Notes under the pieces: model-generated
Databases searched by the model: none
What the model was told of the DNA's origin: nothing
Seen by the model: the letters and a program-made list of their open reading frames with translations, nothing else
Position numbers and translations under genes: made by a program
In this document: positions 1 through 64,000 of the stretch, one piece after another
Numbering within the stretch: the first letter of the stretch is position 1
Layout: each line of letters opens with the position of its first letter
Assembly: GCA_963664705.1 (NCBI GenBank)
Contig: OY761556.1
Coordinates: 4,480,001-4,544,000 of the forward strand
DNA length: 64,000 nucleotides
From: Acidobacteriota bacterium
GTDB taxonomy: Bacteria > Acidobacteriota > UBA6911
Direction of reading: 5' to 3'

Positions 1-476
1 TGCTGTCGGCCCTGCGCTCCAGCCTCGAGAAAAACACGAAGATCATATTCGCTCATTTCCCGTCGGAGGTCCGACCCGAACATGTTGTCCCAGAAACACT
101 TGAGCTGTTAAAGGAATTTGCGGGAAACGATGAGATCGTCATCGGGGCTCAGTCCGGCAGCAACCGGATGCTCGACGCCTGCCATCGGTCCCACGACATT
201 GCCAGTGTATTGCAGGCCGTAGCACTGGCTCGAAAATACGGGTTTAAGATCATCGTGGACTTTATTTTCGGACTGCCCGGGGAGACTCCGGAGGATCTTA
301 CAGAAACATTGAAGGTCATGGAAGAGGTGGTACGGCTGGGGGCGCGCATTCACCCGCATATTTTTGCGCCGCTCCCCCAAACGCCCTTTGCATCCGCACA
401 ACCCGGGGCCATCTCCGCTCAGGTAGCGGCAGCCCTGGAAGGACTCAGGAATAAACGGGGAGTATATGGATGTTAG
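1..476 (+). CDS. B12-binding/radical SAM family protein, C-terminal part (5' truncated by window edge)
   Basis: Frame is open from position 3 and reads ...FPSEVRPEHV...IVIGAQSGSNRML...HRSH...VDFIFGLPGET...FAPLPQTPF, typical radical SAM barrel C-terminal motifs. Confidence 0.8.
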   Translation, partial: LSALRSSLEKNTKIIFAHFPSEVRPEHVVPETLELLKEFAGNDEIVIGAQSGSNRMLDACHRSHDIASVLQAVALARKYGFKIIVDFIFGLPGETPEDLTETLKVMEEVVRLGARIHPHIFAPLPQTPFASAQPGAISAQVAAALEGLRNKRGVYGC

Positions 477-503
477 CTGGATTCCAGAGTCCGGATATCC
501 CGA

Positions 504-1790
504 CTATCCAATCACATCCATCAGGTTCATAACCTTCTGAGGCCTCTTCATCCGGACGATTCCGTCAAGCAGCTGGAACTGGCAGCCGGGACAGGCCGTT
601 ACCACGATGTCTGCTTCCGTGGATTCGATATTGTCGATTTTCTTTTCGACTATCTTTTTGGAGAGTTCATAATTCAACAGGCTGAACTGTCCGCCCATCC
701 CGCAGCACCGATCGGCTCCAGGCATTTCGATATACTGAGCACCATCCAGAGATTTCAGGATATTGCGCGGCTGTTCTTTTGCACCGAGATGCCGATTTAA
801 GTGACAGGGATCGTGCCAGGTGATCTTCTTCCCCTTGAGAGCGGCCGGCGTTTGAAATGCGGACGCCTGCATTCCGATTACATCCATGATGAACTGGGTG
901 ATATGCGTGACCCTTTTGCCAAAGTGGGCGTAGGCTTCTCTCCGCTCCGGCGTATCGGGCAGGAAGCGCTGGTACTCGCGCAGTGTGCAGGCGCAGGTAG
1001 CACAATCGGTCACGATATAGTCCAGCCCCTCAAATGCTGCAAAATTGCGGTCGGCAATTCTTCGGCCGGTCTCGAAATCGCCCCCCCCCAGAAACACGGC
1101 CGCACCGCAGCAAACCTGGTCCTGGGGCATCACGACTTCAACGCCCTGACGGGTCAGGAAGTCGATGGTTTTCATCCCCAGCTGGGGCAAAACGAACTCA
1201 TTCATACAGCCGGGGAAATACCCAACCCGTATCTGGCTCTTCGCCTGTTTTGGCCTGCTGATTTCCGGGGCGAGCTGACGCAGAAATTTGGGAGCAATCG
1301 AAGGTATCTGGCGCCCCTGGGTCAACCCGGACAGGAAATTGGGCATGTGGCGAATGATGCCGTTGGATTTCGGCATAAAAGCGGATTGAAACAGCGATGC
1401 CGCGCTCAGAAACTTTCCGAAAAGCTTCCGGTTCGGCAATAGTCTGCGATAAACAAGACCAAGAGGAAATGGCAGTCCCATGTTTCGGGCAATATCAGCT
1501 TTGGCGGCAACAATGAGCCTTGGAATCGGGGCTTTGGCAGGGCAATTCTCGGTGCAGGCCATGCAGGAGGTACATTTATAAAAGCGATCCGCCAGCTCCC
1601 GGTTGATTTCCAGCTCGCCCGACATAAGCCTCTTCACAAGCTCATTCTTGCCTCGGGCAACCCCAGCCTCGATTCTCTCTTCCTGGTAAACGGGACAGAC
1701 ATAAGAGCAGAAGCCGCACTTCATGCATTGTTCTGTCTCTTTTTCATATTTGCTGAGTTCTACCAGAGATGCGTTCATTGTCTTTCCCAA
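504..1790 (-). CDS. glcF: GlcF-like (Fe-S)-binding subunit of a glycolate/lactate dehydrogenase
   Basis: Two CxxCxxCxxxCP motifs (CMKCGFCSYVCP, CTSCMACTENCP), two CCG domains (CCGAA, CCGMGG), HDPCHL, TACPGC; overlaps glcD; start could be 1778. Confidence 0.85.
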   Translation of the reverse strand: MGKTMNASLVELSKYEKETEQCMKCGFCSYVCPVYQEERIEAGVARGKNELVKRLMSGELEINRELADRFYKCTSCMACTENCPAKAPIPRLIVAAKADIARNMGLPFPLGLVYRRLLPNRKLFGKFLSAASLFQSAFMPKSNGIIRHMPNFLSGLTQGRQIPSIAPKFLRQLAPEISRPKQAKSQIRVGYFPGCMNEFVLPQLGMKTIDFLTRQGVEVVMPQDQVCCGAAVFLGGGDFETGRRIADRNFAAFEGLDYIVTDCATCACTLREYQRFLPDTPERREAYAHFGKRVTHITQFIMDVIGMQASAFQTPAALKGKKITWHDPCHLNRHLGAKEQPRNILKSLDGAQYIEMPGADRCCGMGGQFSLLNYELSKKIVEKKIDNIESTEADIVVTACPGCQFQLLDGIVRMKRPQKVMNLMDVIG

Positions 1791-3160
1791 ATCTTGTCCG
1801 GATTCATAATGTTGTTCGGATCAAAAAGAGTTTTGATTCTCTGCATAAACGAGATGGCCATCGGATCGAGCGCCTTGGCCAGCAGACGCTTCTTTTCCAA
1901 TCCAATGCCATGCTCGCCCGAAAGCGTCCCCCCTAATTCGAGGGCGGCATCAAAGATGGCAGTCAAGGTATCCTGCAGGCGATCCAGATCTTCCTTTTCC
2001 CGGCTGTTTGTAAAGACGCTCGGATGGATGTTCCCGTCGCCGGCATGGCCGATCAGAACGATTTCAAATCCGGACTTCTTGGAGATTTCGTCGAGCTTTT
2101 CGATAAAATCGGAGAGACGATCGCGCGGAACGGTGCAGTCTTCCGCAACAACCGTGCGTGCAGCACCATAGATTGCCGCAAAACCCGCGCTTCGCGCTTT
2201 CCAATAGGTGTTCGCTTCGGCATCATCCTTGGCAAGGCGCGAGATCTTTGCCCCACCTTTGTTGAGCAGTTCCACGATCTGGCCTGCTTCGCTCTCAACC
2301 GCGGCAACAGACCCATCACACTCAATCAGCAGCATGGTCTTGGCATCGACCGGCAGCCCGATCTTCATCTTTTCTTCAATCCGGCGAATGACAAAGTTGT
2401 CGACGAATTCGATCTTCGCGGGCACAATGCCATCAGCAAGAATCCTGGACACAACGGTCCCCGCCCGAACCATGTCATCAAATATCGCCATCACGGTTCT
2501 GCGGGCAGCCGGTTTCGGTATCAACCGGAGAGTTATCTTGGTAATGATGCCCAGCGTTCCTTCGGAACCGGTAAACAAAGGAACCAGGTCGTAGCCGGTG
2601 CGGTTCTTCACTGTTGAGCCGCCAAGATTCATGATATAGCCATCCGGAAGCACCACCTCCAGGCCGAGGACGTATTGTTTCGTCACCCCATACTTGATGC
2701 ACATGGGGCCCCCGGAATTTTCTGCAACCGTGCCGCCGACGGTACAACTGAGGAAACTCTGCGGATCCGGTGGGTAAAACAGGTTTTCCTTGGCAAGCAA
2801 CAGGTTGAAATCCTGCAGCACCACCCCGGGTTCCACGGTCGCAGTCAGATTTGCCTTATTGATCTCCAGAATCCGGTTCATTTTGGTCGTGCATAAGACC
2901 ATCCCGCCATTGATTGGAACCGAACCGCCGCTGATGTTGGTGCCCGAACCTCGTGGAGTCACAGGAATCCGGTTCTCGTTTGCAATCTTCAGAATCTCGG
3001 ATATCTGGGCAGCAGAGGTCGGCAGGAGAACAACTTCAGGAGAATTGGACCAGGTGGTAGTGCCATCATACGAGTATGTGGCCAGATCTTCCTTTGCGGT
3101 TAGTACGTTTGCTTTACCTACAATGTTCTCAAGCTTCTGGATAATACTTGATTTCAACAT
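1775..3160 (-). CDS. glcD: GlcD-like FAD-linked oxidase (FAD_binding_4 plus FAD-oxidase_C)
   Basis: PRGSGTNISGG, YPPDPQS, GSEGTLGIIT, GHAGDGNIH, GTLSGEHGIG, DPNNIMNP motifs; GGAGG RBS. Confidence 0.9.
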   Translation of the reverse strand: MLKSSIIQKLENIVGKANVLTAKEDLATYSYDGTTTWSNSPEVVLLPTSAAQISEILKIANENRIPVTPRGSGTNISGGSVPINGGMVLCTTKMNRILEINKANLTATVEPGVVLQDFNLLLAKENLFYPPDPQSFLSCTVGGTVAENSGGPMCIKYGVTKQYVLGLEVVLPDGYIMNLGGSTVKNRTGYDLVPLFTGSEGTLGIITKITLRLIPKPAARRTVMAIFDDMVRAGTVVSRILADGIVPAKIEFVDNFVIRRIEEKMKIGLPVDAKTMLLIECDGSVAAVESEAGQIVELLNKGGAKISRLAKDDAEANTYWKARSAGFAAIYGAARTVVAEDCTVPRDRLSDFIEKLDEISKKSGFEIVLIGHAGDGNIHPSVFTNSREKEDLDRLQDTLTAIFDAALELGGTLSGEHGIGLEKKRLLAKALDPMAISFMQRIKTLFDPNNIMNPDKIWERQ

Positions 3161-3442
3161 CAGCTAAACTGTTCCTCCCTATCAAAGGCGTCCTCAGACT
3201 GAATCGATCTTGATTCTGATCAGGGCAGGAACAGCGGTACCGCGCAGTCCAGATCTCCAAACACGCAGAAAATGATCGATGCCAATTTACGGCCTGGCCT
3301 TAAAAGAATTCATTATACAGCCAGGAAACAGAGGCCGTCACGAAAATTTCCTTTTTCGGTATCGAAAGCCGATTCCCACATCACTCTCAAAAATCAGCTA
3401 TTTGCAGGCATAGCCTTTGGGGTGGGGGCCGCAGGGTGGCAA

Positions 3443-3825
3443 TCAGGGACACCAGAAAAGCTGCGGTAAAGCAGAAAGCCGCAACAGGCCAGTAGGCGCA
3501 AGGTCCTTTTAATCCAATCAGATAGCTGGCCGTCGCCTATACGCGGGAAGAAACAAACTGTCCAATTCCAAGGGCGCAGGAAAGGATGGCCAGAGCCCTG
3601 GTCGCCACAGCTTTCGGGCCGCTGCCGCTGAATTTCAGCGCAATTCCCGGAACAAATTTCCCAAACCCAAATCCTTGGAGCTGTATTGGCATTGGGCGGG
3701 ATAAACCCAAAAGCCAGAAACGCGAGAGCTACGACGAGAGTGAAGCGTTTAAACATCTGGGTAATTCGACCCAGTAAAAGGCCCGAAAAATCCCTCCGAA
3801 GTTGGGGATCGTCATAATCAGGCCG
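3443..3825 (-). pseudogene. Decayed partial duplicate of the 3' third of the adjacent MFS transporter gene
   Basis: Colinear nucleotide similarity to 4069-4480 (e.g. shared gaaacaaactgtccaattccaagggcgcaggaaaggatggccagagccctggt) with substitutions, a deletion of about 25-30 bp and frameshifts. Confidence 0.85.
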
Positions 3826-3865
3826 GCCACATAGGCAATTTCAGCTTCAGGACAAATGGCAATCA

Positions 3866-3922
3866 ACAGATGTGGACACCCATCGTTTCCGGAGACAGAT
3901 GTGGACACCCATCGTTTCCGGA
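3866..3922. repeat. Two tandem copies (29-bp period) of ACAGATGTGGACACCCATCGTTTCCGGA, carrying the GTGGACACCCA motif
   Basis: Exact copies at 3866-3893 and 3895-3922; the core recurs at 61275, 62468, 62503, 63961 and 63981. Confidence 0.9.
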
Positions 3923-4017
3923 AAAAACCGAAAACCTGGATAATTCCTACAACCGAGAATGCAAAGGGCTTGGCTATTTGCGCTAGTAGCGAGCAAACCG
4001 GAGGGTAGCGGGTAGAA

Positions 4018-5172
4018 TCAAGAAGCCTCCATGTCGGTGGGTGTCCACGTTTCCTTCAGGGTGGCGACCAGGGACACCAGAAAGGCTGCGGTAAAGCAGA
4101 AAGCCGCAACAGTCCAGGAGGCTCGAGGTCCTTTTAATCCAAGCAGATAGTTGGCATAGGCGTATACGCGGGGAGAAACAAACTGTCCAATTCCAAGGGC
4201 GCAGGAAAGGATGGCCAGAGCCCTGGTTGCCGCAGATTTCGGGACGCTGCCGATAATTTTCAGTGCAATTCCCGGAATAAATGTCCCAAACCCAAATCCC
4301 CATATGGCACAGGAAACCGCAAAGGTCAGGGCTGTATTGGCAACGTTGAGCAGGATAAACCCAAAAGCCAGAAACCCGAGGGCTACGACGAGAGTGAAGC
4401 GCTTACACATCTGAGTAATTCGACCCAGTAAGAGGCCCGCAACAATCCCTCCGATGTTGGAGATTGTCATGATCAGGCCGATTGTCCGGGCAGAGCCAAC
4501 CCTGGCCGCAGACATTACAAAGGACGCATTCGTGTGATAGCACATCATAAAGACGTTGAAGAGAAAGTACATGGCAACAAAAAACCACATCGTCGAAGTC
4601 AGTTCCCCTTTGCTGTCGGTTCCTTGCGCCGGGGTTTTCTCGGGCTCAGGCATCCGGAATAGGACAAGGATGAAGACCGGGATGACCAGGAGATATGCAA
4701 AAAATGTGTTGCGCCAGTAGATTGCGCAGAGGTACCCCCCGACGGTGGTAAAAAACATGCCAAAGATGGCAGCCACAGAGCTCCGGTAGCCCATGAAGAT
4801 ATCCCGATCCCGTCCCTGAAAAAAGTCAGCAATCAAGCTCTGGGAAAGCGGTATCAGGAAACCGCAGCCGGCTCCATACACTCCCCTCATGATGAGGATG
4901 AATGGCATTCCTCCGAAAAACGCGGGCAAAAGCCCACCGATGGCGTAGAGGATCATACCTGTCAAAACCAGGGTTTTCTTGCGCATCCGCCGGGAAAGCT
5001 GGCCACAGACCAGCGTCGACACCATAATCATCAATGCCGGAACGGTGGCAATCATCTGAATGGTCTCCCGGCTTTTGTCCGGGAAAACTTTGGCAATATC
5101 GGCCAGAGCCGGCGTGACGGCGCCGGCACCATACACCAGGCTGGAAATAGCAAGAACGATCAACAGGAGCAT
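4018..5172 (-). CDS. MFS transporter
   Basis: About 12 hydrophobic segments; motif-A-like CGQLSRRMRKK; ATG at 5172 preceded by GGAG RBS. Confidence 0.9.
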   Translation of the reverse strand: MLLLIVLAISSLVYGAGAVTPALADIAKVFPDKSRETIQMIATVPALMIMVSTLVCGQLSRRMRKKTLVLTGMILYAIGGLLPAFFGGMPFILIMRGVYGAGCGFLIPLSQSLIADFFQGRDRDIFMGYRSSVAAIFGMFFTTVGGYLCAIYWRNTFFAYLLVIPVFILVLFRMPEPEKTPAQGTDSKGELTSTMWFFVAMYFLFNVFMMCYHTNASFVMSAARVGSARTIGLIMTISNIGGIVAGLLLGRITQMCKRFTLVVALGFLAFGFILLNVANTALTFAVSCAIWGFGFGTFIPGIALKIIGSVPKSAATRALAILSCALGIGQFVSPRVYAYANYLLGLKGPRASWTVAAFCFTAAFLVSLVATLKETWTPTDMEAS

Positions 5173-5200
5173 CGATTGGTCTCCAAACAAGCCGCAATCA

Positions 5201-5234
5201 TAGATCGTCCATCGTAAATCGTAAATCGCCAATT
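5201..5234. repeat. Degenerate 7-bp tandem repeat (AATCGTA-type)
   Basis: tagatcgtccatcgtaaatcgtaaatcgccaatt. Confidence 0.6.
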
Positions 5235-5397
5235 GAAGTGGGACTCCTCTGATTCTGAAAAGCGGCTACGAATTTACACCATCGCACGGAGCTTTTGATT
5301 TTTCTGGAGCGTGCCGCACTTCACGGTTCCCATTCAAATAATGTTTTTGCGGCATCAGGCGAGGCACCGGGGCCCATTGGGAATGAGCGCGTTTCCT

Positions 5398-5428
5398 TCG
5401 TCAATCATCAATCATCAATCGTCAATCG
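5398..5428. repeat. 7-bp tandem repeat (TCAATCR)
   Basis: tcgtcaatcatcaatcatcaatcgtcaatcg, overlapping the stop of the 5422-6546 gene. Confidence 0.65.
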
Positions 5429-6546
5429 ATATAGTGCGTCCGGATCATCGTCCAGTAGTCGCGAAAGCGCCCCTCGTCGAAGTCTTTCAGAAATACGGAA
5501 ATATATTGAAGCATGGTGCAAAGGCTATAACCGGACCGTTGCTGCGGATGGCGATAAAAAGAGAAAGTGGATCGGATCAGCAGGCTGTGTTCGTTCGTCG
5601 GCAGTTTCCGAATATTTTCGACGAAGCCCTGGAAGTTGCCGCTCATCCCCCAGTCAAACAGGACGATTTCAACATTGGATGCATAGAAGGCGCTGACGAC
5701 ATACCCTTTTCCCCGCAGGTACTTTCCAATGGCCGCCAATGCTTTCTTACCGCCGAAATCGCCGACAACCGGAATAATCAGATTTCTTCGGTGCAGGTCC
5801 CGCACGAAAGCATAGTCTTCGGTATTCGCAAGGAAGTTGCCCCGTTTCCCCTTCAGGTCCTTCTGGAGGATGATCTCCCGCAGCACGGGAAGATGGCCGA
5901 AGCGCCGGCTCAATCTGTTATCGAGGTCAAAACCTATTTCAAATCCCTGGTCTCTGAAGCTCCTGTATACATAATCCAGGCTATCGCTATCCTGGATAGA
6001 AAGCGGGATTTTAAAATCCTTCTCAATGGCATTGCGGACTGCGGCGAGATTCTCCGCATAGGCTTTTGGATCGGCAGGGACAGCGGACAGATAGGCAATG
6101 ACGTCATCGATGGAGGCCTTTGGATCCGGTGCTTTTCCGGTCATGGGCCGGCTCAGCAGGCGGGATAGAAAATCTGCCGGCGTCGGGGACAACTGGAAAA
6201 TGGCCTTATACATGAGGTGCTGAATGATTGCCTGCCTCCGGATATCCACGATAAAGGCAATGCGCGGCCGCACCCTGGCTATGTATGTGAAATTCTGCTC
6301 TGGCCCTACGCCGATATAAGCGCCCCCGGTAGCGCCCAACTCTTTTATTCTATCCACTACCGTGAGGTAGGAGTCTTCATTGGAAGTAAAATTATCGGAG
6401 AAGAAAAAGCCTCCCTCTTCGGAGAAGGTTTGCACCAGGCGCGAAAACTCAGCACTGGTCAGGCTCTCCTGGGCCGCACTCAATCCGGCGGGTACTAGAA
6501 GGAAAAACAGCAGCAACCAATTCCGTGAGGATTTGCGCAGGGACAT
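5422..6546 (-). CDS. Conserved hypothetical secreted protein
   Basis: Signal peptide (…VPAGLSA-AQ); conserved-looking blocks SEEGGFFFSDNFTSNE, GGAYIGVGPEQNFTYI, VVGDFGG, FYASNVE. Confidence 0.75.
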   Translation of the reverse strand: MSLRKSSRNWLLLFFLLVPAGLSAAQESLTSAEFSRLVQTFSEEGGFFFSDNFTSNEDSYLTVVDRIKELGATGGAYIGVGPEQNFTYIARVRPRIAFIVDIRRQAIIQHLMYKAIFQLSPTPADFLSRLLSRPMTGKAPDPKASIDDVIAYLSAVPADPKAYAENLAAVRNAIEKDFKIPLSIQDSDSLDYVYRSFRDQGFEIGFDLDNRLSRRFGHLPVLREIILQKDLKGKRGNFLANTEDYAFVRDLHRRNLIIPVVGDFGGKKALAAIGKYLRGKGYVVSAFYASNVEIVLFDWGMSGNFQGFVENIRKLPTNEHSLLIRSTFSFYRHPQQRSGYSLCTMLQYISVFLKDFDEGRFRDYWTMIRTHYID

Positions 6547-6577
6547 GGGGCCCCCTTTTTTGGTCGAACCGGCTTCT

Positions 6578-6636
6578 TGCCACGAATTACACGAATTATA
6601 CCGAATCAGGCCTCAATATTCGTGCAATTCGTGGCA
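6578..6636. repeat. REP-like inverted repeat with 19-bp arms (TGCCACGAATTRCACGAAT)
   Basis: Arms at 6578-6596 and 6618-6636 differ by one base; related half-sites near 5264 and 16843. Confidence 0.8.
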
Positions 6637-6645
6637 GGTGCAAGC

Positions 6646-7218
6646 CTACTTAATGAGGGTACGAGCCAGTTCTTCCGCCTGTTTCAGGTACTGATCCGGA
6701 ACGCCAAGAGCTCCACCGCCACCCACTCCCACGCCGCGGATGATATGCGCTTCAGAAAAACCCATGGACCGTTTGAAATACTCGGGGTACTTGGCAGCAA
6801 TATCCGCAAACATCGTATCGACGGGAGCCCCTTGTGTAACAATATACACAAGTTTCTTTCCGGCCGGGACACGCGACGGGGCGCCTTCCAGAAAGTTCGG
6901 AGGCATATAGGAATAGGTGCGATCTATGAAACACTTCACCTGCCCAGGAACATCAGAACAGTAGACCGGCAATGCCAGCACGACAACATCCGCCGCTTTC
7001 AGCGATTCCAGAACTTTGGCCAGATCGTCTGGAACCACGCATTTATCCGAGACGGTTTTGCAGGCCATGCAGCCCTGGCAGCCCCAGTATTTGAGCTTGT
7101 TCAGGACAATTGTCTCAACCTGGGCTCCCAAACCGGCTGCTGTTTCCGTAAACCGGGCGGCAATGGCGGCGCTGTTGCTCTTGGGACGAGGGCTTCCGAT
7201 CAGACAGCTGACTTTCAT
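6646..7218 (-). CDS. Flavodoxin-family iron-sulfur flavoprotein (NADPH-dependent FMN reductase family)
   Basis: GSPRPKSNS FMN loop, CQGCMACxxxxxxC, LALPVY, KCFIDR; AGGAGG RBS. Confidence 0.9.
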   Translation of the reverse strand: MKVSCLIGSPRPKSNSAAIAARFTETAAGLGAQVETIVLNKLKYWGCQGCMACKTVSDKCVVPDDLAKVLESLKAADVVVLALPVYCSDVPGQVKCFIDRTYSYMPPNFLEGAPSRVPAGKKLVYIVTQGAPVDTMFADIAAKYPEYFKRSMGFSEAHIIRGVGVGGGGALGVPDQYLKQAEELARTLIK

Positions 7219-7287
7219 GCAGTACCTCCTAAGTTGGAGAATCGTATGTCCGCACTTTAACCCCAAAGGTAGAAAGGCTCAAAGAAA

Positions 7288-7325
7288 GAAAAAAGCCCCG
7301 AAGGACCAGGGCGATCCTCCGGGGC
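7288..7325 (-). terminator. Rho-independent terminator of TBDR 1
   Basis: GCCCCG-AAGGA…TCCT-CCGGGGC stem followed by a U-run on the minus strand. Confidence 0.75.
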
Positions 7326-7359
7326 GGAGTCGATGCACTGACCGGCGAAGCCGGCTTAG

Positions 7360-10300
7360 CTAAAAGTTGAATCTGGCAACAAGCTGTCCTGTCCTCTGGC
7401 CAGCGGAATTGATATAGCCGGGCGTGGTGCCAAAAGTCGATATCAGCATGGAATTCGAGGGCGTTGGAATGCGGGTTCGGTTGAACGCGTTCATTAATTC
7501 CATGCGCAGGCTCAGCATCATTCCTTCCCTGAACCGGAATACCCGTTCCAAGCTCATATTCTCGGTCGGGGCACGTCGATATCGGTAATCGTTGTAATAG
7601 GCGGATCCGGTGCCGAACTGGCCGGCAGCCGGCGCAGTCCATGCATTCGGATTCAGAATGACAGTGGTAGCAGGATCATAATGCGAGTTGATGTCCCGCG
7701 AGAACACTGGCTGGCCCGGCACTCGGCTGCTGAATGAAGCCGGAGCGCTGAAATATGGGGAGGTGTTGCATCCGCCCAGAACGCTCATGGGCGCACAAAG
7801 CGACAGTTCCTGAGCCGGGTTGGGGAAATTGGATGCCATGGGAGCGGCGATAGGCATTCCAGACTGATAGATCAGGAAAGCACCGATACGCCAGTCCTTG
7901 AGGACAGAGGACACGAGCTTGGGAGCTGATGCCCAAGTCGGAGTAATGTAGGTTCCGGCAATGACAAGGCGATGCGGAATGGACATGCCGGAGATAACCT
8001 TGTTTCCGCGCAGATCGTTCAGGTTGACCACTGCGGGGTTAATCTGAAATGCGGTGTCCTGGGTTTCGGCACCAATCGTCAATTCCTTCTGAAAGCTGTA
8101 GTTGGCCTGCAGGTCCAGGCCGTGAGAATACCTTTTGGTCAGCTTCACCTGAAGTGAATCGTACCAGGTATTCCCCAATGGTGCCCACAGATTATAGATG
8201 CTGCCAAAGTGCGGGTAAGGACGAAGCGACTGCGAGACACTCCCCTTGAAGCCGGGGTAAGGCACCTTCAGATTGTATTTTGCAATCTGATCGGCAGTCA
8301 GCGTGTCGAATTGCTGCAACAGCACCAAATCATCGCTAACAGTGGCAAGCGTCGGGTCAAAATTGTGTGCCTTCAGAATTGCCGGTGTGACCCGGTTCGG
8401 ATCGGTCAGCGCTCCGCCGGCATTCCACCACACTCCCCGGTTGCCCACGTAGGAAACATCCAGGCTTAGATCTTTTGTTATCTCACGCTGAATTCCGAGA
8501 CTCCACATGATCTGTCTCGGGGGATATCCCGCGTGACGGTCGAACGCAGTCATGAAGATAGAACCTGGAGAAGCGGGCGCTTGTGCGGGATCGTAATTCG
8601 GCCATACCGGGGTAACAGGCGGGCCGTTTTTCAGCTGGGTTATGGCGCCGCCATAAGTAGTCGCCGGTCCATAGCGAACGTCCGACCCAAAACGAAGGCT
8701 CCACATTTCCAGGCTGGCCGTTTGGCCATAAGAAACGCCGATCCCCGCGCGGAGCACGGTCTTATCCATGAACTGCCAGGCAAGTCCCAGTCTGGGACCA
8801 AAGGCATAAGGATAGTTGTCGGCGTAGTTGCAATTGCATTTGCCCGGTCCACTGCCCTCAAAAATGACTGCGCCCGGGATATTGCCATATGCGGGATTCG
8901 GAGTGTCATATCCGAAACTCGGAATGCGGCCATAGCCCTCTTTCAGATAGGTCTGAAAATCATAGCGCAAGCCATAATCGATGGTGAGTTTCGGCGTTAC
9001 TTTCCAGCTGTCTTGCGCGAAGAAAGACAGGGCGTGTTTCCCGATGTGGAATATGCTCTGTTTGCCGATTTCTCCATTGTTTACGGAGCCCAACAGGAAG
9101 CTGGCATAAGGGAATCCCAGGGTGCCCTGGTTATAGGATGTCGTGGTCAAATAGGGCAGCGCGGTTTGAGCTCCATTGAAATAGAACCAGCCGTTGCCCG
9201 GAGTCGTTGCGGTCGAAGGATAACTCTCAACCCGCACTTCCCCTCCGAACTTATACGAATGGTTTCCTTTTACCCAACTGAGAGTCGCGCTTCCGGTCGG
9301 CTTCTGCTGGAACTGCTTCTGCTGCGCCACCGGTCCAATGGAATTGCCTTGGCCAGACGGGCTGCCCATTCCGCCACCCTGGTTCTGATAGAGATTGAAC
9401 ATGGTTGGGTAAACAGGGGCAAAGGTTCCTGGCAAGCCAAGGTCCTTGAGATTGTCATAGCTTCCGTACCCCGGGACAGGGTCATAGAAGAGGAAATGCA
9501 TGTAGCCGCCGCCCACATGCAGCAGCATCGTCGGCGAAATCGTGTAGTCCATATTGAGACGCGCGGTATGCGACGTTTCAAACAGATCCCGCTGACTGGT
9601 GATCGGAGGAGCATAACCGTCCGGGAACGGAATATGCTGATCGTTCAGCGACCAATACCCCGATATCTTTATTTTGGAGCTGATATTGTGATCCATCTTT
9701 ATGGCATAGATCGAATTTACCGTCTCATTCGAATATCTCAGGTTGAGATTATTCAAAGTATCGCTCGTGGTTGGCTGGGGAATAAGGGACTGGAGTTTTG
9801 TCGATACCGGATCGAGCGCAAAGTATGCCGCCTTGCTCGGATCGAGACAGATGACATTGGGAGTATTCCCGTCGCAGCCCATGAACGGATCCCGGATCGT
9901 TACTGTCTGGCCGGCATACTGTCCGTATGTTCCCACAACCGATCGGGTCGTACTCGGATTGTAAATCGCTCCATCCATGATGGGCCGCCCGATGGCGTCA
10001 ATCCCGATCTGTTTCCCGGTATAGAGGGCCGGATTGCTGAAATTGCCGTTGCGATAAGCCAGCGTCGGCACGGTAGACCATGTGCTGGACGATACATTGT
10101 TTCGGTTTTGCTCGAAGCTGAAAAAGAAGAAGGTTTTTGATCTTCCGTCATACAGCTTGGGCAGGAATACCGGACCTCCGGCAGTAAAGCCAAAATCATT
10201 TCGGCGATCTCTCGGCCTGAATTGATTGTAAGGCTGGCCTGCGTTGAGCGCCTCGTTTCGGAAGTAATCGAATGCGCTCCCGTGAAAAGCATTCGTTCCA

Positions 10301-11031
10301 GACCTCACGGTCATGTTGAATACACCGCCACCCGCCTGACCGAATTCGGCGGCAAAGTTACTAGTCTGAATAGCGGTCTCTTCAATGGAGTCCACGCTGG
10401 GCTGCGACATTCCGGCGGCAGACGTGGCTGCAGTCTGAGTCGCATCCTGCCCTTCAATCCGCAGCGCCAGAGTACCTCCCGGCATTCCGTTTACCCGCAT
10501 GGTTCCGAACATGGCTCCCGGAGCCGATCCCTGGAAGGTGCCCGGAGCCAGGTTCATCGATGCATAAGCATCGCGCATGCCACCAGCCACAGACAGCATC
10601 GGCAGATTATCCATCGTATCCGATGTCACGTTGTGGCTCATTTCACCGCTCTCAGTCTTCAGCAATGGAGCATCCGCGCTTACGCTTACGGTTTCCGAAA
10701 TGTTTCCGACCTCGAGCTTGACATCAATGCGCAGAGTCTGCGCAACAAGAACCGTGATACCGGTCCGGACGTACTGTTTGAATCCGCTCGCAGTAACGGT
10801 GACCTGGTAGGCACCGGCCGGCAACTGGGCAATTGTGTAATTGCCCGTGGCCGAGCTTTCCGTTTTATAGACGGCACCGGTCTCGATATTTTTTGCTTCT
10901 ATCGGGGCGCCGGGAATCATCGCGCCAGTCGGATCAGAAATGGTACCCGTGATTGTACCTCGATCGGACTGCGCGAAAGTTGCGGGTATCAGCAAAAGCA
11001 AACACAGAACAGCACAGGCAGTGAAACGCAT
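7360..11031 (-). CDS. TonB-dependent receptor, Oar-like, with N-terminal carboxypeptidase-regulatory-like domain
   Basis: Signal peptide, QSDRGTITGTISD, TSNFAAEFG…SGTNAFHGS, FAQDSWKVTPKLTIDYGLRYD, C-terminal RFNF. Confidence 0.92.
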   Translation of the reverse strand: MRFTACAVLCLLLLIPATFAQSDRGTITGTISDPTGAMIPGAPIEAKNIETGAVYKTESSATGNYTIAQLPAGAYQVTVTASGFKQYVRTGITVLVAQTLRIDVKLEVGNISETVSVSADAPLLKTESGEMSHNVTSDTMDNLPMLSVAGGMRDAYASMNLAPGTFQGSAPGAMFGTMRVNGMPGGTLALRIEGQDATQTAATSAAGMSQPSVDSIEETAIQTSNFAAEFGQAGGGVFNMTVRSGTNAFHGSAFDYFRNEALNAGQPYNQFRPRDRRNDFGFTAGGPVFLPKLYDGRSKTFFFFSFEQNRNNVSSSTWSTVPTLAYRNGNFSNPALYTGKQIGIDAIGRPIMDGAIYNPSTTRSVVGTYGQYAGQTVTIRDPFMGCDGNTPNVICLDPSKAAYFALDPVSTKLQSLIPQPTTSDTLNNLNLRYSNETVNSIYAIKMDHNISSKIKISGYWSLNDQHIPFPDGYAPPITSQRDLFETSHTARLNMDYTISPTMLLHVGGGYMHFLFYDPVPGYGSYDNLKDLGLPGTFAPVYPTMFNLYQNQGGGMGSPSGQGNSIGPVAQQKQFQQKPTGSATLSWVKGNHSYKFGGEVRVESYPSTATTPGNGWFYFNGAQTALPYLTTTSYNQGTLGFPYASFLLGSVNNGEIGKQSIFHIGKHALSFFAQDSWKVTPKLTIDYGLRYDFQTYLKEGYGRIPSFGYDTPNPAYGNIPGAVIFEGSGPGKCNCNYADNYPYAFGPRLGLAWQFMDKTVLRAGIGVSYGQTASLEMWSLRFGSDVRYGPATTYGGAITQLKNGPPVTPVWPNYDPAQAPASPGSIFMTAFDRHAGYPPRQIMWSLGIQREITKDLSLDVSYVGNRGVWWNAGGALTDPNRVTPAILKAHNFDPTLATVSDDLVLLQQFDTLTADQIAKYNLKVPYPGFKGSVSQSLRPYPHFGSIYNLWAPLGNTWYDSLQVKLTKRYSHGLDLQANYSFQKELTIGAETQDTAFQINPAVVNLNDLRGNKVISGMSIPHRLVIAGTYITPTWASAPKLVSSVLKDWRIGAFLIYQSGMPIAAPMASNFPNPAQELSLCAPMSVLGGCNTSPYFSAPASFSSRVPGQPVFSRDINSHYDPATTVILNPNAWTAPAAGQFGTGSAYYNDYRYRRAPTENMSLERVFRFREGMMLSLRMELMNAFNRTRIPTPSNSMLISTFGTTPGYINSAGQRTGQLVARFNF

Positions 11032-11319
11032 AGAGTTCCTCCTATCGGCAGAGAACTAAACTAAGAACTTGGAATTCCCGTTACCTAGTCTTAATGCGTT
11101 ACAGATTTTTTTTCGCCGTGATTTCAGAATCCTCAGGAATCCGCGAGGGGGGATCGGCAAAAGAACCCATTGGGGGAGAGATCTGGTGGGTTCCAAATAA
11201 TATGTATAAATTGTAGTCGAAAAGAAAACGCGCGCAAATAGGAAAAAGACCGCCCCGGAGGGCAGAGACTTCGGGCAATGGGATAGTCTGCATGCTACTT
11301 GTCGAGGGCCAAGCCCTTC

Positions 11320-11385
11320 GGAGTGCGGTGGCTTGCCACCGCCTTCCGCTTTTATTCAAAGGCTGCAGCAGGCCGCCGAACTCCA
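11320..11385. repeat. REP-like palindromic doublet GGAGTGCGG…CCGAACTCC
   Basis: GGAGTGCGGTGGCTTGCCACCGCCTT followed by the imperfect inverted copy AAAGGCTGCAGCAGGCCGCCGAACTCC. Confidence 0.65.
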
Positions 11386-11508
11386 CGGCTCGCAGTGGGA
11401 CCAGACTTCCTAGCAGTGCTGATAAATAGCAGATCCAGGCGTAGCACTATCCGAAATATGTGGTTTCTGATTCGGTCTCTCAGGCGTGCGCCCTACCGGG
11501 CGCACCCC

Positions 11509-11544
11509 AAAAAGCCCCGAAGGATCGGGCAATCCTTCGGGGCT
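11509..11544 (-). terminator. Rho-independent terminator of TBDR 2
   Basis: AGCCCCGAAGGAT…ATCCTTCGGGGCT stem plus U-run; homologous to the 7288 terminator. Confidence 0.8.
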
Positions 11545-11567
11545 CCACTATTGGGATGACCGGCGAA

Positions 11568-14500
11568 CTAGAAGCTGAAGCGCGCAACGAACTGACCTGT
11601 ACGCTGGTTCGTTGTGTCTCTCGCATCGATGCGTCCGAAGCCGAAAATCGTCGTACCGTCCGGCATGGCGGCCTGACCCCAACCCGTGCTGTTGCTGTTA
11701 AAATCGATTCCTGGATTGGGAATTCGAACCCGGTTGAACACATTCATCAATTCAATGCGGATCGACAGGTTCATTCCCTCCCGGATCGGGAAAAGACGCC
11801 CGAGGCTCATGTTTTCGGTCGGGCGGCGCCGATACCGGTAATCGCCGTAGTATGGAGAACCGGTACCGTACTGTCCGTCCGGAGGATTCTGCCATGCGTT
11901 CATATTGAGCAGAAAGTGTTTGAACGGATCAAAGCTCGAATTCGGATCTATCAGGAACAATGGCTGTCCCTGTACGCGGCTCGCGTACGAGGCCGGAGAT
12001 GACCCGTTAAACAAACTTCCGTTGCATCCGCCGAGAACACCCATCCCGGAACAAAGCTTCAGCAAGTTGCCGATATCGTGGCCGGGCGTACTGCTGCCTG
12101 CTCTGGGAGCCATGATGGGCTGGCCGGAGGCGTAGGTAAGCATGGTGCCGAAAGTCCAATCCCGAACCAATGCCGACACCAACTTGTTGGTACTCAACTT
12201 GGGGAATTGATAGCTCGCGGCAATAACAAGGCGATGCGGGATGGAAAGCCCGGAGATCGTCTTGTTGGAGTTAAAGTCATTGATATTGTTGACAGCCGAC
12301 GCGGTCACAAACGCAGTATCGTTGGTCTCCGCACCGATGGTGAGTTCCTTCTGCCAGCTATATGCGGCCGAGAGATCAAGTCCTCTCGAGAACCTCTTCG
12401 TGAGTTTCACCTGAAGCGCGTCATACCAGGTTCTTCCACGCGGAGCCCAGATCTCAAATATGTTCCCCACATGTGGAAACGGCCGAATCGACTGATTCAC
12501 TGCCCCTGAAAATCCGGGGAACGGCACGGAGAGCTTATGGGCAGTCATATCCGCCGCACTGAGACTGCTCAGCGGTTGAAGCAACATATCGCGGTCACTG
12601 GAACTGCTGAGATTAAAATTATGCGCAGCAAGAATCGACGGGGTTACACGGTTGGGATCGGTGATGGCCCCATTCGAATTCCACCAGGCTCCGCGATTCC
12701 CCACATAAGAAACATCAAGACTCAGGTTAGGTGCGATTTCGCGCTGAATCCCGATGCTCCACTGGAATTGCCGGGGCGGACGTCCGGCCTGATCATTGAT
12801 CAAAGGCATGACATCGGACCCTGCAGCTACCGGAGCCTGTCCCGCATCGCGGTTTGGCCAGACCGGTACCACGGGAGTACCACTCACGTTCGGGCCATTT
12901 TTAAGAAGACCGATGGCATTTCCCGCTGTCGGGTTTGGACCATATCGGACAAAGGATCCCATGCGCAGGTTCCACATTTCCAGGGCCCCTGTCTGGCCGT
13001 ATGAGATTCCAACGCCCGCGCGGAGCACTGTCTTGGGCATGAACTGATATGCCAGGCCCAATCGAGGACCCCATGCATGCGGGTATGTGTGGGTAATGTT
13101 CTTTTCGAAAATATCGGCTCCAGGAAGGTTCCCATAGCTCGGATTAGGTGTCGTCGAACTCCAGGTCGGCATGCGGCCGTAAGTCTCCTGCAGCGCCGTC
13201 TGATAATCCCACCGCAATCCGTAGTCTAGAGTCAGCTTTGAGGTAATCTTCCAGCTATCCTGAGCAAAGAAAGCCCAGGCCTGTTTGCCGAGGTGAAATC
13301 TGTTGGACTTCCCGATCTCCCCTTTGTGGAACATGCCAAGCAGGAAACTGGCATAAACATGCCCTGTATTGCCCGATGTCCCAAGATATGGGTCCGAAGT
13401 TTCAGACGGGTCAAAAATAAAATTACCGTTGGCAGGCGTAAACACATTTGAAGGATGAGAATCAAAACGTGCCTCGGCCCCAAATTTGTAGGAGTGATTT
13501 CCTTTAACCCAGGTAAAACTCGCGGTCGCCGTGGGCTTGATTTGCCAGGTATTGCCATAGGCCACCGGGCCTGTGGTGCGCAATCCTCCCATGGTTGTAT
13601 CCATGGTCATGTTGGGAGCGATCGTCGCAAAAGTCCCAGGCAAACCAAGTTCTTTGTTGCTGTCGAAATTAACGTTGGTCTGGGGATCCTTAAAGATGAA
13701 ATGCATCATTCCCCCTGCAACATGCAGCAACATCGTAGGCGAAATCGTATAGTCTGCGTTCAGCCGTACGGTGTGGGATTTCTCGGTAAGCACCCTGCCC
13801 GACGAAAGCGGCACAGGAAGGCCGTCGACATAGTCGGCGTGCTGGATGTTCGCCGAATAGTAGCCGGAGATCTTGAACTTGGAGCTTAAATTGTGATCTA
13901 TCTTGAAAGCGGTGATAGTCTGGAGGGTGTTGCTTGGCCAAGCCACCGTCAGGTTATTGGTCAGGTTGCTGTTGGTGAGTGTCGGATAGAGCTTCTGATA
14001 CTTCAAAGCCACCGGGTCCAAGGCAGCAGAAGTCATGCAGATCTGGTTCAGATGCTTTCCATCGCACCCCATGAACGGATCTCTGAACGTCTTGCCATTC
14101 AGAGTCTTGGTTGTTGAAGGATCAAAAATCTCACCTGCGAAAACATCGCGCCCGAGCGGGTCTACTCCGATTTTGCTTCCCAAAAGCGCGCTGAAATCGC
14201 CGTTTTGAAAAGCCTGGGTGGGAAATGTATAGCTGGCGCTGCTGCTGGTTGTCAGCCGATTCTGTTCGAAGGAATAAAAGAAGAAGGTTTTGTCGCGGCC
14301 ATCATATATTTTGGGAATATAGACTGGCCCTCCCATGTTAAATCCGAAATCGTGCTGGCGATCGCGTGGTTTTTCGTAGGTTGGGGCCTTTTTATACGGC
14401 GGGTTTGCGTTGAATACTTCATTCCTGAAGTATTCAAAGGCGCTCCCGTGCAATCTGTTGGTCCCCGACTTCATGGTCATGTTCAGGATGCCGCCACCCG

Positions 14501-15182
14501 CTTGCCCGAATTCGGCCGCAAAATTGCTGGTTTGAATCGCCGTTTCCTCAACCGCATCCACACTGGGCGTGGACATCGTATAAGCCAAAGTCCAAATTTG
14601 TTGAGTGGCATCCTGGCCCTCGATACGGAGCGCCATCGTGAAGCCCGGCATTCCATTAACACGCATGATGCCATTGCCGGATGAGCCATCCGTGCCGGGC
14701 ATCAGGTTCACTGCCGCAAACGGGTCCCGCATTCCGGTCGCCGACAGCATTGGCAAGGTATCCAACCGGTCTGATGTCACGTTATGGCTCAGTTCGCCGC
14801 TCTCCGTCTGCAGCAGGGGAGCATCCGCGCTGACCGTAACTGTCTCGGTGATATTTCCTACCTCCAGCGGTATGTTGATGCGTATCGTCTGCGCGACCTG
14901 CACGGTAATGCCGGTACGCACATATTGCTTGAACCCTTGCACTGTGGCAATCAACTGATAGGATCCAGCCGGCAATTGGGCCAATACATAGTTTCCTGTC
15001 GTCGAACTCGCGGCTTTATAAACAGCCCCCGTCTGGGTGTTCTTAGCCTCGATCTGAGCATTGGGAACCATGGCACCGCCGGCATCGGAAACCGTACCCG
15101 TAATTGTCCCCCTGTCGCTCTGGGCGAATGCCGCGGAAAGCAGCAAAAGCAAACATAAAACAGCACAAGCAGTGAAACGCAT
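11568..15182 (-). CDS. TonB-dependent receptor, Oar-like; tandem paralog of 7360-11031
   Basis: Same architecture; near-identical N-terminus MRFTACAVLCLLLL; C-terminal RFSF. Confidence 0.92.
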   Translation of the reverse strand: MRFTACAVLCLLLLLSAAFAQSDRGTITGTVSDAGGAMVPNAQIEAKNTQTGAVYKAASSTTGNYVLAQLPAGSYQLIATVQGFKQYVRTGITVQVAQTIRINIPLEVGNITETVTVSADAPLLQTESGELSHNVTSDRLDTLPMLSATGMRDPFAAVNLMPGTDGSSGNGIMRVNGMPGFTMALRIEGQDATQQIWTLAYTMSTPSVDAVEETAIQTSNFAAEFGQAGGGILNMTMKSGTNRLHGSAFEYFRNEVFNANPPYKKAPTYEKPRDRQHDFGFNMGGPVYIPKIYDGRDKTFFFYSFEQNRLTTSSSASYTFPTQAFQNGDFSALLGSKIGVDPLGRDVFAGEIFDPSTTKTLNGKTFRDPFMGCDGKHLNQICMTSAALDPVALKYQKLYPTLTNSNLTNNLTVAWPSNTLQTITAFKIDHNLSSKFKISGYYSANIQHADYVDGLPVPLSSGRVLTEKSHTVRLNADYTISPTMLLHVAGGMMHFIFKDPQTNVNFDSNKELGLPGTFATIAPNMTMDTTMGGLRTTGPVAYGNTWQIKPTATASFTWVKGNHSYKFGAEARFDSHPSNVFTPANGNFIFDPSETSDPYLGTSGNTGHVYASFLLGMFHKGEIGKSNRFHLGKQAWAFFAQDSWKITSKLTLDYGLRWDYQTALQETYGRMPTWSSTTPNPSYGNLPGADIFEKNITHTYPHAWGPRLGLAYQFMPKTVLRAGVGISYGQTGALEMWNLRMGSFVRYGPNPTAGNAIGLLKNGPNVSGTPVVPVWPNRDAGQAPVAAGSDVMPLINDQAGRPPRQFQWSIGIQREIAPNLSLDVSYVGNRGAWWNSNGAITDPNRVTPSILAAHNFNLSSSSDRDMLLQPLSSLSAADMTAHKLSVPFPGFSGAVNQSIRPFPHVGNIFEIWAPRGRTWYDALQVKLTKRFSRGLDLSAAYSWQKELTIGAETNDTAFVTASAVNNINDFNSNKTISGLSIPHRLVIAASYQFPKLSTNKLVSALVRDWTFGTMLTYASGQPIMAPRAGSSTPGHDIGNLLKLCSGMGVLGGCNGSLFNGSSPASYASRVQGQPLFLIDPNSSFDPFKHFLLNMNAWQNPPDGQYGTGSPYYGDYRYRRRPTENMSLGRLFPIREGMNLSIRIELMNVFNRVRIPNPGIDFNSNSTGWGQAAMPDGTTIFGFGRIDARDTTNQRTGQFVARFSF

Positions 15183-15501
15183 AGAAATCCTCCCGTCCAG
15201 AAAGAGTTGCCTGAGAACCTGGAAATTCCCGCTATCGCTTATTTCTGCTTATCGAATTTGGCTGTAACTGTTTTTAAGGCTGAGATCGTAAGAATCCGCA
15301 AAGGTGTGGTGCCGCAAAAAACCAGCCGAGGGTTTGGTTTTCGCAGATTCCTTGATTCTCGGATTGTATTTCAAAGGGAAAAGTTGGTCCAAGAGAAAAC
15401 GAGTTCACTAAAGAAATTTAATCTGGCAAGAGTGGAGACGATGCACCGAATGGCTAAAAACGCCGCCATATGGAATAAATGCGGGATATGGCAAAAGCAA
15501 T

Positions 15502-15539
15502 AAACAAAAGCCCCAAGAAAACACATGTTTTCCTGGGGC
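15502..15539 (-). terminator. Rho-independent terminator
   Basis: GCCCCAAGAAAAC…GTTTTCCTGGGGC stem with U-run on the minus strand, after the AKR stop. Confidence 0.7.
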
Positions 15540-15568
15540 CGATTTGCCTGAAGCGAATAGGTTATTGC

Positions 15569-16711
15569 TTATGCCAGGATCGACTGCGCCCGAATCAGTC
15601 TATCCTGAACATGGACGCCGTTCGGACACTTGATGGCACATTCGGAACAATCGCTGCAGCGAACATCTCGAATTTCCTTGGCCAGACCTCTGAAATTCGC
15701 AACGGCCTGGTGGTAATTGCCTGCGAAATCATTGTAGGCCAGGAAACGAAGGACATCCGTGACAGGCATGCCTTGCGGGCACTTGCCGGTGCATTCATAG
15801 CACATGCGGCAATACGAAGGACGGATCTGCTCATTCATTACATAAAGCAGCTTTTCGTCGGTCGCAGTGTATGGTTCCGACATGGCGCGGAAGTTCATCT
15901 CGAGTTCCGGAATCGTCTGCATAAACGGGACCGTGGTTCCAATCGCGGGATTGTTCAGAACCCATTTTATGCCCGCAAGCGGTCCTTCTCCCTTTTTGGC
16001 AGGAGGATTGTCAAAGCCCTTCAAATTCAGGCCGGTGAGTGCGACCACGACTTTCATTGCGATCACGCCGATGCCCGCTTCCTGCAGTTTCTTCGTTGCC
16101 GCCTCCCGGTACCGCCCGCCGATGGGGAAGCTGTAGGTTGTCTGCATGACATCGAAGATTTTGCTCTTGATCGAGAAATCGGCCATCTTGTTCGGATCGT
16201 GGCAGCTGAAGCCGATGAAGCGAGCCTTCCCGGATTTCTTGGCCTGCGCCATGACTTCAAGCGCCTCATCCGGAGCCGGCGTATCCAGGGCATGCATATG
16301 CCAGATGTCGACGTAATCCGTCCCGAGCATTTTCAAGCTGGTTTCCAGGTGCTCCATCATTTCTGCTTTTTTTCTGCTGCCGGTCTTAGTGGCAATGTGG
16401 ATTTTGTCTCTCTTGCCTTTGATAACCTTTGAAAAGATCTCTTCGCTGTCGCCATAATCGCGCGACGTATCAAAATAATTAATGCCCATGTCAATGGCGC
16501 GCGCGACAACTTCCGGAACCGGCTTGAATCCAATGCCGTATCCGACACCCGAGACCTTCAGACCCGTTTTGCCCAGGGTTCTATAGACCACCTTGGGACT
16601 GGTGGGCGCCGCTTGAAATGTCGATTCCAGCGCGTTGGGTGTTACGAGTCCGGCTGCGGGCAGAGCCAGACCTGCCTGCAAAAATTGTCTTCTTGACGGG
16701 TTGGAGCTCAC
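15569..16711 (-). CDS. Aldo/keto reductase with Tat signal and C-terminal 4Fe-4S dicluster
   Basis: SRRQFLQ Tat motif, YRTLGKTG, GINYFDTSRDY, CRMCYECTGKCP and CSDCSECAIKCP; GTG start with AGGAGG RBS. Confidence 0.9.
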   Translation of the reverse strand: MSSNPSRRQFLQAGLALPAAGLVTPNALESTFQAAPTSPKVVYRTLGKTGLKVSGVGYGIGFKPVPEVVARAIDMGINYFDTSRDYGDSEEIFSKVIKGKRDKIHIATKTGSRKKAEMMEHLETSLKMLGTDYVDIWHMHALDTPAPDEALEVMAQAKKSGKARFIGFSCHDPNKMADFSIKSKIFDVMQTTYSFPIGGRYREAATKKLQEAGIGVIAMKVVVALTGLNLKGFDNPPAKKGEGPLAGIKWVLNNPAIGTTVPFMQTIPELEMNFRAMSEPYTATDEKLLYVMNEQIRPSYCRMCYECTGKCPQGMPVTDVLRFLAYNDFAGNYHQAVANFRGLAKEIRDVRCSDCSECAIKCPNGVHVQDRLIRAQSILA

Positions 16712-16931
16712 AAAACCTCCTTTGTCTTTTGAGATAATAGACTGTTCGATTGCTCCTGGGTGATTTCCCGGGTAGCCGCGCTACCACCTTACTACCAATT
16801 CAGGTAATCGGGATATAAAAATTTCGTGGAAGCGCCGGGTGAAATTCGTGTAACCGTGGCGGAAAAGAGCGGTCAATCCGTCACCAATTTCATGAATGGC
16901 GCGAAAGCTACCCAGGCAAACCTCCGGAAAT

Positions 16932-16970
16932 AAAAAACGGAGAACACCGTTCTCCCGATGCTCTCCGTTT
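16932..16970 (-). terminator. Rho-independent terminator
   Basis: AAACGGAGAACACCG…CGATGCTCTCCGTTT hairpin plus U-run, after the CoA transferase. Confidence 0.7.
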
Positions 16971-16993
16971 CGCACTTACTTTATTTCCGTGAC

Positions 16994-18610
16994 TTACAGT
17001 GTTGAAACCAGCTTGTCGGCAATCTCTTCGCCGGTCTCAAACACCGGGGCAGAAGGCTGAATCAATATCTCCGGCAGCCGTCCCCATTTCGGCATAAACA
17101 TCTCCGGATCCATGATCTTCAAATCCGGGGATATTTCCGGCTGGAAATCCATCATTCCCAGGATGTCTTTCTCGATACTGACGCCGGGAGCGATTTCAGT
17201 CAGGATCAGCTTCTGGTTTTCGAGTTTGAACACGCACCGCTCTGTCACAAACAGGATGGGCGCTTTCCTCTTGGCAGCAAAAGCACCGCTGAAGGTGATT
17301 TGATCCACCTTCTCCACGAACTTCTTCCCAGTTCCTTCTTTCGTGATGCGAAGCTTTCCGTTCTCGATTACCTCTTCCGACCCGATGGAAAACATTCCGC
17401 AAAACACGACTTTCTTGGAATTCTGGGTAATATTGATGAAGCCGCCCGGACCGGCCACGCGGTTTCCGAACCGGCTCACATTCACATCGCCGTTCTTATC
17501 CGTTTGAGCCAACCCGACAAAGGTCACATCCAGCCCGCCGCCATCGTAATAATCAAACATGGAGGCATGTTCGATCATGGCTTCGGCATTCACCGCTCCA
17601 CCAAAATCCAGACCGATCGCGGGGACTCCGCCAAAAACGCCCAGCTCGGTTGTCGTCGTCACTTTGCCGGTCATCCCCTCCTCAGCGATGACGCTGGGGA
17701 TAACCGCTGGGATTCCAACACCCAGATTAATGACATTCCCGCCGGCCAATTCGGCCGATGCCCGTCGACCGATAATCTTCCGCGCATCCAGTGGAAGCGC
17801 CGGGATCCCTTCCATCGGGACCTTGATGTGGCCCGCAAGAACGGGGCTGAAATAGGTAGCCTGGGTTTGATGGTGGTTTTCCGGCTTTGCGACCACGACA
17901 TAGTCAATCAAGGTACCAGGCACCTTGACATTTTTCGGATGCAAAGATCCGCCCATGGCCAGGTTATGGACTTGAGCAATGACAATACCGCCGCTGTTTT
18001 TGACGGCCATGGCAAGCGGCAGCGCTTCCATGATGACCGACTCGTTGTCCATCGTCAGGTTTCCGTTTTCATCTGCAACGGTTCCGCGGATCAATGCGAC
18101 GTTGATCGGGAACGGCTTGTACAGAAGGAGTTCCTGTCCTTCCAGCTCAATCACCTTGACCAGGTCTTCTTTGGTGATAGAGGTTATCTTGGCCCCTCCC
18201 ATGCGCGGATCAACAAATGTTCCCAGCCCCACATTGGTAATGACGCCGACTTTTTTCCCGGCAATGGCGCGCCATAGCTGGCAAATAACGCCTTGCGGCA
18301 AAAGATAGCATTCGATCTTGTTCTGTTCGATCAGACTGATCATATTGGGCGAAGTAAATGTGTGCCCGCAAATCAGCCTTTTGGTCAATCCTTCGTGGCC
18401 AAGATGCGTGGTTCCTCGCTTCTTGTAATCTCCGCAGGTGCAGCTGTGGATCAGCGTGATGTTCTTGGGGTGCCCTGACTGCAAGAACCTTTCTTCAATA
18501 GCAATGGCTATTTCTTCAGCCCATCCGGACAGCCCCTGTGTGCTGGCGCCTACCGTAACGCCATCCTCGATTAGTTTGGCAGCTTCCTGGGCTGTGATAA
18601 CTTTTGACAT
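16994..18610 (-). CDS. Family I acyl-CoA:acetate/propionate CoA-transferase (YdiF/Pct-like)
   Basis: VGLGTFVDPR, INLGVGIP, catalytic ExG (TELG), GDVNVSRF, GPGGFINITQ, VTERCVF. Confidence 0.92.
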   Translation of the reverse strand: MSKVITAQEAAKLIEDGVTVGASTQGLSGWAEEIAIAIEERFLQSGHPKNITLIHSCTCGDYKKRGTTHLGHEGLTKRLICGHTFTSPNMISLIEQNKIECYLLPQGVICQLWRAIAGKKVGVITNVGLGTFVDPRMGGAKITSITKEDLVKVIELEGQELLLYKPFPINVALIRGTVADENGNLTMDNESVIMEALPLAMAVKNSGGIVIAQVHNLAMGGSLHPKNVKVPGTLIDYVVVAKPENHHQTQATYFSPVLAGHIKVPMEGIPALPLDARKIIGRRASAELAGGNVINLGVGIPAVIPSVIAEEGMTGKVTTTTELGVFGGVPAIGLDFGGAVNAEAMIEHASMFDYYDGGGLDVTFVGLAQTDKNGDVNVSRFGNRVAGPGGFINITQNSKKVVFCGMFSIGSEEVIENGKLRITKEGTGKKFVEKVDQITFSGAFAAKRKAPILFVTERCVFKLENQKLILTEIAPGVSIEKDILGMMDFQPEISPDLKIMDPEMFMPKWGRLPEILIQPSAPVFETGEEIADKLVSTL

Positions 18611-18928
18611 GCCTTACTTCTCCTTATCCCGCGTGCCGGCGTTCAATAAAGCCGCACCAGGACATTCAGCAATTGGCCGCTCATTTTGGTTATTTGCATC
18701 CGGTAAAAGCAAAGCGGAAAACCAAAAACATGCAAAGCAGCGAACCAAAGCATCGATTTGCAGCAGATACAATACCCGAGTTTGAAAACAATTCCCTAAA
18801 ATGAGCCCCTAGCATATCGCTTTATCCTCGGTGTCTCAATGTTTTTTGGCAGCCCGGAGGGGATATTCAATCAGGCGTGTAAGAATGAGGAATTGGGGGA
18901 GATGCAGGACAATTGCCCGGGTCAAAGA

Positions 18929-18963
18929 TATTCGGACACACTCTTGCCTGGTGTGTCCGAATA
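18929..18963 (-). terminator. Perfect 13-bp hairpin, probable terminator of the RRM gene
   Basis: TATTCGGACACAC-N9-GTGTGTCCGAATA. Confidence 0.55.
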
Positions 18964-19056
18964 CCTTCAGGCAAAGCTACGCCTTAAGCCGGAAAAGGCT
19001 TTCTTTTTTAGCGTAAACAGCGGAATAAAGCGCTGGCAGTTTTCGCGCGCGGGACT

Positions 19057-19728
19057 CTAGACTACGTCTTCTTCGTCCGAATCCTTAAAATCAGCCATAT
19101 AATCTAGATCCGTCTCTTCGTTGTGGTCATCATCATACTCACCGAAGATCTGGCCTCCGTTGCGCTCCCGAATGGGCCCTTTTCTGAATCCCATTTCGGT
19201 TTTGGGTCCGTAATTGGCTTTTCGCTTCCGAGCCGGCTTGGCATCCGGGCCAAAATTACGGCTGCGCCGTTCCGCACGTGACGAACGCTCATTTTCCATC
19301 GGATTTGAAGAAAAATCCGATGGTCCGCCCAGCGAAGGCCGGGGCGTAAATCCCGGTCGAGGCGTGAATCCCGGTCGAGGCGTAAATCCCGGCCGAGGTG
19401 TGAATCCCGGTCGAGGTGCCCCGGTGTTCGCTCCCGCAGGCCGCGCATACCCCGGTCTTGGTCCGGAATCGGGACGATTCTCCCGTGCACGGGCTTCATT
19501 GATAGTAATGTTGCGCCCTTTGAACGGCTGGTTGTTTAGCTTACGGCTCGCTTCCTCGGCTTGCGCCGGGTCGCTGAACTCGACAAATGCAAACCCTCGC
19601 CGTTTACCGGTTTCGCGATCCACCGGAATAATGACGGTCGAGAGTGGTCCGACGGATGAAAAGAACTCCCTCAGATCCGGCTCAGTCACATCGTAGGGAA
19701 GATTCCCCACAAACAAACGTACAGGCAT
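19057..19728 (-). CDS. RRM RNA-binding protein with long R/G/P-rich disordered tail and acidic C-terminus
   Basis: RNP2 LFVGNL, RNP1 RGFAFVEF, VNEAR-like INEAR; GGGAG RBS. Confidence 0.92.
   Translation of the reverse strand: MPVRLFVGNLPYDVTEPDLREFFSSVGPLSTVIIPVDRETGKRRGFAFVEFSDPAQAEEASRKLNNQPFKGRNITINEARARENRPDSGPRPGYARPAGANTGAPRPGFTPRPGFTPRPGFTPRPGFTPRPSLGGPSDFSSNPMENERSSRAERRSRNFGPDAKPARKRKANYGPKTEMGFRKGPIRERNGGQIFGEYDDDHNEETDLDYMADFKDSDEEDVV
19343..19414. repeat. Four 18-bp coding tandem repeats (RPGFTP)4
   Basis: ggYgtRaatcccggYcga x4. Confidence 0.9.
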
Positions 19729-20002
19729 ACTCTCCCTTTAAAACCCCAACATACGCATACAGCGCACGTCCTCCAGCGACACTTCGGCCATCGAAATGTT
19801 TGGTTTATTCATGCGTATTGGATCGGGGTCATGTTGTGAATTGGCGCTGTGTTTTCTTCTATACCTCAGCAGCTGGTTGGATGCTCCTTGAATCCACTTC
19901 CTACCGCATAGGCGGAATTTTACACCAAAAAAATCTGAAAAGGCAGCAAGAATTCTCTAAATGACTATTCAGGAGAGGGTTGTTGCACCTCCCCCCTCTC
20001 TT

Positions 20003-21379
20003 CTATTCTTCGGCAGAATCAAAATAATGATTATAGTAGATCCGCTGGGCGGGATTCCGCACGACTCCGGACTGCAATTTCTCAAAGATCGTCCGAGCTG
20101 AGCCATCAATGGTCTGCAGCGGCGTAAAACCGAGCGCCTCATTTAGTTTAGAGAAAGAAACCCGGTAATCGCGCGCATCCAGATTAGAGCCATCCCGGAC
20201 AATCGGAATGCCTCCAAGAGCCGATCCGATCATCTCCGCCACCTGATCGATCTGATAGTTCTGCTCATCCGATCCTACATTAAAAATCTGGTTGCCGACA
20301 GCCTGGAGGTTCGATTCCAGACACCGAACATATACTTCAGCCGCATCCTCCACGCCAAGAAGCGGACGCCATTGCCGACCTCCGAACACCTGGATCTTCT
20401 TATCCACAAACGACTTCATGCTCATGGTATTCACCACCAGATCGAACCGCATTCTTGGCGAATATCCATAAAGAGTTCCCATGCGCAAAATCGTGGGACT
20501 GAAGTATTCATCGCCCATGCCCAGAATTATTTTTTCCGATTCAATCTTGGTGCGCGCATACAAAGAAACCGGGTTCAGGGGAGCGGCCTCATCAAGCAGG
20601 TCCGCACCAATTCCGTACACACTGCAGGTCGAGGCATACAAAAACCGGTTGATATGGTGCAGTTTACTGGCCGAGGCCAGCGCCTGGGCGGCCAGCACAT
20701 TGGTTTCGATCGTCTCGGTCGGGCGCACCTTTGATGCCGGATCCCCCACAATGGCAGCCAGAAGCACCACCGCATCGGTCTCGGCAAGCGAACTCACACA
20801 GGTGTGTATGTTTCGCAGGTCTCCCTCAATAATTTCTAGATTTTCATCCCCCGCTAACGGCTCCAGCGAGCGGCGGCCATAAATAAAGCTGTCAAGAATG
20901 CGAACCTTAAATCCTCGGCTTAAAAGCTTCTGGGTCAGCACGGTCCCCAGGTAACCCGCGCCTCCAACCACCAGAACTCTCCTGGAGGGCTCCAGCGAAC
21001 CCGAATCTATTTTGGGAAGGTTATGCATCTGGACCAGGTCTTCCACCGACAATATTTCCACAATTTTCCCGGCGGCGTTGATGATCGGCAAAAACCGGAT
21101 TCCATGCAACTGCATATCGGAAATCATTTGATCCGCGTTTTGCCGGTTTTTCAGGTCCGCCTGGGTGAACCTGAATGTATGCATCGGATAAGTCCCGATG
21201 CCTTCCTCGCTTTGGGCTCCACTGATCAGCAGTCGCCGCAGCTCCGCCTTGGCAGCGGCCCCCAGGTAGGTACCGGATTCGTCCAGCACAAAAGCAACGT
21301 CAAAGGAACTCTGCTCAATCAGTTGAATAGACTTTTGTATAGAGGTATTGCGTTCCAGACAAACTACAGGGTATTTCAT
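20003..21379 (-). CDS. NAD-dependent epimerase/dehydratase with N-terminal CBS-domain pair
   Basis: CBS-like VLDESGTYLG…LRR and LPIINAAGKIV; SDR motifs GGAGYLG, STCSVYG, YARTK; alternative GTG start at 21385. Confidence 0.85.
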   Translation of the reverse strand: MKYPVVCLERNTSIQKSIQLIEQSSFDVAFVLDESGTYLGAAAKAELRRLLISGAQSEEGIGTYPMHTFRFTQADLKNRQNADQMISDMQLHGIRFLPIINAAGKIVEILSVEDLVQMHNLPKIDSGSLEPSRRVLVVGGAGYLGTVLTQKLLSRGFKVRILDSFIYGRRSLEPLAGDENLEIIEGDLRNIHTCVSSLAETDAVVLLAAIVGDPASKVRPTETIETNVLAAQALASASKLHHINRFLYASTCSVYGIGADLLDEAAPLNPVSLYARTKIESEKIILGMGDEYFSPTILRMGTLYGYSPRMRFDLVVNTMSMKSFVDKKIQVFGGRQWRPLLGVEDAAEVYVRCLESNLQAVGNQIFNVGSDEQNYQIDQVAEMIGSALGGIPIVRDGSNLDARDYRVSFSKLNEALGFTPLQTIDGSARTIFEKLQSGVVRNPAQRIYYNHYFDSAEE

Positions 21380-21434
21380 GTCCACATGCTCCCAACCCCG
21401 AATACCGGGGGCGAGCCCGGAATTGGAACAGGGA

Positions 21435-21470
21435 CCGATTCCGATCCCGATTCCGATTACGGCCCCGATT
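21435..21470. repeat. Hexamer tandem repeat (CCGATY)n
   Basis: ccgattccgatcccgattccgattacggccccgatt. Confidence 0.65.
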
Positions 21471-21484
21471 TGCTTTATAACAGT

Positions 21485-22399
21485 TCACGCCTGGTGCTTC
21501 ATGAACCAATCGACATATCCGCGCATTGCATCTTCATAGGAGACTTCGGGCTCCCACCCCAGCAATTGGCGTGCTTTCTCCGATGAAATAAACCGTCCCT
21601 TGAAATTTCCTTTTCGATCTTCCACAAAAGAAATGGTCGCCTTCTTCCCAATGATCTCTTCCAGCGTTCTAACGATCTGAATCACGCTGATTTTTTTTCG
21701 ACCGTTCAGGTTGAAGATCTGATTTTCCGCCGCCTTGTTTACACAGGCTGCATTGCCGCGCGCGAGATCACGGATATAAATAAACTGCCTTGATTGGCTG
21801 CCATCTCCATGAATAGTGATTGGCTCCCCATGAAGGATGCGCCGGATGAAAATTGGAGTCACGGTTTCCGGGCGGGCTCTTTCACCAAACGGAATACCAT
21901 AGCGCATGATCGTATAATTGACGCCATACAGGGCATTATAGTTTTTGCAGAATAGCTCGGCGGCAATTTTCGATGATGTATAAATGTGATCTGGATTTCC
22001 CGTGGGCGGCGTTTCTTCGGTAATGTTTTCGTCGCCGGCATCGGGCAGGGATCCGTATACCCACTCGGTGGAGGCCAGGATTACGCGCGCAGCGGAGGTA
22101 CGCCGGGCTGCTTCGAGCACCGCGAGGGTAGCATTGGCCGTAATATCATTCGAAAACACCGGGCTCTCGAGAAATCTGTTTACGTTCGCCTCGGCTGCGA
22201 GCAAATAAACAATGTCTCCGTTCTTAACAAGCTGGGATAGACGATCGATGTCCCGGGTATCTCCCCGGACAAAGGCGCATGCCTGGCCATAGTGCGGAGC
22301 CTCCAGGTCATAAATAACAACCTCGTGTCCCTGCTCCATCAACGCATCCACCACGTGGGACCCGATAAACCCGGATCCGCCTGCAACAACGATTTTCAT
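21485..22399 (-). CDS. NAD-dependent epimerase/dehydratase (extended SDR)
   Basis: GGSGFIG, STEWVYG, YTSSK, GDGSQSRQFIYI; GAGG RBS. Confidence 0.9.
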   Translation of the reverse strand: MKIVVAGGSGFIGSHVVDALMEQGHEVVIYDLEAPHYGQACAFVRGDTRDIDRLSQLVKNGDIVYLLAAEANVNRFLESPVFSNDITANATLAVLEAARRTSAARVILASTEWVYGSLPDAGDENITEETPPTGNPDHIYTSSKIAAELFCKNYNALYGVNYTIMRYGIPFGERARPETVTPIFIRRILHGEPITIHGDGSQSRQFIYIRDLARGNAACVNKAAENQIFNLNGRKKISVIQIVRTLEEIIGKKATISFVEDRKGNFKGRFISSEKARQLLGWEPEVSYEDAMRGYVDWFMKHQA

Positions 22400-22486
22400 G
22401 CCTCTTCCTTTTGCTTTATAGGCAGACGGCCCCGGCATGCCCCATCACAATCCGATGCTCGCCAGGGCCGTCTGTCACCGATTCCG

Positions 22487-23806
22487 TTATTTTTCGTGAA
22501 TGCAGAACAATGTGTTCTGCCCTCGGAGAAAGATCTCACCCCCCACAATAGCCGGGGAAGCAACGAACATTTGATCCGCCAGGGTATTAGTCGCCAGGAC
22601 TTCAAAGCTCTCTCCCATCTTCAGAACAACCACATCCTCATTCTCACTGGAGAGATAGAGCTTGCCGTTGACTCCCACGGGGGAAGCCTTGAAGCTGTAT
22701 GTTTTCGGCAACCGTTGCTGTTGATAATAGGGAACACCTGTTTTGGCGCTATAGCAACTGATCATGCCATTGTCGGTCAGAACATATAACTTGTTATCGA
22801 AAAGCACTGGAGAAGCGGTATAGGAATTCCCCTTTGTCTGGCTCCAGACAACCGCATCCGTTCCAGTCAGATCGCCCTCTCTCCCGAGCTTGATGGCCAT
22901 CAGATTAGGATTAATGTAACCGCTCATGACAAACACCATGTCGTCCTGTCGAACCGGATGAGGGATCACATTGACCCCAAGTCCCCCGCACTCCCAGATC
23001 ACTTTGCCGGTTTCAAAATCATAGCTGCGCACCCTTTTGGAAGCAGAGACCAGAATTTGTTTTTTCCCGCCAAATTCAAAGACCAGGGGGGCAGCCCATC
23101 CGGATTTTTCGTCGCGATTGGCTCGCCAGATTTCATTCCCGGTCTTCTTGTCCAGGACAACCATGAAAGAATCTCCTTCATGGTCAAAAACGAGGATCAA
23201 CCGATCCCCCGAAAGGACAGGCCCCATTCCCTCGCCAAAGGACATGCGCATTTTCATCTGGATGCCAAAATCCTTCTTCCATACCAGCTTGCCGTTCATG
23301 TCATAGCAAAACATCCCGCGGGAACCAAAGAAGGCATAAACAAATTTTCCGTCCGTTACCGGCGAATTGGATGCAAAGCTGCCATATTGGGGGTGGTAGC
23401 CTTCATGAGGAACTCCGGTGGTCGCGGTCTGCTCCCATAGCAGCTTTCCCGTTTTGCGATCAAGGCACAGCACTTCAAACTTATGCTCGACCTGCGGGCC
23501 CGGCGTCGTCAGGCCCGGCTTGGCTCCGGGTGCAGGCTTGGGGGCCGGAGGCTCCGAGGCTGCCCCGATCTTGACTGCGGTGGTAAGGAAAATTTTATCG
23601 CCCCAGATCACCGGGCTGGAATGCCCGCGGCCAGGGATATTTGCCTTCCACTTTATATTTTGCGTATCACTCCAATGCAGAGGCGCATCGCCCACGGCCA
23701 TGCCATCGGCTGCAGGCCCACGCCAGTAAGCCCAATTCGTGTTCACTTGAGGCGCTGCACTTAAAGCCACCGCACACAACAGCAAAGTTGCCAGAACAGC
23801 TTTCAT
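22487..23806 (-). CDS. Secreted PQQ-binding-like beta-propeller repeat protein
   Basis: Signal peptide, WAYWRGP, GHSSPVIWG, repeated LDxxTGKxxW; GGAGG RBS. Confidence 0.9.
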   Translation of the reverse strand: MKAVLATLLLCAVALSAAPQVNTNWAYWRGPAADGMAVGDAPLHWSDTQNIKWKANIPGRGHSSPVIWGDKIFLTTAVKIGAASEPPAPKPAPGAKPGLTTPGPQVEHKFEVLCLDRKTGKLLWEQTATTGVPHEGYHPQYGSFASNSPVTDGKFVYAFFGSRGMFCYDMNGKLVWKKDFGIQMKMRMSFGEGMGPVLSGDRLILVFDHEGDSFMVVLDKKTGNEIWRANRDEKSGWAAPLVFEFGGKKQILVSASKRVRSYDFETGKVIWECGGLGVNVIPHPVRQDDMVFVMSGYINPNLMAIKLGREGDLTGTDAVVWSQTKGNSYTASPVLFDNKLYVLTDNGMISCYSAKTGVPYYQQQRLPKTYSFKASPVGVNGKLYLSSENEDVVVLKMGESFEVLATNTLADQMFVASPAIVGGEIFLRGQNTLFCIHEK

Positions 23807-24103
23807 ATGTCCCCCTCCGGTTGGTGCATAAGCTTCATCATTCAGGGGGATAAGGTCAAGAGAAACTTGGAAATGGATCCAATAAAGCCGGGCGCAGGCA
23901 GTGAGGCGGATTGGTTCCCCATGGACTGCCGCCGGCATTATTTGCGATACAGCACTTCCCTGCTCAATCACATCGCCGGCCAATTATTGGTTCTGAAATA
24001 TCGGCAGGAAGGCGACTATTGCCCGCGCCGCGCGGAATTCCATCGTTCATCGGGCAACGCAATTGCCGCCTGAGAAGACCGGGGCAGATCAAACGAATGC
24101 AGA

Positions 24104-24742
24104 TCAGGAAATGCAGGAATCGAAAATGCGGGATGCATCCGGCACGGGAATCCGAATGCGGTACTCGTTCATTTCCCGTCCTTCGGGAGTGGTGGCCCAG
24201 CCGGCAAGGCTGAATCCCAACTCCTGGTAGAATCGGTTCACGGCATCATTCTCAAGTCGATCTGTTGTCAGATTGACCTGAGTGCAGTTGCGGTGCGCAG
24301 CCTCCTCGAGGAACGCACGAACCAACTGCTTGCCGATCCCCATATGCTGGGCATTGGGAGCGACGGCAATAGACATCAGGGTGCCGCAGGTAGCTTCGAC
24401 ATTTGCTTTCGAAGGCATCTGAATCGCCCGGAAAAGACGCCCAATGATCCTGGGCCGTCGCAGCACCGGGCGGATGCTTGCCAGGAAGAACCGGAATAAG
24501 CGCCCGCGCAGCAGCCGTCTGTAGAAATCAGCAAGATGATCACTGCCGGCAACAAAGCCGGTTACGCTCTCTGCGCTCACAAAAACAAAAGCAATGCCGG
24601 AGGGGTCCGCGAGAATTCCGGCATATAGTTCACGCAGAAAACGAGGTCCCAGAAAAGACAAAAAGAACCCCTGGAAGGAAGCCATGTGGATTCGCACGAC
24701 ATCCGGAATATCATCTGATGATAATGGACGTACGCTGTTCAC
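24104..24742 (-). CDS. GNAT-family N-acetyltransferase
   Basis: SIAVAPNAQHMGIGKQL acetyl-CoA motif, NxxVNRFYQELGF. Confidence 0.85.
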   Translation of the reverse strand: MNSVRPLSSDDIPDVVRIHMASFQGFFLSFLGPRFLRELYAGILADPSGIAFVFVSAESVTGFVAGSDHLADFYRRLLRGRLFRFFLASIRPVLRRPRIIGRLFRAIQMPSKANVEATCGTLMSIAVAPNAQHMGIGKQLVRAFLEEAAHRNCTQVNLTTDRLENDAVNRFYQELGFSLAGWATTPEGREMNEYRIRIPVPDASRIFDSCIS

Positions 24743-24838
24743 TGCTTTCCATGAAAAAGGTAGATCTGTTTATAAAGCTATTATCGGGAATGCGAGCCTG
24801 AACGCAAAGCAAAATCTCGAGAGAAACCGGGACGCAGC

Positions 24839-25078
24839 TCAACTGAATATGCGATGGCGCCGGGAGTTTTTAACCGGGAGGTATGACATGCGTTTCGCGG
24901 CTCTTCGCTCCGGGCCGGAATACCTGGATTTCCTGATGCGTATGGGCTGGCTGCCAACAACGACCCATCCGCTCGAACGGCGAAACGCGGCAATTCTGCC
25001 CAGTTGTATCATTTGATCCAGTTTTGAAGCATCCAGCATGCCTTCGCTGTAATCATTGCCTATTACCTCAATCAACAT
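24839..25078 (-). CDS. Small GSU3473-family-like protein
   Basis: MLIEV…LDQMI…I..FRRSSGWVVVG..PIR…YSGPERR pattern; GAGG RBS. Confidence 0.7.
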   Translation of the reverse strand: MLIEVIGNDYSEGMLDASKLDQMIQLGRIAAFRRSSGWVVVGSQPIRIRKSRYSGPERRAAKRMSYLPVKNSRRHRIFS

Positions 25079-25098
25079 AAGCCACCTCTCTTCCTGAC

Positions 25099-26067
25099 TC
25101 AGTTGCGATAGCGCGGACTCCTGAAATCTGAGAATACGTTGCTGTGAATGGCCTGGATAACTTCTCTCGCACCATCCCCGATCCTGCGCCGGGTATTCAG
25201 GCCCAGTGTTTTTTTGATCTTCTCGAAGGAAACCCGATAGTCCCGCGGATCTTCGTTCTTATGCACTCTTTCGATTTCAACGGGGAAATCAAGCAACGAG
25301 CGGATCACGTCGACAATCTGCCCCTTGGTGTAGTTTTCGTCGCTGCTGCCGACATTGAAGACCTGGCCGCATACCCTTTCGACCGGGCTGTTCAGGACCA
25401 GGGTAATGGCTGCCACGACATCCGTTATGTGCACATAGGGACGCCAAAACTGTTCTCCAAAAATCGCGAGCCGGCGGTTTGTGAAAAGCTCCATTGCAAA
25501 TTCGTTGATAGTAAGGTCAAAGCGCATGCGCCGGGAAAGCCCGTGCAAGGTCGCAAAGCGAAGAATCGTTGGCGCGGGGCATGCCTTGGGGTGGCCGAGA
25601 AGCTTTTTCTCCACCGCAACCTTCGTCTCCGCATAAAGAGAGACCGGCCGCAATTCCGCCTCCTCATCGGCCGGCATGCCTGGATCCCTCATCTTGCCAT
25701 AGTTGCTGCAGGTTGATGAGAATACAAACCGCTGCACACCGGATTGAACGCTCGCTTCAAAGAGAGCCAGCGAGGCATCAAGGTTGATGGACTTCGCCAT
25801 TTCCGGCATCCGGGAACAGGCCGGGTCGCCCACGATCGCGGCAAGATGAATCACCGCATCCGTTCCGTGACATGCCTGTTCACACACGTCCTGCTTTCGA
25901 ATATCGCCTGGAATAAACTCAAAATTTTCCTGGCCCAAACATCCAAGCAGCGATTCACCGCCATACATCAATGAGTCCACTACCCGCACTTTGTGCCCGA
26001 GGGACAGAAGGCATGGCGTCAGCACAGACCCCAGATATCCGGCCCCTCCCGAAATTAGAATTCGCAT
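25099..26067 (-). CDS. NAD-dependent epimerase/dehydratase; paralog of the SDR domain of 20003-21379
   Basis: GGAGYLG, LAAIVGDPAC, SSTCSNYG, YAETK, RMRFDL, DPRDYRVSF; GGAGG RBS. Confidence 0.9.
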   Translation of the reverse strand: MRILISGGAGYLGSVLTPCLLSLGHKVRVVDSLMYGGESLLGCLGQENFEFIPGDIRKQDVCEQACHGTDAVIHLAAIVGDPACSRMPEMAKSINLDASLALFEASVQSGVQRFVFSSTCSNYGKMRDPGMPADEEAELRPVSLYAETKVAVEKKLLGHPKACPAPTILRFATLHGLSRRMRFDLTINEFAMELFTNRRLAIFGEQFWRPYVHITDVVAAITLVLNSPVERVCGQVFNVGSSDENYTKGQIVDVIRSLLDFPVEIERVHKNEDPRDYRVSFEKIKKTLGLNTRRRIGDGAREVIQAIHSNVFSDFRSPRYRN

Positions 26068-26429
26068 TGGACCCTCCTCCTGTCGCTATCGCGTCACATT
26101 GCCTGACCCTCAATAACTTCCATTTTCCTTACCGCCACTCGAGCATGATTTCGCTGCAAATAAGAAAAACGTGACAAAAAGCACAGTATTGGCTGCTTAT
26201 CTTCCGATAGAGTCTACGACGAACGAAGTAGTACCGAACGTTTCTGATAGGCCTGGTGCAAGCTCGCGCAAATATCGAGTCCGGCAAATCAGATTGGAAT
26301 GTGAAGTGTAAGTACCAGCACCTGCGGTTGTTCCAGTAACAGATCCTCGTGTACCGCCTCCTCACCGGCCTCTAATATCATTTCACAATCTCTCACTATG
26401 AACCTGGGCATTGCATAAGGACGGGGAGA

Positions 26430-27311
26430 ATGAAAAAGACCTGTGTGGTTTTTCTTAGCATAGTATCCGTTTTATTTGTATTTGGGCAGGCTTTTGCCTC
26501 TGATGCGACATTGGCATGGAATGCCGTGTCATCGGCAGAACTTGCAGGCTATAAGCTCTATTATGGTACGGTTTCAGGCAGCTATGGAACTTCTATCGTT
26601 GTAGGCAACAGCACGTCTTACACAATTTCAGGCCTTCAGGCCGGGACAACCTATTACATCGCGATCACAGCATACGATAGCGCTCTCAAAGAAAGTCCAT
26701 TTTCGGCTGAAATAACGGCGACAACGCCTCAGACGGCGCCATCGATATCCAATGTTCAAAATACACTTCTCACTTCAAATAGCGCCACCATTAGTTGGAA
26801 TACGAATCTGGCTTCGGACTCTAATGTGGATTATGGATTGGATACGAGCTACGGACTTACGGCATCGAACAGCAGTAATGTCACCAGTCACATCGGGAAT
26901 CTGGCCAACCTGAATGCCAGCACCCAGTATCACTACCGAGTGCGCTCCAAAACATCGACCGGGGTTCAATCAGCATCGGCCGATTTCACCCTCACCACAT
27001 TGACCGCTGCCGATACGACTCCACCGGTAATCACCGGGATCGCCAGCAGCAGCATTACCTACTCGGGCGCCGCAATATCGTGGACAACCAACGAGGGCGC
27101 CACCTCACAGGTACAATATGGGACAACCAGTCTTTATGGAAGCGCCTCCACGCTGAACAGCACTTTGCAAACATCGCATTACCAAGCCCTGGGCGGATTA
27201 TCTCCCAGCACGACATATCACTATCGAGTAGTGTCCAAGGACTCGGCCGGCAACATCGCAACCTCGCCTGATTTCACTTTCAGAACCGCGAAACGTCGCC
27301 AACAACGTTAG
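26430..27311 (+). CDS. Secreted protein with three fibronectin type III domains
   Basis: Signal peptide (QAFA), LAW…GYKLYYG…L.AGTTYY.A.TAYD, two repeats of ATISW.T…V.YG…YG…L..L…T.YHYRV.S. Confidence 0.88.
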   Translation: MKKTCVVFLSIVSVLFVFGQAFASDATLAWNAVSSAELAGYKLYYGTVSGSYGTSIVVGNSTSYTISGLQAGTTYYIAITAYDSALKESPFSAEITATTPQTAPSISNVQNTLLTSNSATISWNTNLASDSNVDYGLDTSYGLTASNSSNVTSHIGNLANLNASTQYHYRVRSKTSTGVQSASADFTLTTLTAADTTPPVITGIASSSITYSGAAISWTTNEGATSQVQYGTTSLYGSASTLNSTLQTSHYQALGGLSPSTTYHYRVVSKDSAGNIATSPDFTFRTAKRRQQR

Positions 27312-27414
27312 GTGAACATATCCAAAGAAAGGGACATCATTTATGTCGGCTGGAGCATCAAAAGACTTGAATAGGAACCGGTATCACCGAATCATTTTTA
27401 ATACGAGGCCAATT

Positions 27415-28860
27415 ATGCAGAGACATTCATATTTTATTAGGGCATTTGTGCTGATTGTTTTGCCCTTCCTGCTCCTCCAGGCTCCGTCCTTTGCCGCATC
27501 CGGATTCCCCGGTGCGGAGGGTTTTGGAGCCAATACCATCGGGGGCCGTGGAGGACACGTTTACGAGGTAACATCGCTCAGCGACTCCGGCACGGGAAGC
27601 CTGCGCGAATGCGTGAATGCAAGCGGTCCGAGGATCTGCGTCTTCAGGGTCGGCGGACTCATCACTCTCAGCACACCACTCGTGATCAGCAACCCCTACA
27701 TTACCATTGCCGGCCAAACAGCACCTGGCGGGGGGATTACGCTCCGAAAGGCATCTGGAGGCGACGTGTTTTCCACCCGGACGCACGATGTAATCATGCG
27801 ATACCTTACCGTCAGACCCGGTCCCGGGGGCGAAAACCATGCGGATCAGATCGGAGTGAACAATGTTGCCCTCAATAACATCCTGATCGATCACTGCACT
27901 TTTAGCTGGGGTGTGGACTCAAATATTGAAACCTGGTATCGCGTCACCAACGCGACAATCCAATGGTCCATGATTTCCGAGGCGCTCGATTGCAGTACGC
28001 ATTCCAAAGGATGCCATAGCAAAGGCCTCATGATCGGTGGATTTGCCGGCAACGAGGCGGGGACAACCATGGGCGCGGAAAATGTATCGGTACTCCACAA
28101 TCTTATAGCCCATAGCGGAGAACGCACTCCACTGATGCAGCTTTGCGGTCCCGCCCAGGTTATCAACAATGTAACCTATAACCCGTACTGGGCTTTTGCC
28201 GAACAGCAGGACGACTGCGTTCTCCCCTCAAACAACACCATTAACTGGATCGGGAACTATAACAAGAAGGGACCCGACAGCACATCCAATAGCGGCCTTA
28301 TTGTCATTCCGGCAGATTCAGGAATCTATGCCGGCTACTCAAAAGCGTATGTTAAGGGGAATATCGGCCCCAGCCGACCGAATGACACGTATCCGGAAAG
28401 CAACTGGGTCGATTCCAGGTACCGAACATTCGTGGTGACCTCTCCCGTGGCCGCACCTTCGGTCACGACCACGGATGCCACAACCGCCTTTAACGATGTG
28501 CTGGCCGATGTCGGCAACAATCGTGGACTGACTTGCGATGGAGCATGGTTTAATCGGCGGGACTCCATAGATGCCCGAGTCGTAAACGATGTCAAGAACG
28601 GCACCGGCCACATTATTGACGATCCCGCCGAAGTCGGCGGCTGGATTACGCCGGCTCCGGGCACGCAATGCCAGGATTCCGACCATGACGGCATTCCCGA
28701 TGCCTGGGAATTACTGCATGGCCTTAATCCCGCAGATCAGTCCGATGCAGCCAAGGTAAATTCAAGCGGATATACCAATCTGGACGAATACCTGGCGGGA
28801 TCCGCTGTCATCAACACACTGGCAGCTCCCACCGGCCTGCATGTCGTGAATGTCAATTAA
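27415..28860 (+). CDS. Secreted pectate lyase family (PL1-like) protein with C-terminal DxDxDG Ca-binding motif
   Basis: FPGAEGFG…GGRGG, GTGSLR, TIAGQTAPG, IDHCTFSWGVD, RTP, DSDHDGIPDAWE, GYTNLDEYL. Confidence 0.88.
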   Translation: MQRHSYFIRAFVLIVLPFLLLQAPSFAASGFPGAEGFGANTIGGRGGHVYEVTSLSDSGTGSLRECVNASGPRICVFRVGGLITLSTPLVISNPYITIAGQTAPGGGITLRKASGGDVFSTRTHDVIMRYLTVRPGPGGENHADQIGVNNVALNNILIDHCTFSWGVDSNIETWYRVTNATIQWSMISEALDCSTHSKGCHSKGLMIGGFAGNEAGTTMGAENVSVLHNLIAHSGERTPLMQLCGPAQVINNVTYNPYWAFAEQQDDCVLPSNNTINWIGNYNKKGPDSTSNSGLIVIPADSGIYAGYSKAYVKGNIGPSRPNDTYPESNWVDSRYRTFVVTSPVAAPSVTTTDATTAFNDVLADVGNNRGLTCDGAWFNRRDSIDARVVNDVKNGTGHIIDDPAEVGGWITPAPGTQCQDSDHDGIPDAWELLHGLNPADQSDAAKVNSSGYTNLDEYLAGSAVINTLAAPTGLHVVNVN

Positions 28861-28873
28861 GTGAGAGCGTGGA

Positions 28874-28898
28874 GGCCTGAGGCCACAGTCCTCAGGCC
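28874..28898. terminator. Hairpin between convergent genes
   Basis: GGCCTGAGG-N7-CCTCAGGCC. Confidence 0.5.
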
Positions 28899-28921
28899 CC
28901 GCACTTGCCTGCCAATCCTCT

Positions 28922-30019
28922 TTACCTTTCACCCTGTGCCGCTCGATAATCCCATGAATGCTTGAATAGACGCCCGATGTCCGGCATGCGCTGTCCGATC
29001 CACCTCTTCATAGGATGCTGCACCCTCTTTTCGATGCCTGCATGTATTCCATAAGCGGCACATAGCATTATTACAACCGTACCCCACAGCAATATGTGAG
29101 CACTGATGCCTGGATATAAGGAATTGATAATTGCAAAACCAATATTCTGATGGATCAGATACAACGGATAGGTCATCCCTCCTACCGTCAGCCAGCTTCT
29201 CCGCCCCAGCCAACCCGTGCGCTTCAGTGCAATAACAAGCATCAGGAAATAAAACGAAACAATTATCAGACCTACGCCATAAACGCTCATTGCAACATGG
29301 TAATGCGCTTCCTGCATTCGTGCTCTTCCCAGGGACTGGAAAAGTGCCAGGCCCAATGACGAGGCAACCAGCAGTGTTCGGCCCGGGGAAATGCCCTGAG
29401 ACCAGATCAGATAATAGGCAGCCCCTCCGATGAAATACGCCGCGTAGTCGACAATCAGCAGATTCTGCAGCAGCCGTGAGACGGGAAACGCTTCCAAAAC
29501 GATCGATACTATCATCCAGCAATAAAGAAATGTTTGGGCCCTGCTCATTTTCCCTAAGGCCAGCACAATGGCCACGAGCACATAGAATCGAATTTCGATG
29601 AAAAGCGACCAATAAACTCCATCAATCGAAGGCACACCTATAAATTCGCTCAACATTGTCATATTCAGGAAATACTGACCCAGCGATGATGAATACTGCG
29701 GGTCGCGTGCAATAATGGAAACTGCATAGGTGATGCTGCAGCATGCCCAGAATGCAGGATAAAGCCTGACGACTCTCGATATCACAAAACCGCGCAGGCT
29801 CCCGCCCTTCGCGGTCATGATGATCACAAATCCGCTTATCATGAAAAAGAGGTCCACGCCCATGTATCCGTATTTGCTCAGTGGCACCAAAAGCAAATAC
29901 GGCATGGTGCACATGCCGTCTGCGGCATATCCCCTGAAGGAATAGTGATAGAAAACCACCGCAAGGGCGGCGACAAATCGCAGGAGGTCTACTTCATGGA
30001 CCCTGGCGTTCATTGACAT
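28922..30019 (-). CDS. Acyltransferase family 3 (OafA-like O-acetyltransferase)
   Basis: DLLRFVAALAVVFYH, GVDLFFMISGFVI, RVVRLYP, YWSLFIEIRFY, YPLYLIH; start at 30019 or 30013. Confidence 0.9.
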   Translation of the reverse strand: MSMNARVHEVDLLRFVAALAVVFYHYSFRGYAADGMCTMPYLLLVPLSKYGYMGVDLFFMISGFVIIMTAKGGSLRGFVISRVVRLYPAFWACCSITYAVSIIARDPQYSSSLGQYFLNMTMLSEFIGVPSIDGVYWSLFIEIRFYVLVAIVLALGKMSRAQTFLYCWMIVSIVLEAFPVSRLLQNLLIVDYAAYFIGGAAYYLIWSQGISPGRTLLVASSLGLALFQSLGRARMQEAHYHVAMSVYGVGLIIVSFYFLMLVIALKRTGWLGRRSWLTVGGMTYPLYLIHQNIGFAIINSLYPGISAHILLWGTVVIMLCAAYGIHAGIEKRVQHPMKRWIGQRMPDIGRLFKHSWDYRAAQGER

Positions 30020-30059
30020 ACCATCATTCCAATAAAAGGGATTGGCGGAACCGGCCGCA

Positions 30060-30797
30060 TTACTGCGCAGGAAGTTTTTTTCCGAAGGCAAATATGCTCG
30101 TTCTAAGAAACCCGGGGGCGTGTCTCTGATGGAGCACTCCCAGAAAATACACAATGCTGGAGAATGCGAGATAACTCGGGGATTCCTCATACCCGTAGAC
30201 AACGCAATAAAATCCGTGCCGAATCATCATTTTCCTGATCTTCGGAATGCTATTGCACCGGTATAGCGTTGGGAAAACGCTATCCTCCGTTCTTGAATTC
30301 TGTGCAATTCTCAAAATTTTCGCATGGTGCTTGTTCGGAATTATCCTCGCGCACATTGCAACATAGCTCCATTGATTGGGCGTTCGGAGGCACAAGTATC
30401 CTCCGTCCTTTAAAACACGATGCGCCTCGGAGAAAAACCGTTCGGGCTCCTCAACATGCTCCAGCACGCTGTCGGACACGATGACATCTATCGATTCGCT
30501 CTCGACCGGCCATGCATTCCCCTGGATGAGTCTAAATTCGTCGATAAATGGGTTGGATTGAGCCTCCGCATCAACGTCAATGCCAATAACCTTGAATACT
30601 TTTCCGCGGATTGTTCTGAGCTGTTTCCGAATTGAAACCTGGTCCTTGCCAATCGTGCTCTTGCCACAGCCCACATCAAGAACCACATGCGAGATCTTTA
30701 TCAGGCCGTTCAATCTTGTGAAGAATGCAATCGTGGAATCGATATCGGTGAAATTGCCAAACCGCGCTTCCGGATAAAATATTTCCTCGGTCTTCAT
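30060..30797 (-). CDS. Class I SAM-dependent methyltransferase
   Basis: VLDVGCG, GIDVD, VLEHV…RVLKDGG..CLRTPN. Confidence 0.9.
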   Translation of the reverse strand: MKTEEIFYPEARFGNFTDIDSTIAFFTRLNGLIKISHVVLDVGCGKSTIGKDQVSIRKQLRTIRGKVFKVIGIDVDAEAQSNPFIDEFRLIQGNAWPVESESIDVIVSDSVLEHVEEPERFFSEAHRVLKDGGYLCLRTPNQWSYVAMCARIIPNKHHAKILRIAQNSRTEDSVFPTLYRCNSIPKIRKMMIRHGFYCVVYGYEESPSYLAFSSIVYFLGVLHQRHAPGFLRTSIFAFGKKLPAQ

Positions 30798-30860
30798 AGC
30801 GGGGATGGTCTCTCAGAATGGCGCCAGGAACCCTGATTTTATTTATGAAAATATTGCAGC

Positions 30861-31976
30861 CTAATTCACACCGCTGCCGGGATTAAGCGTTCGCTTGATC
30901 AGCTGTATGATGGGAGCCGCATTGTCCGGCACTTTCGCGTGTGAGAACAGGCGTTTGTATTCGGGCAGATCCCCTAATACCTTTTGTATCGAACAAAGAA
31001 AGGACTGTGGATCGCCGCTGTCAAAAAGCACACTCGGGATGGGCCGGGGCATTGAATTACTTGCCACTACCGGCACTCCCAGCCAGATGGCTTCGCGAAT
31101 GGAGGAGCTGTCGCCTTCGCTCCTTGTCGGTCGCAGAAAGATATCCGTGTATTTAAGCATGGGCCAGAAAACGTGTTCTTCCGACCGAATATAAACGCAC
31201 TCCGCAAATCCGCTCTTTTCGACATAGCTCCTGAGCTGCCGGATCCGGTCTTCATGCATTTCGCCATCGTAAACACTGAACAGGAAGCCGGCGCAGGGAT
31301 AGTCTTCGAGGATCCTGGGAATAATGGAGAATAGCAGATCCACGCCGTACATCCGGCCCCTTGCATTGATCCACAACTGTCCATTCGCAGCCAAAATCGG
31401 AGTATGCCTTTGCGCAAATCCTATGATCGATGCCGGAGGCTCGGTGTCAGGATCCGTTGGCACGATGAATCCGGGGATTACATGCACTTTGCTCGCGCAG
31501 ACACCCTGTTGCAATATGACGTTGGCAAGGTGTGGAGAAACGGCAACTATATGCTCTGCCTGTCGAAGTGACAGCCTGGTCATCCATTTCGCAAACCATG
31601 GCCCCTTGGCCAGGGTTTCCAGGATTCGTTCTTCACCAATGCGAAGAATATAGCGTTTCCGCCTGAATACTTTGAGCAGGAACGCAAGAAATCGAACCGT
31701 AGGCTGGCTCGTAAAGATGTAGAGGCACTTCTCCGGCGCCAGCAGCGCAAACCTTATGAACCATGATAATTGGTTGTCACGTATGCATAGCACCTGGGGA
31801 GGATTTTGTCCTTTGCTCGCACGGTTGTATACGCGAGTCCTGATTCCCTCCCGTTGCAGACACTCCAGCAACCGGAAGACATGCGTACCCATTCCTCCCC
31901 AGGGCGGAGGATAAGTCCCCCAGATCGCCAGATCCCATTGCCGCTTGCCGTTACATTTGTTTTGTCCGATTCTCAT
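30861..31976 (-). CDS. Glycosyltransferase family 4
   Basis: YPPPWGG, VAVS, FLRPTRSEGDSSSIREA..LGVPVVAS (Ex7E). Confidence 0.85.
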   Translation of the reverse strand: MRIGQNKCNGKRQWDLAIWGTYPPPWGGMGTHVFRLLECLQREGIRTRVYNRASKGQNPPQVLCIRDNQLSWFIRFALLAPEKCLYIFTSQPTVRFLAFLLKVFRRKRYILRIGEERILETLAKGPWFAKWMTRLSLRQAEHIVAVSPHLANVILQQGVCASKVHVIPGFIVPTDPDTEPPASIIGFAQRHTPILAANGQLWINARGRMYGVDLLFSIIPRILEDYPCAGFLFSVYDGEMHEDRIRQLRSYVEKSGFAECVYIRSEEHVFWPMLKYTDIFLRPTRSEGDSSSIREAIWLGVPVVASNSMPRPIPSVLFDSGDPQSFLCSIQKVLGDLPEYKRLFSHAKVPDNAAPIIQLIKRTLNPGSGVN

Positions 31977-33664
31977 GACCTGGGCCCGGCCGGGTTCCCT
32001 TCCGGTCTGCGCAACAAAAATCTCGGTCTTCTTGTGAAGGCATCAATGACGGTCAGATCGTTATCATTGGCATACGTATGCATGGCCAACATCTTTTTAC
32101 CCCAATGCGGACGAACCGATTCCACGGTTGTTTCCTGATATTCAGTCTCGGTGAGGATTTTCACTTCATTCATATCAAATCCATATCCGTACATCGTCGT
32201 ACAGTCTTGTGACGGGCGATAAATCCTGCCGTTATCCATAAAAATCCTGCCTGCCGGCCGGGCCTTTCTGGCATCCGATACAATCGGGTTCTGATGATGG
32301 GGATGCCACTGAGCCGTACGAAAATCATCAGCGTAGTAAAGGAATAATTCCACTTGCGGATGTGCCGCGGCGGGATCAGCCATGGCCGTAAACAACCACC
32401 ACCTGTTCGCGTAGTGAAACAGCGTCGTATCGACTGCTTTTACATGGTTCATCAAATGCATTTTAAAATGCCAAACGAAAGGGAAGCTTTCGCATTCATA
32501 AAGATCGATGGCATTGGCGTTTTGAGATTCAGGGATCATGTAATATGTGTCCTCCCATTGGAAAACCAATGGGTAGGACAGATGATTTTTCGTGCGCAAT
32601 ATCGGGACCGGACTCTTCCAGTTGCCCTCGCAATCCATCTCTATTACGGATATATGGCCCTTTTTGTCTTTATACAAAAGCTCCTCAATGAAGATGAAGT
32701 ATTTGTCTCCTGACCGAATAACCATCGGATCCGCCCAAAACCTGTCTTCTGGAGGCATCATCACGCGAAAATTCCCATAGTCACGCCTTGAACCGCTGCC
32801 AACGTCGAACAGGAGATACCATGTATCTTTGTAAACCATGCGCTGCGCCACCGCGCCGAAAGACCGGGCAAATATTTTCGCGAATAGCAGCAGCGACCGC
32901 AGATTGGAAGGAACACCGTAGTTGTGCGAGGTGCCCGCATGACAATTGGCATTGCTCTTGCGGACCTCCTGAAGATACCGACATTCGCCGATCTGATGCA
33001 GCATTTCAATCTGTCGCGGCAAAAGAGAGGCGGCAGCCCAGAAATAATAGCTTCTGTTCCGGCTGGGTGAAAGCGGGTAGGTAGAATACCAGGAGCGACA
33101 AAGCGCTCCAGAAAAATTTAACGATCCTCCGGCCGCTCGGAGGGAAGTACCCGTTTCCGGATGGTTATTAATCACCTCCCAAAAGCCCGGCAAATAATTC
33201 GGCGCCAGGGTGTCATCTGAGTGCCTGTAATACCATGTGCCATATCGTGAGGCAGCCAAGCCGGCAATATTCAAACAGGAAAAACCTATCTGCACCAATA
33301 CATCCAGATCGTACTTGCGAATTTTGCAAATCGTCGAGCCGTCCAATGCACAGAAGAAGCGGCTGCGTATCGGCATTACCTCCATGGAGGGAATCTGCGC
33401 CGGGAAAGAGGTGATTTCTCTCGGCAAAAAGGGATCCATTTCTCTTCGAAATACCCTCCCGTCAACCCGGCTCAAGAGGCGGTATGCAAGCGGACTCGAG
33501 GGACACCCCTCATGACGATGTCGATTCCCAGCGTTGACAATAAGCAGCTTAATCTCCGCACATCCGGATTGGACACAACGCTCAATAGCGTAATGCGCCC
33601 ATGCGGGGATGGTATAGGAATCAACCATCAAACCCAGTTTGAGCTTGCGCTGAAAGGTATCCAT
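31973..33664 (-). CDS. Formyltransferase-like N-terminus plus GINT1-type (GH43-like) beta-propeller protein
   Basis: FWADP, HLSYP.VF…YMIPES, VDTTL, W.PH.QNPI..D…ARPAG, YRPSQDC…YG, HT. Confidence 0.7.
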   Translation of the reverse strand: MDTFQRKLKLGLMVDSYTIPAWAHYAIERCVQSGCAEIKLLIVNAGNRHRHEGCPSSPLAYRLLSRVDGRVFRREMDPFLPREITSFPAQIPSMEVMPIRSRFFCALDGSTICKIRKYDLDVLVQIGFSCLNIAGLAASRYGTWYYRHSDDTLAPNYLPGFWEVINNHPETGTSLRAAGGSLNFSGALCRSWYSTYPLSPSRNRSYYFWAAASLLPRQIEMLHQIGECRYLQEVRKSNANCHAGTSHNYGVPSNLRSLLLFAKIFARSFGAVAQRMVYKDTWYLLFDVGSGSRRDYGNFRVMMPPEDRFWADPMVIRSGDKYFIFIEELLYKDKKGHISVIEMDCEGNWKSPVPILRTKNHLSYPLVFQWEDTYYMIPESQNANAIDLYECESFPFVWHFKMHLMNHVKAVDTTLFHYANRWWLFTAMADPAAAHPQVELFLYYADDFRTAQWHPHHQNPIVSDARKARPAGRIFMDNGRIYRPSQDCTTMYGYGFDMNEVKILTETEYQETTVESVRPHWGKKMLAMHTYANDNDLTVIDAFTRRPRFLLRRPEGNPAGPRS

Positions 33665-33695
33665 TGAAATATTTCCAGCGTCCTCTGAGTGGAAA

Positions 33696-34922
33696 TCAAG
33701 CTATTGTCAAATCAGGCTTGAACCTGTCGCTTCGCAAAGGAAGAGGGTGTGAGCCCGGGGCCGGGAGTGGAGACCGTTTGTCGACCACATTCGCACTGAT
33801 GACAATCAGGCTCAGGAAAAGCCAGGTGGGTTTGGCAAACTCCCAGGTCAAAGTGCAACATCCAATGAGCCAAATCGCGAAAATCGTCATCCAGAGCCGG
33901 GACAGCCCCTTTGGCTGAGAAACAGCTTCCCGCATAACAACAACCAGCAAGTATCCATATATAAAAATGCCTACAAGCCCCAACTCCGCCGCAATGGAAA
34001 GGAAAGAGTTGTGCGCAGCGGCCCCGAGGATTGAAGAGTCCCGGAGCGCGCCACTGCCAATGCCGAGGAATGGATGCTCGACAAACAAATGCATGGCATC
34101 CATCCACACCTGCCGGCGCCCTCCGAAATCCAGGGCCGCAATTGATTTGGAGATGGTAGCCAGGCGTTCTATCTCGGCCTGAGGCGCATAGTAAAGAACA
34201 AGACCGGAGGCTCCCAGAAGAACAGCTATGATAAAAATGCGGGCGGACAGCTTTATCCTGGCGCTGGTACAAAGGACAAACAACACAAAAGGAATGACGG
34301 CCACGAGAAAGGTTCTGCTGGCCGTCAGGGTAATTGCAAAGAGAGACACCGGTATATAGGCATAGTTCAGCATCCACAAAATGCGACTGCCTCGCGCGTC
34401 GCCCAACGAGGTGACAAAATGCCACGCAATGGGCAGACCTATCGTCAGAATAATGGCGACCTCTACAGCATTGAGACCAACACCGGAGTATCGGTCGGTG
34501 GAATAGGGATCAATCTGCATGCCATTGATGTAATTGTAGATTGTTCCCCCGATGGTCAGATAAGCGCCCAGAATATATGCCTGCAATGCAGCCATCAAAG
34601 CCTTGCGCGTGGTATACAGGTCCCACAATATCCATGCCAGGAAGGCGAGTTGAACATAGGTCTTTATATGCAATAAGGTCCGGTCATCCGCCTGACTCCA
34701 GTACAGGCTGGCCGCATTCCAAAGCACGAATACGAACATGGCCAGATGAAAAGGATGTGCGCGGCAGATACGCGGCTTTACCACAAATGAGCCCAGCCAT
34801 GCCACTGCGGTAAGGATTCCAAGAAATCTGGACAGCGTCCCCAGATCCCCTATCGTGACCGCATTTTCCCAGGGGATGGTGAAGACAACCGCCAATGACA
34901 ACCAGAAGGCTATCGTTTTCAT
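33696..34922 (-). CDS. O-antigen ligase/Wzy-like polymerase
   Basis: Multi-TM; LTASRT, R..VW…F.EHPFLGIGSG, AHNSFL…AELGLVG. Confidence 0.88.
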   Translation of the reverse strand: MKTIAFWLSLAVVFTIPWENAVTIGDLGTLSRFLGILTAVAWLGSFVVKPRICRAHPFHLAMFVFVLWNAASLYWSQADDRTLLHIKTYVQLAFLAWILWDLYTTRKALMAALQAYILGAYLTIGGTIYNYINGMQIDPYSTDRYSGVGLNAVEVAIILTIGLPIAWHFVTSLGDARGSRILWMLNYAYIPVSLFAITLTASRTFLVAVIPFVLFVLCTSARIKLSARIFIIAVLLGASGLVLYYAPQAEIERLATISKSIAALDFGGRRQVWMDAMHLFVEHPFLGIGSGALRDSSILGAAAHNSFLSIAAELGLVGIFIYGYLLVVVMREAVSQPKGLSRLWMTIFAIWLIGCCTLTWEFAKPTWLFLSLIVISANVVDKRSPLPAPGSHPLPLRSDRFKPDLTIA

Positions 34923-36055
34923 CGCGGAGTTTGGAATTGGGTGGTACCCAACAGCGCGCTCTGATACTGATCGATCACTTTTTCCGACGCATAGGGTTGC
35001 CAGCTTTCAGGCGGCGGCAGGGATGCTTTTCCCGAAAGCGCATCCCTCATCGCCCTGGCCAAAGTGGCTTCATCGCCGACGGGCACCAATTGACCATATT
35101 CATGTTTTTGTAAAATTTCACGCGGACCACTGGGACAGTCCGTCGACACAATCGGAATGCCGCAATAAAGAGCCTCAATCAGCACTGTGGGCAGGCCTTC
35201 CGATCGGGAGGAGCATACAAGCAAAGCGGACCTGGCCATATACGGGTATGGATTCGAGACAAACCCCGGGAGCATCACCTTGTGCTCCAGATGAAGGTCT
35301 TTCAGGAGTTCCTCCAGGCGGGGCCTCTCCTCGCCTTCACCCAGGATTATCAGCCGGGCGGATTGATCCCCGGCAATGCGGGCAAATGCCCGTATAAGCA
35401 TGCCAAAATCCTTTTCGGCTGTCAGACGTCCCACGGCCAGGATCACAGGAGGACTTCCCGGCGCGAACCATGGATGCTGCAGCGGTTCCCTGGTTCTCAA
35501 TGCCAGGTCCCGCGTCACAACAGGATTGTAAATCACCCGGATACGCGTGCGGGGGATTCGAGCCGTGCAGGCCAGGTCCTCGGCAACACCCTTGGAAACC
35601 GCAACGATCTCATCTGCTCTGGGATAGAAATTGCGGACAAGCAAAAGTATCAGTTGGCGATACCATACCGGCAGGTTCCTGTAATGATGTGAGAATGTAT
35701 TGTGTTGGCTGATCACAACACGCCGCGGAATGCCGGTGATGCGCCGGGCTTCCAGCGCAACAAAATTGGCATTCAGTGCCGAAAGAAGGTAGTCCGGCCG
35801 CTCGCGTCGGAGATAGGCGATCATAGCGGGCAGACTTCTGCAGGCCCTCCACATCCTGATAGGTCGGCGGTTGAGCTCAACAATGCGCACGGTATCCGGA
35901 ATTTGGTCCAGATAGGGACCCTCTGCCTGGGCTAGAACCAAATCCACCGACAATCCGCGATCAGCAAAGCCCGCAGCAAGGTTGAGCATGATCCGTTCTG
36001 CTCCGCCTTCATACAACCCGGGAATAAACACGGCCAATCGCTGTTTTGAAATCAT
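34919..36055 (-). CDS. Glycosyltransferase family 4
   Basis: GGAER, VGRL.AEK, GF..NPY, SRSEGLPTVLIEA, TDCPSGPREIL; TTG at 36061 is an alternative start. Confidence 0.92.
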   Translation of the reverse strand: MISKQRLAVFIPGLYEGGAERIMLNLAAGFADRGLSVDLVLAQAEGPYLDQIPDTVRIVELNRRPIRMWRACRSLPAMIAYLRRERPDYLLSALNANFVALEARRITGIPRRVVISQHNTFSHHYRNLPVWYRQLILLLVRNFYPRADEIVAVSKGVAEDLACTARIPRTRIRVIYNPVVTRDLALRTREPLQHPWFAPGSPPVILAVGRLTAEKDFGMLIRAFARIAGDQSARLIILGEGEERPRLEELLKDLHLEHKVMLPGFVSNPYPYMARSALLVCSSRSEGLPTVLIEALYCGIPIVSTDCPSGPREILQKHEYGQLVPVGDEATLARAMRDALSGKASLPPPESWQPYASEKVIDQYQSALLGTTQFQTPR

Positions 36056-36067
36056 CGCCAAAACTGC

Positions 36068-37654
36068 TTACTCGATGGAAGTGACCAGCGCCATTTGAAC
36101 ACGTCGCCACACTTGCCTGCGCTGTTTCCGGGACAGACCCAGATAAAAGCCAAATATCAAGACAAGCCCAAATGTAGCTCCGACGCAGAAGCCAAGGCGG
36201 ATCCAACTGCCGATAATGCCGACAGGCCAATTTCGCAATACGAAAAGCGCGAGTCCAAAAATGATGCCTGTTGTCAAAGCAGGCCTTAATACCTCTTTAA
36301 GCTGCGCGGTCCATGAGATATTCAGCAATCGACTGATCAAAGCAGGGTAGCCCAGGCTGAGAATAAGTCGCCCGAAACAGAGCCCTAAACACAATCCCAT
36401 GATTCCCGCCTTGAAATATCCGACAAGCACGCCCGCGGCAAAGGCTGACAGAGCAGCCGAACACATTCCCATCAAAACCTTCCGTCGAAGGCAGAGCGTG
36501 AGGTCGATGATACTGGCGTCATTTCGGATCAAGACAAATTGAAAGGCCAATAAAGTGACCAGCAGAGTAGCCATGGGACCGACATAATGCTCCTTGCCGA
36601 CCCAAAACTGAATAAAGGGCCCATTCCATATCAGGACGGTGGTACCCAAAGAAGTTGCAAGAAGCCAGGTAAGCAGCATGATTTCTCCCCGAACTTGGAC
36701 GGCCTTCTCAAGCTTGCGCGAACCGATGATGCCTCCAAGTCCAGGGGTGATTCCAAATACCATAATCGCCACAAGCGTAATCAGCGTTTCCGGCGCATAT
36801 TTGGACAATGAATATTTCGTCACCGATTCAACCGAATCAAACATGCCAAGCACAATAACATCCGTTGCCAGCATGATATTCGTGAGCACATTCCAGCCCA
36901 TAAACCATCCGCCCAAACCCAGGAAACTTCTCACTTCCTTGAGCGATGGCATCGCCCATCCAAACCAGGGAGCCCATCTGCGCGCAACGTATAGAAAACC
37001 AAGCCCCGTCAATAAAACAGTACCCAGGGAAGCACCAGCCACGCCCAGGATTCCTATTTTGAAATATAGCGCCAGACAGGTGAGCCCGCCTCCGACAAGA
37101 ACAAATGCGGAGGACAGACACATACACTTGTAGCCAAGATTTTCTCCTTCCAGGGCCAGTTGGGGAATCATGGCAATATTGGAGGTGATCAATTGAATGA
37201 CCAGAATGGCGGAAGCCAGGCGCACATGCATGGCGAGCTTTGCCGGGGCATCTATCCAATCAGGCATATACCATGACAGAATGGCCCCGACGGCAGCAAT
37301 TATGGGCAAAAAAATGCCACAGACTGCCAGCGCACTACCGACGTGACGGCGTTTGACTTCAAAATCGGAGCAGGTTTGTTCGTGTGCAAGCGTGTACTTC
37401 AGGGCCTGGGTTGCGCCACCGCTTGCCGATGCAATTCCCGCGGTCCGCTGCAAAACCTGCCACGTACCGAAAAAGAAACTGCCCAAGCCAGCGACGAGCA
37501 GTGGGGTAATCACAAATCCGACAAAAAGCCGTGCCCCATAATCCACACCGGCCGCCAAGGTGCTGAGCGACGCCTTTTTGGTTAGCGTGTTATCCGCAAG
37601 GAATCTTGAAAACAGGCCATCCGTGCTTGTGCCCGAGTAACTCATCGGTATCAT
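36068..37654 (-). CDS. Wzx-like oligosaccharide flippase
   Basis: About 14 TM segments; ITPLLVAGLG…FGTW, TDVIVLG, FIQFWVG. Confidence 0.8.
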   Translation of the reverse strand: MIPMSYSGTSTDGLFSRFLADNTLTKKASLSTLAAGVDYGARLFVGFVITPLLVAGLGSFFFGTWQVLQRTAGIASASGGATQALKYTLAHEQTCSDFEVKRRHVGSALAVCGIFLPIIAAVGAILSWYMPDWIDAPAKLAMHVRLASAILVIQLITSNIAMIPQLALEGENLGYKCMCLSSAFVLVGGGLTCLALYFKIGILGVAGASLGTVLLTGLGFLYVARRWAPWFGWAMPSLKEVRSFLGLGGWFMGWNVLTNIMLATDVIVLGMFDSVESVTKYSLSKYAPETLITLVAIMVFGITPGLGGIIGSRKLEKAVQVRGEIMLLTWLLATSLGTTVLIWNGPFIQFWVGKEHYVGPMATLLVTLLAFQFVLIRNDASIIDLTLCLRRKVLMGMCSAALSAFAAGVLVGYFKAGIMGLCLGLCFGRLILSLGYPALISRLLNISWTAQLKEVLRPALTTGIIFGLALFVLRNWPVGIIGSWIRLGFCVGATFGLVLIFGFYLGLSRKQRRQVWRRVQMALVTSIE

Positions 37655-37700
37655 TCAGACCCAGTGAAAGCTCCCATCGATAATAGCGGGTACCGTGGCG

Positions 37701-38786
37701 TCAGGCGACGCTATGCTGGTCTCTCCACGCCATGCCGGCCGTGGCGGCCCCCGCTTCTGAGGCAGCCAGTTCCAAATCACTGTCTACCATGTTCCGAATC
37801 AGTTCGTGAAAACCAACCCGGGGCCTCCAGCCAAGGCTCCCCCTGATTTTGCGGGAGTCTCCCAGCAGGGAATCAACTTCAGTAGGGCGGAAATAATTCG
37901 GATCAATCTGGACGAGAGTTCGGCCATCGGGTCCGACAGCGTGTTCGGCGGCCCCGATTCCCGACCATGCAAGACGGATCCCGGCGCAGTCAAAAGCAAA
38001 TTCGCAAAATTCCCTCACGGAGTGGTTCTGTCCGGTGGCCACGATATAGTCATCCGGCTCGTCGGCCTGCAGCATCCGCCACATGGCTTCGACATAATCG
38101 CCCGCAAATCCCCAATCCCGCCTGGCATCCAGATTTCCAAGATACAGTCGATCCTGGAGTCCCAATTTGATCCGGCCAACGGCCCGCGTGATTTTGCGTG
38201 TAACAAAAGTCTCGCCTCTGCGGGGAGACTCGTGATTGAAGAGAATCCCGTTAACGGCAAACATTCCATAGGCCTCGCGGTAGTTGCGAGTGATATGAAA
38301 CGCGTATGCCTTTGCAGCGGCATACGGACTGCGCGGATAGAATGGAGTCGTTTCGGACTGCGGCGATTCCGGGCTCATGCCAAAAAGTTCCGAAGAGGAC
38401 GCCTGATAAAAGCGCGCATCAATCGCGGTCTCGCGCATGGCTTCGAGGATTCGGATGGTGCCAACACCGGTTATCTCCGCCGTATATTCGGGGATCTCAA
38501 ACGACACTTTTACATGGGATTGAGCCCCCAGGTTGTATACCTCATCCGGCTGCACATCCCTCAGAATCCGGTTGAGTGAAGAGGCATCATTGAGATCTCC
38601 ATAGACCAGATGCAACCTGCGCCCCTTCTCATGTGGATCCTGATAGAGATGATCGATGCGACCTGTGTTGAAAGAAGAAGACCTTCGAATCACTCCCCAA
38701 ACCTGATAGCCCTTATCCAACAGCAACTCTGCGAGATAGGACCCATCCTGTCCGGTGATGCCGGTGATCAGTGCCTTTGCGCTCAT
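37701..38786 (-). CDS. gmd: GDP-mannose 4,6-dehydratase
   Basis: [60 protein letters not shown]; ATGA overlap with fcl. Confidence 0.97.
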
Positions 38787-39763
38787 GTTTGCACTCCAGA
38801 GTGGAACAGGTTTCCATTCGTTGTCCGTCCCTTTTGCTGCGCGCGATACCAATCAATCGTTTTCTCCAGTCCTTCCAGCATTCCAACCTTGGCCCGAAAA
38901 CCAAACCAATGCTGAGCCCTGGTTGTATCGAGACTCCTTCTGGGCTGACCATTGGGTTGCTTCGCATCCCATACGATGCAACCGTCAAATTCCGTAAGCT
39001 CCGCAATCAGGTCGGCAAGATCGGCTATGCTGATTTCCATACCCGTCCCAATATTGACAGGCTCCGCACCATCATAGTGTTCAGTTGCGCGAAGAATTGC
39101 CTCGGCACAGTCTTCCACATACAAAAACTCCCTGGTTGGTGTTCCGTCGCCCCACAGGACAATTTCATGAATCCCGCGCTCCCTGGCCTCAATGCATTTC
39201 CTGATGATTGCAGGAACCACATGGGAGGTACCGGGATCGAAGTTGTCTCCAGGGCCATAGAGGTTGGCAGGAAGGAGATATATGGCATTGAAATTGTATT
39301 GAAGGCGGTAGCTTTGGGCCAAAACAAGGAGCATTTTCTTTGCCAATCCGTATGGCGCGTTCGTTTCCTCAGGGTATCCATCCCAAAGCGTTTGCTCCTT
39401 GAACGGCACCGGCACGAGTTTCGGGTAAGCACAAACAGTCCCCAGCGTCACAAACTTCCGGACTCCCGCCAGGCGGGCATGCTCCATCAGCAGCGCCCCC
39501 ATCACCAGATTGCTGTAGGCAAATCTGCCCGGGTTGGTTTGATTGGCGCCGATGCCTCCCACTTCCGCAGCCAAATGGATTAGAACATCGGCCTGAAAGT
39601 CATTGAACAGCCTCTTGACTGATTCCTCATGCGTCAGATCATAGTCATCGATAGTCGGCGCAAAGACATCCCTGCAACCCATATCCTGAAGGGCTCGGAC
39701 CACGTGTGTCCCCAGAAATCCGGCCCCACCCGTCAATGCTATGCGACTGTTTTGAAGTTCCAT
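38783..39763 (-). CDS. fcl: GDP-L-fucose synthase
   Basis: [41 protein letters not shown]…[18 protein letters not shown]. Confidence 0.95.
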
Positions 39764-39764
39764 G

Positions 39765-40334
39765 TTACCCCTCACCACCATTCAGTTTTTCCAGCCATTC
39801 CTCACGCCAGAAGAAATAGCAATTGCGGTCGCAGCGTCCATAGTGGGTTGTACCTCTGCAATTCAATCCTTCGAGCAGGAAGACGCCGTTGCATCTTTTG
39901 ACCTGATAGTCCCGTTCATCAACAAACCGCTCCATCCGCTTCAACACTCGCTGCGTAGTGCCGCAATAGGGTGACATTTCAATCGGCATGAACATGCATC
40001 CTTTGAGTATTCCCCACTCGTTGAGTGTGGCGCCAATTTCTTCCTTTGATTTCACGCGGACAAGGTCGCCGGCCTGCAGGGATGTTGATTCCCCAGGATG
40101 CGAGGCGACGACATCGTAGGGCCTTTCCCGAAGCACCCCGCGAAGTCTTTCGAACAGCATACTGCTGGAGGTTTTAAGTTTTCTGACCTGATCCGCCTTC
40201 ATGCTGCGCCGGATCAGGAGCCGCAATCGCCGGATAAAACCTTCTGGCGGTATCATGGCAAGCCCCTCGGAAATCTCCGGGATACTGGGCAACTGACAGT
40301 CTCCAGACGTAGTGGGCATCACGGTTCGCCTCAA
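39765..40334 (-). CDS. Hypothetical protein with Cys-rich SH3-like C-terminal domain
   Basis: [16 protein letters not shown]…G..F..EM..YCG…LEG..C.G…CDRNCY.FWRE.WL; start may be 40319. Confidence 0.7.
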
Positions 40335-40368
40335 TTAAAACGGTATGGCCTGGCACCGTCATTCATTA

Positions 40369-41535
40369 TCAGGAGCGCCAACACCTGGCGGCCTGACAGA
40401 TTTGCCGTGCCTGGTCTTCAGTCAAGGAAGGGTATGTCGGCAGCCCAACCACACTCTCGGCCGCCTGGTGCGAATTTGGAAAATTGCGAAGTCCATAGCT
40501 TTCCGGGCAGGAATAGCGATAAGACCAGCTTAAATCAATTCCACGGGACTGCATGTGTTTATAGAAGCCCCATTTGTTTTCAGCCCATACAGGATATTGG
40601 ATCCATGCAGGCGCTGATGCCGGCAGCGGTTCAATCAAGGTCAGATCACATCGATTTGAAAGCTCTTTCTGATAGATCCGCGCCAGGGACTGGCGCCGCT
40701 TCAGGTTTGAACTGAGTCGATCCAGTTGTCGCAGTACAAGAAGCGCCGAGGTATCAGGGCATAAACGGAATGACGTCCGGGCTCGTTTGCCATCGGAAGG
40801 CGCAACCTCAAACATCTTTTCGTGCTTCAGCATTCGGTAGCCGAGGTGCGTGATGGGATAAATGCGTCTCAGGCTAAGTGTCTTCCTCGCAAGAGCACGT
40901 ACGGCCGGCATCCCTGCGGTTTGATTCGTTCCCGATGTCTCGAGAACGAGCCGAATCTTCCCGGCCAAACCATCGTCGTTTGTTAAAAGGGCGCCGCCGC
41001 CCTCCCCGGAAATTACTTTTGTGGAATGAAAGCTCAGGATTGTTGCGTCGCTCCGCTGGCCGAGGATTTGGCCTTCAAACTCGGCTCCGAGCGCCGGCGC
41101 CGCATCCTCGACCATCAAAACATCTTTATTCCCAAAGACATTCTTGAAGTCGGCGACGCTGCAGGGAATGCCAAACAGGTGGGTGGCCAATGCTACCGTT
41201 ACTCTCTCGGACGACGACTCTCTGATTGTATCGATAGAGACATTGAGGGTACGTCTGTTTATGTCGGCAAATACGGGATAATACCCTGCCCTGTATACCG
41301 CCTGCGGAACAACAATGCAGGTATAGGCGGACATCAGGACGCCTCCAGGCCTGTTATAAGCCATCAATAGGAGACGTAATGCCTCCCTGGCACTCTCGAG
41401 CAGGAAAACGTTGCTTACGCCATATAGTGCCCGGATACGCGAGCAAAGCTGGTTGCGTGCGCTATCCTTTGCAGAGGAATGGAGCGCATAGACAAGATCT
41501 TCATAGGAATACGTCGGAGCATTGCGTGCGAGCAT
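40369..41535 (-). CDS. DegT/DnrJ/EryC1/StrS family PLP aminotransferase
   Basis: HLFGIP, EDAAPALG, SFHSTK..SG.GGG; TGATG coupling with the upstream GT. Confidence 0.85.
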   Translation of the reverse strand: MLARNAPTYSYEDLVYALHSSAKDSARNQLCSRIRALYGVSNVFLLESAREALRLLLMAYNRPGGVLMSAYTCIVVPQAVYRAGYYPVFADINRRTLNVSIDTIRESSSERVTVALATHLFGIPCSVADFKNVFGNKDVLMVEDAAPALGAEFEGQILGQRSDATILSFHSTKVISGEGGGALLTNDDGLAGKIRLVLETSGTNQTAGMPAVRALARKTLSLRRIYPITHLGYRMLKHEKMFEVAPSDGKRARTSFRLCPDTSALLVLRQLDRLSSNLKRRQSLARIYQKELSNRCDLTLIEPLPASAPAWIQYPVWAENKWGFYKHMQSRGIDLSWSYRYSCPESYGLRNFPNSHQAAESVVGLPTYPSLTEDQARQICQAARCWRS

Positions 41536-42794
41536 CACTTCAAACCGGCGGAACTCTGAATAGCCTGGTAGTATTGATCGGCGGCTTTCTTTCGCGAATA
41601 ATTTGCCGTCACATGATCGCGGCCGCGCATTCCCATCGACTCGCAGCCTCGCGGATCCCTGAATAGTGAAAGGATGGCTTCCGCCAATGCGGCAGGTTCC
41701 TCCGGAGCAACACACAATCCGCACCGCACGGCATCAAGGAGAGACGCCACATCCGTCTGTGGATGAACAGTAGCCACAATAGGGCGCCCGCTCGCCATAA
41801 TGCTGTAGGTTTTGGACGGGATGGACTCCATCACGATATCGCGTCTGAGGGAGATGAGGCCGACATCCGCCAGGGAATATACAAGAGGCACATGTTCCCG
41901 CGACAGGAATGGAAAGAAGAGAACATTCTTCAGCCCGGCCTCTTCTGCCCTGCGCTGAAGCCCGGCCTTGGCGGCACCCTCGCCAACCAATACAAACACG
42001 ATCTCCTCTTGCTTCGCTAAAAGCCCGGCCGAGGTCAGAACTGTCTCCAAACTCTGAGACAAGCCCAGATTCCCTGCATAAAGCACCACAAATTTGCCAG
42101 ACAACCCCCATCGGCGACGCAATTCATTGTCACGCGGCAGCGGTCGGATAAAACCGGTGTCCACGCACACAGGGATCACTGAAATTTTTTCGGGAGCAAC
42201 TCCCTTCTGAACCAGGTTCATTTTGAAGCCGTCGGTGAGAACCGATATGTGCGCGGACCGATGATAATAAAAACGCTCAATTTCCCCCATTGCCTGCAGG
42301 ATGCGCTTGTTTCTTATGATCGAAAGCCTGGCTAGAACATCGGGATAAATGTCGTGAATGATGTATATAAATGGTATACGCGCTATCATCGCGGTAAGGA
42401 GCAGCGGAAATCCGGTCCAGAAGCAGGGCGCATCAGCCAGCACAATATCGGGCCGGGAGATCCTGAATGCGGAAAGCGTGGCGGAGAGACCAAAGGATGC
42501 GCAATGAAGAAGTCTGCGGGACAAAGACTCCTTTGAAGCCGAAGCAACCCGGGTCCGGACAATATGGACACCGTTGATATCCTCACGCTTGAGAGGCTTC
42601 GGAGATACTTTATCCATGTCCGGACCTGGCAGTGGGCGCGTCGGCAGCGATGTTATGACTGAAACATTACAGCCAAGCTGAATCAGGTCCTCGCACAATG
42701 CGGTAAATATCGGAACACTCGCCGCAAGATCGGGCGCGTAGAAAGGGGTGATCATGAGAACATTGATCGAGCGCATCTGCAAAACTCCTGCCAT
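41535..42794 (-). CDS. Glycosyltransferase family 4 (WcaI/WbuB-like)
   Basis: FYAPD, HDIYPD, YAGNLGLSQ.L, VGEG, PSKTYSIMASGRP. Confidence 0.9.
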   Translation of the reverse strand: MAGVLQMRSINVLMITPFYAPDLAASVPIFTALCEDLIQLGCNVSVITSLPTRPLPGPDMDKVSPKPLKREDINGVHIVRTRVASASKESLSRRLLHCASFGLSATLSAFRISRPDIVLADAPCFWTGFPLLLTAMIARIPFIYIIHDIYPDVLARLSIIRNKRILQAMGEIERFYYHRSAHISVLTDGFKMNLVQKGVAPEKISVIPVCVDTGFIRPLPRDNELRRRWGLSGKFVVLYAGNLGLSQSLETVLTSAGLLAKQEEIVFVLVGEGAAKAGLQRRAEEAGLKNVLFFPFLSREHVPLVYSLADVGLISLRRDIVMESIPSKTYSIMASGRPIVATVHPQTDVASLLDAVRCGLCVAPEEPAALAEAILSLFRDPRGCESMGMRGRDHVTANYSRKKAADQYYQAIQSSAGLK

Positions 42795-42836
42795 GCGGAA
42801 AACATCGAAGCAGAACTTTTGAATCCTACCTATGTG

Positions 42837-43787
42837 TTAATTTTTGGCAGTCAACACCTGCCCAGGCGGATGAAGGCAAACGGGCCAGGCCTGCTGATCC
42901 AGCGGACGCTGTCCCTCCAGATAAAACCGAAGCATGCCAACCAGTTTGGGCAGGAACGAGTGTACAGACATACGGATTGAGAGCTTTTTGAGAACGCCCA
43001 CCAGGGCCGGCTGGACCATGGGCGCCAGCCAGGGATGCAACACAACGCGCTGACGCACCGGTCTGGCCACGTACCCCATCCTGAACTTGAACTCATCCAC
43101 ACTGGGAGAAGCATCCAGCGACTGAAAAGCGTAAAACAGCAAAGAGATCCCGGGCCGGTTCACCATTGTTTGCGTTACCACGAATGTAAGCGCGTTATTC
43201 ACACGTTTTCCCAGGTATTCGTGATGGCATTGCTGCGACAGAAACTCGCAGCAGTCCCCCATTTGAAAGGTCAATAACGATGCCACCAGCCTTTCTTCCG
43301 CTATTGCTCCCCAGGCCTCAAATCCCGGGAGCCTGGCTGCCAGATTGCACCTCCGGTGCCACCTGGATTCGTCGAGATCGAGCTTTCGGCTCTGCCGATC
43401 CACAGTGTCTTTCTCAAGTGCCCAGCCCTCTTCCGCCAATCGTCGAAGGCTGATCGGCTCTACCCTGCAGTTATTCAAACCGGTTCGCACATTTTGGCGG
43501 CTGCGCCGGTCAAGAATCTCCAGGCTATATTTGGCCGCCTGATAAACGGCATGGTAGCTGATGCAACCCAGCGGGCTCTCGAGAGGTGCGGAATAGCGCA
43601 ACGCGAGCGCGCGGCTTTTCACGAGGATCTTTCCCAGTTCCTGCTCGGAGGGCTGTACAAGCCAGTGATAGGGAAAGGCCTGGTAAGCCCCGAACCCGGC
43701 GTCAAACCAGAAACTGCTGTGAGTCCGCAGTACCCGGTGGCCCTGGCATCTCAGCCATTCGGCAAAGACTTCAGCGTCCATATGCAC
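42837..43787 (-). CDS. Hypothetical protein, probable FemAB/GNAT-like fold
   Basis: L.RRSRQNVRTGL, WGA…LVA, NNAL.F, SVDEFKFRMGY resemble the tandem-GNAT FemAB/BioF2 pattern. Confidence 0.55.
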   Translation of the reverse strand: MHMDAEVFAEWLRCQGHRVLRTHSSFWFDAGFGAYQAFPYHWLVQPSEQELGKILVKSRALALRYSAPLESPLGCISYHAVYQAAKYSLEILDRRSRQNVRTGLNNCRVEPISLRRLAEEGWALEKDTVDRQSRKLDLDESRWHRRCNLAARLPGFEAWGAIAEERLVASLLTFQMGDCCEFLSQQCHHEYLGKRVNNALTFVVTQTMVNRPGISLLFYAFQSLDASPSVDEFKFRMGYVARPVRQRVVLHPWLAPMVQPALVGVLKKLSIRMSVHSFLPKLVGMLRFYLEGQRPLDQQAWPVCLHPPGQVLTAKN

Positions 43788-43856
43788 ACCGCTCGGGAAT
43801 AAAGGCCACCGGATTCATGGGAATGGCAATCATTGGGAAAATCGCCCAATTGCACG

Positions 43857-45962
43857 TCATTGGCTATTCCGCAGAGAAGAACCTGCGAGTTTTAGGGACC
43901 TTGGCTGGCCATACGCCATCTGCAGATCATGGAGATGTCCGGAGTTTCCTGAATACGTCAATAAGTCACAGCGAGTCACCTCTTGGGTGTGAATCCGGCT
44001 ATCTTCAGGCACATACAGGTGCACTTGACTGGGGACGGGCCATTGGTATCCCTTGATCTGGAATGGCTGGGCCATAAGCGTCCGGGCGCGCCGGAGCACG
44101 GTCTCAGCCGCCAGATCGTCCCCCAAGTCGTCGAAAAGCAAAGCAAACTCGCAGTTGCCGGTATAGGACAAAGTGTCGCTTTCTCTCGTGCAGCCTGCCA
44201 GCCGCCTGGCCACCTGTCCCAATAATTCCTGTGAGGCATGAATCCGGTTCCCGTCCACCAGGCGGCTGGAGTCCTCCAGATCGATGGTCAGCAGCGCCGG
44301 CGTTGTGTGATAGCGCCTGGCGCAGGCCAATGAATGCTGCAACCGCTCTCGAAGAAGCGTCCCGTTGGGCAACCCTGTCAGCAGATCGTGCTGCGGCAGT
44401 GAATCCACACGATGCTGCGACCACTCGAGATACTGAATGGACTCCGTGGGACGATTTTCATTCCCATAGGCCAAAAGGTCGTCCAGAAAGACAGCCTTGA
44501 TTCCGGCTCTGTCCATGAGCTCAAAGATTGCCTCTTCAAGGCCCTTCAGTACATTGGGAACCGTGTATACGATCAGTCGGACATCATGTTCCTTGATAAG
44601 CAAAGGAAGATCTCCAATCCCGCCCAACACCCGGCTGCCATGCAACTGCATGCCTTGATTGGTCGGGTCTTCCGTTGCAACGATTCCCACAATAGAAAAG
44701 GCATGACGGAAGATGTCGCGCCGGAGGAGCCAGTTGGCGACCTGAGAGGCTTCGCCATCGCCCACAATCAGGACACGCTCTCCCATCCCTCGCCTTTTTC
44801 CCGACGCCGTCATCCGACCCTGCGTAATCCATGTCAGAAGCCGGAATCGATAACGCACAAAAATAAACCCGCTCTGCGCCAACAGGCCGGTACAGAGAAT
44901 CATCCCAAATGGAAGAGGCGGGAATGCAAACCACTGGAAACTGGATTGCGCCTCATTGAGAGACAGGGCGATCAGAGTCCCTGCCCCCGCGGTAAAAAAC
45001 AAGCCAACCGCGTCTTCGGCATTGGCTCTGGACCAGATAATGCGATGCAATCCGGCCAGGTAATTGAATGCGCTGAAAATGAAAGCCAGGCAGAAGGCGA
45101 AGAGGACCACATACTTCTCCCCCCAGTTCAGAGGCCCCTGGATGCGCCAGATAAGCGTGGAAGCGGATACGGCGGCAAAAGAGCAGCAAAAATCGCATAC
45201 CAGCCAGGAAGCATAACGGTGGACGATGCGAGACAACGGCCCCGCAAACAGGTAACCCTCCGGAATTCTCACCGGGCAAAGGCGCGGAGTGAGAATCGAC
45301 AGTGTCCACAGAATGGTATCCAGGTCCGAGGTAAAAGACCGGTTGCGAACATAAAGCTGGTCCAGGCGCAGCTTGTCGGGAAGGATGTCTTTGATATATT
45401 TCCCGGTTAGATTATCGCTGGTCAGTAAATCCTCTTCACTGTGATAGAGAACGCTTGCCGGACTGGTGATCCCCGGCCTCATCGAAAGGATCTCGCGGCG
45501 AATGGAGGAAGGATAGGAATCGATGAAAACAGGGTCTTCCGGGCGAGGCCCGACAAGGCTCATGTCGCCCACAAGCACATTCCATAACTGCGGCAGTTCA
45601 TTTATTTTCGTATCTCGCAACCAGCGTCCCAGCCGGGTGATGCGCGGATCGTCCTTCGCAGTAAGCCTTGGACCGCTGTGAGTTTCGGGACGTTCATACA
45701 TGGTCCGGAACTTGAGAATCTGGAAAAGCTGCCCTCCTTTGCCCACACGAGGGCCGCGGTAAAAAACCGGACCGGGAGATTCCCGCACCACCAGCAGGCC
45801 AATGATCAACAGGAACGGGCTAAGCAAAATAAGGCCTGCCAATGAAAGCAATACGTCAAAAACCCTTTTTACCGCCTCACTCAGAGTTGAGCGAAGGGAG
45901 CAGGTATCACCCTCCTTTTGAAAACAGCCTGCCGCGAATTCGACCTGTCGCAAATCAATCAC
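43857..45962 (-). CDS. Priming phosphoglycosyl transferase (Bac_transf) fused to a TM bundle, a Rossmann/CoA-binding-like domain and a degenerate GGDEF domain
   Basis: KRVFD, KFRTM, DPRIT.LGRWLR.TKINELPQL.NV..GDMSLVGPRP, PGITS; RVLIVGDGEAS; HDLLTGLPN…RESDTLSYTGNCEF; GTG at 45962 follows the upstream stop (TTG at 46016 is an alternative). Confidence 0.85.
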   Translation of the reverse strand: MIDLRQVEFAAGCFQKEGDTCSLRSTLSEAVKRVFDVLLSLAGLILLSPFLLIIGLLVVRESPGPVFYRGPRVGKGGQLFQILKFRTMYERPETHSGPRLTAKDDPRITRLGRWLRDTKINELPQLWNVLVGDMSLVGPRPEDPVFIDSYPSSIRREILSMRPGITSPASVLYHSEEDLLTSDNLTGKYIKDILPDKLRLDQLYVRNRSFTSDLDTILWTLSILTPRLCPVRIPEGYLFAGPLSRIVHRYASWLVCDFCCSFAAVSASTLIWRIQGPLNWGEKYVVLFAFCLAFIFSAFNYLAGLHRIIWSRANAEDAVGLFFTAGAGTLIALSLNEAQSSFQWFAFPPLPFGMILCTGLLAQSGFIFVRYRFRLLTWITQGRMTASGKRRGMGERVLIVGDGEASQVANWLLRRDIFRHAFSIVGIVATEDPTNQGMQLHGSRVLGGIGDLPLLIKEHDVRLIVYTVPNVLKGLEEAIFELMDRAGIKAVFLDDLLAYGNENRPTESIQYLEWSQHRVDSLPQHDLLTGLPNGTLLRERLQHSLACARRYHTTPALLTIDLEDSSRLVDGNRIHASQELLGQVARRLAGCTRESDTLSYTGNCEFALLFDDLGDDLAAETVLRRARTLMAQPFQIKGYQWPVPSQVHLYVPEDSRIHTQEVTRCDLLTYSGNSGHLHDLQMAYGQPRSLKLAGSSLRNSQ

Positions 45963-45963
45963 T

Positions 45964-47127
45964 TTATTTGCCTTCAGCTCCCAATGCCTGGCGGATGATG
46001 GAACAGATGCCTTCAACAGCCTCTCGCGTCAGACCGGGGAACAAAGGAAGGGTGATCGCGCGCTGAGAAAAGGCAACACTCTTGGGCAGATCCTCGCCCC
46101 GAAAGGCTTCGAAGGCTTTAAACCAGGGGATATAAGGGTAATGCAGGCTGGTTTGAATCCTTGCGTCCCTGAGCGCGTGAACAACGCTATTCCGGCAGGT
46201 TGCATCAGGCGCCACCAGAACCGCAAGATGGCAGGCGCTGTCGCCCGAATAGTCGGAGAAAGCAAACCGGCAGCCGGCGATCTGATCCAATTCGTTCCTG
46301 TAGATCAGGGAGAGATCGCTGCGGCGGCGGTTGTTCCCATCAAGCTTTTCCAACTGCGCCCGACCCAGCGCAGCGTGTATCTCATCCAACCGATAGTTGT
46401 AACCGTTGGCAGTCACATCATAGCTGTACGCGTGCCCTCGATGTCGATCCCAGGAGAGAGAGGTCATGCCGTGAGAGCGAAGCTTGCGAACGGAATCTGC
46501 CAGATCCTCACGATCAGTTGTGATCATCCCTCCCTCTCCAACCGCGAGGTTCTTATTGCTGAAGAAGGAAAAACAGCCAATGTCACCAATCCGGCCAGCC
46601 ATTCTGCCGTTCGCCTTTCCTGCCGTGCACGCATAATGCGCTCCCACGGCATGGCAGGAGTCTTCCACCAGTGCAAGCTTATGCTCGCTGCAAATATCCA
46701 GGATCTCGCCCATTCTCGTCAGATAGCCGCCATAGTGCATGACAATGACGGCCCTGGTTCGCGGCGTTATCCGCAGCCGGATCTGTTCCGGATCGATCGT
46801 CGGTTCCGCAATCCCAACAATATCTCCAAACACCGGCACACACCCCGCCGCGAGGGTCATATTCGCAGCCGCTACAAAGTTGATTGCCGGTTGAATCACC
46901 TCATCCTGTCGGTTGAGACCCAGCGCAACCAGGGCAAGGTGCAGAGCGGCCGTCCCGTTTGCAACAGCAATGGCATATTTCGCACCGATCCGTGATGCAA
47001 ATTCATGCTCAAATGCCTCTACCTCCGATCCCATGGAAAGCCATCTGCTGTCGAGGACACGAAGCACCGCATCTCTTTCAGCATCGCCGTAGTCCAGATC
47101 ACTTAGTGGTATGCGCCATTCAGACAA
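45964..47127 (-). CDS. DegT/DnrJ/EryC1/StrS family PLP aminotransferase
   Basis: ANGTAALHL, EDSCHAVG, FSFFSNKNLAVGEGG, GYNYRLDE; TTG start with GAGGA RBS. Confidence 0.93.
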   Translation of the reverse strand: MSEWRIPLSDLDYGDAERDAVLRVLDSRWLSMGSEVEAFEHEFASRIGAKYAIAVANGTAALHLALVALGLNRQDEVIQPAINFVAAANMTLAAGCVPVFGDIVGIAEPTIDPEQIRLRITPRTRAVIVMHYGGYLTRMGEILDICSEHKLALVEDSCHAVGAHYACTAGKANGRMAGRIGDIGCFSFFSNKNLAVGEGGMITTDREDLADSVRKLRSHGMTSLSWDRHRGHAYSYDVTANGYNYRLDEIHAALGRAQLEKLDGNNRRRSDLSLIYRNELDQIAGCRFAFSDYSGDSACHLAVLVAPDATCRNSVVHALRDARIQTSLHYPYIPWFKAFEAFRGEDLPKSVAFSQRAITLPLFPGLTREAVEGICSIIRQALGAEGK

Positions 47128-47905
47128 GTATGAAATCCTCCTTTTTCTCCGCATAGATCTCCTGGGCACGCGCATAATCGTCAGGACGGCCGATATCGAG
47201 CCAGAGGCAATCGCTCGGATAGGCGCAGACGCGTTCCCCGTGTTTGAGCAGCTTTATCACAAGGTCGGGAAAGTCCAGATAGCAGCCGGGCTCGATATAA
47301 CGAATCACTTCGGGCTCATAGACATAAATGCCCATACTGACGTTATAGCTGCTCTTCGGTTTTTCCAGATACCGTGCCACGGTAAAACCACCGTCGAACT
47401 CCAATACGCCAAGATCGATTTTTACTTCCCGCTTCTGCACGCCGATCGTTAACATTGCGCGTTGGTCCCGGTGAAAACTGACCAATTCGTGGATATTCAT
47501 GTTTGTCAGAAGATCGCCATTGAGCGCGAGGAATGTTTCATGCAGCGCAGGGATGGAAGCAAGCGATCCGGCGGTACCGGTCGGTTCATGTTCTTCAACA
47601 TAGTGCAAGGTACACCGTTCGGTCAGCGATCGACGGTGTTGCATGTAGGCCTTTATCAGCTCAGCCAAATGGCCAAGAGTGAGCGTAATATCGGTGATGC
47701 CATGCTGAACCAGGCGATAAATCAGCACTTCCAGAACGGGAATGTCGCCCAGCGGAACAAGAGGCTTGGGGAAACTGGCAGTGTACGGAGCCAGGCGGGT
47801 GCCTTTGCCGCCGGCAAGAATCACCGCACGCATTCCAGTCGCCGCACCGGAGGGCGATACTTTGCCATTCCCGGGGATTGTACTTTGTAGCGCGGTTGCA
47901 TTCAT
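47120..47905 (-). CDS. Sugar-phosphate nucleotidyltransferase
   Basis: AVILAGGKGTRL.PYT..FPKPL, E.EPTGTAG, NGDLL, WLDIGRPDDY; GGAGG RBS. Confidence 0.92.
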   Translation of the reverse strand: MNATALQSTIPGNGKVSPSGAATGMRAVILAGGKGTRLAPYTASFPKPLVPLGDIPVLEVLIYRLVQHGITDITLTLGHLAELIKAYMQHRRSLTERCTLHYVEEHEPTGTAGSLASIPALHETFLALNGDLLTNMNIHELVSFHRDQRAMLTIGVQKREVKIDLGVLEFDGGFTVARYLEKPKSSYNVSMGIYVYEPEVIRYIEPGCYLDFPDLVIKLLKHGERVCAYPSDCLWLDIGRPDDYARAQEIYAEKKEDFILV

Positions 47906-47969
47906 GCGGTCCTCCCCTACGGTCTTATCAATTTGGGTCACAATCGCTTTCGTCAAACAGACTGCCGCC

Positions 47970-48713
47970 TCACAACCGGCGATAGAGCGCTTCGGGAATC
48001 GGGTATGCCCGCTGAGTGAGAACGGCTCCGAGAATTCGTATATTCAGGGCATCCAGATCCTGCCGCGCTTTTAGCGCGGCCGCGCGGCGCGTGGAGTTTG
48101 CGGCAATGACCAGGACAACACCATCCGCAATCCGGCCAAGCACCAGGGCTTCCGCCAGCTCATTCACCGGGGGAGCATTGAAGAGAACGTATTTGAATTG
48201 TGCGGTCAATTCCGAAAGGCGTTCTTTCAGGTGCACCGGGCTGGCGGGCACCGAATCCGAAACCGGCGGCCTTAAATCGCCGGATAGAAGCCACAGGTTG
48301 TTGCCGCGAATCAAATGGGCACCGTTTTTTGCGCCGCAGTGAGTTGTTGCAGGATTTTCGTGGCTGTCCGCGAAACTCTCTCCGAAATAATGGTCGAGTG
48401 CGGGAGAAACAGGATCCCCATTGATAAGGCAGATTTTGTCTTCGACCTGGCCGGCCAGCAACTCTCCCACCTGTGCGCATATCACGCTGCTGCAGGCATT
48501 GTGATCGACCGGGCAGAAAACAACGACATGAGGAGCGGACGAGCCTCCAAGCAGAAACAGGCGGGCTATCAATTTCAGTATTTCCGGTTGTCCGTGCCCG
48601 TTTCCATTGTGGTGCTCCGGAGCATATCCGGCCGAGCACTCCGCTGGCGATTCATGCCGGAACAGTTCAACATCTCTCCTGACCGCACGCAAAAGCTCAT
48701 AGTTTTTGCTCAT
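47970..48713 (-). CDS. CpsD/CapB (BY-kinase) family protein with degenerate Walker motifs
   Basis: Recognisable C-half (L..L..QF.YVLFNAPPV…ADGVVLVI.AN.TRR…ILGAVL…YPIP..LY); Walker A, A' and B all substituted. Confidence 0.8.
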   Translation of the reverse strand: MSKNYELLRAVRRDVELFRHESPAECSAGYAPEHHNGNGHGQPEILKLIARLFLLGGSSAPHVVVFCPVDHNACSSVICAQVGELLAGQVEDKICLINGDPVSPALDHYFGESFADSHENPATTHCGAKNGAHLIRGNNLWLLSGDLRPPVSDSVPASPVHLKERLSELTAQFKYVLFNAPPVNELAEALVLGRIADGVVLVIAANSTRRAAALKARQDLDALNIRILGAVLTQRAYPIPEALYRRL

Positions 48714-50119
48714 TGTTTACTCCCGGGTTGAGCTTGTTTCTGGAGATAGACCCCTGATCCCGAGACCGGGATGCTCAATGCAGAGGTTGATTCGCCTTGC
48801 CGCAAAGGCAGACGGAGTTCCTGACCCTCCCAGATTTCGTCCGGTGTGACGATCTGGGGATTCAGAACCAGGATTTCCTTTAAAAGATTTGGGTCCAGCC
48901 TGCGCCCCAGGTATTTTTTTGCGATTGAACCCAAAGCCTCTCCCTTCTGCACAGTCACCGAAAAGTCAGGGGCAGGACTGGAAGCCGTAGCGCTCACGGC
49001 TACCGGTACAGGCTGGGGAGCAGTCTTTGGCTCGAACAGGAAGTAGCCCGCGCTCACCAACGCCAAGGCCATGGCCAAGCCGATGCCGGCTCGATAAGGA
49101 TGACGCAGCAGGCGGGGCTTTGCGCAAAACAGGTTAATCCGCAGTCTGTCAAAGGAACAATCTGTGCCTGTTTCCTCGAGGTTGGTCCGGAGCGCCTCAC
49201 CGCAAGCCTGTTTTTCTGAAGCAAAAACCGGCTGTCTCTCGGAAAGAATCGGCTTTGAAGCCACCGGCTCCTCCGGGCTCAAAGCATCGGCGCTCCGGTG
49301 GTGAGGGAAGGGCAAGCTGAGGCGCATATCGGAAATGGTTTCCTGCATCATCGAGGCATCCACCCTTTTCGCCTGTCGGGCACAAGCCAGCGAAAGCGAA
49401 TTGAAGCATAAGCAGTTGATGAGGCGCGGAATCCCTTCCGAAGCTTCGGTGAGTTGCTCCAGGGCACCGGACCTGAACAGGAATGGGCCGCGATACCCGG
49501 ATATGCAAAGCCTGTGTTCAATGTACTCTCTGATTTCGGCCGGGTTCAGAGGAGACAACCTCGCCGCTGCGGATATCCGTTGTCGAAACTGTGCCAGATT
49601 GGATCGCTTCAGTTTCTCCTCGAGCTGGCTCTGGCCGGAAAGCAGGATCTGAATGATTTTGTGGTCCGGTCTTTCGAAATTGGAAAGGAGCCGCAATGTT
49701 TCCAGCGTTGCAGGGGTCAGATTCTGCGCCTCATCTATAACTAACACGAGCTGCTTTCCGGTCTGCGCAAACCCGGTCAGAATCTCGTTGACCTTTAAAT
49801 GCAATTCGGCCAGGTCGTGGGTATCTGTTCTATAGCCAAGATCCGCCAATAAAAAGCGAAGCAGTTCCCCCGGACCATAGCGGGTCTGAAACAGAAAAGC
49901 CGTCTGATAATCGGGCCGGAGGTTTTCCAGCAACTGAAACGCGAGGGTCGTTTTGCCGAAACCCGGCGGAGCAATCAGCGCAATGAATCCCCTTTCCGTT
50001 TTGATGCCATAGTAGAGAGTGGCCAGGGCCTCCCGGTGGGAACGGCTCCAATAAAGGTATTTCGGATCCGGGGTCGTTCCAAACGGTTGCTCTCTGAAAC
50101 CAAAAAAGCTCAAGAACAT
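48710..50119 (-). CDS. ExeA-family AAA ATPase with TM segment and C-terminal LysM domain
   Basis: F.SFFGF.EQPF..TPDP, PGFGKT, VIDEAQNL, LRLLSN.E, GIPRLIN; VTVQKGEALGSIA…NP.I…I.EGQELRLP. Confidence 0.9.
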   Translation of the reverse strand: MFLSFFGFREQPFGTTPDPKYLYWSRSHREALATLYYGIKTERGFIALIAPPGFGKTTLAFQLLENLRPDYQTAFLFQTRYGPGELLRFLLADLGYRTDTHDLAELHLKVNEILTGFAQTGKQLVLVIDEAQNLTPATLETLRLLSNFERPDHKIIQILLSGQSQLEEKLKRSNLAQFRQRISAAARLSPLNPAEIREYIEHRLCISGYRGPFLFRSGALEQLTEASEGIPRLINCLCFNSLSLACARQAKRVDASMMQETISDMRLSLPFPHHRSADALSPEEPVASKPILSERQPVFASEKQACGEALRTNLEETGTDCSFDRLRINLFCAKPRLLRHPYRAGIGLAMALALVSAGYFLFEPKTAPQPVPVAVSATASSPAPDFSVTVQKGEALGSIAKKYLGRRLDPNLLKEILVLNPQIVTPDEIWEGQELRLPLRQGESTSALSIPVSGSGVYLQKQAQPGSKQ

Positions 50120-50145
50120 AGGCGCACAATAGGTGGCAAAAACTG

Positions 50146-51735
50146 CTATCTGGGAAGGGAGGCAAGTACGGGAACGCCCAGAAGAGCTTCGACTTCATCG
50201 GCCGTTCTGAGCGAAGGATCGATATGGTCGGCGGCAAAAGCCAGACCAATGCTGCCGGCAAACGCCAGCAGCACTCCCAGAACCAAGAACAGGAAGCGGC
50301 TGGGACCGGACGGAAAAGCCGGAAGAGTTGCAGCCTCCGCAATGGTTGCGTTGACAATTCGCTTGTGGTCCAGGGCATCCGAGATTCTCGCCTCTTCCTC
50401 TTTCCTGGAATATAGAAGGTAGTTTTCCTCTGCGCTTTTTGACGCCCGGACCAGATCCTGGTATTCGATGCCTTTCCGGCCGATCTGTTGGGCATTCTGT
50501 CTGCCGGCGTTGATGCTGCCCGCAAGAGATTCCATTTTGGCCCTCAGGGTAGCCCGTTCAGCCTGAGCTTTGGCCAGCTCTTCATCCAGCCATAATCGGG
50601 TCCTGTCAAGATCGGTTGTCTCATCAACCAGTGATTTTGTTTCCGCATTGCGGATCGCTTCGCGCGTCAGTGTAATCTGATCATCCGCCTCCACGACCAG
50701 CCGGTAGCCCGGTTCAAATTTTGTGAGCAGTTCGGTTCGCTTCATTTCAAGGGTCAACAGCGTTGTCCGGAGTTGTTGTACCAGAGATGAGTTAGGAGAG
50801 GTCCTTACCTGAGTAGTGACGCGCAACGGAGTAGCCGCTGCCTGCGTTTGAAGCGCCTTTATTCGCTTATCCAGTGACGCTTCAGCAGCCCGCGCCTCCT
50901 GCAATTCGGTTTCAAGGCTATTCAACGCGCGCAATGCGTTATCCTTTTCCAAATCCAGCGAAACGATTCCCTCCTTTTTTCCAAAAGCCGCCAGCTGCGC
51001 CTCTGCTATTTCCAACTCGCTCCGGTATTGCTTTGCCTGCTGCTGGAAAAACTCCAAAGCACCCGGAGGTCGGTGCACGGAGAGATGCTTCTCAAGATAC
51101 AAGCCGGCCAGGGTTCTCAAAACAAACATGGATCGCCGCGGGTCGGTTGCCCGGTAGCGCACGTCAATCAAGTGTGACTTGCTGATCGGCTCGACGGTGA
51201 GATTCTGTGCCAGGTCGCGCACGGCCTCGGGGACGCGCATATCTCGCGAATCTCCGTCATTTTCTCCGGGCATCCATCTCGTCAAGCCGGCAGGGAGAGA
51301 AAACCCGCCTGGAAGCCTGTGCAGCCCGCATGTAATGACGACCTTCTCAAGAAGATCGCTGCTTTTAAGCAACTCAACTTCTGAATTGAGATCCTCCTGC
51401 GTAACATCCGAAAGGCTGAGGTCGCGCACATTCGCGCCAGGGGCGAGCACCATATTTGCCCGTTCATGCTTCACCAGGATCTTCATGTCGGACTCGTACT
51501 GTCTTGGCATAAGGAACGTCACGAGGCAAATAATGGCCAATATGAAAGAAAACGACAGGACAACCAGCCGCAGATGGCGAAACAAAACAGCGAGCAAGTC
51601 GCGCATCGTGACCGGTCGCGTTCTGAAATCCGACGGAATGCCCGGAATGCGCCCGCCAGGCAATGGCATCCCCTCATATTGATTGGCTTGAACAGCCGTA
51701 CCGTGAATCGATGGCCGAGAGATCGATTCTTCCAT
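50146..51735 (-). CDS. GumC/Wzc-N polysaccharide chain-length determinant (co-polymerase), no fused kinase
   Basis: RDLLAVLFRH plus TM, SEVELLKS, long coiled coil, TM2, DPSLRT.DEVE..LGVPVLASLP. Confidence 0.88.
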   Translation of the reverse strand: MEESISRPSIHGTAVQANQYEGMPLPGGRIPGIPSDFRTRPVTMRDLLAVLFRHLRLVVLSFSFILAIICLVTFLMPRQYESDMKILVKHERANMVLAPGANVRDLSLSDVTQEDLNSEVELLKSSDLLEKVVITCGLHRLPGGFSLPAGLTRWMPGENDGDSRDMRVPEAVRDLAQNLTVEPISKSHLIDVRYRATDPRRSMFVLRTLAGLYLEKHLSVHRPPGALEFFQQQAKQYRSELEIAEAQLAAFGKKEGIVSLDLEKDNALRALNSLETELQEARAAEASLDKRIKALQTQAAATPLRVTTQVRTSPNSSLVQQLRTTLLTLEMKRTELLTKFEPGYRLVVEADDQITLTREAIRNAETKSLVDETTDLDRTRLWLDEELAKAQAERATLRAKMESLAGSINAGRQNAQQIGRKGIEYQDLVRASKSAEENYLLYSRKEEEARISDALDHKRIVNATIAEAATLPAFPSGPSRFLFLVLGVLLAFAGSIGLAFAADHIDPSLRTADEVEALLGVPVLASLPR

Positions 51736-51805
51736 AAGTTTCTCCTTGGGTGTTATCCGTTAGGCAATGAAGGCGGCTGGAGGAGACAATAGCCGGGCAG
51801 CCAAC

Positions 51806-52498
51806 TCAACGAGGCAAATAGGAGCCAATGGACATCGACGGAATAAATCGCTGTATCTTGGAGATGGTGTTTTGCGGTATGTAAATCATATCGCCGGGAC
51901 GAAGGTGCACATCTTCCTTTAAATTCCCTGAAGTCAGCATAGCTTTCACATCCAACAGTTTCTGTTCAGTCCATTCATCCGAAATCCGGTGCCAAAGAAG
52001 AACCTGGGAGTGCCGGGAGCTTTCCTTGAAACCGCCGGCTATCTGGACTGCCTGAGTCACGGTTGTATCGCCGCGAAGATCATACTTTCCCGGACGGCCC
52101 ACTTCCCCGCCGGCAATGAAGTAGGGCTTCTCAAAATCCTTGAGCTGAACAGTTACAACAGGATCATGAAGAATACCGGAATAGAGCTTTTTTAGCGCTT
52201 CCGTCAATTCCGGCGTGGTCTTCCCTGCAGCGCGCAAATCCGGCAACTCACGAAGATTTATAAAGCCATCCGGCTGGATTGTTACGGCCTGATTGAACTC
52301 CGGCGTAAGCCGGAAGGTAATCTCGATGGCATCCCCGATCTGCAGCCTATATCGCATATCATGCGGCCAGAGGACGGGCTCAGCAGCTTTTGAGGATTGC
52401 TCCTGTGCCAGGCTCCTTCCCGTCGGCAGAGAACAAGCCAGGAGGAAAAGAAACACAAGCCCGACGGTTGTTGGAACTTTTTTGAGTTTCATGAGCAA
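51806..52498 (-). CDS. Polysaccharide biosynthesis/export protein (Wza-like; Poly_export plus SLBB)
   Basis: YRLQIGD…TIQPDGFINL…AAGKT, GGEVGRPGKY, AGGF, LRPGDMIYIP. Confidence 0.9.
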   Translation of the reverse strand: MLMKLKKVPTTVGLVFLFLLACSLPTGRSLAQEQSSKAAEPVLWPHDMRYRLQIGDAIEITFRLTPEFNQAVTIQPDGFINLRELPDLRAAGKTTPELTEALKKLYSGILHDPVVTVQLKDFEKPYFIAGGEVGRPGKYDLRGDTTVTQAVQIAGGFKESSRHSQVLLWHRISDEWTEQKLLDVKAMLTSGNLKEDVHLRPGDMIYIPQNTISKIQRFIPSMSIGSYLPR

Positions 52499-52936
52499 CT
52501 CCAGTCTGAGGATTCAACGGGGCATAGCTTCGCACTTTGACTTACATGTCGCGAGTCTTCAGGAGAAAGGAGAGAGCTTTCGCGACAATGATGCCTACGA
52601 CCATGGTGCGAAAACCAAAGACTGCTGTAGCTAGACGTCAGAGGAGGGAGTGCAAAAGCATACCGACAATGAGAGCAATACTATTATTCGGCGACAGCTC
52701 CAGCACAAGCAATTCAAGTTACATGGTTGCTTATGAGAATTAGCATTACTGAATTCCTATTGCGTATAATAAATTGCCGCCATATGGCAATACGCAAAAC
52801 TACTCATTCTTGAATACGTAAAAATACTTACATTTATCAGCGGGATTCTGATAGCGTCGATGCCACAGGAACGTGGTATTCTCCGTCTGCTCGGCGGTGC
52901 GTATCTTGGGAATGACCCTTATCGGTAAAGAAATGC

Positions 52937-53239
52937 ATGGAGAAGAAAATGATTAGAATATCCGTCATGTATAGCAAAGGTGGGAAATTTGATTACGATT
53001 ACTACGTAAACAAGCACATGGCCCTGGTTCATAAGCTCCTTGATTCCTATGGACTTGTGAAGGCGGAAGTGGATAAGGGAGTCGGGGACTCGCCCTACAT
53101 GGCTATCGGGCACCTGATATTCAATTCGATGGAAGAAATGCAAAAGGGGCTGCAGGAGCACGATCCCAAGCTGGCCGCGGATCTGGTCAATTTCTCAGAC
53201 GTAAAGCCGCAGTTTCAGGTCAGCGAAATCATCGGATAG
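52937..53239 (+). CDS. EthD-family protein
   Basis: ISVMY…FDYDYYVNKH..LV…ADL.NFSD..P..QVSE. Confidence 0.88.
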   Translation: MEKKMIRISVMYSKGGKFDYDYYVNKHMALVHKLLDSYGLVKAEVDKGVGDSPYMAIGHLIFNSMEEMQKGLQEHDPKLAADLVNFSDVKPQFQVSEIIG

Positions 53240-53273
53240 CCGGGGATCAATCCCTAAAGCTCAGATAAATGGT

Positions 53274-53304
53274 GGGCCACAGTGGGGGCTTCCCCCACTG
53301 GCCC
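53274..53304. terminator. Hairpin between convergent genes
   Basis: CAGTGGGGG-CTT-CCCCCACTG. Confidence 0.6.
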
Positions 53305-53906
53305 TATTGTTCGCCTTTGTATTCAAAGAGATACTCGATAACCCCATTCCTGAGCCTGAACGATTCCCTGGCCTGGAAACCTGCCATCATGCCTGAAAGA
53401 ACGCGAGGCTGATGTCTCGGACAGGATCGGGTCTGCGGATTGAGGATTCCATACCGAAGATGCGACTCGTCGGCAATGTCATACAGGCTGATCGCATCCG
53501 GCATCATCTTCTGATCAAAAATGAGGGCAAACAAAATGGTACCGCGATGGCAGTAGCCGACCAGGTATTGGACAAGACTGGATATCGCCGGAAGTTCCAG
53601 GTAATTGAAGAGATCCCACGCCAGGATGACATCGCAGGTCTGGTGCGGAGGCAATTCCAGCAGCTTGCCCCAGTCAGGACCCACCCACTCCTCATCTTCT
53701 GAAGGCGACGACGGCAGCGGCAGGCTGGAACGCAAATCAGCAATGTGCATCCGGGGATTGAAGCGGGACCAGAACTTCAGGTTTTCATTTCGTGCCGGTC
53801 CCAGTTCAAGGATATGACAGGCAGGCGAATCGCCAAGCGCCTGGCACAACGATTGAAGTCCGAGAGAACTATGGACAGCGTATTCCGGTTGAGATCCCCG
53901 TAGCAT
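53304..53906 (-). CDS. SAM-methyltransferase-like hypothetical protein downstream of bactofilin
   Basis: ILELGPA, DVILAWDLFNYL, LRNG..EYL. Confidence 0.65.
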   Translation of the reverse strand: MLRGSQPEYAVHSSLGLQSLCQALGDSPACHILELGPARNENLKFWSRFNPRMHIADLRSSLPLPSSPSEDEEWVGPDWGKLLELPPHQTCDVILAWDLFNYLELPAISSLVQYLVGYCHRGTILFALIFDQKMMPDAISLYDIADESHLRYGILNPQTRSCPRHQPRVLSGMMAGFQARESFRLRNGVIEYLFEYKGEQ

Positions 53907-53918
53907 ACCGGCCTAAAT

Positions 53919-54395
53919 TTAGTTTGCCTTTGCGGCGCCCGGCTTTTCCGTTGCCTGAGCGGCAGCGGGTTTCTCTTTGGGGCTCATATCAATGCTCCCC
54001 TTGAAATTCGACCCGTCTTCCAGCGCCACGCGCGGCGCAATGATGTTGCCGCGTACAGAACCGGACTGACGCACGACGAGCTGCTCTTCTCCGTAAAGAT
54101 TTCCTTCTACGGAGCCCTCAATCGTGATTATTCTCGCGTAGATATCCCCCTTGATGCGCCCATTCTTGCCGATCGTAACACTATGGCGCCGCGATTCGAT
54201 TTTCCCCTCCAAATGCCCTTCAATATGCAGATCCTCTTCGCTGGTCATATCGCCTTTGATCGAAACCGTGGTTCCGATTACCGCGTGCGGCTCTTTGATA
54301 CTGGAGGCGGGCGCTTTGGGTGATGCTGCCGGCTGTGCCGCCGGTGCAGGGGCTGGCTGAGGATGGGATTCCTCCGGCTCTGATTTTTTCCACAT
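53919..54395 (-). CDS. Bactofilin (polymer-forming cytoskeletal protein)
   Basis: MWKK membrane-targeting N-terminus, IG..VSIKGD…EDL.IEG..EG.I, G.VRGNI.APRV.LEDGS.FKGSIDM; AAGGAG RBS. Confidence 0.92.
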   Translation of the reverse strand: MWKKSEPEESHPQPAPAPAAQPAASPKAPASSIKEPHAVIGTTVSIKGDMTSEEDLHIEGHLEGKIESRRHSVTIGKNGRIKGDIYARIITIEGSVEGNLYGEEQLVVRQSGSVRGNIIAPRVALEDGSNFKGSIDMSPKEKPAAAQATEKPGAAKAN

Positions 54396-54491
54396 GATCC
54401 GTACTCCTTTTGCTCGATTATCCATCAACACTTTGTTTCAGGCCAACTGCGGGAGTCCGAAAACCGTCTCCACCATTGCAGGCTAGGACAT

Positions 54492-54524
54492 TTGGAGGTG
54501 CAGCGGCAGCCGCTCCACCTCCAA
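54492..54524. terminator. GC-rich hairpin after the URO-D-like gene
   Basis: TTGGAGGTGCAGCGGC/GCCGCTCCACCTCCAA; no clear U-tract. Confidence 0.45.
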
Positions 54525-54537
54525 GAAAAGACAATGA

Positions 54538-55899
54538 TTAACGATAGCGGCCGTATTCCTTTACCGCGGCCACCATGGCACGCAGATTTTCCAGTTTTGG
54601 ATTATCCGCGACGCATCCGGCTCCGAGAATATACCCTCCACCCTTGCCGCAGGATTCGATGAGTTTGCGGCAATTTTCTTTTACCGCCGAGAATTCTCCG
54701 GTAACGATAAGCGAGGAAGGAACATTCCCCTGGATGCAGCAGTTATCGCCGAGCACTTCTTTGGCTTTTGCCATGTTAGTCTGGTCGAACCACCACACCA
54801 CACTGCCTTTGGGGAAATCAGATTTCACCGTTTCCAGACGGCTCTCGTAGCCCCCTTCCGCAAACATGACGCAGATGATTCCCTCCTGGATCAAGGCGTC
54901 CATGACCTTCTTCAAAGACGGCCAGTAGATTGTGTCGTATTGCTTGGAGGACATCCAACCATCGGCTCCTTTGTGGAGCGGGAAGACCACCGTGAGGGCT
55001 TTGGAAGCCATCGGGTTGCTGAGGATGGCGTGGATGATGATCGGCGTCAGCACATCCAGCGCTTTCAGAATTTTGTCCGGACGCCGGAACAAATCCAATG
55101 TGATCGCCTTGGTACCGCGGAGCGTGTCCCCCAAAGCATCAAAGGGCGCCACGTTGAGAAGGCCCATTGTCTGCGGGAATCCGTGCGCGGGGCCTGATTT
55201 CATATATTGGGCGGTTATTGCCATTCTCTTCTGAATCGCTTTGCCGGCATCGATCAGTTTCTGAAGCCCTTCCTGCACCTGGGGAAGTGCCAAAGGCATG
55301 AGTTGCCCCATGGGAATTTCCAGGATATCGGTCAGCGGCGTCAGCATGCGAAAGGGCTCAAAAGAACCGAAAACACGCGGAAGATAAGTCCGAAGCCAGT
55401 AATCGGAGGGATCGCGGAATAAATCCTCGTATTCATCCGCCTTCATATACTCCCCTTCGACATACTGGTATCCCGGAGCTTCCCTGGAGAGGCCATGGCC
55501 CGGCCAGGAATAGAGCTTGTAGTCGAGTATTTCGAATGCGTCTCCCGGAGCAGCCATTGGTGCGGCAAAATAACCCAGTTCTTCCGAATATTTTTCGTTG
55601 AACTTATTGCATGCCTCGAAGCCTTTTTCGGGTTGGTACATGGCTTCATACATGCTGACTCCGGCTAGAATCAAAGGAAGATTGCCCACGGGCAGCATGA
55701 TGGGCACCTGATCGGGCTCCTTTACATTGTATGCATCTACCACGCGTTGCGCTCTTACCTTGTATTGTTGCGCTGCTTCCGGGCTCACAAACTGAATGTC
55801 TGGATTAAGAAATCTGTTAATGCGCCATTCCCGCTTCTGCGCAGGAGTCATCGCAGACCATTCGGCTGGATATCCCAGTTGTGTCGGATTCATCGTCAT
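54538..55899 (-). CDS. Uroporphyrinogen decarboxylase/MtaA-like methyltransferase family protein
   Basis: EPDQVP, PFD.LGDTLRG, DLFRRP, YWPSLK, CIQGNVP, GGGYIL. Confidence 0.85.
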   Translation of the reverse strand: MTMNPTQLGYPAEWSAMTPAQKREWRINRFLNPDIQFVSPEAAQQYKVRAQRVVDAYNVKEPDQVPIMLPVGNLPLILAGVSMYEAMYQPEKGFEACNKFNEKYSEELGYFAAPMAAPGDAFEILDYKLYSWPGHGLSREAPGYQYVEGEYMKADEYEDLFRDPSDYWLRTYLPRVFGSFEPFRMLTPLTDILEIPMGQLMPLALPQVQEGLQKLIDAGKAIQKRMAITAQYMKSGPAHGFPQTMGLLNVAPFDALGDTLRGTKAITLDLFRRPDKILKALDVLTPIIIHAILSNPMASKALTVVFPLHKGADGWMSSKQYDTIYWPSLKKVMDALIQEGIICVMFAEGGYESRLETVKSDFPKGSVVWWFDQTNMAKAKEVLGDNCCIQGNVPSSLIVTGEFSAVKENCRKLIESCGKGGGYILGAGCVADNPKLENLRAMVAAVKEYGRYR

Positions 55900-56167
55900 G
55901 GATGTCCACTCCCAATTGAAAGGAGCCAGAGGCCGGCCCCTGTGTCCCTGCACCAGACCTGATTTATGTTGATTGGAAATATGAAACCTAGTGCTTATAG
56001 CAGGTTGGAGAATCGGATTACAATCACAATCTAAGGGAACAGCGAACGGGAGCGGGGAACCGGAAAGGAGATGCCATTATCGATTTATCGGATTATGGCG
56101 AGGGAATGAGCTACTCTATTGACGGCCGGAAGCCATCCCGACTTCCCGGCTTCGCTCTTGATATTTT

Positions 56168-56950
56168 ATGATCAGTGTACCGGAAATTGAGCAATGGCTG
56201 GACCGGCTGTACATTGCAGCCGAAGGGGCAGGTCTGCGCATAGAGGACCGGCGGAAGGCGATCGAGGTCGCGGCGATCCTCCAGGAGCTTGAAAGGGAGC
56301 TTCGACGCTTTTCCCGTCGCTCTCCATTGGTTCTGGTAGATGCGGCCGCCGGGAAATCCTATGTCGGCCTGCTGGCGGCGAAGCTTCTGCTCGATCCCTT
56401 GGGACGTCGTGCCAGCGTGGTTGCCATTGAACAGGATCCCGGGCGTGTCCAGGCAAGTCTGCTGGCCGTTCAACGCCTCCAATCGGCAACCCCGATCGAG
56501 TGCCGCCGGGCGGATGTGGAATCAGAGGCGGCATGGCCGCGCGATGCTTCGATTATTGCGGCGCTGCACGCCTGCGGTCCGGCCGCGGACTCTATCATTG
56601 AAAAAACTATCTCTACGCGGGCCCGGCAGCTCCTCCTGGTCCCTTGCTGCACAAGTAATGCCATGTCATCCGCTGCAAGTGCCCGTGCACAGGCGGATTA
56701 CCTGGGCATTCCACGTCACGCCCCCATTCGCCGCCGCTTCATCCAGACAATTGTGGACACCCATCGAACCTGGCGGCTCGAGGCTGCCGGGTTCCAGACA
56801 GAGGTTGTCGAATTTGTGCCGCCTACGGTTACTCCCCATAATCTGCTGTGGCGCGCACGGTTTGTAGGCGAACCGCAGCGCATGCAAACGGCTCAGCGAA
56901 AGCTGGAAGCGCTTTCGACCGGCTTTACCGACAGCGAACAAGCACAATGA
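56168..56950 (+). CDS. SAM-dependent methyltransferase (Methyltransf_32-like)
   Basis: LVDAAAGKSY, ALHACG.AAD, VPCC, EFVP..VTPHNLL. Confidence 0.85.
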   Translation: MISVPEIEQWLDRLYIAAEGAGLRIEDRRKAIEVAAILQELERELRRFSRRSPLVLVDAAAGKSYVGLLAAKLLLDPLGRRASVVAIEQDPGRVQASLLAVQRLQSATPIECRRADVESEAAWPRDASIIAALHACGPAADSIIEKTISTRARQLLLVPCCTSNAMSSAASARAQADYLGIPRHAPIRRRFIQTIVDTHRTWRLEAAGFQTEVVEFVPPTVTPHNLLWRARFVGEPQRMQTAQRKLEALSTGFTDSEQAQ

Positions 56951-58494
56951 CGGACCTTATCCTCTGGAACGCCCATGTCATCACGATGGATCCGGCAAGT
57001 CCTTCAGCGGAGCTTCTGGCGATTGCGAACGGAACCATCACCCACGTAGGTCCGAATGAGCTGCTGTCAAAGCTGAAGGGGCGGCAGACAGAGATCATTG
57101 ACTGCAATGGGAAAACGCTGCTCCCCGGCTTTATCGATGCACACTGCCATGTCCATGGATACGCTGAGGCTCTCGTTTCCCTGAATCTAGCCCCAAAAGC
57201 AAAGATTCACTCCATCGCGGATATTCAAGATAGAGTTCGCGAAGCCTGCAGCCAGAATCCTGAAGGAAGTTGGATACGGGGAAAGGGGTATAACGAATTC
57301 TACCTGGCCGAAAAGCGTCATCCGACGCGATGGGACCTGGATGTGGCCGCACCGCGGCATCCGGTGAAACTGACCCACAGATCCGGACACGCACATGTTC
57401 TGAACAGTCTCGCTCTCGAGATTGTTGGAATAGGCGAAGAGACCGGCGATCCACCGGATGGTTTCATCGACCGTGACATCGATACCGGCCTGCCTAACGG
57501 AATCCTGTATGGCCTCGGCGGATTTCTGGCGGACATAATACCGTCTTTGGATGAGGCTGAACTGGACAAAGGCATACGGCTGGTCAACGACAGGCTGATT
57601 TCCCTCGGCATTACCTCCATCCAGGATGCCTCCCCCGTCAATGGCCCCGATCAATGGAAACGTTTTGAGGACTGGAAGAACCGGGGAGCTTTGCATCCGC
57701 GGGTTACGATGATGAGCGGGCTGACTACTTTCCTGGAAGCGAGGCGAAGTCATTGCAAGTCAAGGCACATCCAGGAAAAGGACCTCAAACTTGGGGGAGT
57801 AAAAATCATTGCGGATGAGGTAACCGGTCGATTGAACCCGAGCCAGAAAGAGTTAAACGAGGTCATGGCGCGGATTCACTCTGCGGGATGTCAGGCAGCC
57901 ATTCATGCCATAGAGCAGACAGTGGTCGAGGCCGCAGGAAATGCAATTGCATCGGCAACAGAAAAGGGGCCGGTCAGGGACCATCGTCACCGCATAGAGC
58001 ATTGTTCCGTCTGTCCTCCGGCTCTCCTGCGGCGTCTGGCTGGTTTGGGAATCGTTATCGTAACCCAGCCATCATTCCTCTACTACAGCGGGGACCGCTA
58101 TCTCCAAGCAGTGTCGTTCGATGATATGAAGCACCTTTATGCGCTCCAGCCGATGCTTCAACAGGGCTTGCGCGTCGGCGCCGGTTCCGATTTCCCAATT
58201 GCGGACCCGAATCCCTGGATCAGCATATATGCGGCAGTGACGCGTCGGACCGAAAGCAATGCGGCCATCCCACAATCAGGCGTTGCCGTGCTTGAGGCCA
58301 TTCGATTACACACTCTGGGTGGTGCGGAAGCCAATTTTGAGGAGCACATCAAAGGATCGCTTGCGCCAGGCAAACTGGCGGATGTAATCATGCTGAACCA
58401 AGACCCGCTTACGATCGAGGAAGACCAACTGAAGGAAATTCAGGTGGTGATGACCCTACTCGGGGGACGGGTCGTATCCGATCTCAGGAACTGA
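56947..58494 (+). CDS. Amidohydrolase (YtcJ-like, amidohydrolase_3)
   Basis: LPGFIDAHCH, SGHAHVLNS, IHAI, RHRIEHCS, GSDFP, KGSLAPGKLAD; ATGA overlap. Confidence 0.92.
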   Translation: MTDLILWNAHVITMDPASPSAELLAIANGTITHVGPNELLSKLKGRQTEIIDCNGKTLLPGFIDAHCHVHGYAEALVSLNLAPKAKIHSIADIQDRVREACSQNPEGSWIRGKGYNEFYLAEKRHPTRWDLDVAAPRHPVKLTHRSGHAHVLNSLALEIVGIGEETGDPPDGFIDRDIDTGLPNGILYGLGGFLADIIPSLDEAELDKGIRLVNDRLISLGITSIQDASPVNGPDQWKRFEDWKNRGALHPRVTMMSGLTTFLEARRSHCKSRHIQEKDLKLGGVKIIADEVTGRLNPSQKELNEVMARIHSAGCQAAIHAIEQTVVEAAGNAIASATEKGPVRDHRHRIEHCSVCPPALLRRLAGLGIVIVTQPSFLYYSGDRYLQAVSFDDMKHLYALQPMLQQGLRVGAGSDFPIADPNPWISIYAAVTRRTESNAAIPQSGVAVLEAIRLHTLGGAEANFEEHIKGSLAPGKLADVIMLNQDPLTIEEDQLKEIQVVMTLLGGRVVSDLRN

Positions 58495-60423
58495 AATATG
58501 GCCATCATCGGCCCCGAGGAGGGGCGATGCGTTCCATTTGGGTTTTCGCCGCCGATCCCACAAGGGGGTTCGGGAAGAGAGCACTTTTCCAAGCACCGGG
58601 TGTTTGAGCCAAACCAAGAAGCGACGCGCCAGCAGGCAGGGATCATTGAGAAGATCGGGTATGCGAACCGCGGTTTGAGATTCGCTGAACCGTGCATCGA
58701 GAGTGCAGATAGCCTCCAGAGCGGAGAGATCAACATGCTGGCCCCGGCCCGTCTCAGCTCTGAACTCAAGTGCCGACAGGGCTCCAAGGGCAGCATACAG
58801 GCCGGCAATCAAGTCCGCATAAGGATAGCCCAAATCGGGAGGCGGTAGCTGTTGGGCGCCGCAGGCAGCAGCCTGGATACCTGAAAAGGCGTGGAAGTTG
58901 GAAGCAAAGCCAACGAAGTTGCTCCAGGGTCCGGTGTGTCCCATTGCAGAGATACTAACCATAATAAGGCCAGGCTTGACTAGCCGCAGGTGCTCATAAT
59001 CCAGTCCCCAGTTAGCCATGACTCTGGGAGAGAAGTTCTCCACAACCACATCGCTGGTTGCGACCAGTTTGAGGAAGTTCGCGCGCGCTTCGGGGCGGTT
59101 GAGATCGAGACTAACGCTTCGCTTGTTCCGATTCCAGATGGCAAAGGGCAGAGAATCATTCCGTTCCGCTCCAGTGGCAGCCTTTCCCGATTGAATTTTA
59201 AGAACTTCTGCGCCGAAATCGGCAAGGATCCTGGTGGCATAGGGACCGGAGATCATGCGTGTGAGGTCAATCACGCGCATTCCTGAGAGTATCATTCCAT
59301 CAGAACAGTCCTTTGGGGTTCCCGGAGATCCAAGCGTTTCTGCAGGAGTGGCACGACTGATGCGGGCAGTAGCAATACCATCCTGGGCGTCCGGGTCGGA
59401 GGCGGGTGGTGTTTGCAGGAGCGCTGGGGCAAATGCGCTGAACTTGTAGGGCAGACCGGGAAAAGGCGAAGTCAATTTCCCATTGGGAAGCAGGACTCGC
59501 GAAAAAAAACGTCTGGCTTCGAGTTGCGGATTTTGAAGCGTTTCGTCAATGGAATCGACCGATGCCCAAGGGAAACCCATGGCTTGGCCTAGCTCTACCA
59601 GTGCACTCCGGGTGAAGTTTAGGGTCCATCTCTCGACGGCGTCTTCGAAAATCTCAAGACTTTGAGGCAGAGGCGGCTCTTCATGCAGGTCTTTTATATC
59701 GGGGGCAAGACCGATAAGCTCCGCCAGAGTATCGCAGCACTGCAGGATAGGAATTTGGATGTATCCATCGAGGCATCGGAGCAGCGAAAAAACCCGACGG
59801 TCAGGGGGCGTAGCGATACCTGGCAGATCCGGGTCAAAACGTCGGGTGAACTCTCCTTCCAGCATGGAAGCCACTGCTTCATGGATGGAGATATCGGCAT
59901 GACTCCCCTTCCGGGTAATCCTGCGCTTGGTCAGCCGTATTAATGCGGCAACAGCCGCGAACAGGGAAGCTGTGCGGAATGGCTGGCAACCGGGCAGCGA
60001 CAGGCAATTCCCCGCGGGGCCTGTTCTGCCATAGGGAGTGATGGAGATGCGAACGAGTCTTGGATTGAGGCGCCGAAGGTTTCGGGATTTGAAACAGACC
60101 GGTTCTGAATTGCCGAAGTCGAAGGTTTCGATAAGCACATCCGCCTGTTTCAGCAAGGATTTGAGGGCACCCATCCCTTCGGAAGTTGTGAGATCTACGA
60201 AGACATCGGACTTTTTGGAGTTGTCATACAGGAAGGATTCCTCATCGGATATCCCCGAAAAGTCGGCCTCGGCAGCTTTCACTTTCAGAACAGTGGCGCC
60301 CAAGTCGGCCAGAAGCTTGGAGCAAAAGCTCCCTCTTTCATCGGCAAGATCCAGAATCAACAAATGGCTGAGCGGACCGGAGGCATGAGAGCGGGTTTGG
60401 AACATTTTCAAATGACGGAGCAT
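58456..60423 (-). CDS. Family III (CaiB/BaiF) CoA-transferase with two tandem domains, each internally shortened
   Basis: LLADLGA.V.K and ILADFGAEVLK, NRNKRSV.LDL, DVVVENF, PYAD..AG, TGRGQHVD.S; start uncertain (60435/60423/60405). Confidence 0.8.
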   Translation of the reverse strand: MLRHLKMFQTRSHASGPLSHLLILDLADERGSFCSKLLADLGATVLKVKAAEADFSGISDEESFLYDNSKKSDVFVDLTTSEGMGALKSLLKQADVLIETFDFGNSEPVCFKSRNLRRLNPRLVRISITPYGRTGPAGNCLSLPGCQPFRTASLFAAVAALIRLTKRRITRKGSHADISIHEAVASMLEGEFTRRFDPDLPGIATPPDRRVFSLLRCLDGYIQIPILQCCDTLAELIGLAPDIKDLHEEPPLPQSLEIFEDAVERWTLNFTRSALVELGQAMGFPWASVDSIDETLQNPQLEARRFFSRVLLPNGKLTSPFPGLPYKFSAFAPALLQTPPASDPDAQDGIATARISRATPAETLGSPGTPKDCSDGMILSGMRVIDLTRMISGPYATRILADFGAEVLKIQSGKAATGAERNDSLPFAIWNRNKRSVSLDLNRPEARANFLKLVATSDVVVENFSPRVMANWGLDYEHLRLVKPGLIMVSISAMGHTGPWSNFVGFASNFHAFSGIQAAACGAQQLPPPDLGYPYADLIAGLYAALGALSALEFRAETGRGQHVDLSALEAICTLDARFSESQTAVRIPDLLNDPCLLARRFLVWLKHPVLGKVLSSRTPLWDRRRKPKWNASPLLGADDGHISVPEIGYDPSPE

Positions 60424-60777
60424 TCCTGACCTCAATCCTGATCGCTACTGGCGCTCGGCTGATACACACGATTATATTCGCATAGCTGGAGCCGCCGGAA
60501 GCCGAGGAAACCCTCAGAACCTGAAGATTTTCTTTGAACTAAATTCAGACGGTCTGCATCTAATATCGTATACCTAGCTTTACAGTACGGAAACCGGGGT
60601 GCAGAAAACAATGTCGATCCATCAATGGTTTTTTCTGTTCTTCTTTTGCGTGCCTCTTGCACTGCTGATCCTGATTCTCAGCATAGAATAGCGGCCTTCC
60701 CGCGATTGATGACTTTGCACCAGCAAGGAACGAATCGAAAAGATGTGACACCTGTTATTACCTGCAGGGATTGGTGG

Positions 60778-61239
60778 TCATACATCCAGCGGGATGACTT
60801 CAGCGGAAATTCGGCTGTCTTCAATCGTAAGGATTCCCACCGTAACGGGGAGATGGAATCGACGAGGCCCTGCGCTGCCTGGATTGAAGTAAAAAACGCC
60901 ATCGTGGGTTTCCTGCCTGGCACTGTGGGAATGGCCGTAGATTACAGCTGCGAAGCCTGCAGCCCGTGGATCCAAATCCAGGTTCTTGATATCGTGAACG
61001 ATGTAGAAGAACAGGCCATGTAGCTCTAATACAGCAGTCGATGGGTAAGGGCGAACCCAGTCCCCCACGTCAACATTACCGCGGACGGCGGTAACAGGCG
61101 CGATTTGGCCTAATTCATCGACGATGGAAGGCCAGCCGATATCGCCGGCATGAATAATATGCTCTACGCCCTGCAAGGCCTGTAGTGCTTCTGGCCTCAG
61201 CAATCGGTGAGTGTCCGAAATCACCCCAATTCGATGCAT
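60778..61239 (-). CDS. Metallophosphoesterase (YfcE/MJ0936 family)
   Basis: ISDTH, HAGD, VRGNVD, GHSH, NPGS. Confidence 0.93.
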   Translation of the reverse strand: MHRIGVISDTHRLLRPEALQALQGVEHIIHAGDIGWPSIVDELGQIAPVTAVRGNVDVGDWVRPYPSTAVLELHGLFFYIVHDIKNLDLDPRAAGFAAVIYGHSHSARQETHDGVFYFNPGSAGPRRFHLPVTVGILTIEDSRISAEVIPLDV

Positions 61240-61274
61240 CCAATTCCCTCGGATGTATCATACCGGCAAGACCC

Positions 61275-61290
61275 ATTTGTGGACACCCAC
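61275..61290. repeat. ATTTGTGGACACCCAC motif copy
   Basis: Exact reverse complement of 62503-62518 and 63981-63996. Confidence 0.8.
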
Positions 61291-61433
61291 TTTCTTCCCC
61301 CATTTCTTCCGGAATCGCCTCACCCCTCGCAGTTGGATTTCGTGATCCGGATATTTTTTCAATGATGGTCCAAAGAGGATTTGGCGGTACATTAGACAGC
61401 AATCAAACAACCTGGAAAAGGAGGATGATCGCG

Positions 61434-62417
61434 ATGCGAAGATTCTTCATTGGAATAATGATGGAGTTTTTGCTGGTTGGCACAATGTTCGGGCAAAACA
61501 GCGTCTCGTGCAATCGGCAATGTCTGGAAGGTTTGGTGAATCAATATCTAGGTGCCATGATTGCCCACGATGCCTCCAAAGCGCCGTTTTCACCAGGCGC
61601 AAAATATACGGAAAATGCCAAGCAAGTTTCTATCACAAAGCCGACTGAAGGACTATGGGCTGCCAATACGATTCTCAGCGACTACAAGTTCTATGTTGCG
61701 GATCCCCAGGCGGGCCAGATCGCGTTTGTGGGAATGGTGAAAGAAGGGGGCAAGCCCTGTATTTTGTCAATGCGTCTTAAGATTGCAGATCGGAAGATAG
61801 CGGAGGTTGAATCTGTTGTTGTCAGAAACATGAATGAAGAGAACCTTTGGACTCTAAAGACTCCTCCAGCTGAGTTTAGTCGGGCTGTTGCGCCTAATGA
61901 GAGAGTTTCTCGAGAGGATCTGATTAGAATCAGCAACGCCTATTTTGATTCAATCGAGAAATCAAATAGCAAGCTGGTCCCGTGGCACCAGGAATGCTAT
62001 CGCCTTGAAAACGGGATGTGGACTGCCGGGCCTAAGCTGCCTCCGGAACTCGCCGCAAACGAACCTAAGCAAGCGCCTAAGCAACCTGCGGCTAAGGTCT
62101 CCGCCGCATTTGCCCGAGGCATATGCAGCGAGGCAATCGATTCTGGGGTTTTTGCACTAATTGAGAATATTCGTCCTCGTCGGACTCCCGTTGTGGACGA
62201 AGAGAGAGGCGTTACCTGGGGCGTTTACATGTTCAACCACCCTGGTGTCAAAACTGTCAAAATGCCTGATGGAAGCATCAAACCGGCCGCCTACTTTGTG
62301 AATCAGCCAAACAGCATGCCCATGTCAGAGCTTTTCAAGATTAGGGGCGGCAAGATACGCGATATTATGGCAGTTGGGGTCATCAACAAATACAAAAGCG
62401 GCAGCGGTTGGGAATAA
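61434..62417 (+). CDS. Conserved hypothetical secreted protein (probable tandem SnoaL/NTF2-like fold)
   Basis: AGGAGG RBS, signal peptide, C.RQCL…YL.A..AHD…YTEN, YFDSI, C.R.ENG, VDEERG, ELFKIRGGKI. Confidence 0.8.
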   Translation: MRRFFIGIMMEFLLVGTMFGQNSVSCNRQCLEGLVNQYLGAMIAHDASKAPFSPGAKYTENAKQVSITKPTEGLWAANTILSDYKFYVADPQAGQIAFVGMVKEGGKPCILSMRLKIADRKIAEVESVVVRNMNEENLWTLKTPPAEFSRAVAPNERVSREDLIRISNAYFDSIEKSNSKLVPWHQECYRLENGMWTAGPKLPPELAANEPKQAPKQPAAKVSAAFARGICSEAIDSGVFALIENIRPRRTPVVDEERGVTWGVYMFNHPGVKTVKMPDGSIKPAAYFVNQPNSMPMSELFKIRGGKIRDIMAVGVINKYKSGSGWE

Positions 62418-62467
62418 GCCCGTCATGCCTCGGCTATGAATGTAATAAGGATGAACTGGTGAAATAG

Positions 62468-62518
62468 GGACACCCACCAATTTTCTTGGCTGTCCGAAAA
62501 TCGTGGGTGTCCACAAAT
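62468..62518. repeat. Inverted doublet GGACACCCAC…GTGGGTGTCC (REPIN-like)
   Basis: 10-bp perfect arms at 62468-62477 and 62503-62512. Confidence 0.75.
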
Positions 62519-62668
62519 TATAAATTCCACAAATTCTCCTTCCCAGCGGTGGCTCCGGTTGTTTGGACAGCTTCCCAAAGGAATTAAGTGTAATCTTGCG
62601 CAGTTAAAATGTCGGGCGCGTACCCGGAAGCCGAAGGCTGGAGGCACAGCGCCCGACTCAGCCATGAC

Positions 62669-63498
62669 TTACGCCGCCTGCTTTTCTTCGCGGACGGTTT
62701 CAAAATAAACCGCATCAGGAGTCTTGCCGTCAAGTGATTGATGCGGTCGTTTGCCGTTGTAAAACTCCAGATACACTTTCAAACGTTCTTTGGCTTCATT
62801 CATCGAGCCATAAGCATAAAGATATATGTGTTCATATTTGACAGTGCGCCAGAGCCGTTCGACAAAAACGTTATCGCGCCAGCAGCCTTTGCCAGCCATG
62901 CTGATTTGAATTCCATTCGCTTTGAGAATGCCTGTGAACTCGGCACTGGTGAACTGGCAGCCCTGGTCCGTGTTGAAGATATCAGGACAGCCATAAAGAG
63001 CTATAGCCTCCTCCAGTGCTTCTATACAGAAGTCCGTCGTAAGCGTGTTGGAAAGTCGCCAGGAAAGAACGCGGCGGGAGTACCGGTCCTGGACGACAAA
63101 CAGATAAACAAAGCCTCGACGCATCGGAATATACGTGATGTCTGCCGACCAAGCTTGATCGGGTCGAACAACCTTCAAATCCCGCAGGAGATAGGGATAG
63201 ATATGGTGCCCGGCCTGCCTACGGCTGTATTGGGTTTTCGATACAAAACATCGATCCCCATTTTTCTCATCAACGTTCGGACATGCCGACGGCCGACCTT
63301 GTAGCTGTCCTGCCTCAATAAATCTCGCATCATCTGGCTCCCGGCAAAAGGCCATTGAAGATGCAGCTCGTCGATTCGCTTCATCAGCTCAAGGTCTGAC
63401 TGGGGAACCTCCACGGGTCTGTAATAGGCCGTCGATCGCGGCAGTTTCAGCAACGTGCATTGTCGTTTTATGGAGATCTTGGCCTTGCGGTCGATCAT
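62669..63498 (-). pseudogene. IS3 transposase OrfB (DDE integrase core) with a 1-bp frameshift near 63227
   Basis: MIDR…RSTAYY…RIDELHL.WPFAGS…RKPNT then, in another frame, SRRQAGHHIYPYLLR…WSADITY…NTDQGCQFTS…DNVFVERLWRTVKYE. Confidence 0.85.
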
Positions 63499-63797
63499 CT
63501 TTTTGCGCTCAGCAGTCCCGCCTTGATAAGCGCATTCTCTAAAAAATCATTTTCGAGACTGAGCTGCCCGATCTTGGCTTGCATGCGCTGGATATCCGGC
63601 CCTTTTTCTTTTTCGGGCTTTTCCCCGAACGCGATGGCAGCATTTTCCTGGAGCTGCCGTTTCCAGTCGGTGATCTGGTTGGGATGTACTTCAAACTGCT
63701 CGGCGAGTTCGGCAATTGTCTTGTCGCCCTTCAGGGCCGCCAGGGCGACTTTTGCTTTGAATACTGAACTATGATTCCTGCGTTGTCTTCTTGCCAT
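63495..63797 (-). CDS. IS3 transposase OrfA (HTH)
   Basis: [31 protein letters not shown]; candidate -1 slippery TTTTTTA at 63546-63540; AAGGAG RBS. Confidence 0.9.
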
Positions 63798-63960
63798 CTG
63801 ATGCTCCTTCTTTCGGCTGTTTCCAGCCCCTCAGTTAGGCAAGATTACCACTTATCCCCTTGTCCAGTTTCCCGAATCCGGCTCTTCCCGCATCCCCGCA
63901 CAATCTGCCATTGCAAAGACCGGTTCAAACACACGGGCCGGGGCCGCGAGGCTAAGAGTT

Positions 63961-63997
63961 GATGGGTGTCCACAAAAACCGTGGGTGTCCACAAATT
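63961..63997. repeat. Two tandem RTGGGTGTCCACA motif copies
   Basis: gatgggtgtccacaaaaacc gtgggtgtccacaaatt; the first is the reverse complement of 3871-3884. Confidence 0.8.
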
Positions 63998-64000
63998 CCC

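Follow-up and report, generated by a model that had tools for sequence, protein, structure and literature searches.

The question raised by this locus is whether nucleotide-sensing modules replace tyrosine kinase control in an EPS system. The original prediction placed all of the parts concerned in one locus of the window, which is a stretch of 64,000 nucleotides from an Acidobacteriota bacterium (genome G000), and proposed that second messengers or energy charge switch production in place of the Wzc/Wzb phosphorylation cycle. The polysaccharide genes form an insertion of approximately 29 kb (24.1-52.5 kb) between a PQQ-propeller gene and ethD. The features of this region are as follows.

20003..23983 (-): PQQ-propeller, epimerase and CBS-epimerase genes, not part of the island (ethD spacing in relatives; CBS-epimerase distribution)
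24104..24742 (-): GNAT acetyltransferase, last island gene (Pfam; homologues adjoin Asn-Glu PGTs in Anaerolineae)
24839..25078 (-): GSU3473-family small protein, YSGPERR (NF045719, 74 bits against a cut-off of 40)
25099..26067 (-): NAD-dependent epimerase/dehydratase (54-58% identity to the enzyme that immediately follows PGT-GGDEF in nine metagenomic loci)
26430..28860 (+): secreted FN3-repeat protein and pectate-lyase-like protein (Pfam/NCBIfam; both also in the G028 locus)
28922..43787 (-): variable sugar-building block (Pfam/NCBIfam; partly common to the G028, G033 and Anaerolineae loci)
43857..45962 (-): predicted priming phosphoglycosyl transferase (PGT) fused to a degenerate GGDEF domain, 701 aa (Pfam, alignment, structure model)
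45964..47175 (-): DegT/PseC/LegC-type sugar aminotransferase (PF01041; same module as the nucleotidyltransferase)
47120..47956 (-): sugar-1-phosphate nucleotidyltransferase (PF00483; subfamily travelling with the Asn-Glu PGT)
47970..48713 (-): stand-alone BY pseudokinase, CapB fold (TIGR01007, 42 bits against a cut-off of 108)
48710..50119 (-): ExeA-type AAA ATPase-TM-LysM protein (PF13401, PF01476; TIGR03015, 238 bits, below cut-off)
50146..51735 (-): polysaccharide co-polymerase (PCP), PCP-2/GumC type (PF02706; TIGR03007 below cut-off)
51806..52498 (-): Wza-like OPX export protein, first island gene (PF02563 and SLBB)

The insertion site is empty in eight of nine relatives, in which ethD is located at most 1.4 kb from the block 20003-23983. 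This block is conserved backbone outside the island, and a single locus for all of the parts is not confirmed. The CBS-fused epimerase (20003-21385) contains a CBS domain as claimed (PF00571, E 2.4e-7), but it is a backbone gene that is not linked to the island, and it is present at full length in 26 other genomes with 56-81% identity. Within the island, the Wza-like, GumC and Wzy proteins are present as claimed, the last at 33696-34922 (PF04932). The Wzx protein (36068-37654) remains a candidate, because it has 12 hydrophobic segments and a place conserved in relatives but no match in Pfam or NCBIfam. The variable block also encodes a GNAT/FemAB-like protein, three GT4s, a second DegT, Fcl, Gmd, a GINT1-like protein, a methyltransferase and an acyltransferase. 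No diguanylate cyclase, phosphodiesterase, phosphatase or transcription factor family is detected among the ORFs scanned in the window, in agreement with the original prediction. The window gives no Rfam match at the gathering score and hence no riboswitch, and no sigma-70-like site is seen upstream of wza, although this last result says little. The best explanation of the whole, which we regard as reasonably probable, is a polysaccharide cluster of the Wzx/Wzy type that joins two separately inherited modules, one for export and one for priming.

The Wza-like protein of the export module shows 57-66% identity to its counterparts in G028, G033, G014 and G112, and 43% to that in G107. The co-polymerase (529 aa) contains two transmembrane segments, ends approximately 30 aa after the second, and has neither a kinase domain nor a single tyrosine among its last 40 residues. 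The CapB homologue, which matches BceF, VpsO and CapAB in the PDB, reads CPVDHNACSS at Walker A, INGD at A' and FNAPP at B in the alignment and has no Tyr cluster; Walker A is lost in four orthologues too. Its dN/dS ratio is 0.14-0.17, and that of the GGDEF part of the fusion is 0.06-0.32 in nine of ten pairs, the remaining pair being saturated; these are crude Nei-Gojobori estimates, and the pairs involving the window itself are mostly saturated. The values indicate purifying selection, so that neutral decay of the pseudokinase or the GGDEF domain, which would count against the original prediction, is excluded. Judged from its sequence, the CapB homologue is catalytically dead, as was claimed, and kept by selection.

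A co-polymerase without a kinase domain and a stand-alone pseudokinase fit a subfamily that is already described, in which a kinase-free PCP-2 is combined with a BY pseudokinase (PMC12004946). EcpK-EpsV of Myxococcus xanthus, HfsB-HfsA of Caulobacter crescentus and SYN_00779/00780 of Syntrophus are phosphorylation-independent pairs of this type (PMC12004946). The island resembles these pairs in its kinase-less PCP, its pseudokinase without Walker motifs or Tyr tail, and its Wzx/Wzy cluster. It differs from them in that an intact ExeA-LysM ATPase gene is located between the two partners. This gene, which was overlooked in the original prediction, encodes intact Walker A (APPGFGKT) and Walker B (DEAQ) motifs and is located between the PCP and pseudokinase genes in the six genomes with the pseudokinase and in L124. 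A canonical Wzc/Wzb (PCP-2a/2b) system has an active Tyr-cluster BY kinase and a phosphatase, and this combination is not found here. By analogy, the co-polymerase likely works with the stand-alone pseudokinase, which may serve as a scaffold on the PCP tail without phosphorylation, as EcpK and HfsB do.

One circuit of the pseudokinase, the PGT-GGDEF fusion, the GSU3473-family protein and the CBS-epimerase, with c-di-GMP or energy charge taking the place of the Wzc/Wzb cycle, would agree with the presence of all four parts within 33 kb of this genome. The pseudokinase and fusion genes are also neighbours in G000, G028, G033, L124 and L133, the G000 genome gives no LMW-PTP or CpsB/CapC match, and the Caulobacter holdfast system combines the HfsB pseudokinase with the c-di-GMP-activated HfsJ (PMC12004946, PMC9980756). 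However, every part is found without the others when co-occurrence is compared across genomes. Three of the six genomes with the pseudokinase have an ordinary priming enzyme instead of PGT-GGDEF, and the fusion adjoins an intact Tyr-tailed Wzc kinase in four of five Anaerolineales genomes. The GSU3473-family gene, which encodes the YxGPxRR motif as claimed, is present in three of 116 genomes of the class, two of which have neither pseudokinase nor PGT-GGDEF, and its neighbours elsewhere are unrelated to EPS; among 81 genomes sampled around G126, one contains it, in six copies. The protein belongs to the island by position without being a conserved partner of the other parts; for its function, a protein-cluster atlas gives just GSU3473-type or hypothetical clusters, and a literature search gives no match. 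The CBS-epimerase is outside the insertion, and the absence of the phosphatase is not specific to the locus, because it is missing genome-wide despite two intact BY kinases in G000. On the basis of the independent distributions, we reject one integrated nucleotide-sensing system. The one-circuit reading is largely refuted at the family level, and we consider it very improbable for this island.

The PGT-GGDEF fusion, which is the only PGT inside the island, consists of a monoPGT domain, a 4-helix membrane bundle, a Rossmann-like DUF and a degenerate GGDEF domain in this order, and its structure model (pLDDT 82.4) matches the folds of PleD, PglC and WbaP. The GGDEF part keeps the claimed RxxD as RESD, five residues ahead of YTGNCEF, which occupies the position where GG[DE]EF is expected. 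The predicted I-site is R593/D596/R625, of which R625 presumably corresponds to PleD R390. PF02397 and PF00990 occur together in 109 of the best 120 matches listed, with 36-52% identity. Among 115 family members, R593 is conserved in 113, D596 in 115 and R625 in 111 (97-100%); GG[DE]EF is present in none, as is inconsistent with an active diguanylate cyclase, and the A-site metal and guanine positions are variable. In G000, 12 of 17 GGDEF matches keep GG[DE]EF. A metagenome scan with the GGDEF part alone gives no match, a metagenome motif scan gives 30 loci, and a scan of genome contigs gives at least one GGDEF-bearing locus among the matches listed. The fusion genes of G028 and G033 are frameshifted, likely because of sequencing errors, since further genes are frameshifted in both assemblies. 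Because the degenerate GGDEF domain is kept by selection and its I-site is near-invariant, it is a good hypothesis that c-di-GMP controls the priming enzyme, with the dead domain as the likely c-di-GMP site that gates it. To this extent the idea of second-messenger switching stands, but not as a system that replaces the kinase.

PelD and PopA are degenerate-GGDEF I-site receptors, and PelD is tied to polysaccharide output. The fusion resembles them in that the catalytic motif is lost and RxxD is kept, but PelD and PopA are separate proteins, with PelD in a synthase-type system, whereas the domain is fused here to a predicted Wzx/Wzy priming enzyme. RxxD and a downstream Arg are common among GGDEF domains, as would be expected if the domain serves structural dimerisation or protein docking and RxxD is kept for folding and not for c-di-GMP. 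This possibility is quite unlikely, because the I-site residues are highly conserved while the catalytic positions drift freely, and because a kept I-site and a lost motif recur in what is apparently an independent gain. A quick tree built from the core without GGDEF, on which the number of gains depends, requires two changes of the GGDEF label. The G419 domain, which keeps REVD and has lost the motif, is nearer to ordinary cyclase domains (68.6 bits) than to those of the family (at most 48.1 bits), suggesting a second gain. Thus, the GGDEF domain is apparently gained twice. It is dispensable for the family, because 61 of the 66 Anaerolineales genomes carrying the PGT family have only GGDEF-less forms. 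Binding of c-di-GMP to the predicted I-site is, in our estimate, quite probable. No paper on a PGT-GGDEF fusion was found; the monoPGT network survey of O'Toole 2021 may list the fusion or the Asn variant.

The dyad of the PGT domain is Asn121-Glu122, which aligns with the DE of WbaP, and the Asp at the nucleophile position is replaced by Asn in 113 of 113 family members. This replacement was overlooked in the original prediction. The domain shares its catalytic fold and substrate-orienting residues with PglC and WbaP/EpsZ, and the protein shares with WbaP/EpsZ the 4-TM bundle and the DUF, which is implicated in allosteric control (PMC10942596, PMC12802240, PMC10859629). It has the PF02397 fold, re-entrant helix and K/R/R residues of the monotopic PGT superfamily, but not the Asp-Glu dyad. 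Unlike in PglC and WbaP, the catalytic domain is N-terminal and a degenerate GGDEF domain is added at the C-terminus, so that the order is PGT, 4TM, DUF and GGDEF, as compared with 4TM, DUF and a C-terminal catalytic domain in the large monoPGTs WbaP and WcaJ. The N-terminal placement probably goes back to a fusion with a PglF-like protein whose dehydratase was lost, as suggested by the relative L065, which carries a decayed PglF-type dehydratase domain.

In PglC, the Asp that is replaced here is proposed to act as the covalent nucleophile (PMC10859629), and the PGT domain could therefore be inactive. If the domain is a pseudo-enzyme, the protein would act at the membrane as a sensor or scaffold, binding NDP-sugar and c-di-GMP and organising the pathway, and priming would fall to one of the Asp-Glu PGTs encoded elsewhere in the genome. 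The invariance of the Asn, the presence of three Asp-Glu PGTs elsewhere in G000 and the decayed domain of L065 are consistent with this reading. However, the fusion is the sole PGT seen in most loci, the remaining PglC active-site residues, which are the equivalents of K59, R88, E94 and R111, are all invariant in the family, the dN/dS ratio of the PGT domain is 0.02-0.17, its own donor-synthesis genes are retained beside it, and a small stand-alone Asn-Glu PGT exists in G761. A pseudo-enzyme is thus unlikely, and we regard it as fairly probable, from these patterns, that the Asn-Glu PGT is an active enzyme.

The neighbours of the PGT provide a hint about its donor. The nucleotidyltransferase, which we take to be PtmE-like from its context, and the DegT aminotransferase each accompany the PGT in 15 of 18 Asn-Glu loci as against none of 31 Asp-Glu loci, and a LegB-like or equivalent dehydratase does so in 13 of 18 as against none of 31, in counts that come from related genomes and from queries drawn from the family itself. 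The neighbouring dehydratases of four relatives score 409-418 bits on the LegB model TIGR04180, below its cut-off of 475, and that of the window is not LegB-like (89 bits). In L065, GlmS and a phosphomutase are also in the module. This company of PtmE-like, LegB-like and DegT proteins hints at a GDP-linked donor. PtmE, LegB and LegC form the GDP-linked route to a legionaminic-acid precursor (PMC5378307), and a nucleotidyltransferase, LegB-like dehydratase and aminotransferase likewise flank the PGT in many loci. The module differs from this route in its sub-cut-off LegB-like scores, in the dehydratase of the window, and in that its product appears to feed the PGT. Against the GDP link, the small Asn-Glu PGT of G761 has no such nucleotidyltransferase nearby, so that a GDP donor cannot be read from Asn-Glu as a general rule. 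A flagellar locus of G000 that has no PGT likewise uses this nucleotidyltransferase-DegT pair.

Taken together, the island is, with moderate probability, an export module with a pseudokinase, combined with a priming transferase whose dead GGDEF domain is predicted to bind c-di-GMP and gate the first membrane step. The nucleotidyltransferase, dehydratase, DegT and GNAT would produce an NDP-4-acetamido-6-deoxy-hexosamine, and its nucleotide may be GDP, by comparison with the LegB/PtmE route, although we hold this product only tentatively. The Asn-Glu PGT would load the sugar onto undecaprenyl phosphate, and its chemistry would have to do without the canonical Asp nucleophile. c-di-GMP would be supplied by cyclases elsewhere in the genome, and its binding would make the PGT more or less active, in the simplest case by way of the DUF dimer interface, activation being the usual outcome. 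This control would be an add-on that is usable with either kinase type, not a replacement, and the CBS-epimerase and GSU3473-family protein would be outside the circuit. In the Caulobacter holdfast system, c-di-GMP binds and activates the glycosyltransferase HfsJ (PMC9980756), so that Wzx/Wzy, a pseudokinase and c-di-GMP at an early glycosyl-transfer step are combined there as proposed here. HfsJ differs in that it is described as a predicted glycolipid glycosyltransferase and not as a PGT-GGDEF fusion. A speculative and rather doubtful extension would make the 701-aa protein the type member of a class of priming enzymes not described before, which are switched directly by c-di-GMP through a twice-acquired dead GGDEF domain and transfer a GDP-amino sugar to undecaprenyl phosphate without a covalent Asp intermediate.

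The claim of a kinase-replacing system fails, and the pseudokinase part is already known. How Wzx/Wzy systems are controlled post-translationally is understood only in part, in contrast to the well-characterised c-di-GMP control of synthase-type systems (2025, PMC12802240). With a fused c-di-GMP site, a single protein would suffice to test messenger control where the shared undecaprenyl-phosphate pool is committed, and GGDEF-bearing and GGDEF-less relatives would serve as natural controls. The Asn that invariably replaces the nucleophile would test the universality of the covalent-Asp mechanism in monoPGTs. If the proposed mechanism is true, the first Wzx/Wzy step carries its own second-messenger gate in this family, which may operate with or without tyrosine kinase control.

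The window is G000:C1:4480001-4544000, and its gene content is suggestive of Acidobacteriota. The gene run of the original prediction is borne out by ORF calling and family scans. On the minus strand, wza is followed by a gumC-type PCP gene, an ExeA-type ATPase gene with LysM, the CapB homologue, a nucleotidyltransferase, DegT and the PGT-GGDEF fusion, and then by glycosyltransferases, gmd/fcl, a Wzx candidate (12 segments, no family match) and wzy. The CBS-epimerase assigned to the same EPS locus is, in contrast, a backbone gene. It is matched over its full length in 26 further genomes (116 class genomes searched), is flanked by an RRM gene and a second epimerase in 9/9 loci checked, and lies on a different contig from the polysaccharide locus in G003, G014 and G028. 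ethD is located at most 1.4 kb from this block in 8/9 relatives, whereas 29 kb of polysaccharide genes intervene in the window. Thus, judged by gene order, the polysaccharide cluster is an insertion that spans ~24.1-52.5 kb, with 20003-23983 as backbone outside it. In most genomes of the genus, and in 7/7 of another genus, the two epimerases (20003-22438) occur together as a conserved pair; at the loci checked, no polysaccharide genes are linked to it. The window also contains two tandem 1200-aa TonB-dependent-receptor-like barrels (7360-15182) and an IS3-type element with an HTH transposase orfA and an integrase-core orfB (62669-63797).

The dead kinase, the fusion and the GSU3473-like gene, which were expected to co-occur, do not do so consistently. 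The fusion is present in 4/116 class genomes (the host G000, G003, G028 and G033). The pseudokinase query matches 10/116, of which six have stand-alone orthologues and four have long fused proteins. The wza-gumC-exeA-pseudokinase set is kept in G014, G112 and G107 (88-99% complete), where the PGTs nearby have an Asp-Glu dyad and the fusion was not found; in G003 the fusion is present and the pseudokinase query has no match. The family scan places the small protein at 24839-25078 in the GSU3473 family, but it is no conserved partner of the fusion, as this family is found in 3/116 class genomes and in none of the fusion loci inspected. The other class copies lie next to hydrolase and histidine kinase genes and one LysR gene; one genome, G485, has six (L191-L196), two of them <1 kb apart. 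Among 301 Anaerolineales genomes, the PGT family is present in 66 and its GGDEF form in five. At four of these five loci (the view of the fifth is limited by its contig), a co-oriented Wzc-like protein within 20 kb retains Walker A, A' and B and four Tyr among its last 45 residues, which speaks against the fusion replacing kinase control. At the metagenomic loci L116 and L127, the fused Wzc has an intact Walker A and no terminal Tyr cluster. The fused Wzc-like proteins of L112, L116, L127, L131, L132 and L135 have long acidic C-terminal extensions and no such cluster; Walker A is intact in both checked. The export and priming modules are neighbours in five loci, yet interchangeable, and the single integrated system first proposed is very improbable.

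The CapB homologue is kinase-dead as proposed: the Walker A, A' and B consensus is lost and a Tyr cluster is absent. In contrast, two intact Tyr-tailed BY kinases are encoded elsewhere in G000:
C1:1411303-1413705, BY kinase of 800 aa
C1:3724765-3725688, BY kinase of 307 aa
The pseudokinase does not show neutral decay (dN/dS 0.14-0.17 in four unsaturated pairs of 10). No LMW-PTP (PF01451) or CpsB/CapC (PF19567) match is found anywhere in G000 (98% complete, single contig). This lack, which applies equally to the loci with intact kinases, is not specific to the window locus, and the phosphatase of G000, if any, is of another type. A subfamily in which a kinase-less PCP-2 and a stand-alone BY pseudokinase form a pair (EcpK-EpsV, HfsB-HfsA) is called widespread (PMC12004946, in part), and the window pair, a predicted member, has both of its sequence features. 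An intact ExeA-type ATPase-TM-LysM gene (48710-50119) lies between PCP and pseudokinase in 6/6 genomes with the pseudokinase. This ATPase may be the energy input of the export module; three further ExeA-like genes are present in G000.

Residues 245-680 of the fusion give 257 matches, and both PF02397 and PF00990 are found in 109 of the best 120; the named ones among the matches listed are Chloroflexota. The predicted structure (pLDDT 82.4, pTM 0.69) matches PleD, PglC and WbaP. In the alignment of the listed matches, GG[DE]EF occurs in 0/115 rows and the active-site positions vary, while the RxxD-type I-site is kept (R593 113/115, D596 115/115, R625 111/115). A purely structural GGDEF domain, against which the kept I-site speaks, is quite unlikely. 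In a quick, unrooted tree of the GGDEF-free core (35 proteins), 15 GGDEF forms fall in one clade (SH-aLRT 98) and that of G419 stands apart. The G419 domain, with RxxD kept and the motif lost, is closer to ordinary cyclases than to that of the fusion family, so that GGDEF was likely gained twice. Chloroflexota sequences surround the window protein and its relatives in the class, a placement suggestive of transfer. The motif is intact in 12/17 GGDEF matches of G000, and therefore c-di-GMP is likely made by the host.

Position 121 of the fusion aligns with the dyad Asp, the proposed covalent nucleophile of PglC (PMC10859629, in part). It is Asn in 113/113 rows and in GGDEF-less Anaerolineae forms, and all other PGT active-site residues are invariant in the fusion family. 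A pseudo-PGT serving as a sensor, consistent with this Asn and at odds with the otherwise invariant active site, is unlikely. A 222-aa stand-alone monoPGT of another subfamily (G761, L212:9470-10138, 39% identity) also has the Asn-Glu dyad; it adjoins a gene that is PglF/FlaA1-like by eye. The Desulfomonile-labelled locus L065 (6059-8575) encodes an Asn-Glu PGT domain, DUF and decayed PglF-type dehydratase in one protein, which suggests that the PGT-4TM-DUF order arose by fusion of a small PGT to a PglF-like protein; the 4TM-DUF part is common to PglF and large PGTs (PMC10942596, in part). Homologues (41-50%) of a 189-aa Cys-rich protein without a family match (39765-40334) lie directly upstream of Asn-Glu PGTs in several Anaerolineae loci.

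Where the sequence extends for 4 kb or more to each side of the PGT, Asn-Glu loci contain the window-type nucleotidyltransferase (15/18), a LegB-like or window-type dehydratase (13/18) and DegT (15/18), and Asp-Glu loci none of them (0/31), a contrast overstated because the loci are related and the queries are drawn from the fusion family. Over all loci the counts are 28/41, 28/41 and 27/41 versus 0/52. The LegB-like dehydratases score 409-418 bits on the LegB profile, below cut-off, and the L065 operon places GlmS, phosphomutase, nucleotidyltransferase and LegB-like genes beside the PGT fusion. LegB and PtmE are GDP-specific (PMC5378307, in part), and the donor module is possibly GDP-type. 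A strict link between Asn-Glu PGT and such a module is not tenable, because these neighbours are absent at the G761 locus and a second nucleotidyltransferase-DegT pair of G000 sits in a PGT-less flagellar locus. That locus (C1:2326641-2333165), beside flagellin genes, resembles by eye one for nonulosonic-acid synthesis.

The reading somewhat favoured is a c-di-GMP-modulated priming module with pseudokinase-scaffolded export. The priming module would provide an acetamido-deoxy sugar nucleotide, and the PGT would load the sugar on undecaprenyl phosphate. c-di-GMP at the predicted I-site would modulate this step, perhaps via the DUF interface, which controls WbaP and EpsZ (PMC10942596, PMC12802240, both in part). 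Export would proceed, by analogy, through the PCP scaffolded by the pseudokinase. A partial literature search, which does not establish absence from print, found neither a PGT-GGDEF fusion nor an Asn-Glu monoPGT described. Already known are the PCP-2/pseudokinase pairing and, in holdfast, a pseudokinase combined with c-di-GMP activation of HfsJ (PMC9980756, in part). New are the failed co-occurrence of the parts, the island boundary, the likely second GGDEF gain and the tie to a possibly GDP-type donor module.

Follow-up and report, generated by a model that had tools for sequence, protein, structure and literature searches.

A putative c-di-GMP receptor domain fused to an Asn-Glu phosphoglycosyl transferase in a Wzx/Wzy polysaccharide locus

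Introduction

PssE, YdaK and PopA are degenerate-GGDEF receptors that use the I-site. PelD, another receptor of this kind, is membrane-linked and belongs to a polysaccharide locus; its A-site is dead, whereas its I-site is intact (PMC3838380, in excerpt). The post-translational control of Wzx/Wzy pathways, on the other hand, is described as incompletely understood in the excerpted text of a 2025 paper on EpsZ, where c-di-GMP is named mainly for synthase systems (PMC12802240). The same excerpt proposes that EpsZ is controlled through promotion of a dimer of its hairpin-less DUF. As for catalysis, every monotopic phosphoglycosyl transferase (monoPGT) is said to carry an Asp-Glu dyad and to form a covalent intermediate (PMC10519829); both features are likewise presented as universal in the excerpt of PMC12802240.

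Here we describe a gene from an Acidobacteriota genome (GCA_963664705.1) whose product combines these themes: like PelD, it appears membrane-linked and is encoded in a polysaccharide locus, and its GGDEF domain has lost the A-site but kept the I-site. The gene lies in a stretch of 64,000 nucleotides (hereafter, the window), for which an earlier note had suggested that c-di-GMP may directly gate the first committed step of a Wzx/Wzy-dependent polysaccharide.

Results

The features discussed below are collected in Table 1.

Table 1. Positions, within the window, of the fusion gene, its domains and motifs, and its neighbors
Feature	Position	Strand	Remarks
PGT(Asn-Glu)-4TM-DUF-degenerate GGDEF fusion gene	43857..45962	(-)	701 aa
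Monotopic PGT domain, residues 32-223	45294..45869	(-)	
Four-helix membrane bundle, residues ~242-371	44850..45239	(-)	Shares homology with the N-terminal bundle of PglF/CapD and large PGTs
Rossmann-like DUF, residues ~394-501	44460..44783	(-)	CoA_binding_3 in relatives
Degenerate GGDEF domain, residues 524-664	43971..44393	(-)	Pfam, alignment, fold search
Catalytic dyad position, Asn121-Glu122 instead of Asp-Glu	45597..45602	(-)	Ungapped alignment to WbaP Asp-Glu
Dead A-site, GNCEF	44145..44159	(-)	
Primary I-site, R593-E-S-D596	44175..44186	(-)	RESD starts at residue 593
Secondary I-site, Arg550, with family-specific Tyr551	44310..44315	(-)	Same offset as R115 of the T. maritima DGC and R163 of DgcR
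Arg625	44088..44090	(-)	Position of YfiN N351 / PleD R390
DegT/PseC-like aminotransferase	45964..47175	(-)	Cassette member traveling with Asn-Glu PGTs
Nucleotidyltransferase	47120..47956	(-)	Cassette member; best NCBIfam match mannose-1-P guanylyltransferase, below cut-off
GNAT-like protein	42837..43787	(-)	Acetyltransf_6 in 3/9 aligned members; frequent neighbor of the fusion
Export/chain-length genes: CapB/BY-kinase-like, ExeA-type ATPase-LysM, Wzz co-polymerase, Wza	47970..52498	(-)	
Likely Wzx flippase	36068..37654	(-)	No Pfam match; language-model look-alikes (0.99-1.00) carry Polysacc_synt/MatE
Wzy_C-family polymerase/ligase	33696..34922	(-)	Pfam

The fusion ORF opens with a GTG directly after the stop codon of the upstream DegT gene. 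Pfam recognized Bac_transf at residues 32-223 (E 5e-55, 186 bits) and GGDEF at residues 524-647 (E 1.6e-12, over the cut-off). CoA_binding_3, the third family for which the earlier note had recommended a scan, was matched in the middle region of relatives; the same region of the window copy (TM plus DUF) has no Pfam match. An AlphaFold2 model of the 701-residue protein (mean pLDDT 84.7, pTM 0.71) resembled both WbaP (Z 21.4, rmsd 2.6, 164 aligned) and PglC (Z 18.9, rmsd 3.0, 177 aligned). It also matched GGDEF domains, among them PA0575 (Z 18.1, rmsd 2.0, 138 aligned), so that Pfam and structure agree on the GGDEF fold anticipated for the C-terminus. This fold search bore mainly on the PGT and GGDEF parts. 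The modeled DUF consists of five strands followed by helices, without a C-terminal beta-hairpin.

The PGT-4TM-DUF-GGDEF architecture is common to 119 other proteins, making a family of at least 120, whose named members belong to Anaerolineae/Chloroflexota. Since, in addition, contigs from two public runs of one sample (possibly the assembly's own source) cover the whole gene with zero differences, the fusion is not a misassembly, a concern that the earlier note had raised along with the call for an architecture search. A second sample contained the gene region in short pieces only. An atlas search with the full protein returned matches all below 0.9, to be taken as leads only.

HMMs built from the TM and DUF parts of the family match PGT-PglF fusions. 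The unusual domain order had been noticed before, and the PGT-first arrangement with a CapD-like bundle is indeed there; however, the protein is not a permuted WcaJ, its order being explained by a PGT-PglF fusion as the ancestor, from which the dehydratase was lost. It falls outside the PGT-PglF group proper, because GGDEF replaces the C-terminal Polysacc_synt_2 (relatives with the SDR exist), and outside the large monoPGTs (WbaP/WcaJ), because its order is PGT-4TM-DUF; the NCBIfam scores for WcaJ, WbaP and EPS_sugtrans were all under the cut-off.

The locus has the makeup of a Wzx/Wzy pathway, with Wza, Wzz, Wzy_C and GT4 proteins recognized by Pfam/NCBIfam and Wzx by language-model look-alikes only. 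Besides the fusion, the window encodes no PGT, and the three other monoPGTs and three polytopic-family matches of the genome all lie elsewhere, which bears out the description of the fusion as the sole recognizable initiating sugar transferase of the locus. In the Wza/Wzz loci of G000, G028 and G033 the fusion is the sole PGT observed, and of 24 long Asn-Glu loci just 2 include an Asp-Glu PGT. Priming could nonetheless come from elsewhere, because each of the six genomes checked has 3-7 further matches to PGT families; almost all of these are Asp-Glu, and one, in G000, is a large PGT that appears to be an orphan.

Among 24 Asn-Glu loci, 17 have the nucleotidyltransferase and 16 a LegB-like dehydratase, as opposed to none of the 68 Asp-Glu loci, the members of these sets being kin rather than independent. 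The LegB-like gene is absent from the window locus, the nearest one being at genome position 3302184 (54%). The nucleotidyltransferase was matched in 5 of 301 genomes of the window's phylum and, at 1e-50, in no plasmid. The cassette does not imply a PGT, since none was nearby in the four other loci retrieved (three outside loci and the genome's second copy). For the GNAT-like neighbor, no PDB match was found.

When the GGDEF domain was aligned with YfiN/TpbB, no gaps were needed: RESD fell over RESD and GNCEF over GGDEF, and the DxDxFKxxND motif was lost. The replacement of GG(D/E)EF by GNCEF, the loss of FKxxND and the canonical RESD/GNCEF spacing (44186-44145) had all been read correctly in the earlier note. 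An intact GG[DE]EF occurs in 0/120 members, which does not fit an active diguanylate cyclase. What the domain shares with PelD-type receptors is the GGDEF fold with a dead A-site, a conserved RxxD nine residues ahead of the A-site motif, and a second cross-linking Arg. Conservation of RxxD in homologs, on which the earlier proposal depended, amounts to 110/120, and the motif recurs in 22/22 fused GGDEFs of distant representatives that cover the site, the A-site being kept in none. R550 is found in 117/120 and R625 in 105/120; the combination of R550, R593 and D596 with Arg or Lys at 625 is present in 109/120, and in 35 of the 39 sequences less than 60% identical. The spacing from R550 to the I-site Arg is 43 residues, as for R115 of the T. 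maritima DGC and R163 of DgcR, and a structural alignment to 4urs gives a matching offset.

By itself, RxxD is weak evidence, and we rejected it as such, because 20 of the 21 nearest active GGDEFs carry it and because YfiN has RxxD and yet does not bind c-di-GMP (PMC3838380, in excerpt). All three residues of the RxxD plus R550 set are present in 17 of these 21, and on this sequence comparison RxxD and R550 are ancestral. More telling is the pattern of change: the A-site positions have decayed to a mean conservation of 0.37, versus near invariance in the 21 active neighbors, while several positions of the I-site face outdo those neighbors (S595, 90% vs 6/21; E611, 90% vs 9/21).

A homodimer predicted for residues 505-660, with c-di-GMP riding along, scored 0.70 (best control, 0.01); of the solved pairs, 20 of 30 attained the mark used for this score, as did 1 of 23 single chains. 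In the model R550 touches R593', the runs agree on at least 48% of contacts and the partner pLDDT is at least 76. This pass may reproduce known structures, since similar complexes have already been solved, and is not independent of the conservation test, since both were built on one alignment.

The PGT domain has the Bac_transf/PglC fold, the DX12P motif and the substrate-orienting Lys/Arg/Arg of monotopic PGTs but not their Asp-Glu dyad, a departure that the first reading of the sequence had overlooked. The dyad is Asn-Glu in 120/120 family members, and a second search gave Asn in 117/120 matches. In monoPGTs the dyad Asp is the nucleophile, and Asp-to-Asn replacement usually kills such enzymes. 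The window copy otherwise keeps K84 (PglC K59; 118/120 in the family), R116 (R88; 120/120), E122 (E94), R140 (R111/112; 120/120), D36/P49 (DX12P; 118/120) and D213 (D168; 118-120 of 120). The PGT is also the best-conserved domain, with a mean identity of 69% vs 44-53% for the others. Apart from an enriched D143, Asn is the only clean separator of the clade from its Asp-type relatives, and a compensating new catalytic residue was sought and, D143 excepted, not found.

In a PGT tree of 142 sequences, Asn-Glu proteins form four separate groups. Independent origins of the substitution were considered and set aside: a single Asn-Glu clade is not rejected (AU p=0.21), and we therefore claim no convergence. 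In a second, Desulfomonile-like Asn-Glu group, the fused dehydratase is also degenerate in 3 of 4 Asn-Glu representatives with an SDR, vs 3 of 24 Asp-Glu ones. We found no paper on Asp-to-Asn monoPGT mutants in a literature search whose scope stopped short of O'Toole 2021 (BST), Das 2017, Ray 2018 and Lukose 2015.

The fused GGDEFs split into two lineages (25/31 and 6/31), a single clade being rejected (AU p=0.027). A separate subfamily of 20 proteins, 20/20 Asn-Glu, carries an N-terminal PilZ domain, with the RxxxR and (D/N)xSxxG motifs found by script in 17/20; two members are N-truncated. Judging from these trees and motifs, the PGT core has gained c-di-GMP-type modules in three ways, i.e., as two GGDEF lineages and as an N-terminal PilZ. 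One relative, P0166, has a fused REC domain. Most Asn-Glu core copies have no signaling module, and the absence of GGDEF from 11 of 12 Chloroflexota copies implies an independent function for the core. A search for longer fused forms (1228-3505 aa), a weak test, yielded 21 matches, only ordinary PAS-GGDEF-EAL-type signaling proteins. Neither the fusion nor the PilZ-PGT was found described in the literature covered, which did not include the superfamily fusion survey of O'Toole 2021 (PNAS). GGDEF fusions, PGTs without the dyad or the Asn mutant may already appear in that survey and the four papers named above, or in their supplements.

Discussion

Of the original proposal, the receptor part has gained strength from R550, R625, the I-site face and the three-way recruitment of modules. 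The priming-enzyme part has become uncertain, because of the invariant Asn and of the other PGT-family matches in each genome checked.

In the mechanism that we tentatively put forward, c-di-GMP would bind the I-site as a dimer, gluing GGDEF domains back to back, a step that we regard as very probable. The cross-link may stabilize the PGT as a dimer, its DUF having no dimer hairpin of the WbaP kind, with an effect like that proposed for EpsW~P on EpsZ, and joining two copies would probably switch on the Asn-Glu PGT domain. Activation is favored only because c-di-GMP usually promotes EPS. The PGT would still move a 4-amino-6-deoxy-sugar phosphate onto undecaprenyl phosphate, for which we see slightly better than even chances; in place of Asp, the chemistry might involve direct displacement or Glu122 as the nucleophile. 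The donor is possibly GDP-linked, supplied by the linked nucleotidyltransferase/LegB-like dehydratase/DegT cassette. Taken as a whole, a c-di-GMP cross-link that switches an unusual, possibly GDP-sugar-using priming enzyme seems to us a little short of an even bet. The fullest version, i.e., an active monoPGT class lacking the catalytic aspartate, using a GDP-linked amino sugar, with c-di-GMP sensors recruited three times and representing the first Wzx/Wzy priming enzyme gated directly by c-di-GMP through ligand-induced dimerization, is rather unlikely to be right in every part.

The most serious rival, unlikely on balance but weighty, is that the Asn-Glu domain binds NDP-sugar, Mg or Und-P with no turnover. 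The protein would then be a c-di-GMP-responsive membrane scaffold or regulatory subunit, with a PelD/PssE-like logic, acting in trans on an Asp-Glu PGT or other pathway enzymes, e.g., as heterodimers through the 4TM-DUF part. The prevalence of Asn in both searches (120/120 and 117/120), the further PGTs in every genome checked and the parallel decay of the fused dehydratase among the Desulfomonile-like proteins all fit such a regulator, as does the repeated fusion to signaling modules (GGDEF, PilZ, REC). But 22 of 24 long loci contain no Asp-Glu PGT, most copies have no signaling module, all the other active-site residues are invariant, and a dedicated amino-sugar cassette took the place of PglF beside the Asn-Glu PGT.

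A less probable alternative is that c-di-GMP binds but inhibits the enzyme, or shifts its location or partners, as I-site cross-linking immobilizes cyclases. PleD, DgcR and the T. maritima DGC are all inhibited by this same cross-link, and the excerpt of PMC5362036 discusses a switch-off role for HfsK when c-di-GMP peaks. Against inhibition, the dimer hairpin of WbaP is missing from the modeled DUF, and EpsZ, likewise hairpin-less, is proposed to be activated through promotion of its dimer (PMC12802240, in excerpt). Similarly improbable is a GGDEF domain serving for nucleotide-independent dimerization or docking, its RxxD inherited and lying by chance on a conserved face. The ancestral RxxD, its retention in the nonbinding YfiN (PMC3838380, in excerpt) and its loss in 10/120 members are compatible with this, and the family-specific Y551, S595 and E611 suggest a protein-protein face; yet every arginine known to be needed is kept, and a second GGDEF lineage and the unrelated PilZ fold, motifs intact, joined the same core. 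Finally, an assembly artefact or a decaying pseudogene is highly improbable in view of the matching contigs, the 119 other full-length homologs and the strong, selective conservation, even though the fusion is in frameshifted pieces in two of the three relatives carrying it (G028 and G033).

With a priming domain and a predicted c-di-GMP pocket on one polypeptide, it becomes possible to test whether the first step that commits Und-P is gated directly, and that c-di-GMP modules were recruited repeatedly indicates that the link is under selection. A large natural Asn-Glu clade is at odds with the published statement that the dyad of every monoPGT is Asp-Glu; it is either a catalytic route of a new kind, perhaps drawing on a non-UDP donor, or a pseudoenzyme of wide occurrence. 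Either way, it affects how polysaccharide loci are annotated in uncultured bacteria of sludge and sediment, Chloroflexota among them.

Compared with PelD, which serves a synthase, the GGDEF domain described here sits in cis on a monoPGT, within a Wzx/Wzy locus for lipid-linked repeat units, and its second Arg is predicted to come from the partner GGDEF rather than from a GAF domain. The holdfast is itself the product of a Wzx/Wzy pathway. Since Caulobacter HfsK is a c-di-GMP effector acting on the holdfast polysaccharide, c-di-GMP control in such pathways is not unprecedented; HfsK, however, is presented as a GNAT acyltransferase without GGDEF that affects cohesion and not priming (PMC5362036, in excerpt). 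With Myxococcus EpsZ-EpsW the fusion shares the post-translational control of an initiating large monoPGT in a Wzx/Wzy pathway, but there the signal comes from a phosphorylated response regulator that is a protein of its own, and the active site of EpsZ is canonical, its domains following the order 4TM-DUF-PGT (PMC12802240, in excerpt). WbaP/WcaJ and PglC have the same catalytic fold, and the 4TM plus nucleotide-binding DUF module also occurs among them (PMC10942596 and PMC10186338, in excerpt), whereas the fusion is PGT-first and Asn-Glu, with a DUF hairpin-less in the model and an extra GGDEF. The bifunctional PGT-PglF/CapD fusions (L020, P0211, P0212 and others) have the same PGT-4TM-DUF order and are the nearest Asp-Glu relatives in the PGT tree; here, the C-terminal UDP-GlcNAc dehydratase of those fusions is missing or has GGDEF/REC in its place, and genes for a LegB-like dehydratase and a nucleotidyltransferase lie alongside.

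Gene, domains and genomic setting

Pfam placed a Bac_transf domain at residues 32–223 of the fusion protein and a GGDEF domain at residues 524–647. An AlphaFold2 model (120-sequence alignment, pLDDT 84.7) predicted, in order, a PGT fold, four long helices (242–371), a five-stranded Rossmann-like domain (DUF, 395–492), two linker helices and a GGDEF fold. By structural alignment the model matched WbaP (Z 21.4), PglC (Z 18.9) and GGDEF domains (Z about 15–18), bearing out the C-terminal GGDEF fold proposed in an earlier note. RESD (residues 593–596) and GNCEF (602–606) lay where that note had placed them, and aligned ungapped with the RESD and GGDEF of YfiN. The fusion is real: the gene is spanned without differences by contigs of two runs from a single sample, which may be the source, and this argues against misassembly.

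The operon-like run also encodes Wza, Wzz, an ExeA-type ATPase, a BY-kinase-like protein, GT4s, Gmd, a Wzy_C protein and a likely Wzx. No other mono- or polytopic PGT was found in the window, consistent with the claim that the fusion is the sole initiating sugar transferase of the EPS locus. Fifteen further GGDEF proteins, mostly with intact cyclase active sites (A-sites), are encoded in the genome, so c-di-GMP signalling is available. Tandem CarboxypepD/OMP_b-brl_4 receptors are present in the window as well and would fit an Acidobacteriota origin. The GNAT-like protein and the Cys-containing one, the latter without a family match, are frequent companions of the fusion (40–63% identity in other loci). 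The CapB/BY-kinase-like protein is possibly degenerate; tyrosine-autokinase models matched it weakly (42 bits vs a cut-off of 108).

Features in the window and in other sequences (window positions unless another sequence is named)
Feature	Position	Strand	Remarks
Fusion gene	43857-45962	(-)	701 aa
GNAT-like protein	42837-43787		316 aa
Cys-containing protein	39765-40334		189 aa
CapB/BY-kinase-like protein	47970-48713
FN3-repeat gene and pectate-lyase-like gene	26430-28860	(+)	opposite strand within the polysaccharide locus
rve integrase, IS-type	62669-63355	(-)	close to window end
Polytopic PGT-family domain (PF00953) with PglF-like dehydratase	G000:C1:5488881-5491892		1004 aa; genome of the window
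Small stand-alone Asn-Glu PGTs	L045:9989-14921
Asn-Glu PGT fused to degenerate PglF dehydratase	L034:6035-8572		Desulfomonile

Distribution

The architecture recurs elsewhere, by the kind of search suggested in the earlier note: PF02397 and PF00990 occurred together in 120/120 of the best-listed homologs (best 120 of 7628 matches; 7999 scored), three of which were organism-named, from Chloroflexi/Anaerolineae. Only three of 60 relatives of the host genome carried the fusion, broken into pieces by frameshifts in two of the three, and the PGT-4TM-DUF core was present in 12 of 301 Chloroflexota genomes (three candidates scored per genome), with a GGDEF domain on one of the 12. The family is patchily spread. 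Further PGT-GGDEF architectures possibly exist in Bac_transf atlas clusters, commonest in Pseudomonadota and Planctomycetota, where 10–17% of members carry GGDEF (scores under 0.9, leads only). A similar tail of ~45 residues, probably helical and without a Pfam match, ends many GGDEF-less members (P0161, P0163, P0167, P0172, P0174, P0177, P0178, P0180, P0182, P0191).

A-site loss and I-site retention

By itself, RxxD is weak evidence for c-di-GMP binding, because YfiN carries it yet, for lack of further arginines, does not bind (PMC3838380), and it is shared by 20 of the 21 closest active GGDEF controls. What is informative is which residues were retained while the A-site decayed. GG[DE]EF was intact in none of the 120 family members, and mean A-site conservation was 0.37 (39 non-redundant members) vs near invariance in active controls. 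R593xxD596, the I-site motif, was retained in 110/120, as its expected conservation in homologs demanded, and R550 in 117/120. R550 precedes the I-site Arg by 43 residues, an offset that agrees with structural alignment and resembles the spacing of secondary-site R115 in the T. maritima cyclase and R163 in DgcR (PMC4215984; bioRxiv 2020.08.28.271692). Position 625 (N351 in YfiN, R390 in PleD) is Arg in 105/120, position 547 (R313 in PleD) is not Arg in the fusion, and R550, R593 and D596 were jointly present with Arg or Lys at 625 in 109/120.

When residues 505–660 were modelled as a dimer with c-di-GMP, the predicted score was 0.70 vs 0.01 for the best control, with R550 against R593'. The mark used was reached by 20/30 solved pairs and 1/23 single chains; here, contact agreement was at least 48% and pLDDT at least 76. 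Since similar complexes are already solved, the predicted dimer shows likeness, not binding. Mean conservation was 0.77 at polar interface positions (n=13) vs 0.46 at other polar positions (n=51), in the same alignment as the dimer model and with no tree correction. The fusion has a dead A-site and, by prediction, an I-site c-di-GMP pocket.

Repeated gain of c-di-GMP-type modules

Of the best 150 matches in an HMM search over 1.84 billion representatives, 23 had a fused GGDEF domain; 22 covered the site, all with RxxD and none with an intact A-site. A tree was built from 31 fused domains and 34 controls (those under 90 residues left out); 25 fused domains fell within GGDEF-EAL-type domains and six within other cyclases, and a single clade was rejected (AU p=0.027, vs a FastTree-constrained tree that may be suboptimal). 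PilZ at the N-terminus (P0183) and REC at the C-terminus (P0166) also occur on the core, as does an N-terminal GT2 in P0160 (with GGDEF too) and P0367. The PilZ-PGT(Asn-Glu)-4TM-DUF subfamily comprises 20 proteins (P0183, P0303-P0321). Both PilZ c-di-GMP motifs were found by script in 17; two others are truncated, and one, with a longer N-terminus, has the motif by eye. Through PilZ, c-di-GMP would reach this core independently of GGDEF. The best argument for the messenger acting on the fusion protein is that c-di-GMP-type modules were recruited three times.

The Asn-Glu dyad

Overlooked by the earlier note, the PGT dyad is Asn121-Glu122 in 120/120 homologs, aligned ungapped with the Asp-Glu of WbaP. 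Das reportedly identified the dyad Asp as the nucleophile of monoPGTs in 2017. The Asp-Glu dyad and covalent intermediate are described as common to all monoPGTs (PMC10519829; PMC12802240; PMC10186338). Asn in place of the catalytic Asp could mark a pseudo-enzyme, a reading also favoured by 3–7 other PGT-family matches in each of six genomes, an apparently orphan large PGT elsewhere in the host genome and dehydratase decay in the Desulfomonile-like Asn-Glu group. For activity speak the fusion's position as sole PGT in three Wza/Wzz loci, the absence of Asp-Glu PGTs from 22/24 long loci, the absence of any signalling module from most copies of the core, and an otherwise invariant active site, its remaining residues all retained in the family. 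We lean slightly towards a catalytically active PGT. It is the most conserved domain of the fusion (69% vs 44–53% for the others). P0185, a fused member nested within the Asn-Glu clade, has regained Asp, with other changes in the active-site region.

Asn-Glu also occurs in Desulfomonile-like and Bacteroidota-containing groups of the PGT tree, and a single origin was not rejected by the tree test. In a clade (support 1.0) of small stand-alone Asn-Glu PGTs (loci L045, L025, L156, L191, L192, L196), the Arg conserved in KFRTM is replaced by Ala. Two of these PGTs lie in L045, which shows no Asp-Glu PGT in 20 kb; like L025, it carries DUF218 and DegT genes along with a weak Polysacc_synt_2 gene. 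The Desulfomonile PGT-PglF fusion (L034, L220) neighbours GlmS-like, phosphoglucomutase, nucleotidyltransferase and LegB-like genes, and its genome holds a second Asn-Glu PGT.

Ancestry and sugar donor

The closest Asp-Glu relatives of the fusion PGT were PGT-4TM-DUF-PglF fusions, and the 4TM-DUF regions of large PGTs and PglF are known homologs (PMC10942596); the fusion would therefore most simply be a PGT-PglF fusion that lost its dehydratase and gained GGDEF afterwards. The domain order earlier called unusual stands, with this ancestry as its likely origin.

We compared 160 loci, kin and pattern-selected, two of which look duplicated; 100 were at least 8 kb (24 Asn-Glu 4TM, 68 Asp-Glu, 8 other Asn-Glu). 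Of the 24 Asn-Glu 4TM loci, 17 had a nucleotidyltransferase and 16 a LegB-like dehydratase (about 400–424 bits, cut-off 475), vs 0/68 Asp-Glu loci; three of the eight others had the pair. The LegB-like gene adjoins the core in 11/12 sampled Chloroflexota copies. LegB acts on GDP-GlcNAc, and the pattern suggests a GDP-linked 4-amino-sugar donor route for Asn-Glu PGTs. Two observations speak against this route: no LegB-like gene lies in the window locus, and the cassette is also seen where there is no PGT. A second nucleotidyltransferase-DegT pair in the host genome adjoins, by eye, apparent nonulosonate and flagellar-motor genes. Donors noted from a superfamily screen were all UDP-sugars, 'GDP' being absent from its text (PMC11626204).

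Comparison with known systems

None of the parts is new by itself: I-site receptors and regulated PGTs are known, as is HfsK, which serves holdfast synthesis as a c-di-GMP effector (PMC5362036). MonoPGTs fused to receiver domains are also cited as known (PMC12802240). In the literature covered, which excluded the main superfamily survey, neither PGTs fused to GGDEF or PilZ nor Asn-Glu PGTs turned up.

The modelled DUF of the fusion has no hairpin, and two helices lead on into GGDEF. By cross-linking the GGDEF domains of two copies, c-di-GMP would supply the dimer contact that such a DUF lacks, and this contact would switch the priming step, in a direction at which we can only guess. The fusion would differ in this from WbaP, a dimer held via its DUF beta-hairpin, and resemble the equally hairpin-less EpsZ, whose activation is proposed to proceed through a dimer promoted by EpsW~P (PMC12802240).
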